This document shows positions 1-64,000 of a stretch of 64,000 nucleotides of DNA, one piece after another. Source of the stretch: Saccostrea echinata. Taxonomy: Eukaryota. The notes under the pieces were generated by a model. The model was not told where the DNA came from. It did no database searches and saw nothing but the letters and a program-made list of their open reading frames with translations. The translations under genes were made by a program, and so were the position numbers. The stretch lies in NCBI RefSeq assembly GCF_033153115.1, contig NW_026889808.1:496001-560000 (forward strand), written 5' to 3'. Numbering within the stretch: position 1 is the stretch's first letter; each line of letters begins with the position of its first letter.

Positions 1-803
1 ACGTCCCCATTAAGGAGTTGAAGGGCCGGCCCCTAAATACTTCCTTTGCAAATATCTCAGAAACGAAACAGAACTTCTGACTAGTTGTTGAACAAAAAGT
101 GTTTAAAATCATGAGAGCTTTAAGGTGATATCAAGGAAAAGGGTTTGACCCCTTAAATAAGGGGCCGAGAGGGGCCGAAAGTGTGCAATCAATAACTCTT
201 TAATGATCAATATTTTGTAATATATTACTGAAGCGAAATAGTTCATCTTCACACACTTTATCTAAATAAAATGATGTTGATATCATATATTACGCAATAA
301 GGGGTCTTTAGGGGGCCAGATTGCATAATCTTTGGCGCAATATATCTGGAAAAGGACGAATATTTTGATAAACAGTATTGCAAGAAAGACGTACAAAATA
401 ATATTCTGAACAATATGCACTCTTTCAATTTTTGGTAGACATCTCCATTTAGGACTTGAAGGGCCGACCCTTAATATTTCTTTTGCATATATCCCGAAAA
501 CAAAGAAAGAATTTCTGAATAGTTGTTGAACAAAAAGTGTTCAAAATCATGAGAGCTTTAAGATGATATCAAGAAAAAGGGGCTGACCTCCCACATTAGG
601 GGCCAAGAAGGGCCGAAAGTCTTTAATCTATAACCCTTTAATGATCAGTATTTTGTTAAACATTATTAAAGCAAAATTGTTCGTCTTAACAATTTATTTA
701 TATCATTATATTTAAACGAAAATCTCAGTCAAATTCTTATCACATCTTATCAAAAATTGGACGGAAGACCCACTCGTTGCTCGCAACGAGATCTCATCTA
801 GTT
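1..803 (+). mobile_element. 3' part of a non-autonomous Helitron/Helentron(HINE)-like element, copy 1
   Basis: Ends in hairpin ctcgttgc-tc-gcaacgag (773-790) then CTAG (798-801) and (TTA)n; carries ~437-bp internal repeats. Confidence 0.7.
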
Positions 804-3245
804 ATTATTATTATTCTTTTTTTTCTTTACAAAATTTGTGCAGAAGATTTCTCGGAGATGGCTCGTTCGATTTTATTCAAATTTTCATGGTAGATGCGTT
901 GACCTCTGAAGTTAATTCCGGCAATATCGTTTTTTGAAAATCACTTCCGGTCGGAAGTTATCGCCCTTTTATCAAAATTCAGAGGACCTCCTTGTCTGCG
1001 ATGGAACTCAAAAACGGCTTAAGCTAGAGCGCTGAAATTTTCAGTGATGATAGAGGACATGTTGCCATTTTGCACCTGGGTTTAGATATTTTCCGGAAGT
1101 GCCTAGTATGGAAGCTCGGTAGGGGTCGAAATTTAGGACACGAATTATGAGTGAATTTTTGAGACATTTTGTATCATATCTTTTAAAGTATAATTATTTT
1201 GTTAAAACATATTGAGCAATATTTGTGCAGAATGACAAGATCTTTAATATGATATCAAGAAAAAAAGGGCTGACTTATCATATTAGGGGCCGAGAGGGGC
1301 CAAAACTCTTTAATCAATAACTCTTTAACGATCAATATTTTGGTATACATTACTGAAGCAAAAATGTTTATCTCAACAATTTACAACTATATATTATGAT
1401 ATTCATATCATATGTTACATAATTAGGGGCCATAAGGGGCCAGAATGCTAAATCTTTGACGCTTTATATCTGAAAAGTGGGAAATAATTTGATAAGCAAT
1501 ATTGAACAAAAGATGTTCAAAATAATGTTCTTAACAATATGCAACCTCTCATTTTTTGCTTAACGTCCCCCTTAAGGAGTTGAAGGGCTGGCCCCTAAAA
1601 ATTTTTTTTGCAAGTATCTCAGAAACGAAAAAGAATTTCTGACTAGTTGTTGAACAAAAAGTTTTCAAAATCATGAGAGCTTTAAAGTGATATCAAGAAA
1701 AAGGGGCTGGCCCCTCAAAATAGGGGCCGAGAGGGGCCAAAAATCTTTGATCAATTACTCTTTAACGATCAATATTTTGTAATGCATTACTGAAGCAAAA
1801 ATATTTATCTCAACACTTTACAACTATATATTATGATATTTACATCAAATGTTACATAATTAGGGGCCATAAGGGGCCAGAATGCTAAATCTTTGACGCT
1901 TTATATCTTTAAAGTATGAAATATTTTGATAAGCAATATTGAACAAAAGATGTTCAAAATAATGATCTTAACAATATGCAACCTTTCATTTTTTGTTAAA
2001 CGTCCCCATAAAGGAGTTGAAGAACCGGCCCCTAAATACATCTTTTGCAAATATCTCAGAAACGAAAAGAATTTCTGACTAGTTGTTGAACAAAAAGTTT
2101 TCAAAATTATGAGAGCTTCAAAGTGATATGAAGAAAAAGGGGCTGGACCCTCAAAATAGGGGCTGAGAGGGACCGAAAGTCTTTGAACAATAACTCTTTA
2201 ACGATCAATATTTTGTAACGCATTACTGAAGCAAAAATGTTTATCTCAACAATTTACAACTATATATTATGATATTCACATCATATGTTACATAATTAGG
2301 GGCCATAAGGGGCCAGAATGCCAAATCTTTGACGCTTTTTATCTCAAAAGTGGGAAATATTTTGATAAGCAATATTGAATAAAAGATGTTCAAAATAATG
2401 TTCTAAACAATATGCAACCTTTCATTTTTTGCTAAAAGTCCCCATTAAGGAGTTGAACGACCGGCCCCTAAATATATCCTTCGCATATATTTTGGAAGCG
2501 AAAAAGAATTTTTGAATAGTTGTTGAACAAAAAGTGTTCAAAATCAAGAGAGCTTTAAGGTGATCTCAATGAAAAGGGTCTGACCCCTTAAATAAATGGC
2601 CGAGAGGGGCCAAAAGTATACAATCAATAACTCTTTAATGATCTATATTTTGTAATATATTACTGAAGCGAAATAGTTCATCTTCACACACTTTTTCTAA
2701 ATAACATGATGTTGATATCATATGTTACGCAATAAGGGGTCTTTAGGGAGCCAGATTGCATAATCTTTGGCGCAATATATCTCGAAAAGGAAGAATATTT
2801 TGATAAACAGTATTGAACAAAAGACGTTCAAAATAATATTCAGAACAATATGCATTCTTTCAATTTTTGCTAGACGTCCCCATTTAGGACTTGAAGGGCC
2901 GGCCCTTAATATTTCTTTTGCATATATCCCGAAAACAAAAAAAAAAAAAATCTGAATAGTTGTTGAACAAAAGGTGTTCAAAATCATGAGAGCTTTAAGA
3001 TGATATCAAGAAAAAGGGCTGACCTCTCACATTAGGGGCCAAGAAGGGCCGACGGTCTTTAATCTATAACCCTTTAATGATCAATATTTTGTTAAACATT
3101 ACGGTATTAAAGCAAAATTGTTCGTCTTAACAATTTATTTATATCATTATATTTGATCGAAAATCTCAGTCAAATTCTCATCTCATCTTATCAAAAATCG
3201 GACGGAAGACCCACTCGTTGCTCGCAACGAGATCTCATCTAGTTA
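804..3245 (+). mobile_element. Non-autonomous Helitron/Helentron-like element, copy 2 (head-to-tail, ~2.44 kb), with internal ~437-bp satellite array
   Basis: Identical terminal hairpin (3214-3231) + CTAG (3239-3242), 2441 bp after copy 1. Anchor gttgttgaacaaaa recurs at 1646, 2082, 2519, 2959 (and 84, 522). Confidence 0.75.
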
Positions 3246-5149
3246 TTATTATTTTTGTAACTATCATGTACAAAGTATTTCAAAATTGAAGAAAAAACCA
3301 CTCGTTTATACCAAACAATTAGATATTTTATTTACATGTATAGAATTATCATGAACGTGTAGAACATTGACCAATCAAATTATACATGCTATAGAAAATA
3401 CGGCTTGCTACAGTACTCTTTATATTGACCAATAGAATTATACCTTCTATAGAATACTGAGTAATAAAATTATGCCTGCTAAAGAAAATGCGTTACTACA
3501 ATAGTCTTACTATCTAATGACAATGCACTTCTAAAAGCAAAGATACATATTCTTATCATAATTTCCCAACAAGAAGCATTAAAGATATATTTTGAACAGG
3601 ATAATGACATAAAGCATATTTTAATTTCACCTCAAATAAAACTTGAACTTAATATAGTAAATAAAGACAATGAAAGGACATTAACTTGTCTTGACGTCAG
3701 ACTATTATTGAAAGATAACAAAGCACACCTGTTGAAAACGCCTTGTCAAATTTTTTCTCAAATTAATTTTTGGCACCAAATTTTATTTTTAAACCTTGTC
3801 TAGATTTAAATTTAGCAAACGTTTCTTATGTTTAGAAATATTTGATAATCACCTACTGTTAGCCAAACTCTAGTGTTTCCATGGGACCTATGTTGTTTGT
3901 TTGTTGTTGTTTTTTTTAAGGGTCCTTGTTTTTGCCCTGTTCACGATCCGTATTCTTACAGGATGTATTAGATTGATCACTGTTCGTTATTTTCATCTTT
4001 TTCACCAATATATATCTGTTTCTAATATCACGGAATGAAGAAATATTACAAAACAGTTTTTAAATAAATTAATGACAAAAATTTGTATGGTAATTTCATT
4101 CAAACGATTAAAGAGCAATTCCCTGTAATGACTATAAAACTTATATAAGAATCTTGTCACGCAGAGCCACATAATTTCTTCAAACTCGCTTTGATAAAAG
4201 TATTTCTTACCATGACCTTAAATCAGGCAAATATTGCTTGCATTGTATCATGGTTATCATTGATAACTGCATAAGAGTCCAAAAAAGCATTTTGGGACAC
4301 ATTCAGAGTCCGATTACTAAAATTTTCAACAATGTAGAAAGGTGACTTTGATTATTTCTAAAAGTTGAAGACTTGTGTTATTTGGATGAAAGTAGAGTAT
4401 TGAAAAGCAATTATGTCATTCATTCATTCGATTACACATACATTAAGAAATGAAAGCAATTCTAAGTTGGATTGTAAAGAAATAAAAGAAAAAGCTGCCA
4501 GTAAGGCAGAGATGCAAAACTTTTTAGCGGTAGATATAGCAAAATGTCTGCGGAGTTAAATTATTGCCATTAACATGAATGTAAATTCACTTTGGTTACA
4601 TGATCAGAATATATATGTTTTAAAAATAAAATATTCATGAGTTTTAATGAATTTTTACTGTATCTTTAAAGAAATGTGTTAATAAAAATGTTTATCTAAT
4701 TAAGAGGCAGTCCACCGAAAAACCAGGCAGTATTGTATTAATAGGCGGCACATCGAATGTGAGGAATATTTGATATTTTATGAAAAACAATATCAATGTA
4801 GCCCAAAAGGAATAATGTAATTGAAGATTTGTTTGATAATTGCTTATTTAGTAAAATATCCTTGTGTTTTGTGTTTTTGAATGCCCCTATATAAACCATT
4901 GAATGTAGGTCAGAAACAAAGAACTGTAATTTCTAATACATTTTTAATAGGACTATAATTCACACTTAACTAAATCTAGAAATATTTCAACTTTTTGTTT
5001 AAAAAATAAAATCGGTGGGAAAAACACTTTTGATAGTAGTTTTCTGGCAAAATATAAGGACGTTTTTATGAAATTTTGCGATGCAAGAGTTATCTCCCGT
5101 GGCATCGGTAAATCTGCTCAACACCTTTTTATCGGAATCCTAGTGAAAT

Positions 5150-5456
5150 ATTTAGAATCCATATACTAAAGAAAATAATTAAACAAAAAACTAAATTTAT
5201 TTTCAAAATATAATTCATTTTCGCCTCCAGACGTAATATTTAGATTAAAATTGGCTCTATTATTCAGGTTGAATCCACGTTCCCATTGATGTATCAGTGA
5301 CGTCATATACCTGACTAATATTGCGTCACAATGAAATAGTTACAAGTTTCCAGAGAAGTTTGTAAATTCTTTGCGTAAAAGTGTAAAGAAAAAGATTTTT
5401 AAAAAATGATTTCTCTTTTTCTGTTTAATTACTCTTCAGAGTGCATTATTCTAAAT
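5150..5456. mobile_element. Nested degenerate inverted-repeat element (MITE-like)
   Basis: atttagaat...taattaaaca at the left end matches the reverse complement of tgtttaatta...attctaaat at the right end, ~40-60 bp imperfect arms. Confidence 0.45.
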
Positions 5457-6429
5457 GTTAAATAATATTTTAATATCAAAATGTGTTTTATACACGGGCG
5501 GCGTCTCAGCTAGATGACGTTTTGATAAGTAATTTTATACATGTCTAACAAATACTTTTTTTAACTGATTTACTAGGATATGCGTAAAAATAATTAATGA
5601 AGTGTTTATCATGAACATTTCTAATAAAATTGGGAATCAATGATGAATGTTTTAGATTTACGCAACACTTAATCCAACGAAGTTGAGATGTTTACTTCAT
5701 GATATTTGTAAAAACTTAATATATTTATCTATGCAGTCAAATCAAAATAAACAATCCGAAGTACGATTAAAAATGAAAAAAAAAACTGAAAAATAAGTTG
5801 AAACAATCACACACTCACATTTTAATATGGAGTTTAAACATGTGACTATGTTGGCCAATTCTAAAATGTTTTCACGTTCATGAAACCAATTTTTAAAAAT
5901 AATGATGTCATGACACCCCCCCCCCCCCTCTGCTTTTTGCTTGCGATTTATCGGCTCTTGAATAATGATACTATATATTAAAGAACTTATTTTCTTATTT
6001 ATATAAAATCAAATTTTGTAAAAGAGGAAAAGGCTTTACAGATGACAGGTAAGAAAAAACTTGGATAAAGTCGAGACTGTACACATAAAAATATTACCTG
6101 TATTTAGGCAAGTTTAATTTCGCCACTGATAGAATTTACTCTTTAATTCCTGAGGAAATAAAAAAGAAATTTTACTTGGAAATAAGATAAATAATAAAGC
6201 TAGAAAGCTGTCTGCTCTCATTTGTTGCATAATGCATGTACAAATACTTTTTTTTAAATACCGAGTATCTATTAAGAATTCAATCAGATGTTTTACATGT
6301 AATCTTCATGTACGTAAAAGACATTAGTAATTTAAATAATATATAAATTTGAATCTATGGTTACACTCATTTAAAAACAGTTAACTGACTGAAAAGAAAT
6401 AAAAGACAAGCATATTTTTCTGATAAATT

Positions 6430-6731
6430 AAAATGAAGAGCCAAATTTAGGAAATGTTTCTAAATTTACAGTAAAAACCGATCCCGATCCGATCGAAAAT
6501 AATGCAAAATTAACAAATTCATCAAACTAAAGGCACCTGCCACCTATATAAATTGTTAAAAAAAATAAATCAAGTAAGTTTTTACTCACATTACAACAAA
6601 AGAGCCAAATTTAACATTACAATTATAGTATTTTTTTCTTTATATAATTCCGGTCGGGATCGGTTTCATTTGGGAAAATTATTAAAAAAAAAAAAAAAAA
6701 AAAAAGAAGGTAAATTTGACTCCTTTTATTT
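6430..6731. mobile_element. Second nested inverted-repeat element (MITE-like)
   Basis: Outer arms gagccaaattta / taaatttgactc; inner arms aaaccgatcccga (~6475) / tcgggatcggttt (~6654-6666). Confidence 0.45.
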
Positions 6732-8254
6732 CTTTCAATATACCTGTTCCCACTGATTTTATTGAGTGATTCAAAAGTTTGTACTTTGTATTCCTAATAA
6801 CATAAGAAAAAAAATCTGTCCTTGTAATGTATTGGGTTTTATAACGTATTGAAAATTGGATACTGAATTCAAAAAGTTACTTGCTTAACTCAAATTTGGA
6901 CCATATAATTTTTTCTAAAGAAGTATAAAATGGAGTCTTATTCATTAATAAAATAAAAGATAAGAGTCTATGCTATAAATAATATTCATTGACACATCCA
7001 GCTTTTGAGTATCTGTTACATATAAAACAAAATAAAAACGTAGTAATTTTTTTACCCTTATGTTGACCTTTTTGCACTTAAAATTAAGCATTTACCAAAA
7101 ATAGGACTAGAGGAGCACTAAAATTTTTTTTAATGTTGTCCTGTGTAAACACTTGCTTTAACAAGTCTACATGCAAAAAATAATTAAAATCCATGATATG
7201 CGATGTGCCACCCATTGCCTGGTTTTTCGGTGGACTGCCTCTTAAATGAAGATATATACGGAAGCATTCTCGAAGTTAGTTTGACACATTATCTTTATAT
7301 TCCTGTACGTTTATCTTATGAATTCAGATTAGGTACATGTAACTTCTGCACAGAGGTGTTGTATATCCTATTTTTTTCAATATCGTTATCGTTTCGTTTA
7401 TATATAACCTTGATCTAGATGTTCGTTTATAAATACACTGATTTATCCTATATCAGAACATTTTATCGTGGTATAGGAATTAGAACTCGTTTCCTTATTT
7501 TCGAATATATTTGCATAATTATAATGATATCAGAAAAGAAACTCTTTAATGTCCTCATTTTGTATAGTTATTTGAATATGACCTACTTTTGTTTATAAGA
7601 TACAGATATTGTATAAATAATAAAATAATTAATTGTTTCAGGTTTACTTTAGGTCTAATGGATGAGTTTTAAGATGGTGATAAATCTTTCAACCTGTCAG
7701 AAATTAGAAATCATATGAACTTCTAAACAACGGATAGGATTACAAAAATAGATTTTCACTGGGGAAAAAAATACTTGACCCGCCTCTCGTTGTGCAGATA
7801 AATTAAATGACCTGTTTCAACAGTTGCTTAATCTTCATATTTCATCAAACTGTTTCAATTTAAAGTGCATAAAAACGGTGTCGTTATTATTGTGATAGTC
7901 TGTTCCGATAAAAATGTGGTATATATAATAATATAATATACATTTATTTACCAAAATAAGTTTCCTTGGGGTCTTTTTCTTTTTGGAAGAAAATGTGCTT
8001 AATTCTTTGCAATGACGATAAAAAGCATAAACGAAATGGGGTTTCCATTCAATGTCTTGTATTTAAAAAAAAATTACTGAAGATTTTATAAAATGCATAC
8101 CCTGTTTATGATTGTATTCACATCATTTGATTAGACATATTAAGATTTCAAGATAAGGGAGGCAAATCTTGATTCCCTATCACAAAACTGTAATAAAGAA
8201 AAAAAGAGTTGTCGTTTATGATCCTGATTAGAAGAAATCGATCCTCCTATACAA

Positions 8255-8450
8255 ATGAAATGTGAAGGTAACGAATAATAATAATGAGCAGAGCAAACAC
8301 GGGCCTCTGAAACAGATGTGGGATCAGATACCATGGAGAAGTATGCATCCCATGTCGACCGTTCACACCACCTGCCGTGGTGCCCCTTGTCATGATCAGG
8401 TAAACGGAAGAATCCATAAACATTTCAGGGTAAAATTGATGGCCTAACTA
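8255..8450 (-). mobile_element. Penelope-like 3' UTR fragment
   Basis: Reverse complement of the family core (gatccc...ccgtgtttgctctgctc). Confidence 0.7.
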
Positions 8451-8633
8451 TTTTTTTTTCAGTAGGAAGAAGGATAATAGAGAAAATTATAATTCCAACA
8501 TTGTGTACAATCTAAATTATTTAGTTTAAAAAAGACATCAGGGTTTTATTCAAAGATTGCTGTCATATTTATCTGTATAAATACATTCGGGTTATTCTTT
8601 GAATTGAAATTGGTTTGTTTGAAAAAGCCTACT

Positions 8634-8726
8634 ATGTTTGGAGGTCCGTGTTTGCTCTGCTCCTATTTTGTATTGTTTAATGGACTTTTGAGCTTGAATA
8701 CTGTTCGTTATCTCCATATATTTCAT
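8634..8726 (+). mobile_element. Penelope-like 3' terminal fragment
   Basis: 92/93 identical to 21821-21913. Confidence 0.85.
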
Positions 8727-9558
8727 ACTAACTCTACTCCAGATGAGTTTCAAGTACAATCTATGTAATTTTCACCGATATCACTTTAACAGAACGAAAA
8801 TGGGTTTCTTTTAAAAAAAATTGCTTGATAGTATCATGAAAAGCGCGTCAAAAATCACAGAGAAAATGAATCACTTACATTGACCTCTTGCTTACAGGGT
8901 TGGCATATAAAACACCGAGATGCCTCATCACATCGCCTTTTTGCAATCACTTAATAGATCTTGACCATAAAGGACATATTTCTTACTTTGAAAAGTGCTG
9001 CTGCTTTCCAGAAATCGAGAGCGTTACTTAATAAATACATAAACTACTTTGTAAAAGTCACACTTATTTCAACTTGGGGCCAATTACTTGAAATTTAAAC
9101 AAATAAAATGCGAATTATATGTAAAGCTGCAGCACTTTCCAGAAACTACAAGATATTTAGATACAAATTATCACTTTAATTTTTAATTAATTAGGGTATG
9201 CCTTGCGATATTGAAATTTGTTTATGACCTCCATGCTGTACACATTATATGCATTTATCACTTGACCGTCAAATAAGATGACCAAACTAGGTTCAATACA
9301 GAGTGGGGTATGATATGTTATTTCATTTAATATTAAGGTCATGTGATAATATAATAGTTTTATAAAAATAAATTCAGTTTAAAAAGGTATCTTTTTGTGC
9401 ACTTCTATATTCTGATGAATTCTTCATTGTACGCCTTAACAGTGCTGCATATTTGGGAGTTATCTTTCTTTTGTTACCAGACTCAATGAAAGCTGAAATT
9501 TTGAGTTCAAATTTACGTTAATGCATTTAACAATTCTAAAAGGAGTATAATATTGTGA

Positions 9559-9741
9559 NNNNNNNNNNNNNNNNNNNNNNNNNNNNNNNNNNNNNNNNNN
9601 NNNNNNNNNNNNNNNNNNNNNNNNNNNNNNNNNNNNNNNNNNNNNNNNNNNNNNNNNNNNNNNNNNNNNNNNNNNNNNNNNNNNNNNNNNNNNNNNNNNN
9701 NNNNNNNNNNNNNNNNNNNNNNNNNNNNNNNNNNNNNNNNN
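9559..9741. other. Assembly gap (183 N)
   Basis: Run of N. Confidence 1.
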
Positions 9742-10013
9742 TCCAGTAGATATTATGTAATATTTCTTTATAGAACCCAAACCTCTCACCTTTATTTTCA
9801 CACAAATCGACAAAATTGGATATCATTGCAAGAGTAACCGAATATGGAATTGTTTTTGTTACACTTTGAAAGTAAGCCATGTGTTAAAATAATATGCATT
9901 GACCTAGAAGGACATAAAACTGTAAAGCTTGTAATTCAAAAAAATCTTTATTTTGGCGTTATTATGCGAGACCATCGGCAGGCCAATGATTTATTCTCAT
10001 GTTTATATCTATT

Positions 10014-10940
10014 ATGAAATGTACAGATAACGAACAATAATCAAACTCAAAATAGCAATAAGAATTGGGAGCTGAGCAAACAGAGGTTGGACCATAAGTC
10101 ATGGGGGAGTAAACACCCTTTGTCGACTTTTGAAATCCTTGTATCGTCAACGTATTAGTCAATAGCTTGCCTCATTTTAGAAATTGTTTACTAAGAGCAT
10201 GCTCCTGCATATCGAATCAACTGGGAGATAAAAACTCCATATGCTGGTGATAATGGTATATTGCTACATAAATAAGGGAAACAGATGATGAAAGTTGATG
10301 TCATCACATTTACCATAAATTTTTGTTGTCAGTTTGCCATTAATGTCTTTTTCTAGTAAATATCCAAATATGAAACATGTGTCAGACTCTGTTGTGACTT
10401 TTATTTCGAGTTCAAAGGGATATATCGAATCAATTTAGGAACGAAAATGGATATTGTTAATTGATAAAAATCGTCGATATATCTTAATGTCGAATTGATG
10501 GTCACAGCAAGAGACTTCTTCTTTTTATGTAGAAGTTCCTGAATAATTTCTGCTTCATATGAATGCAAAAATAGGTCTGATAATAACGGTAGGCAATTAA
10601 TGCCCATAAAAATTTCCACAGATTGTTGCAAGACTTGTTCTAGAAAAACTATATAGATATTGTCCAGAAACTCAAGCATCTTTTTAATATCAACAACGGA
10701 GTACTTGTGTGTGTACAATTAGAATGTTATTACGACATAATTTTGCAGATGTCCAATGGCAAGGTAGGTAAATTTACGAGTTCCATATTCATTGAAAAAT
10801 CAGTTGTCTGTGATGTCAAAAAGCCTAAACTTTATCGTGGAAAATGATTGTATAAAGTTTTGAAATGTCGTAAGTTTTGATGTTTCTGATTTTGTAAAAT
10901 TTTGTGACTTAAATTTTCAACACGTTCGCCGGAGTTTTTA
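10014..10940 (-). mobile_element. Decayed Penelope-like retroelement (RT fragment + 3' end), probably Naiad-type
   Basis: Translates to MGINCLPLLSDLFLHSYEAE...LRYIDD, with frameshifts and stops. Confidence 0.8.
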
Positions 10941-11110
10941 AGCTTTTAAGATAGTATACAATAAAGAGCACAATTTGGATTTTTTTTTTTTTTTGCTTAT
11001 ATGTACCAACACAAATGAAAATGTCTCGAAAATAAAGTATCCGAATATTGGTGATCGTCAGTAACTAATATAATTCATTTCAAAAATGTTGTGATCAATC
11101 TTGTGATCAA

Positions 11111-11530
11111 TGGCACCTGATCCCACCTTTGATGTTTTAGGGGTCCGTGTTTGCTCTGCTCCAAAATTTGTATTGTTTAATGGACTTTTGTTCTTTAAGA
11201 CTGTTCGTTATCTCCATACATTTCATAAACAATACGAAACGTAAACAGGACTAAACAAGGAGAAGTGAAATAAGGTGCCTAGGAAGAGTAAGTTTCCCTT
11301 GTCGACTGGTCACACTGCCTTGAGCGCGTTATCGTCTTGTCGTAGTGATCCGCAGTCAAAATTAGCATACAAATAATGACCTTTATATTACTGTGAAATT
11401 TATCAGCCAAAATACGACCAAAAGAAGAATATAATTATAAGATGCTGACTTTAAATAGAATTGTATAAATCTTTTCAGCATCAATTTATTTGTCAGCAGC
11501 CTACATCCATTTAAAATTTGATCATTATGT
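11111..11530. mobile_element. Two abutting Penelope-like 3' fragments in opposite orientation
   Basis: ggcacctgatcccacc on + (11111-11225), followed by aggtgcctaggaagagtaag...ggtcacac on -. Confidence 0.65.
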
Positions 11531-14269
11531 TTATAGTTAACTATGTATTTTATTTAAAATGTACTTTTTAAAATTTTACCTTCCAAGGAGTATGATTTCC
11601 CTTCATATTAAGTTTTGTTTTTAAAGAAATAATTTTTTGCTCTTGGTTTTTTAATTTATTACTTTTATCAAATCAAAGATTTTTTAAATTTCAAATTCAT
11701 GTATGTTGTTTTCAATGACTATAGAAATCATTCCTATATATGAATAATTTTGTGAACTTTATTCAATATACTATCTCAAAGTCAAGATCATTTGTTAATG
11801 AGAGAGTAATTTCACAATGTTAGATCTGAATAACTTCAAACATGGGAATATTAATGCAAATAACGTCATAGACTATCATTATTTTGACTTATGTTAATTT
11901 GCGAAGTTAAGGATTCAAAAAAGAGGAACATCAGTCTGTTTTTTTCCCCGAAAAAATTATGCTACTTATAAAGAATGGTTTGGATCAAAATACATGTAAC
12001 AAAGAGGTTCATTACTCTCGCTATCTTTAAGATAATACGAATATCTTCATACATATATAATATACGTAATATTTTAACTTCCTGGCACAGATATATTCCT
12101 TTTTTGTACAAGCATAAAATATATTAATAGGCTCAAATAGTATGTCTTTCGGGTAATTCTGTATTACTTGTGATAAATATTTATGCTATCTGAATGGCAA
12201 TTCACAGTGATGATTGTCAGTTACCCACGTGTCTGAGTGCCTTAAGCTACAACAAATTCAATCCAGTCAATTATGAAAAGAATATATACCATTTCTTGAA
12301 AAAAAACCCAACAAGCGTGTCCACAAAACATATGCTTAATTAAACGGCAGGGGTTAATAGTCCGGTTATTAATAGTTTATACGCATAGCGCTGTCTTTTG
12401 TGTCATTTGTTAACAATGGATGCTTATTATTACAGGAATTGATCCTTGACTGATTGGAAATGTCAACTCATCTCAATTCTGTGAGTAGATAGATATCTGT
12501 AATTTTCACACCACTCTTAGGATTTCAAGTATTTCACATCTTCTTGATTTTCATACCCAATTTCTTTCAAATAGGCATAAAAAAATCAGGATGATTTTTT
12601 TTCATTTTTGTTTTGTATTGAATATCATATTGAGATGTACAATTTTGGTCGGGATTAAGATATTCTTTGTAAGTTATATTGATACAGTATTATTACTGTA
12701 ATTATATTATCACTTTGTAATCCTCTCTGTGTAATTATGAATCACCTTACCTTTCCACTAATTAAAGACAGAATACTAATTACATTTTAAAATTAAAACT
12801 AAAAATCTACAGAATAAGGATAAGGCATTATCGTACTGAATATGTCTATGCAATTGTTTTCCGGGTTTTAATTCATTCTCAAATGATTTCTAAAAAAAAA
12901 ATTGAATCACAGATTTTTACACGATATTGCAAAACGCTGGTCTGAATGTTTACAGGAAATACTAATTCTCTCTTTGTACTGGCCTGGACTTAATTCAAAT
13001 TGTTTCACAATCACTTTTTACCTTGCCTCTGCAGATAAATAAGAGCTATATATATATATTTTTAAAAAGTAAGATTAGGTAATTTCAACTCCTACAATGT
13101 AAATATTACATTTATATGATTGAACAAAGCAATTGGTAGAAACCATGCATGTCTTTTATATTGAGACCCAACCAAATGATGTATTTGCAAACAGAATCAT
13201 AACGAAAATTATAGTTGCCTCTCTGCTATATAATCTTTGATATTAAAATCTATAAAGTTCAAATGATATCAGCTGTAGGTGCAATAAAAGGTTTGATTGA
13301 TCAAGAACATCGTTTCCAATGATGTAATGGGCCCACGTCTGGCGAGTCGTTCTACAGGTTTCAAAATTTGTTCCGCTTTGTCAAGATCCGCCATTTGTCA
13401 TTATTTAACTCTGTGATGACCTATATATTATGTTATTATTCTACAGTAAATGGATTTTCAAGGTAAGTTTTCAGGAACTATATACCACAGATGAGTATTA
13501 AAGCGGAAAGAATTTATTGTCTTAATACGAATGGACAAACTGTTACACGATGTGAAAATGACATTAAAAAAAGTGCTAGACATTATTCCCCTATTACAAC
13601 CTTCGATGTATCAACGAATGTGAAAGACGCACACTTATGTCAACCTGTTAAAGGTAAGTGATCTTGTCAATGAATTAGACCTCTCACAGTCATGGAACCT
13701 CTTTAGGCCTAATTGCTTTTAAAATAATTTAATTGCGTAATTAATTTATTAAAGTAATCGACAAGCTAAGGTATTTTTCTTAAAGACATTTACAGTAAGT
13801 AACGTCCTTCGTAGTCATACTTATGTAATTGATTTAAGACGCATGGATTATATTCATTAACTTTTTTCGTTTGATATACAAATCCGACGTATTAAGGTCA
13901 GCTTTTTTTCTGGGCGTACATGTATTTAGGACCATCACAAGAATAATGTGTAAACTAAATAAAAGTTTTTCAGAGTAATTTCGACGATCAGGACAGAGTC
14001 TAGTCATGTACATATATCTTACTTCTTGTTTTGGCAAGTTCCTCAGTCATTGTATTACAAATCATGAAGGAATATTGTTTGTGAAATAGGTTAATGTATA
14101 TCCCCACCTTTCAATTAAGTCAAGGTCGTTTCAAGGTCACCATAATTTGCCCCACTTTCTGAAACAAAACAAACATGTAATTTAAATGTACTTGAGATTA
14201 CTTGCTCCAACTACGAAAAAAAAAAATCATTTGTATCATTCATAAAATAGAGGAGTAAGAATAAAGATC

Positions 14270-14288
14270 TTTTTATATTTTTTCCAGA
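14270..14288 (+). promoter_or_regulatory. Probable splice acceptor of the coding exon of paralog A
   Basis: Pyrimidine tract ttttatattttttccAG|; exon starts 14288, 224 nt before the ATG. Candidate donors AG|GTAAGT at 13463 and 13654. Confidence 0.6.
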
Positions 14289-14511
14289 TGCCATAAATCA
14301 GATCACTACTTCAGGCTACATATTCGAATCCAAGCATGATAGGGAGTTAGAGAGAAATCGAATTATTTGTGAATAGGCAGAAACCACTCCTTGATATCTT
14401 CAACTTCATGAAAAGCAAAACAATTTCGCCAAATCATATAATATCTATATACAAAGAGGGCAAAGGATTTATAAATGGACAAAATTCGCCTTTTGGCATT
14501 TCTACGCAGCC

Positions 14512-17500
14512 ATGTATTGGTATTCATTTTTAAATACATTTCTGGCGGCCTTGTTTTATATTTTTATGGCACATGGAAATGAAATGGGCAATGGTTGCAT
14601 ACCAGAGTGTAAAGTCACTAAGACCAATATAACTGACAACCATCTCCTCAGCCAAAATGATAAACCCCTGAAAACAGTTTCCATATCATTGTTCCTTGGA
14701 CTGAAAGAAAATAACTGTTCCATTAAGAATCAATGTCTTTTGAATAGCACAAGGATTTTGGAACACTACAACTTTAGTGATGATTCTATTGTAAGTGTTT
14801 TTAACTTTCAGTGCTACACGCCTCTTATAATACAAATAACACCGTACACCGGTAGGCATAGGCCAAATATTATATCATATATCCAGGTGATAAAATGTCA
14901 GATGACAGAAGAATCTTTTTACATTCTCGGAAGCATGGTTCTTCCTTTTCACGTGCTTTTGATGGACACAAATCTTCCAACGATTGAAAGTAAAGGCACG
15001 AACAAATCAATGTGCAACCTGATGAAACAAGTGACAACACTATGGATATTTAATAAAGCTTCACAAGATAATGTGACAGACTTGGAAGACATTATAAACA
15101 TGTTTCAGTGCAATCATGACTTTCCAAATATGAAAGATTTGACCATTCAGAACGTTAAGATCAATACGTCTTTATTCGATTTCAGTGCGAAATTTCCTAA
15201 TCTAGTTTCTCTGGAACTTTCACTGACGGGACTTCAAAATCCAATTCAATTTCCTTGGAGTGATTCATCTCCTTTACTCAGTTATAATCTTTCATCTTCG
15301 GAATATCTGCTCAATCACTATGCTAAATCCTTACACATAACTGTAGAAAAGCATCATTTTCGTAGATATCTTAATCTGAACATGAATAATATTTCTATCT
15401 TACAGAACTACGAATTCGAAGGCAGGCTACAAGCACTGAAATTCTCAGGAAACGGACTAACGGAATTACCAGAGAATTTGTTTCAGAAATTGAAACAGAT
15501 TGAACACATTGATATAAGTTTAAATAGCATAAAAAGACTCCCTTCCTCTTTATTTCGAGAACTTCCTTTGCTCAAGCATCTTGATTGCCACTCTAATAAT
15601 TTGACAGAGATACAGATGGATCTATTTATTGATAACAAGGAATTAATCTATATGGACTTTTCACGTAACAGAATCGAGAGAATCCATAAAGATGTTTTCA
15701 GATTCATGGAGAATTTGCAAGAGTTGCATTTACAAAATAATAATATAGTTTCATTGGAAAATGTGGAGTGGCCTTTCTATTCGACGAAACTGGAATTTTT
15801 ATATTTCGACGAAAATCCATTGATCCACCTACCAGACGTAGTATTCTACCTTAGAGCCATCAAACTGGCCAGCTTTAAATATACGCAAATTCATTTCACA
15901 AACTTTACTAAATATGTGAATAATCTAGAATATAGTTCGATAGCCGAACAATTAGTCAAAGGCTCCGTGCCCAAAAATGATCTTAGTTATAATGTTATCG
16001 TTAAAAATCCAAACTTGCTTCTCGATAATATCCTCGATAGAAACCGAAAAATTGATCTTACTGGAAGTAAAATAGACAACTTAAATATCGAATTTTTCGG
16101 AGAGCAACGAGAACTTAAGGAAAGATCAGGTAGAATGAAATTAAAGTTACTCTTGATTTTAAAGTACTTTGAAATCATTTTAGAAGGAACTCATCTTCGA
16201 TGCGATTGTGGTATTACACACCTTAGTAGACTTGTGGCAATCCTCGAGAAGGATGGTTTGCTTGATGGAAAGGAGTATTTCTTCAACGATTGGAAATGCT
16301 CCACTCCCCAAGAATTTAAAGGGAAAAACATGCTGAAAATACAAGAATCAGATACGTATTGTGAGAGAACTATTACAAACTGCCCATCAAATTGTACTTG
16401 TTATTCCAGATCGATAACACACATAACGATTGTTGATTGTCGAAATCGACTATATCGGGACTTGCCCAAAATTTTACCGGAGGGTATTCTCGACCTCTGG
16501 TTTCAGCATAATAACATATCTACGATCAATGAAGAAAATTTACAGTATCTACCGAATATAAGACAACTTCTTTTATCCGAAAATCAGTTAACAAGAATTA
16601 GTGATGGAGCCATAAGTAAAATGACTCTTCTTAGTACGTTGTATGTGGATTCCAATTACCTTGTTTCTCTTCCTAGGGCACTCAGAAATATGCGGCTGAT
16701 GTCCATGAATTTCATAAACAATCCATTAAAATGTGACTGTCATACGAAATGGATAAAACACTGGGTTCTAAAGAATAGCGATGTTGTGGAACGTGTGTCA
16801 GACATCACATGTAATGTAGATGATGAAGCAGAAAAGGGTAACTTTTTGATCCGAATTCCAGATGAAGATTTCGTTTGTTTAGAAGACTTTGACTCAGTTA
16901 AGCATGTAGTCATACCCAGCGTCACCAGTTCCTTGATACTGGTACTTCTCATCATTTTGCTGTGTTTGATGTATGTTTATAGGCTAGAAGTAAAGGTTTT
17001 ACTGTATATTTACTTTGGAATCCATCCATTTGATAAAGATGATAAGGATGGAAAAGAAATCATTGATGTTTTGGTTCTTCATGCCCCGGATACGACGGAA
17101 TGGGTGATGGAAAATGTTGTGAAGTACTTGGAATTTCAGAAAGATTATTACGTTGTGTGTGAAATGATGAGAGATTTTGTCGCTGGTTTTACCTATATGG
17201 AGAACATTGCAAGCATTGTAAAACATAGTAAGCGAATGCTGATAATTCTATCCCCCGAATTTATCGAAGACGACTTGTTAAAAGTAGCTTGGAATGAAGC
17301 GCAAGAAAAGATCAAAGAACTACGAACCAACTACGCCATTGTTGTGTGTCATGACGTAGTCTTGAAACAAGTAATGATAAAAGATATGCAGAGATATATT
17401 AAAAGAGGGCGATATATCGACGCAAATCAGGCGCTATTTCATGAAAAACTACTATACTCCATGCCACAGTATGAGGACCAGCATGGTAGAGTTAAAAGTC

Positions 17501-18243
17501 TTCCCGATATTAAAGACTTTATTCAGGCAACATACGGGGAAGAGGGATTCAATAATGACATGTACAAAAGACATGCTTTTGTTTCCTATTCCGATAGTGA
17601 AATGCCCTATATTATGAATGAATTAAGACCAACATTAGAAAATAATGGATATTTCTTATGCCTGCCTGATCGGGACTTTGTACCAGGTGCTTCAAAAGAG
17701 GAAAACATTTTAAAGGCTATTGACAGTTCCTTACATACATTGTTCATTCTTTCTGGTAACCACCTCGAAGACGAGTGGTCAGTTTTTACATTCAGAATAG
17801 CCAGTGAAAAGTCTTTACGTGTCCGAAGTAATCATTTAATTGTTATCATTGGTGAGGATGCTGACCTAGAAACCATGGACGAGGAAGTTCGATTTTACAT
17901 CAAAACTCACGTGACTCTCAGAGTGAACGAGAAGTGGTTTATTAAGAAGTTATTAAACTCTTTACCAGAAGTTGACGCTCCTATCCTTGATGTGAATGAC
18001 CAAGAGGATGATGATATTAAACACAATGTGCGCCATAAGCATCAGAAAGAAAGGGAGCCCAGGAGGGTGGTGGCTGAAATCAATCATTGTGCATATGACG
18101 ATAATGGGATTGTTAATGGTATGGGAAATGGGTATGCAGGAAACAGGACGGTTAAGTTTATTAAGAACGATAATCATGCTTATGTCAATGATGAAGACTA
18201 TCAAATTGAATTTACAGACATTTCCTTAGACGATGATGTTTAG
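14512..18243 (+). CDS. Toll-like receptor (multi-cysteine-cluster type) with two tandem TIR domains, paralog A, 1243 aa
   Basis: Good Kozak context (gcagccATG); signal peptide MYWYSFLNTFLAALFYIFMAHG; LxxLxLxxN repeats; LRRCT (CDC...WKC) + LRRNT (CPSNCTC...VDC) + 3-4 LRRs + second LRRCT (NPLKCDC); TM ~16906-16980; TIR1 ~17056-17466 (CEMMRDFVAG); TIR2 ~17560-17967 (HAFVSYS, CLPDRDFVPG); acidic tail. Single uninterrupted ORF. Confidence 0.95.
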   Translation: MYWYSFLNTFLAALFYIFMAHGNEMGNGCIPECKVTKTNITDNHLLSQNDKPLKTVSISLFLGLKENNCSIKNQCLLNSTRILEHYNFSDDSIVSVFNFQCYTPLIIQITPYTGRHRPNIISYIQVIKCQMTEESFYILGSMVLPFHVLLMDTNLPTIESKGTNKSMCNLMKQVTTLWIFNKASQDNVTDLEDIINMFQCNHDFPNMKDLTIQNVKINTSLFDFSAKFPNLVSLELSLTGLQNPIQFPWSDSSPLLSYNLSSSEYLLNHYAKSLHITVEKHHFRRYLNLNMNNISILQNYEFEGRLQALKFSGNGLTELPENLFQKLKQIEHIDISLNSIKRLPSSLFRELPLLKHLDCHSNNLTEIQMDLFIDNKELIYMDFSRNRIERIHKDVFRFMENLQELHLQNNNIVSLENVEWPFYSTKLEFLYFDENPLIHLPDVVFYLRAIKLASFKYTQIHFTNFTKYVNNLEYSSIAEQLVKGSVPKNDLSYNVIVKNPNLLLDNILDRNRKIDLTGSKIDNLNIEFFGEQRELKERSGRMKLKLLLILKYFEIILEGTHLRCDCGITHLSRLVAILEKDGLLDGKEYFFNDWKCSTPQEFKGKNMLKIQESDTYCERTITNCPSNCTCYSRSITHITIVDCRNRLYRDLPKILPEGILDLWFQHNNISTINEENLQYLPNIRQLLLSENQLTRISDGAISKMTLLSTLYVDSNYLVSLPRALRNMRLMSMNFINNPLKCDCHTKWIKHWVLKNSDVVERVSDITCNVDDEAEKGNFLIRIPDEDFVCLEDFDSVKHVVIPSVTSSLILVLLIILLCLMYVYRLEVKVLLYIYFGIHPFDKDDKDGKEIIDVLVLHAPDTTEWVMENVVKYLEFQKDYYVVCEMMRDFVAGFTYMENIASIVKHSKRMLIILSPEFIEDDLLKVAWNEAQEKIKELRTNYAIVVCHDVVLKQVMIKDMQRYIKRGRYIDANQALFHEKLLYSMPQYEDQHGRVKSLPDIKDFIQATYGEEGFNNDMYKRHAFVSYSDSEMPYIMNELRPTLENNGYFLCLPDRDFVPGASKEENILKAIDSSLHTLFILSGNHLEDEWSVFTFRIASEKSLRVRSNHLIVIIGEDADLETMDEEVRFYIKTHVTLRVNEKWFIKKLLNSLPEVDAPILDVNDQEDDDIKHNVRHKHQKEREPRRVVAEINHCAYDDNGIVNGMGNGYAGNRTVKFIKNDNHAYVNDEDYQIEFTDISLDDDV

Positions 18244-20081
18244 TTCATACTTTATATCTTTTCATTGCTCACCAAAAAAGTTTTACGTTATTACACGTAT
18301 GAATGAAATACTCATTTGTTCTGGGTGCTCAGATTTTGATTTTTTAAATGTATATTCTGAAAGTCAAAGGAGAGTGAAAATTACTTAAATTATTAAATAT
18401 ATTTTCTTTCTGTTTTCTCTTTTAGTTTAGGTAAATATACGAAACTCAATTTTTGTCGGCATAACAACAAATGTTAATTCCATATGTACAATTTGGAGTC
18501 AATAACTTACGAAAGGAAAATGAGATTAATCGTCGTAAGCAAAATGTTACCTGGCTTCAAGATCCTGAAGCAATTTAAAGCTTAAATCCGAATTTCATGT
18601 ATTGTCATAACATTTCATTATAGAAAGCACATAAAATTTAAAAAGTTTTAAAAATCATTTTTCTTTCATGTTGTTAATTTTAATTTTGACTGTCAGTTTA
18701 TAATATTCTTTTTTACGAATGTCTGGAATTTTAACTTAAGTCTAAGACTGCATCATTGTCCCAAAGCCGGAGGCTAGTGAAGGGCTTCCTGCATGGACAA
18801 AATATGGCTCTCAATGCAATTGAGAAATGAGGTTCTTTTGGAGTTGAACTATGTTCAATTTCCCTTGGCTTTCACTCACGAGCAAAACCACTGCGCGGGC
18901 AGTAAAGGTTATATAGCACCCTTCAGTGTGAGCCACTTTACTAAAAAGTGTACCATTACAATCAAAGGCAACTATATGCCTCCTCCAAAGAAATAACAAC
19001 ACAAAATCTTTACTTTTAATTTGACATGTTTTAAAAAAATAAAATAAAATTAGTTAAAACGAATAAATATACAAATTTATAAATTCCTACTTAATGAAAA
19101 AGGTGACGATAGCGAATTGGACAGTGATCGATCTTCTGTGAACAGGACATAAAACACGCCTCCCCCCCCCCATCCCCTGGAAATTCCTTAAATAATTGAC
19201 AATTCAACTCCCAGGAATACATTCTATACTGTTATTTTAACTTGCGTACGCCTACAATGACACTGGATTTAGATTTAATTCCTCGAAAGAGCGCAATTTT
19301 CTTTTTGATGTGCCGAAGGCTGGGAGAAATATGGAAATATTCTTTGGTTAATTTCAAAGATACTGCCATGATATTCATCATTTATTTAACTGTTCGATGG
19401 ATTCGATGGATATTTAGAAGTTTTAAAGATTGCAGATTGATGGCTGAAATTTTCATATATAATATTGAATCTTTTATATTGAAATTTCAAAAGAGTAAAA
19501 GAGTTACCCAGAGTAAAATAGTGTTACTCGGTTTATTTTTCCACGATAGAGTACTTGGGAATGTGACATATCAAAATCTTCACCAGTAATCACCATCAAA
19601 AAGTTTTTGCTACTTCATAATTTTGAAAGGGAAAATGCACCTGGCAAGATTTGAAGCATATTTGGAAGTAGGAATCTGTATCTAACTGATCCCTACACAT
19701 TTTATCAAGTTATCAAGGAAGAGAGTTAGTAAGCGTTAGGTGACGCTATACACTTATTATGGAATAGTCAGAATGATTTATAGAATGTATCCTTGTGGTA
19801 TAATCCATGCAGGTTAATATTAGATGTATAGGGGCTTTGAATGATTCTGCAAAACTATTAAAACCTTATCACTCATCCAGAAAATAAGGGCACTTGCAAT
19901 ACAATTTAATACAATCCCTATTTGATAAGGAATGACAAAGCATGATAAATAATGCTGGAAATGTATCTGTGTCAAATGCAGAAATTGGAAAAAATTGCAA
20001 CTTTAAGGACATATGACACACAAAAAATGGATGCCTGGAATGATATATATATATATATATATATATTTTACTTCGGTTCTA

Positions 20082-21110
20082 ATGAAAAAAGTGAATTTAA
20101 CAGTGATCGATCTAAAAAAAATCTATAAACAATAGAAATCTGTGAAGAGGGCATAAACACGGAAACCCTGGAAATTCCAGAGGTGGGTGCCTTGGAGGAG
20201 TAAGCATCCCCTGTTGACCGGGCATACCCGCTTTGAGCCTTATGTATTGATCAGGTAGACGGAGCATTCGGTAATCATGTTCAGTATAAAAACAAAGGCC
20301 TAACAATTGTTATGAAACACGTTTGCCAAAATATGACCCAATGATAGGTTACCTTTGCTAACAATGTCATTATTATGACCATAGAACTTACGAAATTCTG
20401 ACTTTAAACGAAGTTCTTGAAATCCCTGTAATATTAACTTATTTGTCAGTAGCCTCCCTCTGTTTAAAAATTAATCGTACTCGGAGTATGCTCCTGAGTA
20501 TGGAATAAGTTGGAAGATGTTAACACCATATGCAGGATATTACTACATAAATAAGGAAAGTTGACGAAGGAAAAGCCGAAGTTTTCTCGTTTGTTATACA
20601 ATTTAGTTGTTTGTTGGCCCTTTTCAGTAAAATATCCAAATATGAAACTGATGTGGCGGACTCTGGGGTGTCTTTTATTCAAGTTCAATGGGATATATTG
20701 AGTCGAGATATGAACGGAAATAACTATTGTTAATTGATAATACGTCGTTTATCTGAATGTCGAGTTGAAGGCCACTGCAAGTGTTATTTTTCTCACGTAG
20801 AAGTTTTTGAAGAAATTCTACTGTAAGGGACAGATCGGTTAATAAAGAAGCACAATTATTGCCCATCTGAATTCCAACAGCTTGTTGGAAGGCCTGGTCT
20901 CCGAAGACTACATAAATGCTGTCAACGAGGAACTCTACTATCCTTTTAATATCAAATTTTTGTATGTAGAATCAGAGTCATTCTTAACAAAGTAATTTTG
21001 TTAGTGACGAATTGCAATCACAAGATACCAAAATTTCTGACTTTCATTTTTATTGAAGAAGCAGTTGTCTATGATATCAAAAAGTTTAGTTTTTAATTTA
21101 TCGTCAGGAA
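20082..21110 (-). mobile_element. Decayed Penelope-like retroelement, 5'-truncated
   Basis: IPDDKLKTKLFDIIDNCFF, MGNNCASLLTDL, FSFVNFPYLCSNI, plus the family 3' UTR. Confidence 0.85.
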
Positions 21111-21913
21111 TTGGTTGTACCAATTGCGTCCCGTTATAAGCAGACCTTTTTTTGTATTCATATGAAGCAGAATTTGTCCAAAATCTTGTACGTGAAAAAG
21201 AAGAAAACACTTGCTGTGGCCTTCAACTTGACATTTAGATATATCGACAACGTATTGTCAATTAACAATGGCTATTTCCATTCTTATGTCGATACGATAT
21301 ATCCCGGTGAGCTTGAGATAAAAGATACCACAGAGTCTGACACATCTCTTTCATATTTGAATATTTTACTTGAAAAAGACGTTAATTGTAATCTAACAAA
21401 CAAGCTTTATGATAAACGTCAACTTCCCTTACTTATGCAGTAATATACCTTCATCACTTGCATACGGGTAATATATCTCTCAGTTGATTCGATACGCAAG
21501 AGCATGCTCTACGTATGAAAAATTTCTAAAACGAGGTAAATTATTGACAAACCAGTTGATGAAACAAGAATATCAGCAGTCTCGTTTAAAGTCATTTCGT
21601 AATTTCTATGGTCGATACAATGACCTTGTCAGCAAATACAATTTATCATTGAGTCAGATGCTGACTGACGTTTTTCATACTAATTGTTAGGCCATTATTT
21701 ACATACTGAATTGTCGACGGATTTTTCCGTTATTACCCGATCATGACAAGGAGCACACGGCGCGTGTGACCCATTCGCCAGGGGATGCTCACTCCTCCGT
21801 GGCACCTCATCCCACCTTTAATGTTTGGAGGTCCGTGTTTGCTCTGCTCCTATTTTGTATTGTTTAATGAACTTTTGAGCTTGAATACTGTTCGTTATCT
21901 CCATATATTTCAT
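21107..21913 (+). mobile_element. Decayed Penelope-like retroelement, 5'-truncated (best-preserved copy)
   Basis: FRYIDNVLSINN...LYDKR, LIRYARACS...VFHTNC* (stop 21688-21690). No C-terminal GIY-YIG before the stop, consistent with an N-terminal-EN (Naiad-like) PLE. Confidence 0.85.
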
Positions 21914-22097
21914 TGTTTAAATTGTAGAAAAGTAGTATGTTTTGGTGTTACTGACTTGAGAAAACGGATGATTTTAAATTTTCTAAAGTTTTTTGGAGGC
22001 TTTGAGAATCCACATTTGATTTACACCACTTCTAGAATATGTTGTAGTACAGTACGTCTGAACTTTCCCCTTTACAGCAGTTAATATTTTTGTAAGA

Positions 22098-22407
22098 ACC
22101 CTAACCAAAAAAAAAAAAAAAAACAACTACTATCGTTAATTATAGTAAATCAAAGTGTCAAAGTGATCACTATAGTAAATCCACGTTTTCACCATAGTAA
22201 ATCAAAGTTTTCATAGTGATCACTAAAGTAAATCAAAGTTTTCGTAGTTATCACTTTAGTAAATCAAAGTGTCAAAGTTATCACTTTAGTAAATCAAAGT
22301 GTCAAAGTTATCACTATAGTAAATCAAAGTTTTCATAGTGTCAAAGTTATCACTATAGTTAACTATAGTAAACTATAGTTAACTATAGTATTTTTTTTTG
22401 TTAGGGT
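22098..22407. mobile_element. Foldback/MITE-like element with internal minisatellite
   Basis: TIR accctaac(c)aaaaaaaa / tttttttttgttagggt; interior tandem units of ctatagtaaatcaaagt(gtcaaagt). A related degenerate copy lies at ~23510-23863. Confidence 0.7.
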
Positions 22408-22825
22408 CGAGTGAAGATTGGTGCTTGGTAGAGCAATGCTGAATCCTTCAGTGTGTCTCTGTTTGTATGGAATTTTATGATATTAAGGAATCCAGCCAAG
22501 GTAGTATAGATCTAGGTCACCTTGGTTGACTGGAATCAGAAGTATTAAATATTCTAAATGATGCGAATATCAAATTTCTAAGTTATTAGGAAACTGTATA
22601 CTTTGATGATGTTTAAATTTCAACCTTTTCGCAGTTACCCTTTTAGATGTATTAACTTTTTATCACTTTATAGGACATTATTGTAAAACTTTGAACTAAA
22701 AAATTGAATCTATGTGGCTAAACCTATTCATTTTACTTAAATAAATATGAATTTAGTTTTAATTACCATGACTTTAAAAAAAAAAAGTTTGTGTCATTAG
22801 TCCTTAAGACAGGCTGGACGTAGTG

Positions 22826-23160
22826 AATGAAATGTGAAAATAACAAACAGTAATCAGGCTCAAAAGGCCAATTAAACAATACAATTAATATAAGAGAAAA
22901 CACGAACCTCGGAAACATAGGTGGGATCAGGTGCCATGGAGGTGAGCATCCCCTGTTGACTGGTCACACCTGTCGTGTGCTTCTTGTCATCAAAGAGTAA
23001 AACTCGTAGTCAATTCAGAGTGAAATTTATGGCCTAACAAAATCATTGAAAGCCGCTGGTCAACAATTCAACTCAACGATATATTATACCCCAACAAAAA
23101 GTACAGAAGTAAACTAAATGTTTACAATAGTTAACAATGGACTTTTCCGAGAAGCGCTGA
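22826..23160 (-). mobile_element. Penelope-like 3' fragment
   Basis: ggtgggatcaggtgccatggagg...ggtcacacc. Confidence 0.7.
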
Positions 23161-35412: not shown

Positions 35413-37294
35413 AAAAAACTTTAGATTTTAAAGATCTCTGTAATAAAAAGCTCTTCATAAAATTAGATGCATACCATTGATTAGACATTTTTTTTTAATC
35501 TTTTGATTCACGTGTAAAGGCATTATGAATATACTCCTTTCCTCTCCTCCACAAATCAAAACATCGGAAAGATGAATTTATATCGTCTGTAAAAATCGGC
35601 GTATTTTGAAAAAAACCCGACGAACATCTAGCCAAAAATAGATAACTAAGTGATAAATGAAATAATAAAAACAACTTCAAACCCAGCTCCTGTAAATTTC
35701 AAGACGTGCCACATATCTGTACAAATAAGTCTATCGAATCAACTTTCAATCTTTTTTCATCATCTCTCATGTGTTGCTTGGAGGCAAACATTTTTTGTAA
35801 TTTAGATTTGCATTGTTTTTAATATCTTTATTAGCATATGTATATCAAATACTTTGAATTTTTAAATGAATGGGATTTTTTTTTTGTTTTTAAGAGGCGG
35901 ATATACATGTACTGTATTTAAAAACAACTGGGACTATTTTTGTTTAAGTTGCAACTATTTCGAAATGAACATACTTGAGCGCCTTTTTTTTTTTTTTATC
36001 AATTTGGGTGAAAATTACGTGACTCACGTCCATCTTCCCCTATTTATGTCGAAATATTCCACTATCACTTTCATAAGGTCTCCAACTGATTCGGTATTCA
36101 AAGGAATGTTCTCCGTACACTCAATTTTATTTTAAACCGAGGTAAACTACTTTAAAACAGTTTGATTTTAGCTCTGATCACAACATTTCGCAAATATTTT
36201 CGCCGTTGAAATGATATTCTTTGGAAATACATATCTTTATCCTTGGGCCATTCCTTTTTAAGTTAATTAACATTGACTTTGGATTATTCTTTTTACCTGA
36301 TCAATATACAGAGTTTATGGCGAGTGTAATTGGCATCTGATCCCACTCCTGTTGATTTCATCAGATTTTATATTTCGCCCTGTTCGCAATTTGTATCTTT
36401 TATAGGATTTGTGAATTTGATAACTATTTATAATGAAGCCAAAAGTTTCATTTTATTATAAATTTCAGTAGAAAATCAGCATTGTTAATCCAACATTGTT
36501 AATCAAGCATTGCTAATCCAGCATTGTTCATCCAACATTTTGTGCGTCGACTGCAAAAACACATCTCTTTGATTTAAAAGACCTGTTTTATATTTCGAAA
36601 GTTAATTCTACGTCTTGTTAACTTCTTCATATGCTGGAATAAAAATTCTATCTATTTTTTTCGCCCATGGAAACCTTTTGCATCAAAATATAGTCCCTGT
36701 AGATAAACATTTCTAGTTTATGAAATCATCTCATGGTTTGTTTCTTTGTTTAGGAGGGGATGGGAGTCCCAGTGGCTTTGTTAAAATATCAAAATGAATG
36801 GTTTTCGATGATTGAATTTGAAATGTGCAAATTTTAAATTTAATTATCCTGACAAATGCGAACCTCAAGTGAGACATGAAACCTTCCTAGAATACACTGT
36901 ATATATCAAATAGTTGTGATTTGTACTTACGTACTTTTCGTCATGAATTGATTTAGTTTTAATTCTGCTGGTAATTGTTTTATATTTCGATGCACACACA
37001 AAAAAGTTCTGACATTTTCTTTTAGATATTTATTCAAATTTAATTCATTACAGTAGACAAACGTCTTTCCATGCATTCGATTTACTACTTTTGTACTACA
37101 TTAAACATTTTTTAAAGTTTGTATCATGCATTCTTGGCACGTTAAATTTACAACCTGCGTATAAATGTAAATGTCTTTAAAAGATGAAAAAGACAAAAGA
37201 TAAAAGCTTTTTATTCCGTAAAGAGGAATTTATTTCCTACTTTTCATTGTTTGTATACATATCCTATCTTTGTGTATTCTTTGGCTTAAAATTT

Positions 37295-37319
37295 ATCTTT
37301 ATTTTTATTTTCGTACAGG
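37295..37319 (+). promoter_or_regulatory. Probable splice acceptor of the coding exon of paralog B
   Basis: tctttatttttattttcgtacAG|G; exon starts 37319, 156 nt before the ATG. Confidence 0.6.
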
Positions 37320-37474
37320 TGATTTCCAAGAAATTTGGAATAAACTAGAGTGTTAAACCAGACTCTTTAAGGACAAAAGTAAGGAAGAAATAATGCAAAA
37401 AGAATTTTTATTTCTGATTAGAAGACATTAAAATCGAAGACCTTTATTTCAATAGACGATGATTTTTAGTGAAA

Positions 37475-40400
37475 ATGATTTGGCATCCACTTTTCCCTGT
37501 CATAATGTCCTTCGTTACCATCGTTTCTAGCATTAAGGCTACAGGAACAGGAAGTGACGAACCGGAAGTAAAATCTAAAGCTAATTACTGTAACATTTCT
37601 GAATGTCACCTTAGAATAGAAGAAATAAGTACATCAAGGTTGCGTAATCGTCTGGATTCTCCACTTCAATTAAGCGGGAAAAGGGTCACTATAGACAACA
37701 AAAACAACTGTACAATAAATTCAACTTTACTACGAGAGAATTTGGACATGAAAATTGACCTCAGTATTGGATTAATTTCCGTCAAATGTTCCAACAACAT
37801 CAGCATTCATTTTTCATCAGACGGAACATTATTTCACACCGATATGTTTCTACATCTCCAAGTTTTAACCTGCAGTATCTCTATGGATTCCCTTTTTGTG
37901 TTAAATAGAAACTTTGGAAATATTTATTCATTGGAACTTGACAGGACACCTTTACCTAGTGACCAAACCTCTTGCAATTTCTCTTATCTTACGAAAGATG
38001 TATGTAAAACATGGGAATCTGTGCATTCAATAAAGCTTTCAGCATCTACATCAGAAAGTCCACATAATAATATTTCTAGGGTTTTTAACTGCCCAGGAAA
38101 CCTAACTGCAGTTAGGGAATTGATACTAAGAAATTGGCAAATTGATGCACATGGAGCATCTTTTCTCAAGGAGAAGTTTCCGTTTTTACAAAATTTAGAG
38201 ATTTCTTTTTCAATGATGACGATTCCTCCTCAATTTCCATGGGATGAGACAAATCGAACGTTTCCTCATAATTTTTCAGAATCTGCCTATACAATATTTC
38301 ACTATTTACATAGTTATCATGTTGTTCTTCCAAGACAATTCTACAAACGTACTATCAATCTGAATTCCAATTCCATAACGGATCTTTCCGACTTTCGCTT
38401 TTTTGGATACATTCAACTATTAGATCTGTCATACAATAAACTTCAGGTTTTAAATGAAAGCTCATTTAATGGACTGCAAGGCGTTCAACATTTAAATCTG
38501 AGGAATAACAAGCTGAAAACAATTTCAAGTCAATCATGGAGAAGTCTGAAATTGTTACGTCACTTGAACCTGCACTCTAATGACATAACAGAAATACAGC
38601 CTGATATGTTTGACAATAACCCGGAAATTGAATATTTAGATCTTTCAAACAACAATATCAATAGAATAGAAGAATATTCCTTTACAAATCTATTCAAGTT
38701 AAAAGAAATTCGCTTAGAATCCAACGCTATAGTAAATCTACCAAGCAATTTTCTTCCTTCCAATTCACTTAATTTTCAATATTTATATTTAAATCAAAAT
38801 CCTTTAATAGATTTTCCTTTGTCAATTGTTTACTTTCGATCCTTAGAGAAAGTAAGTCTCCGACACACAAATATTGACCTACATGAATTTAAAGATAATG
38901 AGCTGCTACTGACTATTAACTACTACGCTATTAGAACTAGTGTAGCAAAATGGTCGGAAGAAAATATCAATGGAAATAAGGAAAAAAGTCCAGAACGACT
39001 TCGACAGATTGATTTATCGGGATCTCGAGTGGAAAATATAGAGCTAGACGTGTTTAAGAGTGGAAGAGATACTAACAAATTCAAACACCTTATTTGGAGA
39101 TTATCTGTTATTCTGAAACATTTTGAATTTGTTCTTGATGGAATCAGTTTACAGTGTGATTGTAGAATAAATCAATTCAACAGGTTTGTACAGGAAGCCA
39201 TAAATAGAAATCTTTTTAGTGGCAGAGAGTATTTCTTTAATGATTGGAAATGTTCTTTTCCTTTGGAATTTAAAGACAAACCACTGGTCAGTATAAAGGA
39301 ATCGAATACCTACTGCGTCACCATCACCCCACACTGTCCACGAAATTGCACGTGTCTGAAGCGATCAGTTAGCGGTATCATCATTGTCGATTGTCGTCAG
39401 CGTGGTTATTTCTCTCTTCCCGAGCAACTCCCTGATGGAATTCTAGACATCTGGTTTCAGTACAATAATATATCAGTAATTCGAAATATTGGCTATTTGA
39501 ACCGTATTCGCCGGCTCTATCTTTCCCAAAATCAAATTGTGGAAATTGAGAACGATGCCATTGAGAGCATGCACAACATCCGTCATCTTCATGTCGACTC
39601 CAACAATCTTGTTGTTATGCCTACCAAAATCCAGGAAAGGGATATGAAGTATATAAATATTGATAACAATCCTTTTAAGTGCGATTGCAATGCTCTTTGG
39701 ATGAAGCACTGGTTGCTGTCAAATTCAGAATCATTTTCTGACGTCACGGGTATAACGTGCAACATCGATGATCAAAATGAAAAAGGGACAAAGTTTGTAA
39801 ACATTCCAGATTCCGACTTTATTTGCTTGGATGAATACAATACACTTAAGGATTTGATAATTCCAATCTCAGTCAGCACTTTATCTATAATCCTGATTAT
39901 AATTGGCATATGCTTTATCCACCTATTCAGCTTTGAAGTAAAAGTTCTTATGTTTATGTATTTTGGGATCCACCCCTTTGACTTAGACGAAGACGAATCG
40001 AGAGAAGCTGTTGATGTCCTTGTTGTCCATGCTCCTGGATTAACGAATTGGGTGATGGAGAACATTGTGGGTCCATTAGAAGCACAGAAAGCCCAGTATA
40101 TTGTATGCGAAATGATGAGAGATTTCATCCCTGGATATTCCATTCAAGATAATTTTGAAAGCATTGTAAAAAATAGCAAGCGAATGATTTTGGTACTTTC
40201 CCCCGAAATTCTCGCTGACCAGTTGCTAAAATTAGTTTGGAGTGAGGCACAAGAAAAAATAAAAGAATTGCGATCGAATTATGTGGTAATGGTATACCAT
40301 AATCTTAATGCGAACGATATCATGAACGAGGATATGTTGCGTTATATAAATCACAGTAAAACCATGACATCAAATGATCGACTTTTGCGTCAGAAACTTC

Positions 40401-41644
40401 TATATTGTATGCCTGTCATATTTGAGAATACTGATGAGGAGGATCAACGTCTGGAAATTCGACATTGTGTGAAAAAGATGTACGGTGACGAAATAGGTAA
40501 ACAAGTTCTGTTTGAACGCCATGTTTTTATTTCATACTCCAACGCCGAGATAAGATGTTTGTTGGATGAAATAAAACCGCTGCTAGAGGACAAGGGTTAT
40601 ACCTTATGTCTTCCTGACAGAGATTTCATACCGGGTGCACCACAGGAGGAGAATATCCTTAAAGCGATAGACACCTGTCTTCACACAATATTTATTCTGT
40701 CTGGGAATCACCTGCAAGATGAGTGGTCCATTTTTACATTCAGAACTGCATGGGAAAAATCACTCAGAAACAAGAGTAATTATCTGATAGTAATTCTAAG
40801 TGAAGATGTAGAGCTCGATGATATGGATGATGAAATCAAGTACCATGTGAAGACGCACGTTACGCTACGAATTGGCGATGAGTGGTTTGCGACGAAACTT
40901 TTAAACTCACTAGTTGATGTTAATACTTATGCACGATGTGTTGTAGATGGAAACAACCGAGAAGACTTCTGTTGTTTAGATTACGATGAACAGAGTATTT
41001 CCGATAGCATGTTGTTCGACAATCATTGTGATATTGCAGCCAGGGATAGTAGAATTGAAAACGTCGAACATGGGATACAAATTGAAGAAGAAAAACGTTG
41101 GCGTAGGGTTGTGTCTGTTGATATTCATAAAGAATTTGAAGTCGAAAATATGCAAGGGATCGAATACAATGACAATGAAGATTTTATAAATGTTTATGAA
41201 ATTGAAGCGGTTGAATACAATGCTACTGAAAGTAATTGCAATGGGCAAGAAAACAGTTTTTGTGAAGTGCAGGAAAAATGTGAATGTAGATCAATCATTG
41301 AGCACTCTGACGGTGATGAATTTGAAGATTTAAGATTTTTGCATTTTAACAATAATACAGAGAGAGTAATTAGCTTTAATATTAAAGAGGTGTTTCATCT
41401 TAATGTTACAGAAGATGAAGAAAACCTGTCAGATATCAAAAACGAAAATGTTTGTTCTAGTGTCAGTTCTGTTAGAGATTTCGACCAAAGCAGGAATTTC
41501 CGTAGGTTAAACATCCACTCGGAAACGGATGAGAGCAATATACATGTTACTCCTCTATCCAATCAGCTGAAAACTGACTATGACGTCAGCGATTGTGATG
41601 TAAGTGACAGTGACAATAATACTGACTCCGAAAGTAATAATTAA
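37475..41644 (+). CDS. Toll-like receptor with two tandem TIR domains, paralog B, ~1389 aa
   Basis: The ORF track starts at a GTG (37469); the first ATG is 37475 and is followed by a signal peptide (MIWHPLFPVIMSFVTIVSSIKA). Same architecture as paralog A; TM ~39858-39930; TIR1 ~40004-40414 (RDFIPG); TIR2 ~40511-40912 (HVFISYS, CLPDRDFIPG); ~240-aa acidic tail. Confidence 0.95.
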   Translation: MIWHPLFPVIMSFVTIVSSIKATGTGSDEPEVKSKANYCNISECHLRIEEISTSRLRNRLDSPLQLSGKRVTIDNKNNCTINSTLLRENLDMKIDLSIGLISVKCSNNISIHFSSDGTLFHTDMFLHLQVLTCSISMDSLFVLNRNFGNIYSLELDRTPLPSDQTSCNFSYLTKDVCKTWESVHSIKLSASTSESPHNNISRVFNCPGNLTAVRELILRNWQIDAHGASFLKEKFPFLQNLEISFSMMTIPPQFPWDETNRTFPHNFSESAYTIFHYLHSYHVVLPRQFYKRTINLNSNSITDLSDFRFFGYIQLLDLSYNKLQVLNESSFNGLQGVQHLNLRNNKLKTISSQSWRSLKLLRHLNLHSNDITEIQPDMFDNNPEIEYLDLSNNNINRIEEYSFTNLFKLKEIRLESNAIVNLPSNFLPSNSLNFQYLYLNQNPLIDFPLSIVYFRSLEKVSLRHTNIDLHEFKDNELLLTINYYAIRTSVAKWSEENINGNKEKSPERLRQIDLSGSRVENIELDVFKSGRDTNKFKHLIWRLSVILKHFEFVLDGISLQCDCRINQFNRFVQEAINRNLFSGREYFFNDWKCSFPLEFKDKPLVSIKESNTYCVTITPHCPRNCTCLKRSVSGIIIVDCRQRGYFSLPEQLPDGILDIWFQYNNISVIRNIGYLNRIRRLYLSQNQIVEIENDAIESMHNIRHLHVDSNNLVVMPTKIQERDMKYINIDNNPFKCDCNALWMKHWLLSNSESFSDVTGITCNIDDQNEKGTKFVNIPDSDFICLDEYNTLKDLIIPISVSTLSIILIIIGICFIHLFSFEVKVLMFMYFGIHPFDLDEDESREAVDVLVVHAPGLTNWVMENIVGPLEAQKAQYIVCEMMRDFIPGYSIQDNFESIVKNSKRMILVLSPEILADQLLKLVWSEAQEKIKELRSNYVVMVYHNLNANDIMNEDMLRYINHSKTMTSNDRLLRQKLLYCMPVIFENTDEEDQRLEIRHCVKKMYGDEIGKQVLFERHVFISYSNAEIRCLLDEIKPLLEDKGYTLCLPDRDFIPGAPQEENILKAIDTCLHTIFILSGNHLQDEWSIFTFRTAWEKSLRNKSNYLIVILSEDVELDDMDDEIKYHVKTHVTLRIGDEWFATKLLNSLVDVNTYARCVVDGNNREDFCCLDYDEQSISDSMLFDNHCDIAARDSRIENVEHGIQIEEEKRWRRVVSVDIHKEFEVENMQGIEYNDNEDFINVYEIEAVEYNATESNCNGQENSFCEVQEKCECRSIIEHSDGDEFEDLRFLHFNNNTERVISFNIKEVFHLNVTEDEENLSDIKNENVCSSVSSVRDFDQSRNFRRLNIHSETDESNIHVTPLSNQLKTDYDVSDCDVSDSDNNTDSESNN

Positions 41645-43419
41645 AAAAACAGTTCTTAAAAAGTGATATTTTCAATGTATTGGCATAGTCGTAGAGTTTG
41701 TTCTTAGAGCATCGAGATAATTCTTTTAATCGCATTTTTGTTTGATTTGTGATGACTATAAAGTGATGTAAAATCAGAAATATTTTTAGATTTGTTATAT
41801 GATGGAAAACTGCAATATTATCTCTTAGTACTGGTACACAATCTATTAAGTTTCTGCTACAAAAAAGACAATTTTTTGTATTGTACATCCAATTCCAGGT
41901 TCAATTACTTCATATTGTAATATGGATTTAAGTTAGATTGAATTTATCAGTTGTAAATAATTTTCAATTCATTCTTTGGGGTGATGGCCATATTATCTTA
42001 GTTTAAAATAGGTCGAGAATAGTGAAATTAATTTTCGAAAATTCAATTGAAAAATTACAACTTAACTGTTAAACTTATATGTGAATATATATATTTTTAA
42101 TTGTCAAAATGATTTATTATATATTGGTATAGCCTTACTTCTTGTATTTTTTTTTATCATTTACGAAACGGGTCATTGTATGGATAGGTTAATTTTGAAT
42201 AAGTTCTATTTAAGTAATATATATACCAGAACAAAACATGCCTTATATTTAACAAATCTGCTCCAAGTATCTGACTTATATTTTTAAATAGTGTTTTATT
42301 TTTTAATTTTACTAATAAAGCAAAGAAGCTACATGTGTTATAACTTTATAGACATCCAAAACTTAGACGTGGTGAACAACTCTAACACTGGGCAAAGTAT
42401 AACTGGTTACAATACACAAATGCGAAATGTCGTGGAAAATTACTAATGCATAAAAATCAAATTTTCTAATCAAAAATAATAGTTTAATGCTTTTGAAACA
42501 TGACTGTCATTTTTAATTGCCACTGCATGGAAATATGCTCTTCCTTTTAAATGATATAAGCAATTCATATAACTGTCACCTTTAATTACAGCTGAAGAAT
42601 TTAAATCAATTGAACAGTATTATATCATCCGTGAAATCGTTTATAGTTGAAAGAGCCTAGCGATCTTAAATCATGCCATACTGTTCCACGACAGATGACA
42701 ACTGATTTACTCTTTGACAAGTAACTTACAATGACCATTAAATCTACATATGTAATTAGAGAGAAAGACAATCGTTCGATTTAGATTGCGGTTTGGTCAG
42801 AAAGTATTTTTCAACTTAGATTTCTGGTTTTGATTTTGATCAGAAAACAATTTCCCTGATTAGTTTTTGTCGTGGTTAACTTTATTTAAATTTTGGAATT
42901 AATATCTGTTATCTGCCTTCCACTTTAAGCATTTCCAAAGATTTATTGGGATAAGAAAAATCCATTTTAATTGGTAGATCTTGTTTTCTAAACACTTCCA
43001 CCATCATATAAATGCTTTGAGGATCTATTCTCTTTTTTTTTTTCAATCAGATATGCACCATATAGTGTTACAATAAAGTTAGAATTAATATCCTCATGTT
43101 TTATCCACAAACAAATCCTAAATTTCAACTTCATAACTCTGGTATGTTTTAATAGTAAATATTCCCATTTCCACGTTTTTTTTTCTCACGCTATCTAGCT
43201 TTATGCGATCTACACAGAAGGTAATGACATTTAAATGATCGGGTTATTCCCCTTTCCATTAAAAACATTTTAACGTTGACTGTAGATTTAAGAGTTTTTT
43301 TTAAAAATATGTTACTTACAAATACCTACAATGTACATAAGAAATGATTTTGTATCAATAATATATAAGCATCACCACTGCAGTACGTTATATTACCTGT
43401 ACTAGTCAAGGACAAGAAT

Positions 43420-44260
43420 AGTTGGTACGGTTATAAGGTGTTCCTCTGTCTGTCTGTCTGTAATTGTTAACATTTTTTTAAAGTATTGCTTTTAAAAATT
43501 TTCTGTCAATTTTAATAAAACTTGGTTCAAAATAGACTTCATCAGGATGCACAGTTCTATTTATCGGTTTCTGACTTCTATAAACAGCGATGTTATGGTT
43601 ACAAAAATTTTTTTACAGATATCTGAGATTTTTTCGTCTACATTTATGGTCCGATTTCAATAAAAATCGGTCGGTTCATAGAAAGAATAAACCATGATTT
43701 TTTTTAAAAGATGTTCATTGGTTTTGATTTCGATAATTGTGCTGCCATGGTCAAAATCTTTAGACATTCCGGTAAAATTTCTTCATAATGCAGCATTATT
43801 TTCGAATGTTTTGTATTAACATAGCTCTTTACAAGGGTAAACTTTAAAAATATACACAATTATGAATAGCAGTTTTTGATTTCAATGAACGAGTTTTTTA
43901 TGATTATTAGAAAAAATTGTGTTACTTTTTTTTTTTTGAAATACTTATCGTCGTACGATTTTGCTCTGATCTTTTTTTTTTTAAAAATGGTATTTTATTC
44001 CTTTCCTTGTATTAAGATTTTGGTGGATGCGTTGCGAAATCTGGTAAAAATTATCGTTATAAATACATTTGTACTATTCCTCGTAAAGTTTTCGTACCTT
44101 TTCAATTAAACCTGGTACAGCAGACGGAACGTAAGAATACATAGTTTTATAAATGTCAAGGATCTGGGATACTAAAAAAAAAATATGTAATAGAAACTTA
44201 AAACTAGCTTGTACGGATTTTATTAATGATAAAACACATTTTTATCAAAAATAGCCCTAT
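43420..44260 (+). mobile_element. Degenerate HINE-like element remnant
   Basis: (GTCT)n at ~43446, followed by recurring 'att(t)caat.aaa..tggt' satellite-like units. Confidence 0.35.
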
Positions 44261-45721
44261 TAAATCAGCTTTATTTTTTTTCATTTTCGCCAAGTTTTTA
44301 CCTTTATATATATAATACAATTCAATGCAAAACGTAAAAAGAAAATGAAATTCTTAAAAATGAAAAATAAATTTACACTAATTTTACCATGAAAAATTAA
44401 TTTGAATGTAAAAACAACAAACTATTAGGAGATATGATTAAAAACACTTTCCCAGGTTTTTAGGTATTCCTATGATCTTAAACACAAAAGTGTTTAATGT
44501 ATTTCACAAACCATCTCCTTGTATGACTTGTACATCAGAATAACATCTATCTTTAATGTTTGAGTTACTCCTCTTGGGACAATATCCTGACAGGTTGGCA
44601 TACAACCTGCTTTTCTGAGAAAAACTGCTGCAAAAATATATGTTTAAGGTAACATTTGATTTGAAGATTCATGTGACATGAAGAAGCATGATTGATTTAC
44701 ATTTGATCTGATAATGGTATATCATGGTGCTATTTGTTCGATACCCAGAATATAAAAGACCATCTTTCCTTCAAAGTAAGCAGTAGTCAGATAAAAAAAA
44801 AAACATTAAAAGAATGCTACATGTATATCATATTGCATTAGTTTTTGTTCTCTAACCTACACAGATTCATTTCTGTTTCCATTTGAGTTTGAAAAAAGTA
44901 TACTAGTAATATTTTAGTCAAACACATAATTAAAAGTTAAAAATTTAATACAAAGTTAGATTTCGGTTTTAAAAAAGATAGAAACTTATGTTTCAGTTCA
45001 AATAAAAATAAAATTTCACTGAACGAAATTAAAATCCACCGTCAATTTAAAAATTACAATAAGAAAAGTAAAACAAAAATCAGTACCAGACATGTTGCAA
45101 GTACATCTTATGCTTTTTCTCTTCCCATTCTTGAGGAAAGGGCATATGCTTCATTCCTCCTAGTGATATTGTAATAAGTAAACTCCTCACTATTCCTTTC
45201 TCTTCGAGACACGCAAGGAACAAGATCAATTTTTGTAAGTTCCTGTGAAATATAAGCGTCTTTCAAATTTTAACAAAATAGAAATATTAAGAAAAAAATA
45301 ATGATAGTATTGTAATTATTTAGCATACATAAGTATCGGGTTTATCAGTGGATAAATCTAAGCAACGCTCATAAAGAGACATTTACTTCTACTTGGCACC
45401 TGATCCCACCTATGATGTTTCCAAAGTTCCTTGTTTTTGCCCTATTCACAATTTATTTTCTTTACTAGATTTATGAGATGATTGATCGCTGTTCGTTATC
45501 TTCACATCAATGTTCTATTCTGTTAGATAACTCGAATAACCATTCTCTGAAAACCTGAACTCTCAGAGGCGTCTGATTCACCATCTTTCAATGAACTATT
45601 TATTCTTACCTTTAGAAAGAATGAATACCATGAATCACAAATTGAGATATTTTTTAGTGCAATTATGATCCGAAATAAAATTAATGACGATTTGTATAAT
45701 AATAACTCTATAGAAAAATGT

Positions 45722-46045
45722 TGTTTTGCGTCCCGTTTGTAGATTTTTCACTCATATAGAGACGTCACCATATACCAGTGAAGGGATTCAAATTCAGACC
45801 TTAACTCGGCTCTCAGTAACTTCGTGCAGTGAGGGATCTTTATCGTGCCAACGCCTACCCTGACACAGGGCCTCGGTTTTTAAGGTCTCATTCGAGAGAC
45901 CCGCAACGTAAAAAAGAAGAGGGCTTGGCGAATGTGCACTTGCTTCCTATTTTTTTTATCGATTTAGATCTTTTACGAGGATTTGATTCCACAACCTTCC
46001 GTTTAAGGAGCGAGCGATTTATTGACTGAGCTCCCGTGACGGCTT
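45722..46045 (-). mobile_element. tRNA-derived SINE with Meta-like central domain
   Basis: On the minus strand: degenerate A/B boxes, then ccgaggccctgtgtcagggtaggcgttggcacgataaagatccc; 3' region atatgagtgaaaaat shared with the 63327 copy. Confidence 0.7.
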
Positions 46046-48121
46046 GGTATAGGTTTGAAGAAGAAGAGTGAAAATTATCTGTTATCTATATTTATCTATT
46101 TATAGATTTATTTATATATTATATATTTATAAATTATCTATATTTGTCTATTTTCTTTGAATCTTGGCATACAAAAATCGTTTTCGAACATTACATTTAT
46201 ATGAGTTATATTAAAAGTTTTACCTAGAAAAAAAAATCAATAGAAAAAAAGTGAATATAACGAATTGAGATCAATGTAATAAATCCAGTAAACAAGAGAA
46301 ATTATGAACAGGGCAAAAACATGGAGCCCTAGAAACACCAGAGGTTGGATCAGGTGTCTAGGTGGAGTAAACCTCCTCAGTTGACCCGTCATACCCGCTG
46401 TGAGCCTTATATATTGATAAGGTGGTAGACGTGGTACTCCATATGTATCGTAAACAGGACAAAAGCACGGAACCCTGGAAACACCAGCGCTAGGATCATG
46501 TGCTTAGAAAGAGTAAGTATCTCCTGTCAACCAGTAACACTTGCTGTGTGGTATTTTAAATGGTTGTGAAAATATCAATTTTTCAATTCAAACGAACATA
46601 ATATCCTTGCTTTTCATAACTTTACCTATAGTTACATCAATAAATGATATTGAACATGTAATTAACTTCATTTAATAGATAAACATTCTTTGTGCAGAGA
46701 AGCAAATCACATTTTAGAAAAGAATTTAAGAAAAAATAAGTGTATACGTTTAATTTCCTTAAAATACAAATGAATGTAGTCGGGAGAATTTGACTTCTAT
46801 TACAGAAATGGTACTATTTGCAAAAGTAACTTTTGAATAATGAATTAAATAGTACATGTACTAATTTCCACGATCATATTCACAGACTATCATGTCTTTT
46901 TTAAAACAAAATTAAACGGTATAAATTCTGTTTTTAATTGTGTACCTTTTCCGTTTTTCCCGATCATGACAAGGAACACACCGTGGATATGACCGGTCGG
47001 CAGCGGATGCAAACTCCTCCATGATATCTGATCCCATCCCATGTTTTAGAGGTCCATGTTTGCTCTGCTCCTGAATTATATTGTTTATTAAATGGACTCT
47101 TGAGCTTGAATACTGTTCGTTATCTCCATATTTCACTCCCTCTAAATCTACGCTTGGAAACATCAGTCATCGTTTTTAAAAAGAAACTCAAAACACATAT
47201 GTTTAAAACTGCTTTTATTCTATAAATCTTTCCAATCGACGTTTTGGTCTCATTGCTATTATGTATATAAAACACTGAAGGATTTTACATGTTTTAATAT
47301 TTAATATTGTAAATCGTTTTAAAATCGTATTATTACATTATACATGTATTATATTTTTATGCCTTAAGTTAAACTTCCATGTAAAGCGCTTCAGATTTAA
47401 AAAAAAATATCAAGCACAATAAAAATGTGCAAAAATAATAAATAAATAAAAAGCAATGTAAATTTAAAGTGTTTTTTTAGGGGGAAGGGGTATATCTTAT
47501 ATGTTTAATAAATTATCAGATCATTAAGTTAAGCTCTACACACCTGATATACAAGCTAGAAATGATTCCAATGTAGACATTGCCTATAACATGAAGATAC
47601 CAAAACAGTATTGAAGATCAAATCCCAAATAACTCTTATGAATTGAGAGCTGTGCCAAATTTAGTCCCCTGGAAAACTCATAAGTGGGATCAGGTGCCAT
47701 GGAGGAGTAAGCATTCCTTGTTGTCCGGTCTCACGAGTCGAGACCCCTTTAATCTTGATCAGGTAATTTACCCAGCACTATGTATTGAAAATGTCAATCA
47801 GTCAAACTACATGTAACGACTGCTTGTTTGTTTGTGTGTAGGATGAATTTTTGTCCAATTTTGAGATGAAAGAGAAAAATCTTGAAACACTGATGCCAAG
47901 TCCGGTTAGGTTTAATAGTTGTTAAGTATTCATCTACAATGGCACCAAAGTGCAAAAGTTCTGTATTTCTATAACTGCAATGTGAAGCGCACATACAAAG
48001 TATAAAATATATGGAACTAGCAGTATGCACCCTCTATCAAACACAGTGACACATATAACCTATAGGTTAAAGCTTTACTGTTTGTGTGGCATTTTTTCAA
48101 GCGAAATTTTTAAAATCATAT

Positions 48122-48288
48122 ATGTAAGAAATAAAGTATCATTTTGAAACATCTATCGGGATATAAATACAGGTTGGTCACGAGATCAAATTCCACAAAG
48201 CCCGAAGGGCTTTATGTTAAATTTGATCTCGTACCAACCCGTATTTATATCCGATAGATGTTTTAAAATGATACCTTATTACTTATAT
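48122..48288. repeat. ~167-bp imperfect palindrome with GAA loop; probable terminus of a non-autonomous (possibly Crypton-like) element
   Basis: aaagccc-gaa-gggcttt centre (48197-48213) with ~80-bp paired arms. Confidence 0.7.
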
Positions 48289-51200
48289 TTACATTTGTGA
48301 CTTATTCATATTATTTATTAGCCTGATTATAACCTTTAATGCGTGAAATGTTTTATTTTTTCAAACTCAACGGCACAAGTTTGATCTATTGATTGCGCGT
48401 CGACCCTTTATGACGTCACTGAGAAATTACGTCGAACGTTTATGACGCGAGGAACCCGTGTTTATACGGATATAGATACACATTGCTTTTAATAGTGTTA
48501 TATAAAGGAAAACATTTGCAAATGTAAATATATACTGATATTTACATAATTCTAACAAAACCAAATGATCCTTGAACAACCACACAGTGCCTAGAAAAAC
48601 GTACGTAGTAATTGTTGAGAGCCTTTGATAATATATTGTAAACAGGCGATAAATAAGAGAAATTAAAGAAAAATATCCATGCATTATTTTAATCTGACCA
48701 GTCTCAATATCTTATTGGTTACTTCTCATTTCAAAATTTATTCTAAAATATAATATAATGACATATATTAAAACATATAAAAGCACAGACAAACATGAAT
48801 GAAAACATAACCTCTTTTCGCTGGTGGTTGTATTCAACTTCCCTTGGCAAGATAATAGGTAAAAAATTCTGTCTGGATGAATAATTTATCAATACTAGTA
48901 AGCGTTTTCACTTTAAGTACCTCAAATATTTTATAATTAACTGGTTGAAATAACAAACAGTGATCAATCTCATAAAACTGGTATATAATACGAATCGAAA
49001 ACAATGCAAAAGCTGGTAGCCCTGGAAAACCAGAGGTTGGGTCAGGTGCCTAAGAGCAGTAAGCGTCCCTAGATTTTAAAAGTACATTGTTGTTTGTCAT
49101 TGTCGAGAAACTTTATGAATGTATTCCATCATTCGATAATTTCAGTCCACATAAGAAACACAAAATAATATGTTGAACAGGTTAATATGTTTATTTGTGA
49201 ACGTCCCATTTGCTCAACCGAAAAATTCGTTATCTTTTATCTTATGAAATATACTGAACAAGGATAAGACAACAACGTGCAAATGAAAATGCTCAGAAAG
49301 TTCTTTTTTCCTTGTAAATTTGATTTCGATCAGCATATTACAGAAATCTAATTTATCGCATTAATTTTGAGAGCTTATTACCCCGAAATTTTGTTTAAAT
49401 GCCTTTTTAAAAAAATGATTTGTTAAGAAAACGGAAGCAAAAAAAAATATTTCTGGATCAGGAAACTCCTCACATGATCATCTTTGATTTAACCAAAAAT
49501 ATTTTCATTAGTACAAGTAGACACGTACTGAAATTAATTTTTTTCCCTTTAAATCTCTTAATTGCTGTTTTTGTCATTTATATCGTTTAATGTGTTTTGG
49601 AGGGGTTCATTATCAACATTAAATACTACATATAGATATAAAACGTTTATTATAATGGCTAAAGCGATCTAAGACATATATCGGTATCTACGATGTTAAC
49701 ATGACTTACAAGACCAGGCAGATGTGAATATTTAGTGTAAACCACAAGAATGAGTGTCAATCTCGTGATTGGCCAAGTTTGAGGAAAATTCAATGTAACC
49801 ACAAGAAGTATGAATGGAAAAATTATCAATTTTAAATAGATCAAGTTTCGGTTTGTCACATGGACAAATTCTGTTTCTAAGTTCTTCAATCTAAGTTCGT
49901 CATGCTTGACAATTTCATACAAGAACATGTGACATAATTACTTGGTGTTTGCGACACGTACACACCTCAATGGTGGTTGACTTCTCAAAATTTGTTAGTC
50001 TAAATCTTTTATCAGACATATACATATCTTTTTTAAAAAATATTTAACTTGAAATGGTAATATAAGGTTTTAGAATGTTTTAATACAAAAGGAATAAAGA
50101 AAAGAAAAACCGACAAAATGGTCAATGCCCTGAAACCAAATAAAAAAAATAACAAAATTACAATTATAACTTTTTGCTTAGTTTTTACTATTTACCTGTT
50201 AAATAAGAGTGAAATGACGTATCAAACATTTAGATCGATACCAATTCTTCATATCGCCTTCCTATTTTGTCCTACACCGACTGTTCAAATAAGTGATTTG
50301 TCGTTTAACTATGGATGACCAATACACTTTTTTTTTTAAATTACAAATAATGAATATGATTTCATTCACTATTCTTTGGAATTATTACTTCCTTGATATT
50401 AGTGTGTGGATAGGATAATCAGCATTCTGATACAGTGTTTTATTTAAACAAGGAGGTCATTCTAATAGATGTTATTGCCACCAGTTTTTATTCTAAGTGT
50501 AGGCTGACAGACCATTACAAGCAGAAAGAGAAAATCTTGACGTTAGAAATAATGTAATCAATGACGTAGATAGGTGATTTATCACCGAATGGATGATGTT
50601 TAACAATTATTCTCATGTAGTGAAATTCTTTTACGACCTTATAATAAAACATCTATAAAATAGGTCGCCTTGATGAGCTTAGGTCTAAATAATGGTATAC
50701 ATATCCAATTATTTATTGAAGAAGACTATGCTAATTATATTCAGGGCAAAAGATAGCTTTTTATTTGTTGACACTTTGATTGTGACGTCACTTTAGCAAA
50801 ATAAGTAAATGGTAGTAAATATCAGAAAGATTGCATCGAATAGGATATCATGGGATGAAAGCAACGAATCAAATTTTAGTCTTTTTCATCAGAATGGGGG
50901 TTTTGTGTCGAATGTTTACTATCCAATATATTTTGTCATTTGTAAGAAACTGCACATATAAATAAAGAGTTTAACCCAAATTACCAATATCTAGTCCATT
51001 CCTTCAACACACTGTGGTAAGTTTGTCATTCAAAGCTTACACTACTGCAATTCAGTATAAAGACTTCTGCAATTGATAAAGCTCATAGTTTAAACAATAT
51101 GCATATATACAGGCATTTAACGTATACATCTTTGATCGCTTTCCAAGGACATCTCGGCAATTACAAATTACTTTTATTGTGCTGAATTCTGCCATAAAGA

Positions 51201-51364
51201 ATTTTGAGGTGACAATATATGAATTATTCATACAATGTGGTGACAATATTTTGTAACACACAAATTTACTCTTGTACAGGTGTGCGTTTTGTTTACATTG
51301 CAACTGGTGAAATTTATATTTTATATTATTTTTTTTAAATCGCTGTAAATCAATTTAGAGTAGT

Positions 51365-51367
<3 letters not shown>

Positions 51368-51445
<78 letters not shown>
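51368..51445. repeat. (TA)n microsatellite
   Basis: Direct reading; others at ~52513-52575 and ~20044-20066. Confidence 0.95.
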
Positions 51446-51448
<3 letters not shown>

Positions 51449-52507
51449 TTTTTCAAATAGTTTCAATTTTTGAAGATTGCATAACTCTTAAAAATCTACA
51501 AGTCAAAATTTTTCGTATAAAAAAAAATAGAATATAGAATTTCTTGTCTAAATCTGCAGTGGAGGAAAACGCCAGAAACATCACCTCATGTTTAAAATAT
51601 CAATATATTATCATTTCTCCAAGACATCAGAGAGTTCCCGTATCGATGTATGAAATGTATTTCAATGTTTAATAGCATAAAGATGCCTGAAGCATTTAAT
51701 GGTAAAATTCGTTTCATTTTCCTTGCATTAAAAAGTGGAAAACATTTATCCACAATTTCAGTACACCGTTATTTTTTTTAAGTTTGTTATTAATAAAGTA
51801 TATGTAATACAATTGATATTATAGTGTTATACGTTAAAACTGTAATCATACCAAAAATAGTTATTCAAGTAAAATTCTTAACATATAAAGAAAGTGCATT
51901 TTTAATCTTATCTTTTAGTTTGTTCATTTTGAATTGCTTAATATTTCTAATCAAAATTTTTGTGTTTGTTTTAATAAACTGATGTTTAAAATTTCTATTT
52001 GTTAAAGTATAATTTATAAGGCATATTTCTTTTGCCCATGGTCCAAAACGCCCTATCCTTGTCTTTAACCATTTGAATCTGTAAAGGAAATGTTTTCTTA
52101 TTTGATATGTGTACTTTAAGATTTGAAGGCAAAGCTCTGTGAAAAATATCTAAAAGGAATATATTTTGAATCTGCACCCAAAAAACTACGTTTGAAGTGC
52201 AAATATTAATATTCATAAACTTTGTTCTAATTTTTTGTCAGTAATAATACGTGAAAATGTCTCTTACACGACATATGTCAAACAATATCCTTCTCTTTTT
52301 TAAAGATTTAAACATAAGAACTTTAAAAGAGATTAAATTAAGAACTAATTACAACTAATAGAAAACCGCCGAAATATTGCCGATTCGGTCTTAAACAATG
52401 ACCAATCAACATAAAATCATTGGAGTAATTTTAGTAATAACTATATTCTGTTGTTTTTGTTGCTTTCTTTTTTATATAATTTTATACAAAAAGATATTTT
52501 GTGAAAA

Positions 52508-52578
<71 letters not shown>

Positions 52579-54167
52579 AATAAAATACATCTCAAAGTAC
52601 AATCGACTTAGCCGTTTCAGAAATAGCTAACGCAAGTAATTTTTATCAAATTTTTACACTTCTATGAATATAGGTCACCGAACATGGTGTCTAGCAGATA
52701 TCGTTTAAAAGTCGCCTCTTCTCATTAACAGGCGTCTTTAAGATGAGCTGAGTTGTCATATTTGATTTCCATGCATTGTCTTATTCTTATTTCACCTACG
52801 CTGTTTAATATTCTTTGTTTTCTCTTTTGTTTTTATCAAACATTTGACAAAAACCTAATTAATTATATCAACATGTCAATTTTACTATGTTTCAAAAAAG
52901 AATTTCACATCTAAATGTTCATATCTTCTATTATTATCTAAAGAAAACACGCATATGCTCTTCCCTTGGCCTACATTCTGTAAAGCACAGTGCATCATGT
53001 CCTACCAAATTTCCGCATAGTATGACATAGAAGACATTATAATTAATTTTCTTAAGAGATTTAATTTTTTGTTTAAAATGAAAAATGAAATTGGGAGAAA
53101 ATTCACGCCTCCACCAAACTCTACAGTTTGTGGATTTCCCTTCTATTACTAAATAGGTAAGTGAAAAGACATCTCAACATTTTCTTGTTTCGCATTTAAA
53201 CTTCAATATTGACTTGATTTCGATTTTCGCCAAGGTTTGTTACCTTAAACTATCACTAGTTATATTTTTCATTCTAGGGCAAAGAGAATTTATCAGTTTT
53301 AGAAAATGAAAACAGAGTTTATAAAAGTAAAATAAGTATATATTTTTTAAAGCACTAATACTTTAAATAAACAATGGATTCTTTAATGCAGTTGAGCAAT
53401 CATGCTTGCAAAAGGATGAACCTCTTAGGTTTTTACTGTCCTTCTGTGCAATTTTTGTGAATAGAATTGAGGATTAAATGTCTACAAAAGCTTAAAATTT
53501 ATTAAATCGAGATCTAATTGAATGAAATATGGAAATAACGAACAGTTATCAAGCTCAAAAGTTCATCGAAACCATTTTCGCATGAAAAAAAGATCCGTTC
53601 TTGAATTTTCAGAAATCACTGTTAATTTCTATCTTCGAGATCAAACATCTTAGTTTTCTGATTTCAATTCTAAACACTAGTGTGTCCAAAAAGTAAACCT
53701 CCGTTAAATCTTGAAATAAGTGCGAATATTTTGTGAAGGTCAGGATAATGTCGGGTTGCATTCATCTTCAAGGTCAATGATAAAATTAAAAGTATCGTCT
53801 ATTATGACTTTTTACTTAACTGGGCATGTGACAGAACTAGTAACTTTTTAAAAAAAATTGATAACAATATTTTAAAATTTCGTAATAAAGGTTAGGATTT
53901 GAATGAAGTATATTAATAATTATTAAATACAAGAAAAATTATTAAACATAAGTTGACCCATGATTCGTTTTTACTGGTCATAAATCACTATCTACAATGC
54001 TCTTGATGGATGATCAAGACATAGCCTTATCGACATACGTGAACCAACAATCGCCCTTTTTACGATGTAATATATCATTCATGAATTCATTGAATCTCCA
54101 ATCGGACCAGTTTAACATATACATCTTAACCAAGTTTTAACAGTTAATATTTACTAAATATGTACAT

Positions 54168-54184
54168 AATTATTCTCTTACAGG
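54168..54184 (+). promoter_or_regulatory. Probable splice acceptor of the coding exon of paralog C
   Basis: tattctcttacAG|G; exon starts 54184, 267 nt before the ATG. Candidate donor AG|GTAAGT at 53157. Confidence 0.55.
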
Positions 54185-54450
54185 AAGCAACAGAAAAGAT
54201 TTCACCACTTGACTTGCTGTTCGGGCGCTGATAGGTCCACCTGAACATGTGCTTTACAATATAACCAACCATATCAAAATTTCAAGCAGAACCTAGAAGT
54301 GCGATCGACAAGTCGAAAAGTTGTTAATTTCTACTGAATACTCGAAAAATAACTTTCTTGCCAAGCACTAAATCTTATTGTGAACTCTTGCTATTTCTTA
54401 CGTTTGCCTGCAGCTGACAAGAAGTACGGAAAAATTTTGGTTTTGATAAA

Positions 54451-56544
54451 ATGGATTTCCTCAATATGCATTTAAACTCTAATTTTTTTCTGCATCTCTG
54501 CATTTTGACTGTTTATGTTTCTACCGCTAACATCGTGACAAAGTGTGGCATCCCAGAATGCATTTCAGCCAAAGTCTCTTCTCCTTCCTATAATGTTATG
54601 AAAATGAACAACAAGCCCCTGAAGACCAATGTAACAGGGTTTTATCTTGTCCCTCCAGTATCAAACGAATGCTACCTCAGGACCTCAGATATAATGGAAA
54701 GTTATCACTTCGATGGACACCAAATGGTCGGTGTGTTGGTTTTACGGTGTTCCTCCAGAGCTATAATTCATCTTATACCTGATGTAAGACCAAAATATTC
54801 AAATGTGTTATTTCAGATTCAGATAGATAAATGTCTTCTCACTACGGACAGTTTAAACGCCATCAGTCAGAGGGTAAAGATCAACCATTTATCATTTATT
54901 GACACGTATCCCCTGGTGAGCCACTCATACTGTGATGGGTCTAGCGTAGTCAACGCAGACTGTGGATTCTGGAGTTCTGCCACAGCTATCGGCATTATTC
55001 TTCCGCAGAACCTAAATTCCATTAATATTTCAAGACTTTTCTGGTGCAACAGAACGTTTCCTAACATTAAACAATTACTTTTTCGAAGATGGGACTTAAA
55101 TAATCAAGATCTTCTCTACCTCAAAACAAGATTTCCAAACTTACAAGATTTGCAAATATCGGATTCCTCTCTGAAAGTACCGCCTTCATTTCCTTGGAAT
55201 AATGAAACCTTCAGATTTAACAATAATATGTCGTATTCAGAGACTGGATTTTACGACTCAGCATCGGTCTTCAACATTGAAATCGAACCAAACATTTGGA
55301 AGCGTGTGCTAAACTTGAACTCAAATAACATACAGGTTTTGACAAATTTTATGTTTGATGGGCATCTAGACATGTTAAAGCTTTCAAGGAATGGACTTAT
55401 GTCTGTAGGACCATTCACTTTCTCCAGAATAAAAGGTCTTCAGCATCTCGACCTAAGCGAGAATTTATTATCAGACATTCCTGCCAATATTTTCCGCGGC
55501 CTCACACGCCTCAGGCACATAAATCTTCATGCCAATCTCCTGTCCATTATTCCTGATGAGATGTTTTATGATAATACAGAGCTTGTCTACCTTGACCTTT
55601 CAAACAACAGCATAACAATAATTGGGTCAAATGCTTTCTCAAGATTACATCATCTAGAAGACTTACGACTTGAATATAACCGTATTGTCACAATCAGTTA
55701 CTCCATGTTTCCAGCATATTCTGTATCTTTTCAGTCTTTGACACTTGATGGTAATCCAATGAAAGAATTACCTGAGGCAATTTTCTATTTCAAAACTTTG
55801 TATGATGTTAGTCTCCGGTATACTAATATCGACTTTAAGAACTTTACGCAAATGTTACTTGATTTAGATTTTTCTCTCCTGGCAGAAGGAAACGCACAAG
55901 GTCAGACAACAACAGAAGATGAATTGCTAACGAGATCTCCTCGGAAATTGAAAAGGATTGACCTCACCGGCAGTAAAATAAATAATCTTCATCTTAAGTA
56001 TTTTGGGACTGATATCTCTACTAGAAATTCTGCTATACTCAGAATGAAACTCCTTATGCTACTGAAATATTTTCATCTGATTCTTACCGACAATCCAATA
56101 AACTGTGATTGTAAAATTAACCATCTAACTAGATTTATAAAATATGCCCTAGCTAAAGGTTTTCTACGAGGAAACGAATATTTCTTTAACGACTGGAAGT
56201 GTTCTAATCCAAAAGAACTAAGATATATACCGGTAACGCAAGTTCCAGAAGCAGAAACCTACTGTCCCAAAGACATAGCTAATTGCCCGGTTGAATGCTC
56301 ATGCTACGAACGGTCTATCAGCGGCGTCACTATTGTTGATTGTCGAAATGTCGGACTGAGAGAACTTCCTAGATCACTTCCAGAAGGAATTTTAGACTTG
56401 TGGTTTCAGAACAACAACATTTCAACTCTTACACGAGAGGAATATCTCCCCAGAACTCGACAACTTTTACTAACTGGAAATAAAAATATTAGAATTAATA
56501 CAAATTTACTTCAAAATCTTCATATCTTAAAAATTACCACATAA
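54451..56544 (+). CDS. Ectodomain-only TLR paralog C (signal peptide + LRRs + LRRCT/LRRNT; no TM, no TIR), 697 aa; secreted protein or truncated pseudogene
   Basis: Collinear with A/B (CGIPEC, FPW, LNLNSNNI, IDLTGS, EYFFNDWKCS, LPEGILDLWFQ). It stops within the second LRR block, and no TM/TIR-coding sequence is recognisable downstream in the window. AATAAA at 56823-56828. Confidence 0.8.
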   Translation: MDFLNMHLNSNFFLHLCILTVYVSTANIVTKCGIPECISAKVSSPSYNVMKMNNKPLKTNVTGFYLVPPVSNECYLRTSDIMESYHFDGHQMVGVLVLRCSSRAIIHLIPDVRPKYSNVLFQIQIDKCLLTTDSLNAISQRVKINHLSFIDTYPLVSHSYCDGSSVVNADCGFWSSATAIGIILPQNLNSINISRLFWCNRTFPNIKQLLFRRWDLNNQDLLYLKTRFPNLQDLQISDSSLKVPPSFPWNNETFRFNNNMSYSETGFYDSASVFNIEIEPNIWKRVLNLNSNNIQVLTNFMFDGHLDMLKLSRNGLMSVGPFTFSRIKGLQHLDLSENLLSDIPANIFRGLTRLRHINLHANLLSIIPDEMFYDNTELVYLDLSNNSITIIGSNAFSRLHHLEDLRLEYNRIVTISYSMFPAYSVSFQSLTLDGNPMKELPEAIFYFKTLYDVSLRYTNIDFKNFTQMLLDLDFSLLAEGNAQGQTTTEDELLTRSPRKLKRIDLTGSKINNLHLKYFGTDISTRNSAILRMKLLMLLKYFHLILTDNPINCDCKINHLTRFIKYALAKGFLRGNEYFFNDWKCSNPKELRYIPVTQVPEAETYCPKDIANCPVECSCYERSISGVTIVDCRNVGLRELPRSLPEGILDLWFQNNNISTLTREEYLPRTRQLLLTGNKNIRINTNLLQNLHILKITT

Positions 56545-58156
56545 TATTTGTATAATATGCTTTACTTCTTATGAGTTGTCGTAAACGGGTAATACTATTA
56601 TTGAAATTATCATTCATTTTCTGTGAGAGAGATGTTTATTTCTGATTTGTACATGTATGTTTATGGTTTTATTTTATGTGTATGAAGACATGAAGTGTGT
56701 GAAATCAGTGTCGTGAAATGTAGCGAAAAGAATACTCAAAATGTAGTTTTATGCATAACTCATCATTTGCATGTTATCATAACCTTATTTAATTTTTAAA
56801 TCTATTTCAGGTATGCATTTTGAATAAAATGTGTTTTTCTTTATTCATATTAATATATCCTAGGACGAACAGTTTGATAAAGTTTTTCTTATTATTATGA
56901 CTTTGTTCTTTATTCTATTGTTTGGAAGATTAGATTTACAGACAAATCTACGTTGAAGCAGCACATTTTTTCATTAAAAATGCGTTTAAAAACCTATGGT
57001 TGTTATAATGACCTTGTCTTGAAATACACCTCTGATGTTTTTGGAAGTCCATGCGTGTTTGCTCTGCTCCTTATATGTATTGTTTAAATGAACTTTTGAG
57101 CTTGATAAATGTTCGTTCGCATCATATTACATTTGCCTGACATGTTTCAAACCAATTTTATCCATTGTTTTTATATCAAATTTGAGTAAAAATTATCCCC
57201 TCTAACTGATCACTACAATAGCGGTCACGGCTGGTTTGACCGGTCAACAGCGGATGTTTTATCCTCCTATCACCTGATCTCAAGTCAGAAATTTCAGGGG
57301 TCCATGTTGTATGCCCTGTTCACAAAATGGTATTGCATAGAAGATTTTGGTGATCGATCACTATTCGTTATCTTCACTTTTTTTCATTTTGATAAATATA
57401 TGAAAACGTGATTTTTAAAATGTCAGTCTATACCTAAATTGTAACTTTCTCTTTCACTTGATATATTCCAGAACACTAAAAATAAAAAAAACTTCGGAGT
57501 CTGCCACACGTTTTTTCTATAGCGATATTTTACCGACTATAGACGTAAATAGTCAGTTGCAAATGACAACTTAAGTATATGACAAACAGAGGGATTTCAA
57601 TTTTTCCGTTGTCAGCTTCCTCCGTGTTGTAATACAAATCACTAAATGCTCTTGTTTCAAAAAAGGCAAGCTATCGTTGGATGAAATATGGAGAAAACGA
57701 AGAGTATTCAAGCTCTCAGTCCATTAAACCAATACAAATTAGGAGCAGAGCTAACACGGACCTCCAAAAACATCAGAGGTGGGATCAGGTGCCATGGATG
57801 AGTGAGCATCCCCTGCTGACCGGTCACACCCGCCATGTGGATTCAATTTTTAGAATGAACTGTTTCATACAAATTGCTAGGCCCTTGTTTTTTTTTATAC
57901 TAATATTGACTAAGGATTTCTTCGATATATCATCAAGTATCGTGCATGAATTGTGATCTATATTAGAAATACCTTATTTTCACTTCACTGATAGAGAGTA
58001 TTTTGTCAAATTCTTTTGTATGCTTCTTTGTAGTGTGATGAATCAGTAACTGATTTTCTCTACTCTAGTTATCCACAGCCTATTCTGTTAAAAGCATGCT
58101 CATTCTTTTAGTACTTTTATCCTATGCATATACTTGAACCACTCATTTTTTTATGT

Positions 58157-59065
58157 ATGAAATGTAAAGATCAGGAACATTGATTATACTGAAAAGTTCA
58201 TTAAAAGAATAAAATTTTGTACAGAGCTAACACAAACCTCAGTTGCCATGTAGTAGTAAGCATCGCCTGCCCGCCGGTCACAATCACAATGTGCTCCTTG
58301 GCATGATCGGGTAAACAGAAAAACTCTTAGACAATTCACTGTGAAGATCATCGATATGAAAGATGTCAGTCAACATTCGACTTAACAACAGATTGTATTT
58401 GTAAACAAGGTCATTGTTTTGATCATAGAATTTTCGAAATGTTGACTTTAAACGAGATTGAGATTCTTGAAACTATTTATTTGTCAATAGATGGCTCGTT
58501 TTCGAAATTGTTCGTAGGTGAACATACTCTTGCTCATCGTATCAATTTGGGGTACATAAACTCTATGTGCAGCTGATAATGATATATTACCTACATAAAT
58601 AAGGTAAGTTGACGATAGAAAAGTTGAAGTAATTCAATTTATCATAAAGTTGTGTTTTATTTCGAGTTCAAACGGTTATCTCGAATCAACGTAGGTATGA
58701 ACCTGAATATAGTTAAATTTATATATCTGAATGTCGAATTGAAAGCCACAGTAAAAATCTTCTTCTTTTCCTGTAGAAGTTGTTTTTGAAAAAAAAAAAA
58801 CTTTTTCATGTTAATACAAAAACAGGTCTGCTCATAATGGGCACAATTATTACCCTTCAAAATTCCAACAGTTGTTGGAAAATCTTGTCTCTGAAAATTA
58901 TTAGATAATGCCAAAGAAAAGCTCAGGCGTGTTTCTGATATCATCCTCGTAGTAGTTAGTTGTGTGTAGAATCAAAGTGTTTTAACAAAAAAAAAATGAA
59001 GATGACCGATGACAAGGTATGCAAATTTACTAGTTCCATTTTTATTTTATTGACGAAGCAGTTTA
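58157..59065 (-). mobile_element. Decayed Penelope-like retroelement fragment
   Basis: VGILKGNNCA, VAFNSTFRYI, followed by the family 3' UTR. Confidence 0.75.
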
Positions 59066-60371
59066 CTACAAAGTCTGGTCTTTAATTTATCTTGGGGAGT
59101 GGTTGTAAAAAGTGTGAAAAAGGTCGTATGCTTTTTTTAGTAAAAGTCTGATATTATTTGGCTCCCGGTCTTTGCATCCGCCTGTCAAATTTTGTAATAT
59201 TACAATTTTAAAATTTATTTTAGAATTTTTAGAAAAAAAAGTCTTGTATAATTTTTCCTCCAGGTCTGTATGTCCGTCTTTCACAATCTTCCTATTTTTG
59301 TTTTTACAATTAAACAGTAGCGAATCAATACTTTCTATATTTTTGATTTGTGTTGAACTGTAGATTTCCAATATCGTTTTTGAATTTTCACTTTTATTAT
59401 GGGGGCATATGGGGTTGTTGTTTTTCCTTTTTTTTTTTTTTTAAAAAAATGGCTCCCAGAACTCTTAAACCGAAGAAGCCAAATTATGTTGAATATGACT
59501 GATGGTATCAAGTAGATATGCAATAAGAGTTCAGAATTTTGTTTTTGCACACCAGTAGATATGGACTAAAAAATTGGTTCGAACGATGTTTTATTTCAAA
59601 TACCATGTTACTACAACTCCTCTTATATTTGACGCAGTGGCAAAACATCTTTTTTTCAAATATAATTGATTGTCTACCGTAGATGTGATTTACAAGTATA
59701 TTTTCGTACAAGATCGTATTCTAAATTACAGAGATAGTCTCTATCTTTAGTAACAATTTAAGCATAGTAAAAACATTTGACATTATAGGTAGATAACCAT
59801 TGACTTTATTGAAAAATTAAAAAAAATCTACTGGTAGAATTTCACATCAAGCTTTATAAGAACTCATAAACTTTCAAAACGAACACCTCGGAAAATACAT
59901 TTACAGCAACTAAAGCCTTGTCTCACTTATGAGATAGAGAGACTTGTCTTATGCATCCACTTGATACAGCTAAAATTAGCACGACCGATGCACGGTGTAT
60001 TCCCAAGTGGGGACAAAAGAGTTCACTAAAATTAAAGCAGAATCTTTGTTTGATAACAAAAAAAACATTCCGGTTATTTATTTATCCAAACGTTTAACAA
60101 GTAGGCAATTAAGTGCAATTGTACTCTGACAAATCTCTTTTTAAATATATTTTAGAAGAACTTGATTTCAATTCTATGTCTGGAACTCCAACTTATACGT
60201 ACCCACACTTCACTTTCTAATGATGAAATTCTTCAAACTCACATTTCAGTGTTAAATATTTGAACATTCCAGTCAACCAAGCTGACCTCTATCTATTCTA
60301 CCTATACTTGATTCCTGAACTTCTTAAAAAAAATCTTTACAAAGATATATTGCGGTATCCAGTAAATGCTA

Positions 60372-60588
60372 CTGTGAAATCATCAATGTTCGTGGAGGAC
60401 CAGTGTTCGTGGATTTCGTGGGTCAGCCTTATTCACGAATTTACATCCCCACGAACAATTTTTTGTCAACATATTTATTCAATACTGAGTATATCTTCTT
60501 AGTTAAACACGAAATTACGTCTCCGCGAACCCATAAAATTTTGCTTACCCACGAACATTGACCTCAACGAATTAAAATGATTCCACAG
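60372..60588. mobile_element. Tc1/mariner-type MITE (217 bp) inserted in the RT pseudogene
   Basis: TA|ctgtgaaatcat ... atgattccacag|TA; internal ttcgtgg/ccacgaa repeats. RT-like coding sequence continues across the insertion. Confidence 0.75.
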
Positions 60589-61589
60589 TATACCTTGCTC
60601 CTATTTGTACCTTTCACAAAAATATTAACTACTGAAAAGGAAAAACGCACTGTGGTACAGCATATTTTATAAGTGGTGTAAATCAGATGTGGATTCTCAA
60701 AAACTGCAAAGAACTTTTAAAAAATTAAAAATCACCAAATTTTTCAAAAGGAAGTAACATCAAAACGTTAGACTTTTCGACACTTTATACAATCATTTCT
60801 CATGATTAATTAAAAAGTAGGCTTTTTGGTATCATAGACAGTTGCTTCTTCAATAAAAATGTAACCCGGAAATTTCCATACTTTTCGATTGGCCATAAGC
60901 AGAATTGCTTTGTAAAAATCACTTTGACTCTACACACAAATACGCTTAAGTTGATATTAAAAAGATGCTGGAGTTCCTCACTGACAACATTTATGTAGTA
61001 TTTGGAGACCAGGTTTTCAACAAACTGTTGGAATCTCGGTGGGAAATGATTATGCTCTTGCATAAGCCGACCAGTTTTCATGTTCCTATGAAGCAGAACT
61101 TATTCAAAAACTTGAATGCACATGATAAGAAACACTTGTTGTGACCCTCAACTAGACATTCATATATATATTGACGAAGTATCAATTAACCATATTTTTT
61201 CCCTTTGATATATCAATACGATATATCCCAGTGAACTCGAAAGAAAAGGTACCACAGATTCTGCCATATCTGTTTTATATTTGGAAATTTTACAGACCAT
61301 ACACGATAAGCGCCATCTAAAAAATAAATTGTATAAATAACGAGAGGATTTTTAAGTTTTTCCATTAGCAACTTTCCTTATTTATGTAGTAATATTCTGC
61401 AATCATCTGTAAACGGGGTTTACTTCTTCCAACTTATTCGATACTCAAGAGCATGCTCCGAGTACGATCAATTTTAAACTAAGGCAGGTTACTGGCAAAT
61501 AATTTTATGTTACAGGGATTTCAACATCCTCGTCTAAAGTCAGTATTTCGTAAATTCTATGGTCATTAAAATGACCTTATTAACAAATA

Positions 61590-61721
61590 NNNNNNNNNNN
61601 NNNNNNNNNNNNNNNNNNNNNNNNNNNNNNNNNNNNNNNNNNNNNNNNNNNNNNNNNNNNNNNNNNNNNNNNNNNNNNNNNNNNNNNNNNNNNNNNNNNN
61701 NNNNNNNNNNNNNNNNNNNNN
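61590..61721. other. Assembly gap (132 N)
   Basis: Run of N. Confidence 1.
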
Positions 61722-63326
61722 CAATTGTTAGGCTTTCCTTTTTATACTGATTTTACTGCGGAATTTTCCGTCTACCTTATCAATACATAGGACTCAAAGC
61801 GGATGTGACCGGTAAACAGGGGAAGCTTCTCTTCCTAAGCACCTGATCCGATCGCTTGAATTTCCAGGGGTCCGTGTTTTATGCCCTCTTCACAGATTTG
61901 TATTGTTTATAGACTTTTTGTGATCGATCACACTTTTCATACTCAATTGCATGTCCTTAATACGATCAATCTTTAAACCTAGGCAGGTTATTGACAGATA
62001 AGTTGATGTTAAAAGGACTTAAAAAAACTTCTTTAACGTCAACATTTCGTAAATTCTATGGTCATTACAATGATTTTGTTAGCAAATATAATTTATCATT
62101 CGGTCGTTTTTGGCCCTCGTGTTTCATACCAAATGTTCCAGGTGGGTCTTATTTATTATATCAAAATTGATTACAGAATATTCCGTCTACCTTATCAGTA
62201 CTTAAAGCTTACCTCCGGAGTGATCGGTCAAAAGGGGATGCTTAATCCCTTAGCGGTCCATGTTTTATGTCCTGCTCTGCTATGTTAAGGATGGAAATGG
62301 GAAATGCGATCTTAGTTCCTTCTGAATATGTATTACGTTTTCAAATCTCTGTAACAAGGTAACTGAAGACGAGCAGAAAATGTTATATGGATATCCAGAA
62401 TGAGTACTTTTGTGCCGTTCTTAGTACGAATTTTATCGCATATATCAAAGGTATGTAACGTGACTGGTACAAAAATAGAATTGTTAAGCTGACTGTTGAA
62501 AATGACGCTAGTGCAAGGGCATACTCAAGTTTTCGGACAAAACAAGATCACATTACAAGAAATTTACACCGTAAAATATGCTGAGAACTAGTATGTGCCA
62601 TTTCGGAAGTACTCGCATTTTTTTCCGAAAAAGCTTACAATAGCTAAGAATTCCTACTTCGCTGAGACTCTGTTGTAAATAAAAATAATATTATGCAGAC
62701 CAGAATCAGCTCCCAACATTTTTTTAATATATCATGATATAAGCATTTGATATTCCATATTTCAGCTTAAGTAGTCGAGTCTATGCAGTTGCCTTAGGAA
62801 TACGCTTATTGTGTTAGCAATATTCTTTACATTCTCTGTCGCTGTACAGCTCCAAAGCACCTTAATAAAATGATAATCTGTATAACTGTTTTAATTGAAT
62901 TATTTCATTTTAGTTATATTAATTAGATATAAAATTTGGAGATGGTTTCATATATATTTAAGTATTTTTGTATTATTAAAAAAATGAATCCACTCCTCTG
63001 GATCACATGTACTGCGTCAAATCAAAGCTTGTGACGTTATTTACAGCACAAGATTTGTTTCTAAATACTCGGCAGTATTGTTATCAAATGGCGAGATTTT
63101 GCATGCTTTAATGAATAATTGATAGAATAAACGCATTCAAGTTGTTGTTTACTCAACATTATGTGGTAAGATTGATTTTTGTCACTTGTTAAATGTTTAG
63201 TGAAATCACCATGATACTTACCATTCAGTGCATCACAAATGTGATCTCAGCCTTCCTTAACGTAGCTAAGTGTTCACAAATTTGTATTGCTCTGTATATT
63301 TTTTCTTATCTTTACCTTTTTCATTA

Positions 63327-63620
63327 GTCGCCCGTGTGGCGCAGTGGTTGGGGAGTCTATTTTAGAGTCGCGGAAAAAGGAGCTAATTCTTACGTCGCGG
63401 GTTCGAAACTGTGGAACGTGCAAATCGGTCCTTCGGATGAGACCGTATTAACCGAGGTCCCGTGTTACAGAAGGTGTTGGCACGAAAAAGATCACTTACT
63501 GCTCAATGGCCCTGAGTGCCGAGTAAAGGTCTAAATTTGTAGCCCTCCACCTGCAAGTGGTGGCGTCTCCATATGAGTGAAAAATTTGCAAGAGGGAAGT
63601 TAAACAACAAACAAACAAAA
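63327..63620 (+). mobile_element. tRNA-derived SINE with Meta-like central domain, near full length
   Basis: A box tggcgcagtgg, B box ggttcgaaac, central ccgaggtcccgtgttacagaaggtgttggcacgaaaaagatc, (AAAC)n tail. Confidence 0.75.
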
Positions 63621-63810
63621 TCTTTCTCATTAGTATAAGGATAATGAATAAAATAATATAAACTGTGGGTTAAATGATACAACCATACATTAATGTCTAT
63701 CCTTTTAAGTAATATAGGATAATACATGTATATCTTTATTTTATTGAGTTTTTTATTCTTTGTATTCGTTTTGATACCTTCCATTTTCAAAACTATGTGG
63801 CATGACCTTT

Positions 63811-63844
<34 letters not shown>

Positions 63845-64000
63845 TGATAAATGGAAACTTAAACTTTATACATTCCTACCTTTATTTACAATAATCCCAA
63901 ACGCCCCCACACTTATTCATCATCATCAGTTTATAGTCTGTTGTTTACTTGTGCAAAAAATATATAAACCTCAAGGAGATATTCAATGAAAGTGTTATTG

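Follow-up and report, generated by a model that had tools for sequence, protein, structure and literature searches.

Layout of the cluster

The window, that is, the whole 64,000-nucleotide stretch of Saccostrea echinata DNA that we analysed, contains three intronless paralogs in its open reading frame listing, all on the + strand, which are referred to here as A, B and C.

14512..18243, + strand: paralog A, a twin-TIR Toll-like receptor, intronless, 1243 aa (ORF; Pfam)
37469..41644, + strand: paralog B, a twin-TIR Toll-like receptor, intronless, 1391 aa (ORF; Pfam)
54451..56544, + strand: paralog C, ectodomain-only, 697 aa (ORF; Pfam; hydropathy)

The listed start of the B frame is a GTG codon, and its first ATG lies at 37475. 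When the window was searched by tblastn with each of the three proteins, only these three loci were matched. A and B are 40% identical over 1153 aa, and C shares 35% of its residues with A and 34% with B over ~700 aa. Pfam and hydropathy bore out the preliminary description of this set as two twin-TIR Toll-like receptors (TLRs) plus one paralog with neither a transmembrane (TM) segment nor a TIR. The motifs that it had quoted for A, B and C were also present, apart from two small slips: A has CIPEC, which is one residue short of the quoted pattern, and B has INLNSNSI instead of LNLN.N.I.

The locus had been described as one of three genes, but the full cluster consists of five same-strand tandem genes in the order D-E-A-B-C. 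D and E are two further twin-TIR genes upstream of the window, which holds the 3′ part of the cluster, and C lies 12.8 kb downstream of B. A second copy of the cluster is present in the same assembly, on contig C25; there C has the identical shortened frame and is not full-length. None of the refuting conditions named in the preliminary description was borne out. In other oysters, adjacent locus and accession numbers on a single contig hint at linkage; judging from these numbers alone, the linkage of C to the cluster seems to have been kept in Crassostrea virginica and Ostrea edulis.

Twin-TIR receptors A and B

The genes of the window are a cluster of the twin-TIR (SPP-2TIR) Toll-like receptor family. 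As judged by eye and from hydropathy, A and B have a signal peptide, and their Toll-type ectodomains carry several cysteine clusters. Pfam matched LRR_8, TIR and TIR_2 in A. The features of the membrane-spanning and cytoplasmic regions of both receptors are the following.

16921..16977, + strand: TM helix of A, aa 804-822 (Kyte-Doolittle)
17005..17040, + strand: conserved juxtamembrane motif of A, YIYxGxHPFDxD (family alignment)
17068..17421, + strand: TIR1 of A, membrane-proximal, atypical (Pfam TIR alone, 33.3 bits)
17578..17994, + strand: TIR2 of A, distal, canonical (Pfam TIR alone, 45.6 bits)
18010..18240, + strand: acidic C-terminal tail of A (net charge −6 over 77 aa)
39854..39910, + strand: TM helix of B, near aa 796 (single hydropathy peak, 2.68)
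40019..40360, + strand: TIR1 of B (Pfam TIR alone, 32.4 bits)
40523..40942, + strand: TIR2 of B (Pfam TIR alone, 47.8 bits; TIR_2, 49.8 bits)
40967..41641, + strand: long acidic tail of B (net charge −37 over 225 aa; 24% D+E)

The TM helix of A is its sole 19-residue window with a Kyte-Doolittle mean >1.8 (score 2.82), and none of the 52 bivalve twin-TIR TLRs in the alignment deviates at the H, P, F and D of the juxtamembrane motif. The presence of two TIRs per receptor, already proposed, was confirmed by cutting the cytoplasmic part of A and B in two and scoring the halves separately, since each half passed the Pfam gathering cut-off (21.3) alone. The family alignment has no consensus in the tail region of A, and this tail is not conserved.

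The cytoplasmic regions are 40-81% identical to those of twin-TIR TLRs from Crassostrea, Ostrea, Pinctada, Pecten, Mytilus, unionids and Mya. At E ≤ 1e-15 we recovered 57 homologous proteins, most of which cover at least ~78% of the query and hence both TIRs; they include proteins from Pinctada, Pecten, Mytilus, Sinanodonta, Potamilus and Mya, and the family extends over Ostreida, Pectinida, Mytilida, Unionida and Myida. Orthologs of A were found in C. virginica (LOC111136264) and in Logan assemblies, and one of B in O. edulis (XP_048757268). Twin-TIR clades were recovered in the gene tree, and the conserved CxC...C clusters and CPxxCxC LRRNT2 in the alignments indicate an internal LRRCT-LRRNT pair. 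According to the papers that cite it (PMC5845394, PMC6836662), Gerdol 2017 named the twin-TIR class; Saco 2023 termed it SPP-2TIR and described it as conserved across molluscs (PMC10279657), and a functional paper on the twin-TIR HcToll-2 of Hyriopsis cumingii is cited as Ren 2014 in PMC6672746. Like the other bivalve and mollusc members, A and B combine an ectodomain of several cysteine clusters with a single TM and two tandem TIRs. Nothing essential is different in them; they add further members from one more oyster species, and their long acidic tails are specific to the lineage and show no conservation. On sequence grounds, A and B are ordinary members of a described class and not new.

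The two TIRs of these receptors are not equivalent. In A they are 31% identical (E 1e-14), and box 1 reads IDxVIVHS in TIR1 versus HAFxSYSD in TIR2, where the BB loop is RDFIPG. Among 52 aligned family members, the BB-loop proline is present in TIR2 of 44 versus TIR1 of only 6, being replaced in TIR1 of the other 46, while conservation across bivalves is equal (0.62 for TIR1 and 0.64 for TIR2). The AF2 model of the twin-TIR region (pLDDT 84.4, pTM 0.84) contains two TIR-type alpha/beta units; its best fold matches were the TIRs of TLR1, TLR10, TLR6 and TLR2, and each PDB TIR match covers ~130-155 of the 343 residues. The pTM suggests a fixed arrangement of TIR1 relative to TIR2 in the model. 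The earlier idea of a pre-built TIR dimer finds weak support in this arrangement, and the uneven BB-loop proline shows that the two TIRs would not be equivalent partners. Because this proline is kept in TIR2, TIR2 may be the adaptor-recruiting face, and TIR1 could be its fixed structural or regulatory partner, in keeping with the high pTM. What these receptors add beyond the known class is the systematic inequality of the TIRs and a confident whole-model prediction of the two-TIR region, and little otherwise.

Paralog C, an ectodomain-only gene conserved in oysters

C has a signal-peptide-like N-terminus, an N-terminal LRR region, LRRCT1, LRRNT2 and approximately two further LRRs, and it ends within the second LRR block without a C-terminal LRRCT cap. 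Pfam matched LRR families and LRRNT only, with no TIR, and no TM peak appeared in the hydropathy profile. All C orthologs start with a hydrophobic stretch and then carry a conserved A-N-I motif, as judged by eye and from hydropathy. GPI anchoring is unlikely because the short C-terminal tail has little hydrophobicity and is hydrophilic in C. virginica. The best fold matches of the AF2 model of C (pLDDT 88.7) were Drosophila Toll-Spaetzle (4LXR) and Aedes Toll5A-Spz1C (7B1B/C/D).

Downstream of the gene, a tblastn search of 56301-64000 for a TM/TIR-like coding remnant gave only noise at E values up to 50, and no TM/TIR coding sequence was found within 7.4 kb of C or further along contig C59. 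At the local base composition, an open frame of 697 codons would occur by chance with a probability of ~1e-24. C is probably transcribed, as suggested by contigs from the public run X1, which is taken as RNA by guess only.

54661..56586, + strand: stretch of C covered by X1 contigs, transcript-like (four contigs, 0-1 mismatches)

At C, these contigs cover the ORF only, at 3-8x, and the unique flanks have depth 0. They are colinear across the stop codon without a joint; none of them reaches the first 210 nt of the ORF.

Orthologs of C, with 677-700 aa, were identified in Saccostrea cucullata, O. edulis, Magallana angulata and C. virginica. The five aligned representatives have a common end point, the C. 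virginica protein being 7 residues longer, and the open frames of the five species are 60-90% identical. The two assembly copies of C show 5 differences (4 non-synonymous and 1 synonymous), too few for a dN/dS reading. C is a conserved gene in its own right, and alternative splicing, allelic variation or a break in the assembly does not account for it. When Saccostrea was compared with other genera, ectodomain identity was 60-72% for C versus 42-60% for A, B and D/E; by this measure the ectodomain of C is the slowest-evolving of the cluster. It is 33-36% identical to the ectodomains of A, B, D and E over ~690 columns.

The C clade received a support of 100/100 in the gene tree, and its branching agrees with accepted oyster relationships. 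The tree places C as sister to D/E at 86/92, and this pair is the likeliest closest relative of C. In an AU test, a position of C outside all sampled twin-TIR TLRs was not rejected (p 0.145). Relative to the receptors, C is without the final LRRs, LRRCT2, the TM and the two TIRs; because the AU test left the alternative standing, derivation by loss is argued here from the best tree and the taxonomic distribution. Given this distribution, C was probably truncated already in the ancestor of the oyster family Ostreidae.

The TLR repertoires of bivalves are larger than any others known. TLR surveys count only TIR-bearing proteins (PMC8609888, PMC10279657), so that TIR-less derivatives are filtered out by design; a search of the literature for oyster TLR paralogs that are TIR-less, soluble or LRR-only, and for the accessions of the C orthologs, returned nothing specific. 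C is such a TIR-less derivative of the twin-TIR subfamily, and a real, conserved and slowly evolving gene across oysters.

Possible roles of paralog C

The reading that we favour, with reasonable though not high confidence, joins these observations: a D-E-A-B-C twin-TIR cluster with unequal TIRs, in which C would be secreted and would set the gain of Toll-type signalling. C is probably a secreted regulator. It would bind an extracellular partner which, by analogy with Toll ectodomains, could be a Spaetzle-like ligand or a receptor ectodomain, and its effect on Toll-type signalling would be either to dampen it, as a decoy, or to amplify it, as trout TLR5S does; a soluble amplifier or co-receptor is just as likely as a decoy. 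C need not bind the ligands of A or B, because their identity with it is 33-36% and few residues of the N-terminal region, which binds the ligand in Toll-Spaetzle, are common to C and the receptors. The N-terminal divergence also argues against simple mimicry of the receptors. More tentatively, C might be an obligate extracellular subunit of the oyster twin-TIR Toll system: a ligand trap or co-receptor that derives from a receptor, is secreted, occurs Ostreidae-wide and pairs with the receptors of its own cluster or with their Spaetzle-like ligand. The atypical TIR1 would be a partner built into the receptors that fixes the threshold at which the adaptor assembles. If true, this would give protostomes an equivalent of the TLR5S/TLR5M pair of fish. 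C is a concrete and testable candidate for a factor that controls Toll signalling from outside the cell in oysters of commercial importance.

The receptor/decoy module of the preliminary description is only partly supported, in that its two receptors and its ectodomain-only C are real. In the N-terminal region, C is 23-28% identical to A and B, whose divergence from one another is comparable, and the tree places C with D/E and not with A or B. Its higher conservation compared with the receptors would suit a separate ligand or partner for C, and trout TLR5S, the best-studied soluble TLR paralog, was reported to amplify and not to dampen (PMC7460618). For these reasons, we consider it unlikely that C is a dedicated decoy for A and B that sequesters their ligand and dampens their signalling, even though it has a Toll-type ectodomain fold, lies close to B on the same strand, seems to have maintained its linkage to the cluster in C. 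virginica and O. edulis, and has a precedent in soluble, TIR-less TLR relatives that alter signalling (PMC7460618). It is likewise improbable that C is a secreted LRR protein whose role (humoral PRR or opsonin, adhesion or developmental factor) is independent of the cluster receptors, adjacency being due to tandem duplication only. Such a role would agree with the 62 clade-specific invariant positions of C and with an N-terminal region that is conserved inside the clade and unlike that of the receptors; furthermore, scallop LRR-only proteins bind PAMPs directly (PMC5877582), and TLR tandem arrays persist without functional coupling (PMC10279657). However, the LRR-only PRRs known from molluscs are small and have 1-4 LRR domains (PMC5877582), whereas C keeps nearly the whole Toll ectodomain, LRRCT1 and LRRNT2 included, and its best fold matches are Toll receptors complexed with Spaetzle.

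We give very little credence to C being a non-functional truncated duplicate, i.e. a pseudogene fragment, or a gene-model artefact deprived of its downstream exons. The frame does stop inside the LRR block without an LRRCT cap, the evidence for its transcription is of low depth, and four of the five differences between its assembly copies are non-synonymous. Against this stand the 677-700-codon frames that end at a common point in five species (7 aa later in C. virginica) at 60-90% identity, the negligible chance of such an open frame, and a slower evolution than that of the signalling paralogs. TM/TIR coding sequence is absent from the 7.4 kb downstream and was not found further on C59, and one contig passes the stop without a joint.

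The preferred reading, in which C is secreted and sets signalling gain, was compared with known systems. Teleost TLR5S is reported to bind its ligand in the fluid phase and to act on the membrane receptor (PMC7460618). Like it, C is a separate gene for a TLR ectodomain without TM or TIR, not a splice form, and has been retained throughout a family of species. The TLR lineages are unrelated, C being of the Toll type with several cysteine clusters and TLR5 of the single-cluster type; in addition, C stops in the second LRR block without a C-terminal cap and is only ~35% identical to any membrane paralog. RP105 (CD180), a TIR-less TLR4 homolog, is also a TLR paralog without a signalling domain, and it regulates its TIR-bearing relative; RP105/MD-1 (3T6Q) came up when the C model was compared with known folds. 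In contrast to C, which has no TM, RP105 keeps a TM anchor and needs MD-1.

The ectodomains of Drosophila Toll and Aedes Toll5A (4LXR, 7B1B-D) are the best structural and among the best sequence matches of C. They share with it the LRR-LRRCT-LRRNT-LRR layout, at TM-scores of ~0.4 (low, as is usual for long solenoids) and 14-16% identity, but C is without the membrane-proximal end. The Hydra protein HyLRR is membrane-bound. This LRR protein without TIR pairs with the TIR-bearing HyTRR in immune recognition (PMC8609888), and both it and the scallop CfLRRops (PMC5877582) are TIR-less and LRR-built, as C is; the CfLRRops are small, whereas C appears to be derived from a full Toll-type ectodomain.

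Gene content of the locus and its second copy

The window has a GC content of 28-37% and contains only three open reading frames (ORFs) longer than 150 aa, all on the plus strand. Two of them encode twin-TIR Toll-like receptors (A and B), and the third encodes a paralog that consists of the ectodomain only (C). A tblastn search with the A, B and C proteins retrieved matches in the window at these three loci only, with 40% identity between A and B over 1153 aa, and 35% (A-C) and 34% (B-C) identity, each over about 700 aa. The motifs that the preliminary description attributed to the three paralogs are indeed present, apart from two trivial slips. On the same contig (NW_026889808.1, hereafter C59), 48-65 kb upstream of the window, we found a further pair of twin-TIR paralogs, D and E, which share 62.5% ectodomain identity. 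With these, the cluster comprises five genes in the order D-E-A-B-C.

Genes of the cluster (D and E in C59 coordinates; A, B and C in window coordinates)
D, C59:431474-434962, same strand as A-C: intact twin-TIR TLR paralog, 1237 aa
E, C59:444869-448468, same strand as A-C: intact twin-TIR TLR paralog, 1233 aa
A, 14512-18243, plus strand: ORF, 1243 aa
B, 37469-41644, plus strand: ORF listed from a GTG; first ATG at 37475
C, 54451-56544, plus strand: ORF, 697 aa

The window also includes two runs of N, at 9559-9741 (183 bases) and 61590-61721 (132 bases), and a repeat of ~415 bp at 48119-48535 with at least 40 other genomic matches that are 94-99% identical to it. A part of this repeat (~170 bp) also matches on the opposite strand, which indicates a MITE-like, inverted-repeat structure. 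Just downstream of C, the segments 57016-57149 and 57686-57800 are high-copy repeats: their summed contig depth ran from hundreds into the thousands in each of the three public runs, and loose ends were numerous.

The entire cluster is repeated on another contig of the assembly, C25 (25370388-25442823, minus strand). The cytoplasmic region of A (414 aa) is 100% identical between the two copies and C is 99% identical; the intergenic DNA is collinear and 99% identical, and the E-A spacer is shorter by about 50 kb on C25 than on C59. The C25 copy is probably an uncollapsed haplotig, or else what looks like a very recent duplication, and gene counts for this genome would include the cluster twice. 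C is clearly not full-length in this second copy, where the same 697-codon ORF is found with 5 nucleotide differences.

The tandem TIR domains of A and B

Pfam identified two TIR stretches in A and two in B. The cytoplasmic part was cut between the membrane-proximal (TIR1) and the distal (TIR2) domain, and the halves were scored separately against the Pfam curated cut-off of 21.3 bits. TIR1 alone scored 33.3 bits in A and 32.4 in B, and TIR2 alone 45.6 and 47.8, respectively, all above this value. Since each half passes the threshold by itself, the possibility of a single TIR hit per receptor is settled in favor of two, as had been proposed from the initial reading of the sequence. The two domains of A share 31% identity (E 1e-14). 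A hydrophobicity check revealed one transmembrane (TM) peak each in A and B, and none in C.

A search with the cytoplasmic region of A retrieved 57 proteins, the majority spanning both TIRs, from Saccostrea, Crassostrea, Ostrea, Pinctada, Pecten, Argopecten, Mizuhopecten, Mytilus, Sinanodonta, Potamilus and Mya. According to the passages in which Gerdol 2017 is cited (PMC5845394, PMC6836662), the Pacific oyster has 'Twin-TIR' Tolls at two loci, and an 'SPP-2TIR' subfamily has been described as conserved at the mollusc level, its two TIRs clustering together, that is, arising by internal duplication (PMC10279657). Given that the class is named in the literature, A and B are further members of an already-known type of receptor.

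Across 52 aligned bivalve sequences, TIR1 and TIR2 are equally conserved (mean top-residue frequency of 0.62 and 0.64), and the linker shows a value of 0.31. At the level of sequence, the two domains are systematically different: TIR2 has a canonical box 1 (HAFxSYSD) and BB loop (RDFIPG), with the proline present in 44 of the 52 sequences, whereas in TIR1 box 1 reads IDxVIVHS and 46 of the 52 have A, V, I or L in place of the BB-loop proline. This proline is required for signalling in vertebrate TLRs. An AlphaFold2 model of residues 830-1172 of A, built with the 52-sequence alignment, reached a pLDDT of 84.4 and a pTM of 0.84; for a two-domain chain, this pTM suggests that the relative placement of TIR1 and TIR2 is predicted with confidence. 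The Foldseek matches of this model (TLR1, TLR10, TLR6 and TLR2) span one TIR each, no solved chain covering both TIRs appeared among them, and they include 1FYX, the structure of the TLR2 P681H mutant. The twin-TIR unit would then be compact but asymmetric, with TIR2 possibly serving as the adaptor face and TIR1 as a built-in partner. The idea of a pre-built TIR dimer put forward in the preliminary description fits the predicted fixed two-domain unit, but not if equivalent domains are meant, given the difference in the BB-loop proline.

Right after the TM segment lies the motif YIYxGxHPFDxD (A, aa 832-843, window 17005-17040; B, at about 39962). Every one of the 52 twin-TIR TLRs in the bivalve alignment has its H, P, F and D residues, and the conservation of this nearly invariant juxtamembrane motif equals that of the TIR cores.

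Conservation, probable expression and likely origin of C

Orthologs of C were found in other oysters, under the RefSeq names 'protein toll-like', 'slit homolog 2 protein-like' or 'uncharacterized'.

Orthologs of C (length; identity to C)
S. cucullata XP_062575150: 696 aa; 90%
O. edulis XP_056006695: 677 aa (692-aa form in the public Logan assemblies); 72%
M. angulata XP_052703770: 692 aa; 64%; 501 sequences belong to its cluster at 90% identity
C. virginica LOC111136268 and LOC111136269: 698-700 aa; about 60%

The two C. virginica copies are near-identical. An alignment of five representatives (this C, S. cucullata, two Logan-derived forms and C. virginica) revealed a common stop inside the second LRR block, the C. 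virginica protein being 7 residues longer. Nothing similar to the lost 3' part was detected in the 7.4 kb downstream of C, nor was there a TIR-coding match on C59 beyond B. An open frame as long as C has a chance of ~1e-24 at this base composition. Candidate poly(A) signals lie at 56823 and 56973, a short way past the C stop codon.

Ectodomain identity between Saccostrea and other oysters (in the Magallana comparison, A, B and D/E are Logan clusters)
Ostrea: C 72%, B 50%, D/E 58-60%
Presumed Magallana: C 64%, A 49%, B 43%, D/E 51-54%
C. virginica: C 60-61%, A 46%

The difference between C and the others is widest in the first LRR block (72-80% versus 44-65%). Judged by these comparisons, no other ectodomain of the cluster is as well conserved as that of C. 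C is a conserved gene rather than a relic. Contigs of the public sequencing run X1 cover 54661-56586 at a depth of 3-8 with 0-1 mismatches, leaving the unique flanks uncovered, and one of them is colinear across the C stop codon, with no joint. The label of this run as RNA is a guess only; reads from DNA would be expected on the flanks to the same extent, so the coverage looks like transcript, and C is probably expressed.

Linkage of the C ortholog to the cluster in C. virginica and O. edulis is suggested by neighbouring locus or accession numbers: LOC111136264 is close in number to LOC111136268/9, and XP_056006694 directly precedes XP_056006695. Within each species, the contigs recorded for these proteins have identical lengths and are presumably one contig. 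The O. edulis RefSeq model XP_056006694.1 (2478 aa) resembles a fusion of two tandem twin-TIR TLRs.

In a maximum-likelihood tree on 694 ectodomain columns, the oyster sequences split into the clades A, B, D/E and C, all four supported at 100/100, apart from the twin-TIR TLRs of Pinctada, mussel, scallop and unionid at 96/89. D/E was the sister of C (86/92), so that on this tree the nearest kin of C appear to be D and E, not A or B. Inside the C clade, Magallana grouped with Crassostrea and Saccostrea with Ostrea, in agreement with accepted oyster relationships. The AU test did not reject a placement of C outside the twin-TIR TLRs altogether (p 0.145); hence, nesting of C within them is the best estimate, not proven. 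When 1.84 billion representatives were searched exhaustively, only one C-type cluster emerged at the 50% level; together with the oyster-only distribution, this suggests that a twin-TIR ancestor lost its TM and its two TIRs at the base of Ostreidae. The same search also returned other TIR-less relatives of this ectodomain (P0224, P0240, P0292, P0300 and P0287), which could be fragments or could have become TIR-less independently; four retain a TM and a short tail, and one 591-aa form stops after LRRCT1, without a TM.

Possible role of C

The AF2 model of C reached a pLDDT of 88.7 and a pTM of 0.84, and its last partial LRRs still showed a pLDDT of 69-83. The best fold matches were 4LXR (Drosophila Toll with Spaetzle), 7B1B-D (Aedes Toll5A with Spz1C) and C. 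elegans TOL-1. The N-terminus of C is hydrophobic and followed by a conserved A-N-I motif, and the C-terminus is not hydrophobic. We infer from the model and these features that C may be secreted and bind an extracellular partner. As regards function, we favor the reading that C modulates Toll-type signalling in soluble form, and give it even to slightly better than even chances. A strong alternative is that C is a secreted LRR protein acting independently of the receptors of the cluster. The narrower version of the modulator reading, in which C serves specifically as a decoy for A and B, seems less likely: the distance from C to the receptors is like that between receptors (23-32% versus 21-23% in the N-terminal region), which argues against mimicry of A or B, and simple mimicry is also at odds with the 62 clade-specific invariant positions of C and with its being more constrained than the receptors.

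Literature searches retrieved no papers describing C orthologs; the criteria used in TLR surveys themselves exclude proteins that lack a TIR (PMC8609888). For a soluble modulator, the closest precedent is teleost TLR5S, which in trout is reported to act as an amplifier of TLR5M signalling and in pompano may act as an antagonist (PMC7460618); by analogy, the effect of C could go in either direction. C belongs with the known soluble or TIR-less TLR paralogs, as an additional member.

Follow-up and report, generated by a model that had tools for sequence, protein, structure and literature searches.

Architecture of the locus

The 64,000-nucleotide stretch of Saccostrea echinata DNA analysed here (the window) raises the question of why a Toll-like receptor (TLR) gene should carry two unlike TIR domains in tandem, and what the divergent membrane-proximal domain (TIR1) does beside the canonical-looking distal one (TIR2). 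The translated product of this gene, paralog A, comprises a hydrophobic N-terminus, a multiple-cysteine-cluster (mcc) LRR ectodomain, a transmembrane (TM) segment, TIR1, a linker, TIR2 and an acidic tail (Table 1), with Pfam matches to LRR_8 (80 bits; three stretches) and TIR (70 bits; two stretches). Inspection of the translation by eye identified, within the ectodomain, an LRRCT-like CDC...C...C cluster in an internal position and after it an LRRNT-like CPSNCTC, a second CDC cluster ahead of the TM and one hydrophobic segment, the putative single TM. The segment 17056-17967 is stop-free in frame 1 and encodes 304 amino acids (residues 849-1152), namely TIR1, the linker and TIR2, in frame with the remainder of the paralog A ORF. 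Each TIR half was scanned alone against PF01582 (cut-off: 21.3 bits), and both halves of paralogs A and B are genuine TIR domains, beyond what chance would give.

Table 1. Coordinates of the features of paralogs A, B and C in the window
Feature	Position	Strand	Remarks
Paralog A ORF	14512-18243	+	Intronless, 1243 aa (ORF list)
Probable transcript A	14217-18524	+	Extent of contig coverage, four public runs presumed RNA
TM segment	16912-16980	+	A 801-823; hydrophobic run VIPSVTSSLILVLLIILLCLMYV
Juxtamembrane motif YRLExKVLxYIYxGxHPFDKD	16981-17055	+	A 824-848
TIR1	17056-17466	+	A 849-985; membrane-proximal, divergent; Pfam 33.6 bits
Inter-TIR linker	17467-17568	+	A 986-1019; 34 aa
TIR2	17569-17967	+	A 1020-1152; distal, canonical-looking; Pfam 47.0 bits
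C-terminal tail	17968-18243	+	A 1153-1243 plus stop; fast-evolving
Paralog B ORF	37469-41644	+	1391 aa; layout as paralog A
Paralog B TIR1	about 40004-40414	+	Pfam 32.9 bits, scanned alone
Paralog B TIR2	about 40517-40915	+	Pfam 50.0 bits, scanned alone
Paralog C ORF	54451-56544	+	697 aa; ectodomain only; Pfam matches to LRR families only

Contigs from four public runs, taken to be RNA by guess only, extend ~295 nt 5′ and ~280 nt 3′ of the paralog A ORF, while run-contig depth is zero at 13300-14087 and 18619-19200 in all four. TIR1, linker and TIR2 are unbroken within the single contigs X1 (16778-18481) and X4 (16677-18093), and one run contig of paralog A contains a GT..AG joint (14790>15406). 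Paralogs A and B share 40% amino acid identity overall (464/1153), with the TIR region aligning free of gaps. A tblastn search of the window with the TM-to-TIR2 part of paralog A (E<=1e-3) matched only A and B, and no TIR coding sequence was found 3′ of paralog C. Two Saccostrea echinata proteins match paralogs E (99.0% identity) and B (98.7%) of this genome.

Genes A and B belong to an already known class of mollusc receptors, which has been published as twin-TIR TLR (Gerdol 2017), Toll-2 (Ren 2014, HcToll-2; Cao 2016, PMC4929906) and SPP-2TIR (Saco 2023). Both carry tandem C-terminal TIR domains on one polypeptide within an uninterrupted ORF (for bit scores, see Table 1), together with one TM segment and an LRR ectodomain of the mcc (P-type-like) kind. 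Clade placement indicates orthology with members described before, TIR2 being shared with single-TIR Tolls and TIR1 family-specific. The architecture noted in the original prediction was thus observed correctly but is not new, having been named and published. Since the class has been described before, the analysis is chiefly of use for annotating a cluster of three oyster TLR genes correctly.

Divergence of the two TIR domains

The strings on which the asymmetry of the two domains had been based are all present. For box 1 of TIR1, paralog A has IDVLVLHAP and paralog B VDVLVVHAP, and their alignment shares WVMEN.V..LE.QK..Y.VCEMMRDF, SKRM...LSPE and EAQEKIKELR.NY, while TIR2 contains HAFVSYS (A) or HVFISYS (B) and LCLPDRDF[VI]PG. 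In paralog A, the BB loop of TIR1 is RDFVAG and that of TIR2 LCLPDRDFVPG, with TIR2 also retaining the alphaC Trp and a WF box 3. The alphaC Trp is missing from TIR1, as had been claimed; its position is occupied by Leu in a three-way alignment as well as in the alignment made by HMMER with the TLR15 TIR, and across the twin-TIR proteins it is found in 0/80 TIR1 as opposed to 67/80 TIR2 domains. The BB-loop Pro is similarly present in 7/80 TIR1 and 56/80 TIR2 domains, with Ala, Val or Ile in its place in TIR1. TIR2 is the more conserved domain, in line with the original prediction, with 64% identity between A and B (133 columns) compared to 55% for TIR1 (137 columns) and 12% for the 34-residue linker; the corresponding dN values are 0.25, 0.34 and 1.03. 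The linker, for which ~30 residues had been estimated, has a median length of 32 aa between HMM envelopes across the family (range: 22-190) and a mean identity of 0.245.

When compared with the majority residues of single-TIR relatives (72 columns), TIR1 keeps 28, TIR2 36 and both 17. TIR2 keeps the FxSY box 1, BB-loop Pro, alphaC Trp and WF box 3 and has lost the box-1 Asp, alphaA WV and S[KR]R, while these latter three, the S[KR]R lying before betaC, are kept by TIR1 along with a terminal Y.MP. The alphaC Glu (WCxxE) of single-TIR Tolls has been lost in both domains, with Glu in 98/107 single-TIR relatives, 0/80 TIR1 (Ala in 52) and 0/80 TIR2 (Thr in 54). This column would correspond to the catalytic Glu of the NADase TIRs of SARM1, plants and bacteria.

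The best PDB sequence matches of TIR2 are TLR1 (68.9 bits), TLR6 (67 bits) and TLR10 (60.9 bits). Phmmer comparison of TIR1 against the PDB (E<=1) gave 21 matches, all of them TLR, IL-1R-family or Hydra TRR-2 TIRs, with MyD88, MAL, TRAM and TRIF absent among them. Furthermore, the nearest non-twin relatives of TIR1 in the genome are TLR ORFs. All non-twin TIR matches in the genome (119/119) align to the TIR2 half only. Judged by its sequence, TIR1 is a receptor-type TIR rather than one related by descent to MAL/TIRAP or TRAM.

The juxtamembrane motif is the best-conserved cytoplasmic segment (9/25 columns invariant; mean identity: 0.655), while the adjacent TM segment has a mean pairwise identity of 0.34 (41 rows). 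The HPFD core, sought with a loose regular expression, is present in 61/79 twin-TIR proteins and 25/72 single-TIR relatives, and WHPFD or WHPWD stands directly ahead of box 1 in twelve printed single-TIR examples, including a Lingula toll-like protein. Since single-TIR relatives carry it too, the motif is ancestral to P-type Tolls and not specific to the twin-TIR class.

Selection and age of the twin-TIR layout

Both TIR1 and TIR2 are under strong purifying selection, and TIR1 is not decaying. For the recent paralogs D and E, dN/dS amounts to 0.087 (TIR1), 0.042 (TIR2) and 0.133 (linker), ratios which gene conversion could distort. The dS between these paralogs is uneven (0.03-0.14 near the TM versus 0.5-0.85 in the TIRs), suggesting that gene conversion may have taken place. 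Invariant columns across 41 bivalve rows number 22/137 in TIR1, 18/133 in TIR2 and 0/34 in the linker. Among the listed run-contig differences, the ratio of synonymous to replacement changes is 5/0 in TIR1 and 10/1 in TIR2, while 8/9 are replacements in the C-terminal tail (1/8), which has a mean identity of 0.15 over its first 18 residues. Neutral evolution of TIR1, named beforehand as an outcome that would count against the original prediction, was not seen; given the D-E dN/dS of TIR1 and its five synonymous differences, this test therefore fails to refute it.

Homologues were found in 41 rows, 40 of which have TIR Pfam matches, and are 41-87% identical over the TIR region; all species-named rows (19/19) are bivalves, with Saccostrea, Pinctada, Pecten, Mytilus, Sinanodonta and Potamilus among the genera. 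In the bivalve tree, TIR1 (support: 100/100) and TIR2 (96/93) form separate clades with congruent subtrees, and the two domains of paralog A fall inside their respective clades with the Mytilus, Pecten, Mizuhopecten, Pinctada, Sinanodonta and Potamilus rows, a set which leaves out the published Hyriopsis and Crassostrea sequences. TIR1, whose stem is long (1.82 changes per column), is still a single clade (98/85) after the addition of gastropod and chiton rows. A grouping of TIR1 with TIR2 apart from every single TIR has a support of 76/20 in the bivalve tree and occurs in only 27% of bootstrap trees with gastropod and chiton rows, which does not establish the two as sisters.

Family-specific HMMs identified a TIR1-type followed by a TIR2-type domain in 80/179 proteins and the reverse order in 0/179. 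No TIR1-type domain without a downstream TIR2-type domain was found among these 179 proteins, and none in the 85 single-TIR proteins, every one of which scores higher on the TIR2 HMM. Both types occur in the gastropods Nucella, Littorina and Haliotis and the chiton Liolophura; for gastropods, SMART had given no complete tandem TIR in Cao 2016 (PMC4929906). The view of an old, maintained pair is borne out by the separate congruent clades, the order shared with gastropods and a chiton, and purifying selection. What the comparison adds to the known class is the confinement of TIR1 to positions upstream of TIR2, the fixed order, the reach into gastropods and a chiton and the loss of the alphaC Glu from both TIRs.

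Predicted structure and function of the TIR pair

We favour, with a probability of about 0.6, a reading in which twin-TIR class membership is combined with an early mollusc TIR duplication and a positive part for both domains in signalling. The pair would have arisen early in the evolution of molluscs through duplication of one P-type Toll TIR, with the copies then diverging in complementary fashion. TIR2 would be the chief docking surface for MyD88-type adaptors and TIR1 a fixed partner that adds valency, and a ligand-dimerised receptor would therefore present four TIRs; in this reading, TIR1 is not a spacer in decay and does not inhibit. As given in section 3.6 of Cao 2016 (PMC4929906), single-TIR deletions of Hcu_Toll-2-2 in S2 cells rank full length > TIR-2-only (LRR+TM+TIR-2) > TIR-1-only in reporter signal. 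These data concern a family member from a unionid, over-expressed with a shrimp promoter in Drosophila S2 cells, rather than the oyster gene or oyster cells. NF-kB/AMP reporter signalling via both TIRs is known only for this protein in S2 cells.

AF2 models of two-domain chains of 337-342 residues have a pTM of 0.82 (A) and 0.85 (B; pLDDT: 87.4), and these pTM values hint at a fixed TIR1:TIR2 packing. The TIR1 block (pLDDT 78-93, mostly around 90) is predicted to have the beta-alpha pattern of a TIR, and the linker a short helix at model positions 177-185 (A) and 181-188 (B; block pLDDT 56-81). Structure comparison matched the TIR1 part (model 26-164) with a SPARTA TIR (Z: 15.7; one VIA row) and the TIR2 half with MAL (5uzb; Z: 15.0) and TRAM (9dlg; Z: 14.8). 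A full-text search, with a coverage largely outside subscription journals, found no paper with a tandem-TIR model or structure.

The original prediction had also offered TIR1 as an autoinhibitory cap, masking TIR2 until ligand binds. Intramolecular TIR inhibition has a precedent in SARM1, but there it is exerted via ARM domains, and part of the TIR2 surface might conceivably be covered if the packing is fixed, as the pTM values suggest. However, conservation within TIR2 peaks at the BB loop (0.91), alphaB (0.88) and alphaC (0.85), which suits exposed docking at least as well as burial, and the only published deletion test argues against a cap, since removal of TIR-1 lowered reporter activity below that of the full-length receptor and TIR-1 alone activated (Cao 2016, PMC4929906). 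We consider such a cap highly improbable. A degenerating spacer or pseudo-domain, kept for length only while TIR2 alone signals, would be consistent with the lower Pfam score of TIR1 (~33 versus 47-50 bits), its lost box-1, BB-Pro and alphaC-Trp residues and its long tree stem, but is scarcely credible in view of the low dN/dS, the invariant columns that the true spacer lacks, the absence of replacements among the run-contig differences, the confidently modelled TIR1 block and the signal obtained from TIR-1-only constructs in the same experiments (Cao 2016, PMC4929906). TIR1 as a degenerating spacer is refuted by the constraint data.

Two further readings grant TIR1 an active role. As in the first option of the original prediction, it may do the job of MAL or TRAM in function, though not by descent, as a built-in bridging adaptor that templates MyD88 onto TIR2. 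TIR1 is conserved yet has an altered BB loop and no alphaC Trp, and therefore may present a specialised surface, and the pTM values suggest a defined TIR1:TIR2 pair; the full-length signal exceeds that of either single-TIR construct (Cao 2016, PMC4929906), and TIR assemblies are described as growing by templating on the BB surface of a nucleator (Clabbers 2021, PMC8110528). Against this, TIR1 has no adaptor TIR among its 21 PDB matches, it sits between the membrane and TIR2 rather than distally, and a TIR-1-only construct signals (Cao 2016, PMC4929906), which would be unexpected of a pure bridge; a bridging role is possible but doubtful. Alternatively, output may branch, with TIR2 recruiting MyD88 and TIR1 another of the numerous TIR-domain proteins of bivalves or a route resembling that of SARM or TRIF. 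The genome contains well over 100 TIR loci, and the complementary retention of ancestral residues and the Ala, Val or Ile at the BB-loop position of TIR1 would be compatible with distinct partners. Vertebrate TLR3, a TRIF user, also has Ala at this position. Branching is nevertheless unlikely, with the same reporter being driven by both single-TIR constructs in the experiments described by Cao 2016 (PMC4929906).

We tentatively suggest, while holding it for rather doubtful, that the fixed asymmetric intramolecular pair represents one step of the two-stranded MyD88/MAL lattice (head-to-tail BB-EE or lateral BC-CD), so that a ligand-dimerised receptor would be a ready 2x2 nucleus templating MyD88 without a MAL-like adaptor. 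The complementary residue losses would then be the footprint of each TIR keeping only the surfaces still used. If true, the pair would be a natural 'covalent heterodimer' answer to TIR nucleation that has persisted from the ancestor of molluscs onwards, and if the asymmetric pair is hard-wired, twin-TIR receptors would provide a simple natural system for the nucleation of MyD88 assemblies by receptor TIRs.

Comparison with known systems

Gene A shows no essential difference from the twin-TIR TLR, Toll-2 and SPP-2TIR receptors, with which it has in common the mcc LRR ectodomain, TM, TIR-1 and TIR-2, the mollusc phylum, tandem clusters and an intronless ORF. The single-TIR P-type/mcc Tolls (the SPP group, Drosophila Toll type and Lingula 'protein toll-like') share its ectodomain type and the YR.E.KV.LY...HPFD motif directly ahead of the first TIR, and TIR2 scores 90-139 bits against them in reciprocal HMM tests, but they have one TIR, in which YDAFVSY, RDFxPG, WCxxEF and FW are retained. 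The TLR2/TLR1 and TLR2/TLR6 heterodimers are likewise two-TIR platforms with unequal partners (2024, PMC11394124), and the TIRs of TLR1, TLR6 and TLR10 are the closest in sequence to the oyster TIR2. In these heterodimers, however, the TIRs lie on separate chains joined by ligand, whereas a twin-TIR receptor has both joined covalently in one chain, which would give four per dimer. MAL/TIRAP and TRAM have only the TIR fold in common with TIR1, without closer kinship in sequence, and are separate soluble or lipid-anchored proteins, unlike the covalently attached TIR1.

Twin-TIR genes in the window and the genome

Comparison against Pfam identified LRR families and TIR in two stretches each in the products of genes A and B of the AT-rich window (GC 0.27-0.37), and LRR families alone in that of the paralog C. 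The TIR1-linker-TIR2 part of A is translated in frame without stops, and the A and B proteins share 40% amino acid identity (464/1153), with a gap-free cytoplasmic region. In the ectodomain of A, as read from the translation, an internal CxC...C cluster precedes an LRRNT-like CPSNCTC and a second CDC cluster stands ahead of one hydrophobic segment, which is the multiple-cysteine-cluster (P-type) layout. ORF C stops inside the second LRR block, and no TM/TIR coding similar to A was found downstream of it or elsewhere in the window besides A and B (E<=1e-3), so that C represents a truncated or ectodomain-only copy. Both N runs are distant from A, B and C.

A search of the 923-Mb assembly with the TIR1-linker-TIR2 query gave 127 matches, eight of which cover the full query, namely the twin-TIR genes D, E, A and B on C59, the contig of the window, and the same four in inverted order and at 99-100% protein identity on contig C25. 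The remaining 119 align solely from query position 162 onward, in the TIR2 half. C59 resembles an alternative haplotype of a stretch of C25. The spacing from E to A is ~65.7 kb on C59 and ~15.9 kb on C25, and the two copies therefore differ by a ~50-kb structural change or assembly difference. E and B share 99.0% and 98.7% identity, respectively, with two Saccostrea echinata proteins.

Coordinates of the genes and other features (window positions unless a contig is named)
Feature	Position	Strand	Size or content
Window in assembly	C59:496001-560000		
ORF A	14512-18243	+	1243 aa
ORF B	37469-41644	+	1391 aa
ORF C	54451-56544	+	697 aa
Juxtamembrane motif of A	16981-17055		A 824-848, YRLExKVLxYIYxGxHPFDKD
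TIR1-linker-TIR2 of A	17056-17967		A 849-1152
Paralog D (L005)	C59:432464-436399		
Paralog E (L003)	C59:445856-449791		
Twin-TIR quartet	C59:433964-536924		
Twin-TIR quartet, second copy	C25:25389223-25440336		
Run contig coverage	14217-18524		
Zero depth, 4/4 runs	13300-14087 and 18619-19200		
X1 contig, TM to 3' flank	16778-18481		
X4 contig, TM to 3' flank	16677-18093		
X1 join, GT..AG	14790>15406		615 nt skipped, in frame, A 94-298 removed
X4 join, AG acceptor	14790>16184		1393 nt skipped, out of frame
N run	9559-9741		183 bases
N run	61590-61721		132 bases

Two TIR domains of different type

Scanned by themselves, TIR1 (33.6 bits in A, 32.9 in B) and TIR2 (47.0 and 50.0 bits) each exceed the PF01582 cut-off of 21.3 bits, and both are therefore real TIR domains, TIR1 being the weaker match. 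A and B are 55% identical in TIR1, 64% in TIR2, 12% in the 34-aa linker and 17% at the start of the tail. The motifs quoted for both domains in the original prediction, which had described an asymmetric tandem of TIRs conserved between paralogs, were all found in A and B, and the tandem itself is borne out by the in-frame translation, the motifs and the Pfam scores of the separate halves.

A homologue search gave 41 proteins, mostly 1040-1380 aa in length and with TIR Pfam matches in 40/41, among which the 19 species-named rows are all bivalve (Saccostrea, Pinctada, Pecten, Ylistrum, Mizuhopecten, Mytilus, Sinanodonta and Potamilus). Furthermore, a profile built from this genome's four TIR1 sequences was compared against 1.84 billion representatives and gave 1179 matches at E<=1e-3, and 138 new proteins from the best 150 of these were joined to the 41 homologues. 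When the resulting 179 proteins were scored with separate TIR1 and TIR2 HMMs, 80 contained a TIR1-type followed by a TIR2-type domain and none the reverse order, while a single domain, always with the higher score for the TIR2 HMM, was present in 85. The class with one TIR1-type domain comprises four proteins, namely P0109 and P0142, which have a weak second domain, the 130-aa fragment P0162, and P0128, a near tie (79 vs 78 bits). Among the 179 proteins examined, a TIR1-type domain thus never stands alone. The residual 10/179 consist of fragments, of proteins in which two or three TIR2-type domains lie far apart, and of proteins matched by neither HMM. In P0073, P0074, P0075 and P0096 (1281-2169 aa), two or three TIR2-type domains lie 600-1000 residues apart, which probably reflects a fusion of tandem single-TIR TLRs in the gene models and not a true multi-TIR receptor. 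A more distant twin-TIR group has named members in Mya and Argopecten, the gastropods Nucella, Littorina and Haliotis, and the chiton Liolophura; this membership matches the mollusc-level conservation of the SPP-2TIR orthogroup, another name for this class, described by Saco 2023.

Residues at signature positions of 80 TIR1, 107 single-TIR and 80 TIR2 domains (number of domains)
Position	TIR1	Single TIR	TIR2
Box-1 Asp	77	101	18
Box-1 Phe	9	99	64
Box-1 Tyr	14	79	70
BB-loop Pro	7	67	56
BB-loop Gly	80	105	79
alphaC Trp	0	96	67
alphaC Glu (WCxxE)	0	98	0
Box-3 Trp	not among the five commonest residues (Leu 61)	60	46

The single TIRs have a majority residue in 72 columns; TIR1 keeps it in 28 of these, TIR2 in 36 and both in 17. 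These figures, together with the residue counts, indicate that TIR2 is the more canonical domain. On these sequence comparisons, each of the two domains appears to retain ancestral residues missing from its partner.

Conservation and selection

Segment conservation in the 41-row alignment (haplotype copies, P0032 and P0035 left out) and classified run-contig differences
Segment	Mean pairwise identity	Invariant columns	Synonymous	Replacement
Juxtamembrane	0.655	9/25		
TIR1	0.545	22/137	5	0
Linker	0.245	0/34		
TIR2	0.582	18/133	10	1
Tail	0.15	0/18	1	8
Ectodomain			7	4

Per-element conservation, calculated on the same reduced set, is highest for the BB loop (0.91), alphaB (0.88) and alphaC (0.85) in TIR2, and for the BB loop (0.82), betaB (0.80) and betaC (0.77) in TIR1, and the alphaD region of each domain is loosely conserved (0.60). 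The NG86 dN/dS between D and E is 0.087 in TIR1 (13 replacements, dS 0.52), 0.042 in TIR2 (8 replacements, dS 0.85) and 0.133 in the linker. TIR1 is hence not evolving neutrally, and the predicted maintenance of this domain stands. For the A-B and A-D/E pairs dS is saturated (NG86 fails or dS is ~2 or above), so that dN alone can be used; between A and B it reaches 0.34 in TIR1, 0.25 in TIR2 and 1.03 in the linker.

The dS between D and E is uneven, at 0.03-0.14 across stalk, TM and juxtamembrane parts and 0.5-0.85 in the TIRs and linker, a pattern that points to a recent gene conversion between these tandem paralogs in their 5' part; frequent recombination within the twin-TIR family has been reported (Cao 2016, PMC4929906). 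The juxtamembrane motif is conserved above either TIR, and has low AlphaFold2 confidence (block pLDDT 51-77). Its HPFD element was considered as a twin-specific feature and rejected, as it also stands before the TIR of P-type Tolls with one TIR, a brachiopod protein among them.

Evidence for a probable transcript

Four public runs from at most three samples and two studies, stored as contigs and RNA only by guess, cover the stretch around gene A. Single contigs of the runs X1 and X4 span TM, TIR1, linker, TIR2 and 3' flank, and the bounded coverage is what a transcript would give, TIR1 and TIR2 lying together on one unspliced piece. From the common donor 14790, part of the ectodomain coding is skipped by an X1 contig in one join and by one X4 contig in the other, and this TLR, elsewhere intronless, may here carry an 'exitron' that is alternatively spliced. 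The run-contig differences tabulated by segment derive from the 40 listed, with 12 more beyond these.

Origin of the two domains

TIR1 alone has a best non-twin match of 48.4 bits in the genome, about equal to its match with its own TIR2 (45.6 bits), while the best single-TIR match of TIR2 reaches 76 bits. Maximum-likelihood trees were constructed from twin-TIR proteins chosen for spread, with near-duplicates (P0006, P0007, P0011 and P0016) removed: one of 70 rows (24 twin-TIR proteins) and one of 78 rows (18 twin-TIR proteins), the latter extended by rows from gastropods, a chiton and foreign single TIRs. In the former, TIR1 (support 100/100; stem 1.82) and TIR2 (96/93; stem 0.49) form separate clades with congruent internal branching, which places the duplication before the divergence of the bivalve lineages sampled. 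TIR1 remains one clade in the 78-row tree (98/85).

An internal duplication has been proposed as the origin of the twin TIRs (Saco 2023). Support for a branch that sets TIR1 plus TIR2 apart from the single TIRs is 76/20 in the 70-row tree, and the singles fall on one side in 27% of the bootstrap trees of the 78-row tree, so that the sister relation is not reliably recovered. Internal duplication is therefore considered plausible from the sequences rather than confirmed. We count as weak support the 39/134 identities with a single 2-aa gap between TIR1 and TIR2 of A, and the six columns where both domains share a majority residue differing from that of the singles; the alphaC Glu missing in both is likewise counted in its favour.

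Predicted structure and function

AlphaFold2 models of A 824-1160 (34-sequence alignment; mean pLDDT 83.1; pTM 0.82) and of the equivalent part of B (49-sequence alignment; mean pLDDT 87.4; pTM 0.85) both show TIR1 and TIR2 as complete beta-alpha folds, joined by a linker that includes a short helix. For two equal-sized domains, such pTM values imply that the predictor sets TIR1 and TIR2 in a definite mutual orientation, as judged from pTM rather than from coordinates or PAE. Foldseek and VIA confirmed the TIR fold (e.g. TLR1, TLR10, TLR2 and TLR6; Hydra TRR-2, Z 18.6). The TMq of <=0.36 indicates that one domain is matched at a time, and none of the listed matches is a solved chain matching both TIRs; nearly all VIA rows align TIR2, and the structural neighbours of TIR1 are scarcely sampled. 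By sequence, the nearest PDB matches of TIR2 are TLR1 (68.9 bits), TLR6 (67) and TLR10 (60.9), and MyD88 is matched at ~21 bits.

The original prediction had offered two roles for TIR1, a fused bridging adaptor or an autoinhibitory cap over TIR2. A predicted fixed orientation could in principle suit a cap, but the single-TIR deletions which it had proposed have been published for Hcu_Toll-2-2 and speak against inhibition: in heterologous cells over-expressing the constructs, reporter activation was highest for the full-length receptor, followed by LRR+TM+TIR-2 and then LRR+TM+TIR-1 (Cao 2016, PMC4929906, section 3.6). A cap is thus unlikely, as is a mere spacer, which would sit with the low TIR1 scores but not with the constraint on this domain. 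The deletions favour instead a positive, cooperative contribution of both TIRs.

A built-in MAL-like nucleating domain is a more serious alternative, albeit a doubtful one. In TIR assemblies the alphaB/alphaC surface makes contact with the opposite strand at its CD loop and alphaD, and the incoming MyD88 is proposed to dock on the BB surface of the nucleator (Clabbers 2021, PMC8110528). The 21 PDB sequence matches of TIR1 at E<=1 are headed by TLR15 (32.6 bits), Hydra TRR-2 (29.8) and TLR6 (29.5), and include no adaptor TIR. We favour a cooperative two-TIR platform, in which TIR2 would be the main adaptor-docking domain and TIR1 a constrained, specialised partner, and assign this statement as a whole a probability of about 0.6.

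Relationship to known twin-TIR receptors

The twin-TIR architecture is an already known class. Citing papers credit the first two-TIR Tolls to Hyriopsis (Ren 2014) and the name twin-TIR TLR to Gerdol 2017; these Tolls were surveyed across 29 molluscs (Cao 2016, PMC4929906) and assigned to the SPP-2TIR subfamily (Saco 2023). The membership of gene A in this class is close to certain, and the original reading of its architecture was correct. The motif differences between TIR1 and TIR2 and the gastropod members may already be contained in the supplements of Cao 2016 (sequence list and motif logos, S1 and S4) or Saco 2023. Cao 2016 (PMC4929906) furthermore regards TIR-1 as the extra domain, and TIR-2 as the one in common with the single-TIR Tolls.

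What the first reader, a model, noticed from the sequence alone, without database searches (positions are those of the whole stretch)
54451..56830. Paralog C: open ectodomain with a decayed 3' end suggests a maintained soluble TLR rather than a fresh pseudogene
Seen: 697 codons without a stop, with the signal peptide and LRRCT/LRRNT cysteines preserved. The last ~20 codons (NIRINTNLLQNLHILKITT*) are still faintly LRR-like but drifted and AT-rich. No trace of LRRCT2, TM or TIR appears in the next 7.4 kb, which is TE-filled. AATAAA lies ~280 nt after the stop. Inference: the truncation is old and the upstream part stayed under selection.
Basis: partly seen in the sequence, partly recalled or inferred. 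Interest (0 to 1): 0.7.

Follow-up and report, generated by a model that had tools for sequence, protein, structure and literature searches.

The report
Ancient secreted Toll ectodomain of oysters
Oysters carry a Toll-like receptor gene that stops before its membrane anchor at the same point in four oyster genera and is better conserved than its signalling neighbours, so it is a maintained gene, predicted to make a secreted receptor head that likely captures a ligand outside the cell.

Summary
The 697-codon ORF (54451-56544) is real and is not a fresh pseudogene. Orthologs in Saccostrea cucullata, Ostrea edulis, Magallana angulata and Crassostrea virginica stop at the same alignment column (28 of 33 full-length proteins shown; the other 5, a second C. 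virginica copy, run 6-7 residues longer). They keep a signal-peptide-like N-terminus and 16 mature cysteines, and none has a TM or TIR. No LRRCT2-TM-TIR remnant lies in 90-97 kb downstream, and the genome search found no orphan one. Contigs from two public runs cross the stop unspliced. The gene is the last of a five-gene tandem cluster whose other four members are twin-TIR (SPP-2TIR) mccTLRs. Its ectodomain is more conserved than theirs (72% vs 49% between S. echinata and O. edulis), most of all on the concave face. The tail is not decaying: it has a fixed length and folds as a short terminal repeat in a confident model. Best reading: an old, oyster-specific, likely secreted Toll-type ectodomain that binds its own conserved ligand and works like fish TLR5S in principle. 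Secretion, ligand and sign of effect are untested. New variant of a known kind.

The parts
54451..56544 (+). Paralog C coding sequence, one exon, 697 codons plus TAA; the second in-frame ATG at 54466 (M6) is the one that aligns with the orthologs' start
54451..54528 (+). Predicted signal peptide, residues 1-26, with an AxA-type cleavage site before N27; site conserved in 5 of 5 orthologs tested
   Evidence: hydropathy and -3/-1 pattern only; no SignalP available
54529..54870 (+). Beta-rich N-terminal cap (about residues 27-140) with C32, C37, C74, C100, C128
   Evidence: AF2 model; cysteines; boundaries approximate
54871..56091 (+). Main LRR solenoid (about residues 141-547); concave-face positions strongly conserved among orthologs
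   Evidence: Pfam LRR_8 E 5e-26
56092..56271 (+). LRRCT1 cysteine cluster (residues 548-607)
56281..56382 (+). LRRNT2 (residues 611-644); together with LRRCT1 the hallmark of mcc/P-type Tolls
   Evidence: Pfam LRRNT E 9e-5, 22.4 bits, under the 25.8 cut-off; invariant C612, P613, C616, C618, C631 in 50 aligned rows
56389..56481 (+). Two LRR strands of the second LRR block (residues 647-677), 77% mean identity over four genera
56482..56544 (+). Remodelled C-terminal 20 residues and stop: a shortened last repeat that ends on a strand (predicted cap); LRRCT2, TM and TIRs absent
54385..54413 (+). Pyrimidine tract ending in CAG 37 nt before the ATG: candidate acceptor of a 5' UTR intron (untested)
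   Evidence: sequence; no contig covers it
56823..56828 (+). AATAAA, candidate poly(A) signal, at chance frequency
14512..18243 (+). Paralog A: full twin-TIR mccTLR (LRR ectodomain, TM, two TIR)
37475..41644 (+). Paralog B: full twin-TIR mccTLR

Best explanation
Paralog C is an old, maintained oyster gene for a Toll-type ectodomain without membrane anchor or TIR, predicted to be secreted and likely to bind a conserved ligand on its concave face, which would let it capture or present that ligand outside the cell and so tune Toll signalling. Shown: intact single-exon ORF, same stop in four genera, purifying selection, descent from the twin-TIR TLR cluster beside it, no TM/TIR partner piece found. 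Predicted: signal peptide cleavage giving a 671-residue protein with 16 cysteines and 8 N-glycan sequons that folds as a Toll-like solenoid closed by a short last repeat. Inferred: after tandem duplication in an oyster ancestor, one copy lost LRRCT2-TM-TIR-TIR, its new end was fixed as a cap, and it specialised on a slowly changing ligand (a host protein or an invariant microbial molecule), not necessarily the ligand of A, B, D or E. It cannot signal by itself.
For: Same stop column in 28 of 33 full-length orthologs shown and 6-7 residues later in 5. Mature length 670-671 and 16 cysteines in 5 of 5 tested. C clade 100 SH-aLRT inside a clade with A, B, D, E at 99, with Pinctada outside (quick tree). 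Ectodomain identity S. echinata-O. edulis 72% for C and 49% for B; S. echinata-C. virginica 63% for C and 38% for B; C-Magallana 66% against 49% for A and its unnamed 546-member sister cluster. Concave positions invariant in four genera 51 of 72, convex 32 of 63 (Fisher p 0.02). 28 of 40 listed cross-species differences at third positions. X1 contig 56168-56586 crosses the stop with no change; an X3 contig matches to 56545 and then runs on unlike. All 8 close LRRCT2-TM-TIR hits in the genome lie in open frames of 1238-1393 aa. AF2 pLDDT 89.9, pTM 0.84; top Foldseek hits are Drosophila and Aedes Toll ectodomains, E 9e-16 to 9e-11. In those Tolls the ligand binds the N-terminal concave side (PMC9427763, passages), which C keeps.
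Against: No protein, secretion, ligand or functional data. Signal peptide judged by hydropathy only. Whole-model TM-scores to Toll are modest (0.39-0.45), and the second aligner ranks generic extracellular LRR proteins first, so the fold does not single out an immune role. Between the two assembled copies 4 of 5 CDS changes are non-synonymous; the number is small but it does not show constraint. C's concave face shares 29-33 of 72 positions with each sibling, about what siblings share with each other (23-30 of 72), so nothing ties it to their pathway except descent and position. The tree is a quick one without bootstrap. The species of A's sister cluster is not named.
Confidence: 0.6

Rival explanations
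1. A dedicated decoy or dominant-negative for the neighbouring twin-TIR receptors: it binds their ligand, or pairs head-to-head with their ectodomains, and blocks signalling.
For: It sits in the same tandem cluster in S. echinata and beside the B ortholog in C. virginica (LOC111136266, -268, -269 on one contig). It keeps the N-terminal surfaces that insect Tolls use for ligand binding and inactive head-to-head dimers, and lacks the juxtamembrane part that must meet for signalling (PMC9427763 passages).
Against: A decoy should track its receptor's surface. C is 34-37% identical to every sibling, shares no more concave residues with them than they share with one another, and evolves more slowly than they do.
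Confidence: 0.17
2. A secreted LRR protein that has left immunity: a developmental, adhesion or matrix role with a host partner.
For: Stronger conservation than the receptors fits a host partner. C. elegans TOL-1 bound to latrophilin is among the top fold matches (8suf). Some bivalve TLRs are stage-specific rather than infection-responsive (PMC10279657 passages).
Against: No expression data here. It stays linked to the TLR cluster. A review reports TM-less TLR homologs induced by OsHV-1 in C. gigas (PMC12521104 passage; whether this gene is among them was not checked).
Confidence: 0.13
3. Not free in solution: held at the cell surface or in the secretory pathway by a partner, as an accessory chain of a receptor complex.
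For: The C-terminal LRR block next to the lost membrane anchor is still highly conserved (residues 646-677, 77%), as expected of a contact surface. RP105/MD-1 is among the fold matches.
Against: No TM, no hydrophobic GPI-type tail (last 19 residues KD -0.04 to 0.58), no KDEL-type end, and no orphan TM-TIR chain found in the genome. The same block is equally conserved in A and B.
Confidence: 0.08
4. Recent pseudogene, mis-assembly, or first exon of a receptor spliced to a distant TM/TIR exon.
For: AT-rich end, repeats downstream, and 4 of 5 changes between the two copies non-synonymous.
Against: Same stop in four genera and in both assembled copies; contigs cross the stop unspliced; no exon candidate in 90-97 kb; third-position bias.
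Confidence: 0.02

Closest known systems
Twin-TIR mccTLRs of bivalves (SPP-2TIR in Saco et al. 2023, PMC10279657; 'twin-TIR TLR' in PMC6836662)
   Same: Parent family. Same ectodomain with an internal LRRCT-LRRNT cluster, 34-37% identical to the four siblings, single coding exon, nested in their clade.
   Different: No last 1.5 LRRs, LRRCT2, TM or TIR. The Saco survey kept only proteins with LRR, TM and TIR (passage), so a gene like this would be filtered out.
Teleost soluble TLR5 (TLR5S)
   Same: A separate gene for an ectodomain-only paralog of a membrane TLR, kept across many species (PMC6043800 passages).
   Different: TLR5S derives from a vertebrate single-cluster TLR and shares flagellin with TLR5M. 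C derives from a protostome-type twin-TIR Toll, has no known ligand, and its concave face differs from its siblings'. Independent origin.
Scallop LRR-only proteins CfLRRop1-6
   Same: Bivalve proteins made of LRRs only, reported to bind microbial molecules (PMC5877582 passages).
   Different: Described with 1-4 LRR domains and not as Toll-derived in the passages read. C is a whole mccTLR head with a traceable receptor ancestor. Sequence relation not tested.
Drosophila Toll and Aedes Toll5A ectodomains
   Same: Best Foldseek matches (4lxr E 9e-16); same two-block architecture; the ligand-binding N-terminal block is retained.
   Different: 15-17% identity, TM-score about 0.4; they are membrane receptors for Spaetzle. 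Recalled, not retrieved: engineered or mutant stop alleles of Drosophila Toll give secreted ectodomains that enhance wild-type signalling; C would be a natural, fixed counterpart.
RP105/CD180
   Same: TIR-less TLR paralog that modulates a signalling TLR (function recalled; fold match 3t6q E 2e-8).
   Different: RP105 keeps a TM segment; C has none.

Membership tests
SPP-2TIR / twin-TIR mccTLR | LRR ectodomain with an internal LRRCT-LRRNT cysteine cluster | tested here: met
SPP-2TIR / twin-TIR mccTLR | Descent from the family (tree position of the ectodomain) | tested here: met
   C clade nested with A, B, D, E, SH-aLRT 99, quick tree of 46 rows
SPP-2TIR / twin-TIR mccTLR | Juxtamembrane LRRCT and transmembrane helix | tested here: not met
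SPP-2TIR / twin-TIR mccTLR | Two intracellular TIR domains | tested here: not met
   so it is a derivative, not a member receptor
Soluble TLR (TLR5S type) | Own gene encoding only the ectodomain of a membrane TLR paralog | tested here: met
Soluble TLR (TLR5S type) | Maintained across species under purifying selection | tested here: met
Soluble TLR (TLR5S type) | Cleavable signal peptide | tested here: inconclusive
   hydropathy and conserved AxA|N site in 5 of 5; no dedicated predictor
Soluble TLR (TLR5S type) | Protein found in extracellular fluid | not testable with these tools
   needs proteomics or expression
Soluble TLR (TLR5S type) | Binds the ligand of its membrane paralog and changes its signalling | tested here: inconclusive
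   concave residues shared with siblings 29-33 of 72, like sibling to sibling; no binding data
Soluble TLR (TLR5S type) | Orthology to vertebrate TLR5 | tested here: not met
   nearest relatives are bivalve twin-TIR mccTLRs; it works like TLR5S at most, it is not one
RP105/CD180-type TIR-less TLR | Single TM helix with a short tail | tested here: not met
Bivalve LRR-only proteins (CfLRRop) | Sequence homology to the CfLRRop proteins | not tested
   sequences not fetched; only review passages read
Truncated pseudogene | Lineage-private stop, frameshifts, neutral divergence | tested here: not met

The most novel reading that the evidence does not exclude
Oysters independently evolved, at the base of the family (up to about 180 million years ago by one published estimate), a dedicated secreted protostome-type Toll that binds a conserved endogenous or microbial ligand and feeds or restrains the twin-TIR receptors. 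It would be a natural invertebrate counterpart of fish TLR5S, and a soluble bait for finding the unknown ligand of molluscan mccTLRs.
Probability: 0.35. Interest if true: 0.7.

Novelty: new variant of a known kind. Interest (0 to 1): 0.5.

Why it matters
Domain-based TLR surveys discard genes without TM and TIR or treat them as fragments. Here such a gene is the most conserved ectodomain of its cluster in every pair that could be compared. No ligand for bivalve twin-TIR Tolls turned up in the passages read. A naturally secreted, self-capped, well-folded ectodomain is easy to express and can be used directly in pull-downs, so it makes that question testable in farmed oysters. It would also show that soluble TLR genes arose more than once.

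Tried and rejected
Run search: no RNA holder listed on record; X1-X3 are guessed to be RNA and are contigs only, so expression level, strand and transcript ends are not shown. No contig covers 53620-54660 or 56587-56980, so the 5' UTR intron and the poly(A) site stay untested. Complex prediction of two copies of residues 27-520: no answer (score 0.00, alignment not used), no evidence either way. Spaetzle (PF16077) search of the genome was blank, and so were the controls, so absence is not shown. Search for longer homologs of residues 20-300 found none, but it also missed A and B, so it is weak. The profile search shows a gap from 1397 bits (C) to 534 bits (next family member), but it holds one representative per 50% cluster, so a full-length C ortholog could hide there. 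Metagenome contigs: 598 pattern matches, no relative, so no codon-model dN/dS was possible. First AF2 run with 5 rows was unusable (pLDDT 46.7). Low divergence between the two assembled copies in the CDS (5 of 2094) against the 3' flank (35 of 1854) was rejected as evidence of selection, because the 5' flank is also low (7 of 1500). A split-receptor idea (C plus a separate TM-TIR chain) found no orphan chain among 118 matches from 150 of 197 candidates scored. Earlier scan findings: three look-ups, nothing. Paper searches for the six accessions, for soluble or decoy invertebrate Toll and for TIR-less oyster TLR in plasma returned 0; searches listed nothing on this gene by title or abstract start; a search for the Drosophila stop alleles found nothing relevant.

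Full report
Observation. The window holds three long open frames on the + strand: A (14395-18243), B (37463-41644) and C (54418-56544). A and B carry LRRs, a TM segment and two TIR domains each; C carries LRRs and a weak LRRNT match only. C aligns with A and B at 37% and 34% up to the second LRR after LRRNT2 and stops about 100 residues before their TM. That hexamer occurs 1.75 times per kb here, so it is weak. Half of the 7.4 kb downstream matches other fetched loci, including RT fragments.

Not an assembly error or a first exon. The genome holds a second copy of the locus on contig C25 with the same stop and 5 CDS substitutions, 4 of them non-synonymous. tblastn and a family profile of the missing C-terminal part found nothing credible in about 97 kb (C59) and 90 kb (C25) downstream, while finding A and B at E 1e-124 and 1e-114. 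A genome search with A's LRRCT2-TM-TIR1 gave 8 close hits, all in open frames of 1238-1393 aa; the other 110 matches are 32% identical or less (150 of 197 candidates scored). These 8 define four full receptors per copy (D, E, A, B), with C last in the cluster. In run X1 a contig spans 56168-56586 with no difference, 42 bases past the stop, and no joint is listed. In run X3, about 88% alike and so another species, a contig fits to 56545 and then runs on unlike. Both runs are only guessed to be RNA.

The truncation is old. A protein search with residues 1-330 returned 5 clusters among 847 candidates, all of 692-699 aa. Named members are S. echinata, S. cucullata, O. edulis, M. angulata and C. 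virginica. The clusters hold 520 members; 34 were listed, and I dropped one 333-aa fragment. Of the 33 left, 28 end at the same column and 5 (the second C. virginica copy, LOC111136269 type) run 6-7 residues further. The five tested have a hydrophobic N-terminus, an AxA|N site, a mature length of 670-671 and 16 mature cysteines. A paper on the C. sikamea genome gives 63.2 My for C. virginica against Asian Crassostrea and cites about 180 My for Crassostrea against O. edulis (PMC12021676, passages). In a quick tree of 46 ectodomains the C proteins form one clade (100) inside a group with A, B, D and E (99); Pinctada, scallop and mussel proteins lie outside (SH-aLRT only, no bootstrap). So the loss happened after an oyster-lineage duplication and before these genera split.

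Selection. Of the 40 X3 differences listed (109 more rows were not shown), 28 are at third, 7 at first and 5 at second codon positions (p 2e-6). C's ectodomain is more conserved than those of its signalling siblings: 72% against 49% for B (S. echinata-O. edulis), 63% against 38% for B (S. echinata-C. virginica), and 66% against 49% for A and its unnamed sister cluster; D and E share 58-60% with an unnamed JGI relative. On 12 LRRs aligned by hand, 51 of 72 concave positions are invariant in four genera against 32 of 63 convex ones (p 0.02). C shares 29-33 of those 72 with each sibling; siblings share 23-30 with each other. Against this, the two assembled copies differ mostly at non-synonymous sites (4 of 5).

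The tail. The last 20 residues are the least conserved block (45% mean; 75% to O. edulis, 30% to Magallana), but their length is fixed and K678, L690, I692, L693 and K694 are invariant in four genera. In the alignment the last repeat is 21 residues long where A has 24, and it ends on the LxxLxL strand. With a 50-row alignment AlphaFold2 gives pLDDT 89.9 and pTM 0.84, with the tail at 82-88, folded as a helix and a final strand. I read this as a remodelled cap rather than decay; the AT richness follows from its Asn, Ile, Lys and Leu codons (inference).

How it likely works. Foldseek ranks Drosophila Toll, Aedes Toll5A and C. elegans TOL-1 ectodomains first (E 9e-16 to 1e-9, TM-score 0.3-0.45); the second aligner ranks generic extracellular LRR proteins first, at Z about 22. 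In insect Tolls the ligand binds the N-terminal concave side and signalling needs the juxtamembrane ends to meet (PMC9427763, passages). C keeps the first and lacks the second. The simplest reading is a secreted binding protein that cannot signal. Its slow evolution and its own concave face point to its own, slowly changing ligand rather than to a decoy that tracks A or B. I put 0.85-0.9 on 'maintained, secreted protein' and about 0.6 on the full statement that it binds a ligand and tunes Toll signalling. The sign of the effect is open.

Comparison with what is known. The parent family is the SPP-2TIR or twin-TIR group (PMC10279657 and PMC6836662, passages). That survey required LRR, TM and TIR, so C-type genes were filtered out. 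RefSeq already holds the gene models, under the names 'protein toll-like', 'slit homolog 2 protein-like' or 'uncharacterized'. Soluble TLR genes are known in fish (TLR5S) and LRR-only TLRs in amphibians (PMC6043800, passages); LRR-only proteins are known in scallop (PMC5877582, passages). A review notes TM-less TLR homologs induced by OsHV-1 in C. gigas (PMC12521104, passages); this gene may or may not be among them. Passages of the oyster TLR census (PMC4346834) hold no 'soluble', 'truncated' or 'decoy' and mention nine pseudogenes. Ten library searches showed no paper on this gene. The library lacks most subscription journals, where much bivalve immunology is printed, and I read no supplements, so a prior mention is not excluded.

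Verdict. Real, ancient and under constraint. It is not a member of the twin-TIR receptor family by definition but a derivative of it, and it works like a soluble TLR if the predicted secretion holds. New variant of a known kind; interest 0.5.

Noticed in passing
L071 (G000:C59:429001-438000) and L072 (G000:C59:442501-451500): Two more full twin-TIR TLR genes (D, 1246-aa frame; E, 1240-aa frame; 63% identical ectodomains) lie upstream of the window, making a five-gene cluster D-E-A-B-C.
   Followed up: partly
G000:C59:430000-560000 versus G000:C25:25370000-25441000: The cluster is assembled twice at 98-99% identity (likely a retained haplotig). The E-A gap is about 65 kb in C59 but about 15 kb in C25, and a 5.8 kb stretch at window 43512-44311 region differs between copies.
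   Followed up: partly
Proteins P0133, P0119, P0084, P0081: Four other TIR-less offshoots of the same family, each on a different branch, keep a TM with a short tail (RP105-like): Mytilus californianus XP_052082317 (774 aa), a 10-member Logan cluster (759-773 aa), and two unnamed ones. Some may be gene-model truncations.
   Followed up: no
Proteins P0005, P0026-P0034: C. virginica has two copies of C (LOC111136268 with the standard end; LOC111136269 with an altered tail 6-7 residues longer) beside the B ortholog LOC111136266.
   Followed up: partly
Protein P0007 (O. edulis XP_056006695): The RefSeq model starts at a downstream Met and loses most of the signal peptide; Logan members of the same cluster have the full 692-aa form.
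   Followed up: yes
window 10197-10712, 20366-21624, 36035-36127, 57461-57619, 58493-58963, 60914-61498: Broken reverse-transcriptase fragments related to an element further along C59; the label Penelope-like is recalled, not tested.
   Followed up: partly
window 57767-57839 and 63330-63620: Very high-copy short repeats (summed contig depth in the thousands in all three runs); the second looks tRNA-derived (SINE-like), by eye only.
   Followed up: no
window 40970-41644: Paralog B has a long acidic tail of about 240 residues after its second TIR; its O. edulis ortholog also has a long tail with a similar end.
   Followed up: no
L007-L008 (G000:C59 about 614800-616300): A B-box/NHL-type (TRIM-like) reading frame about 62 kb downstream of C, judged by eye from the translation.
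   Followed up: no
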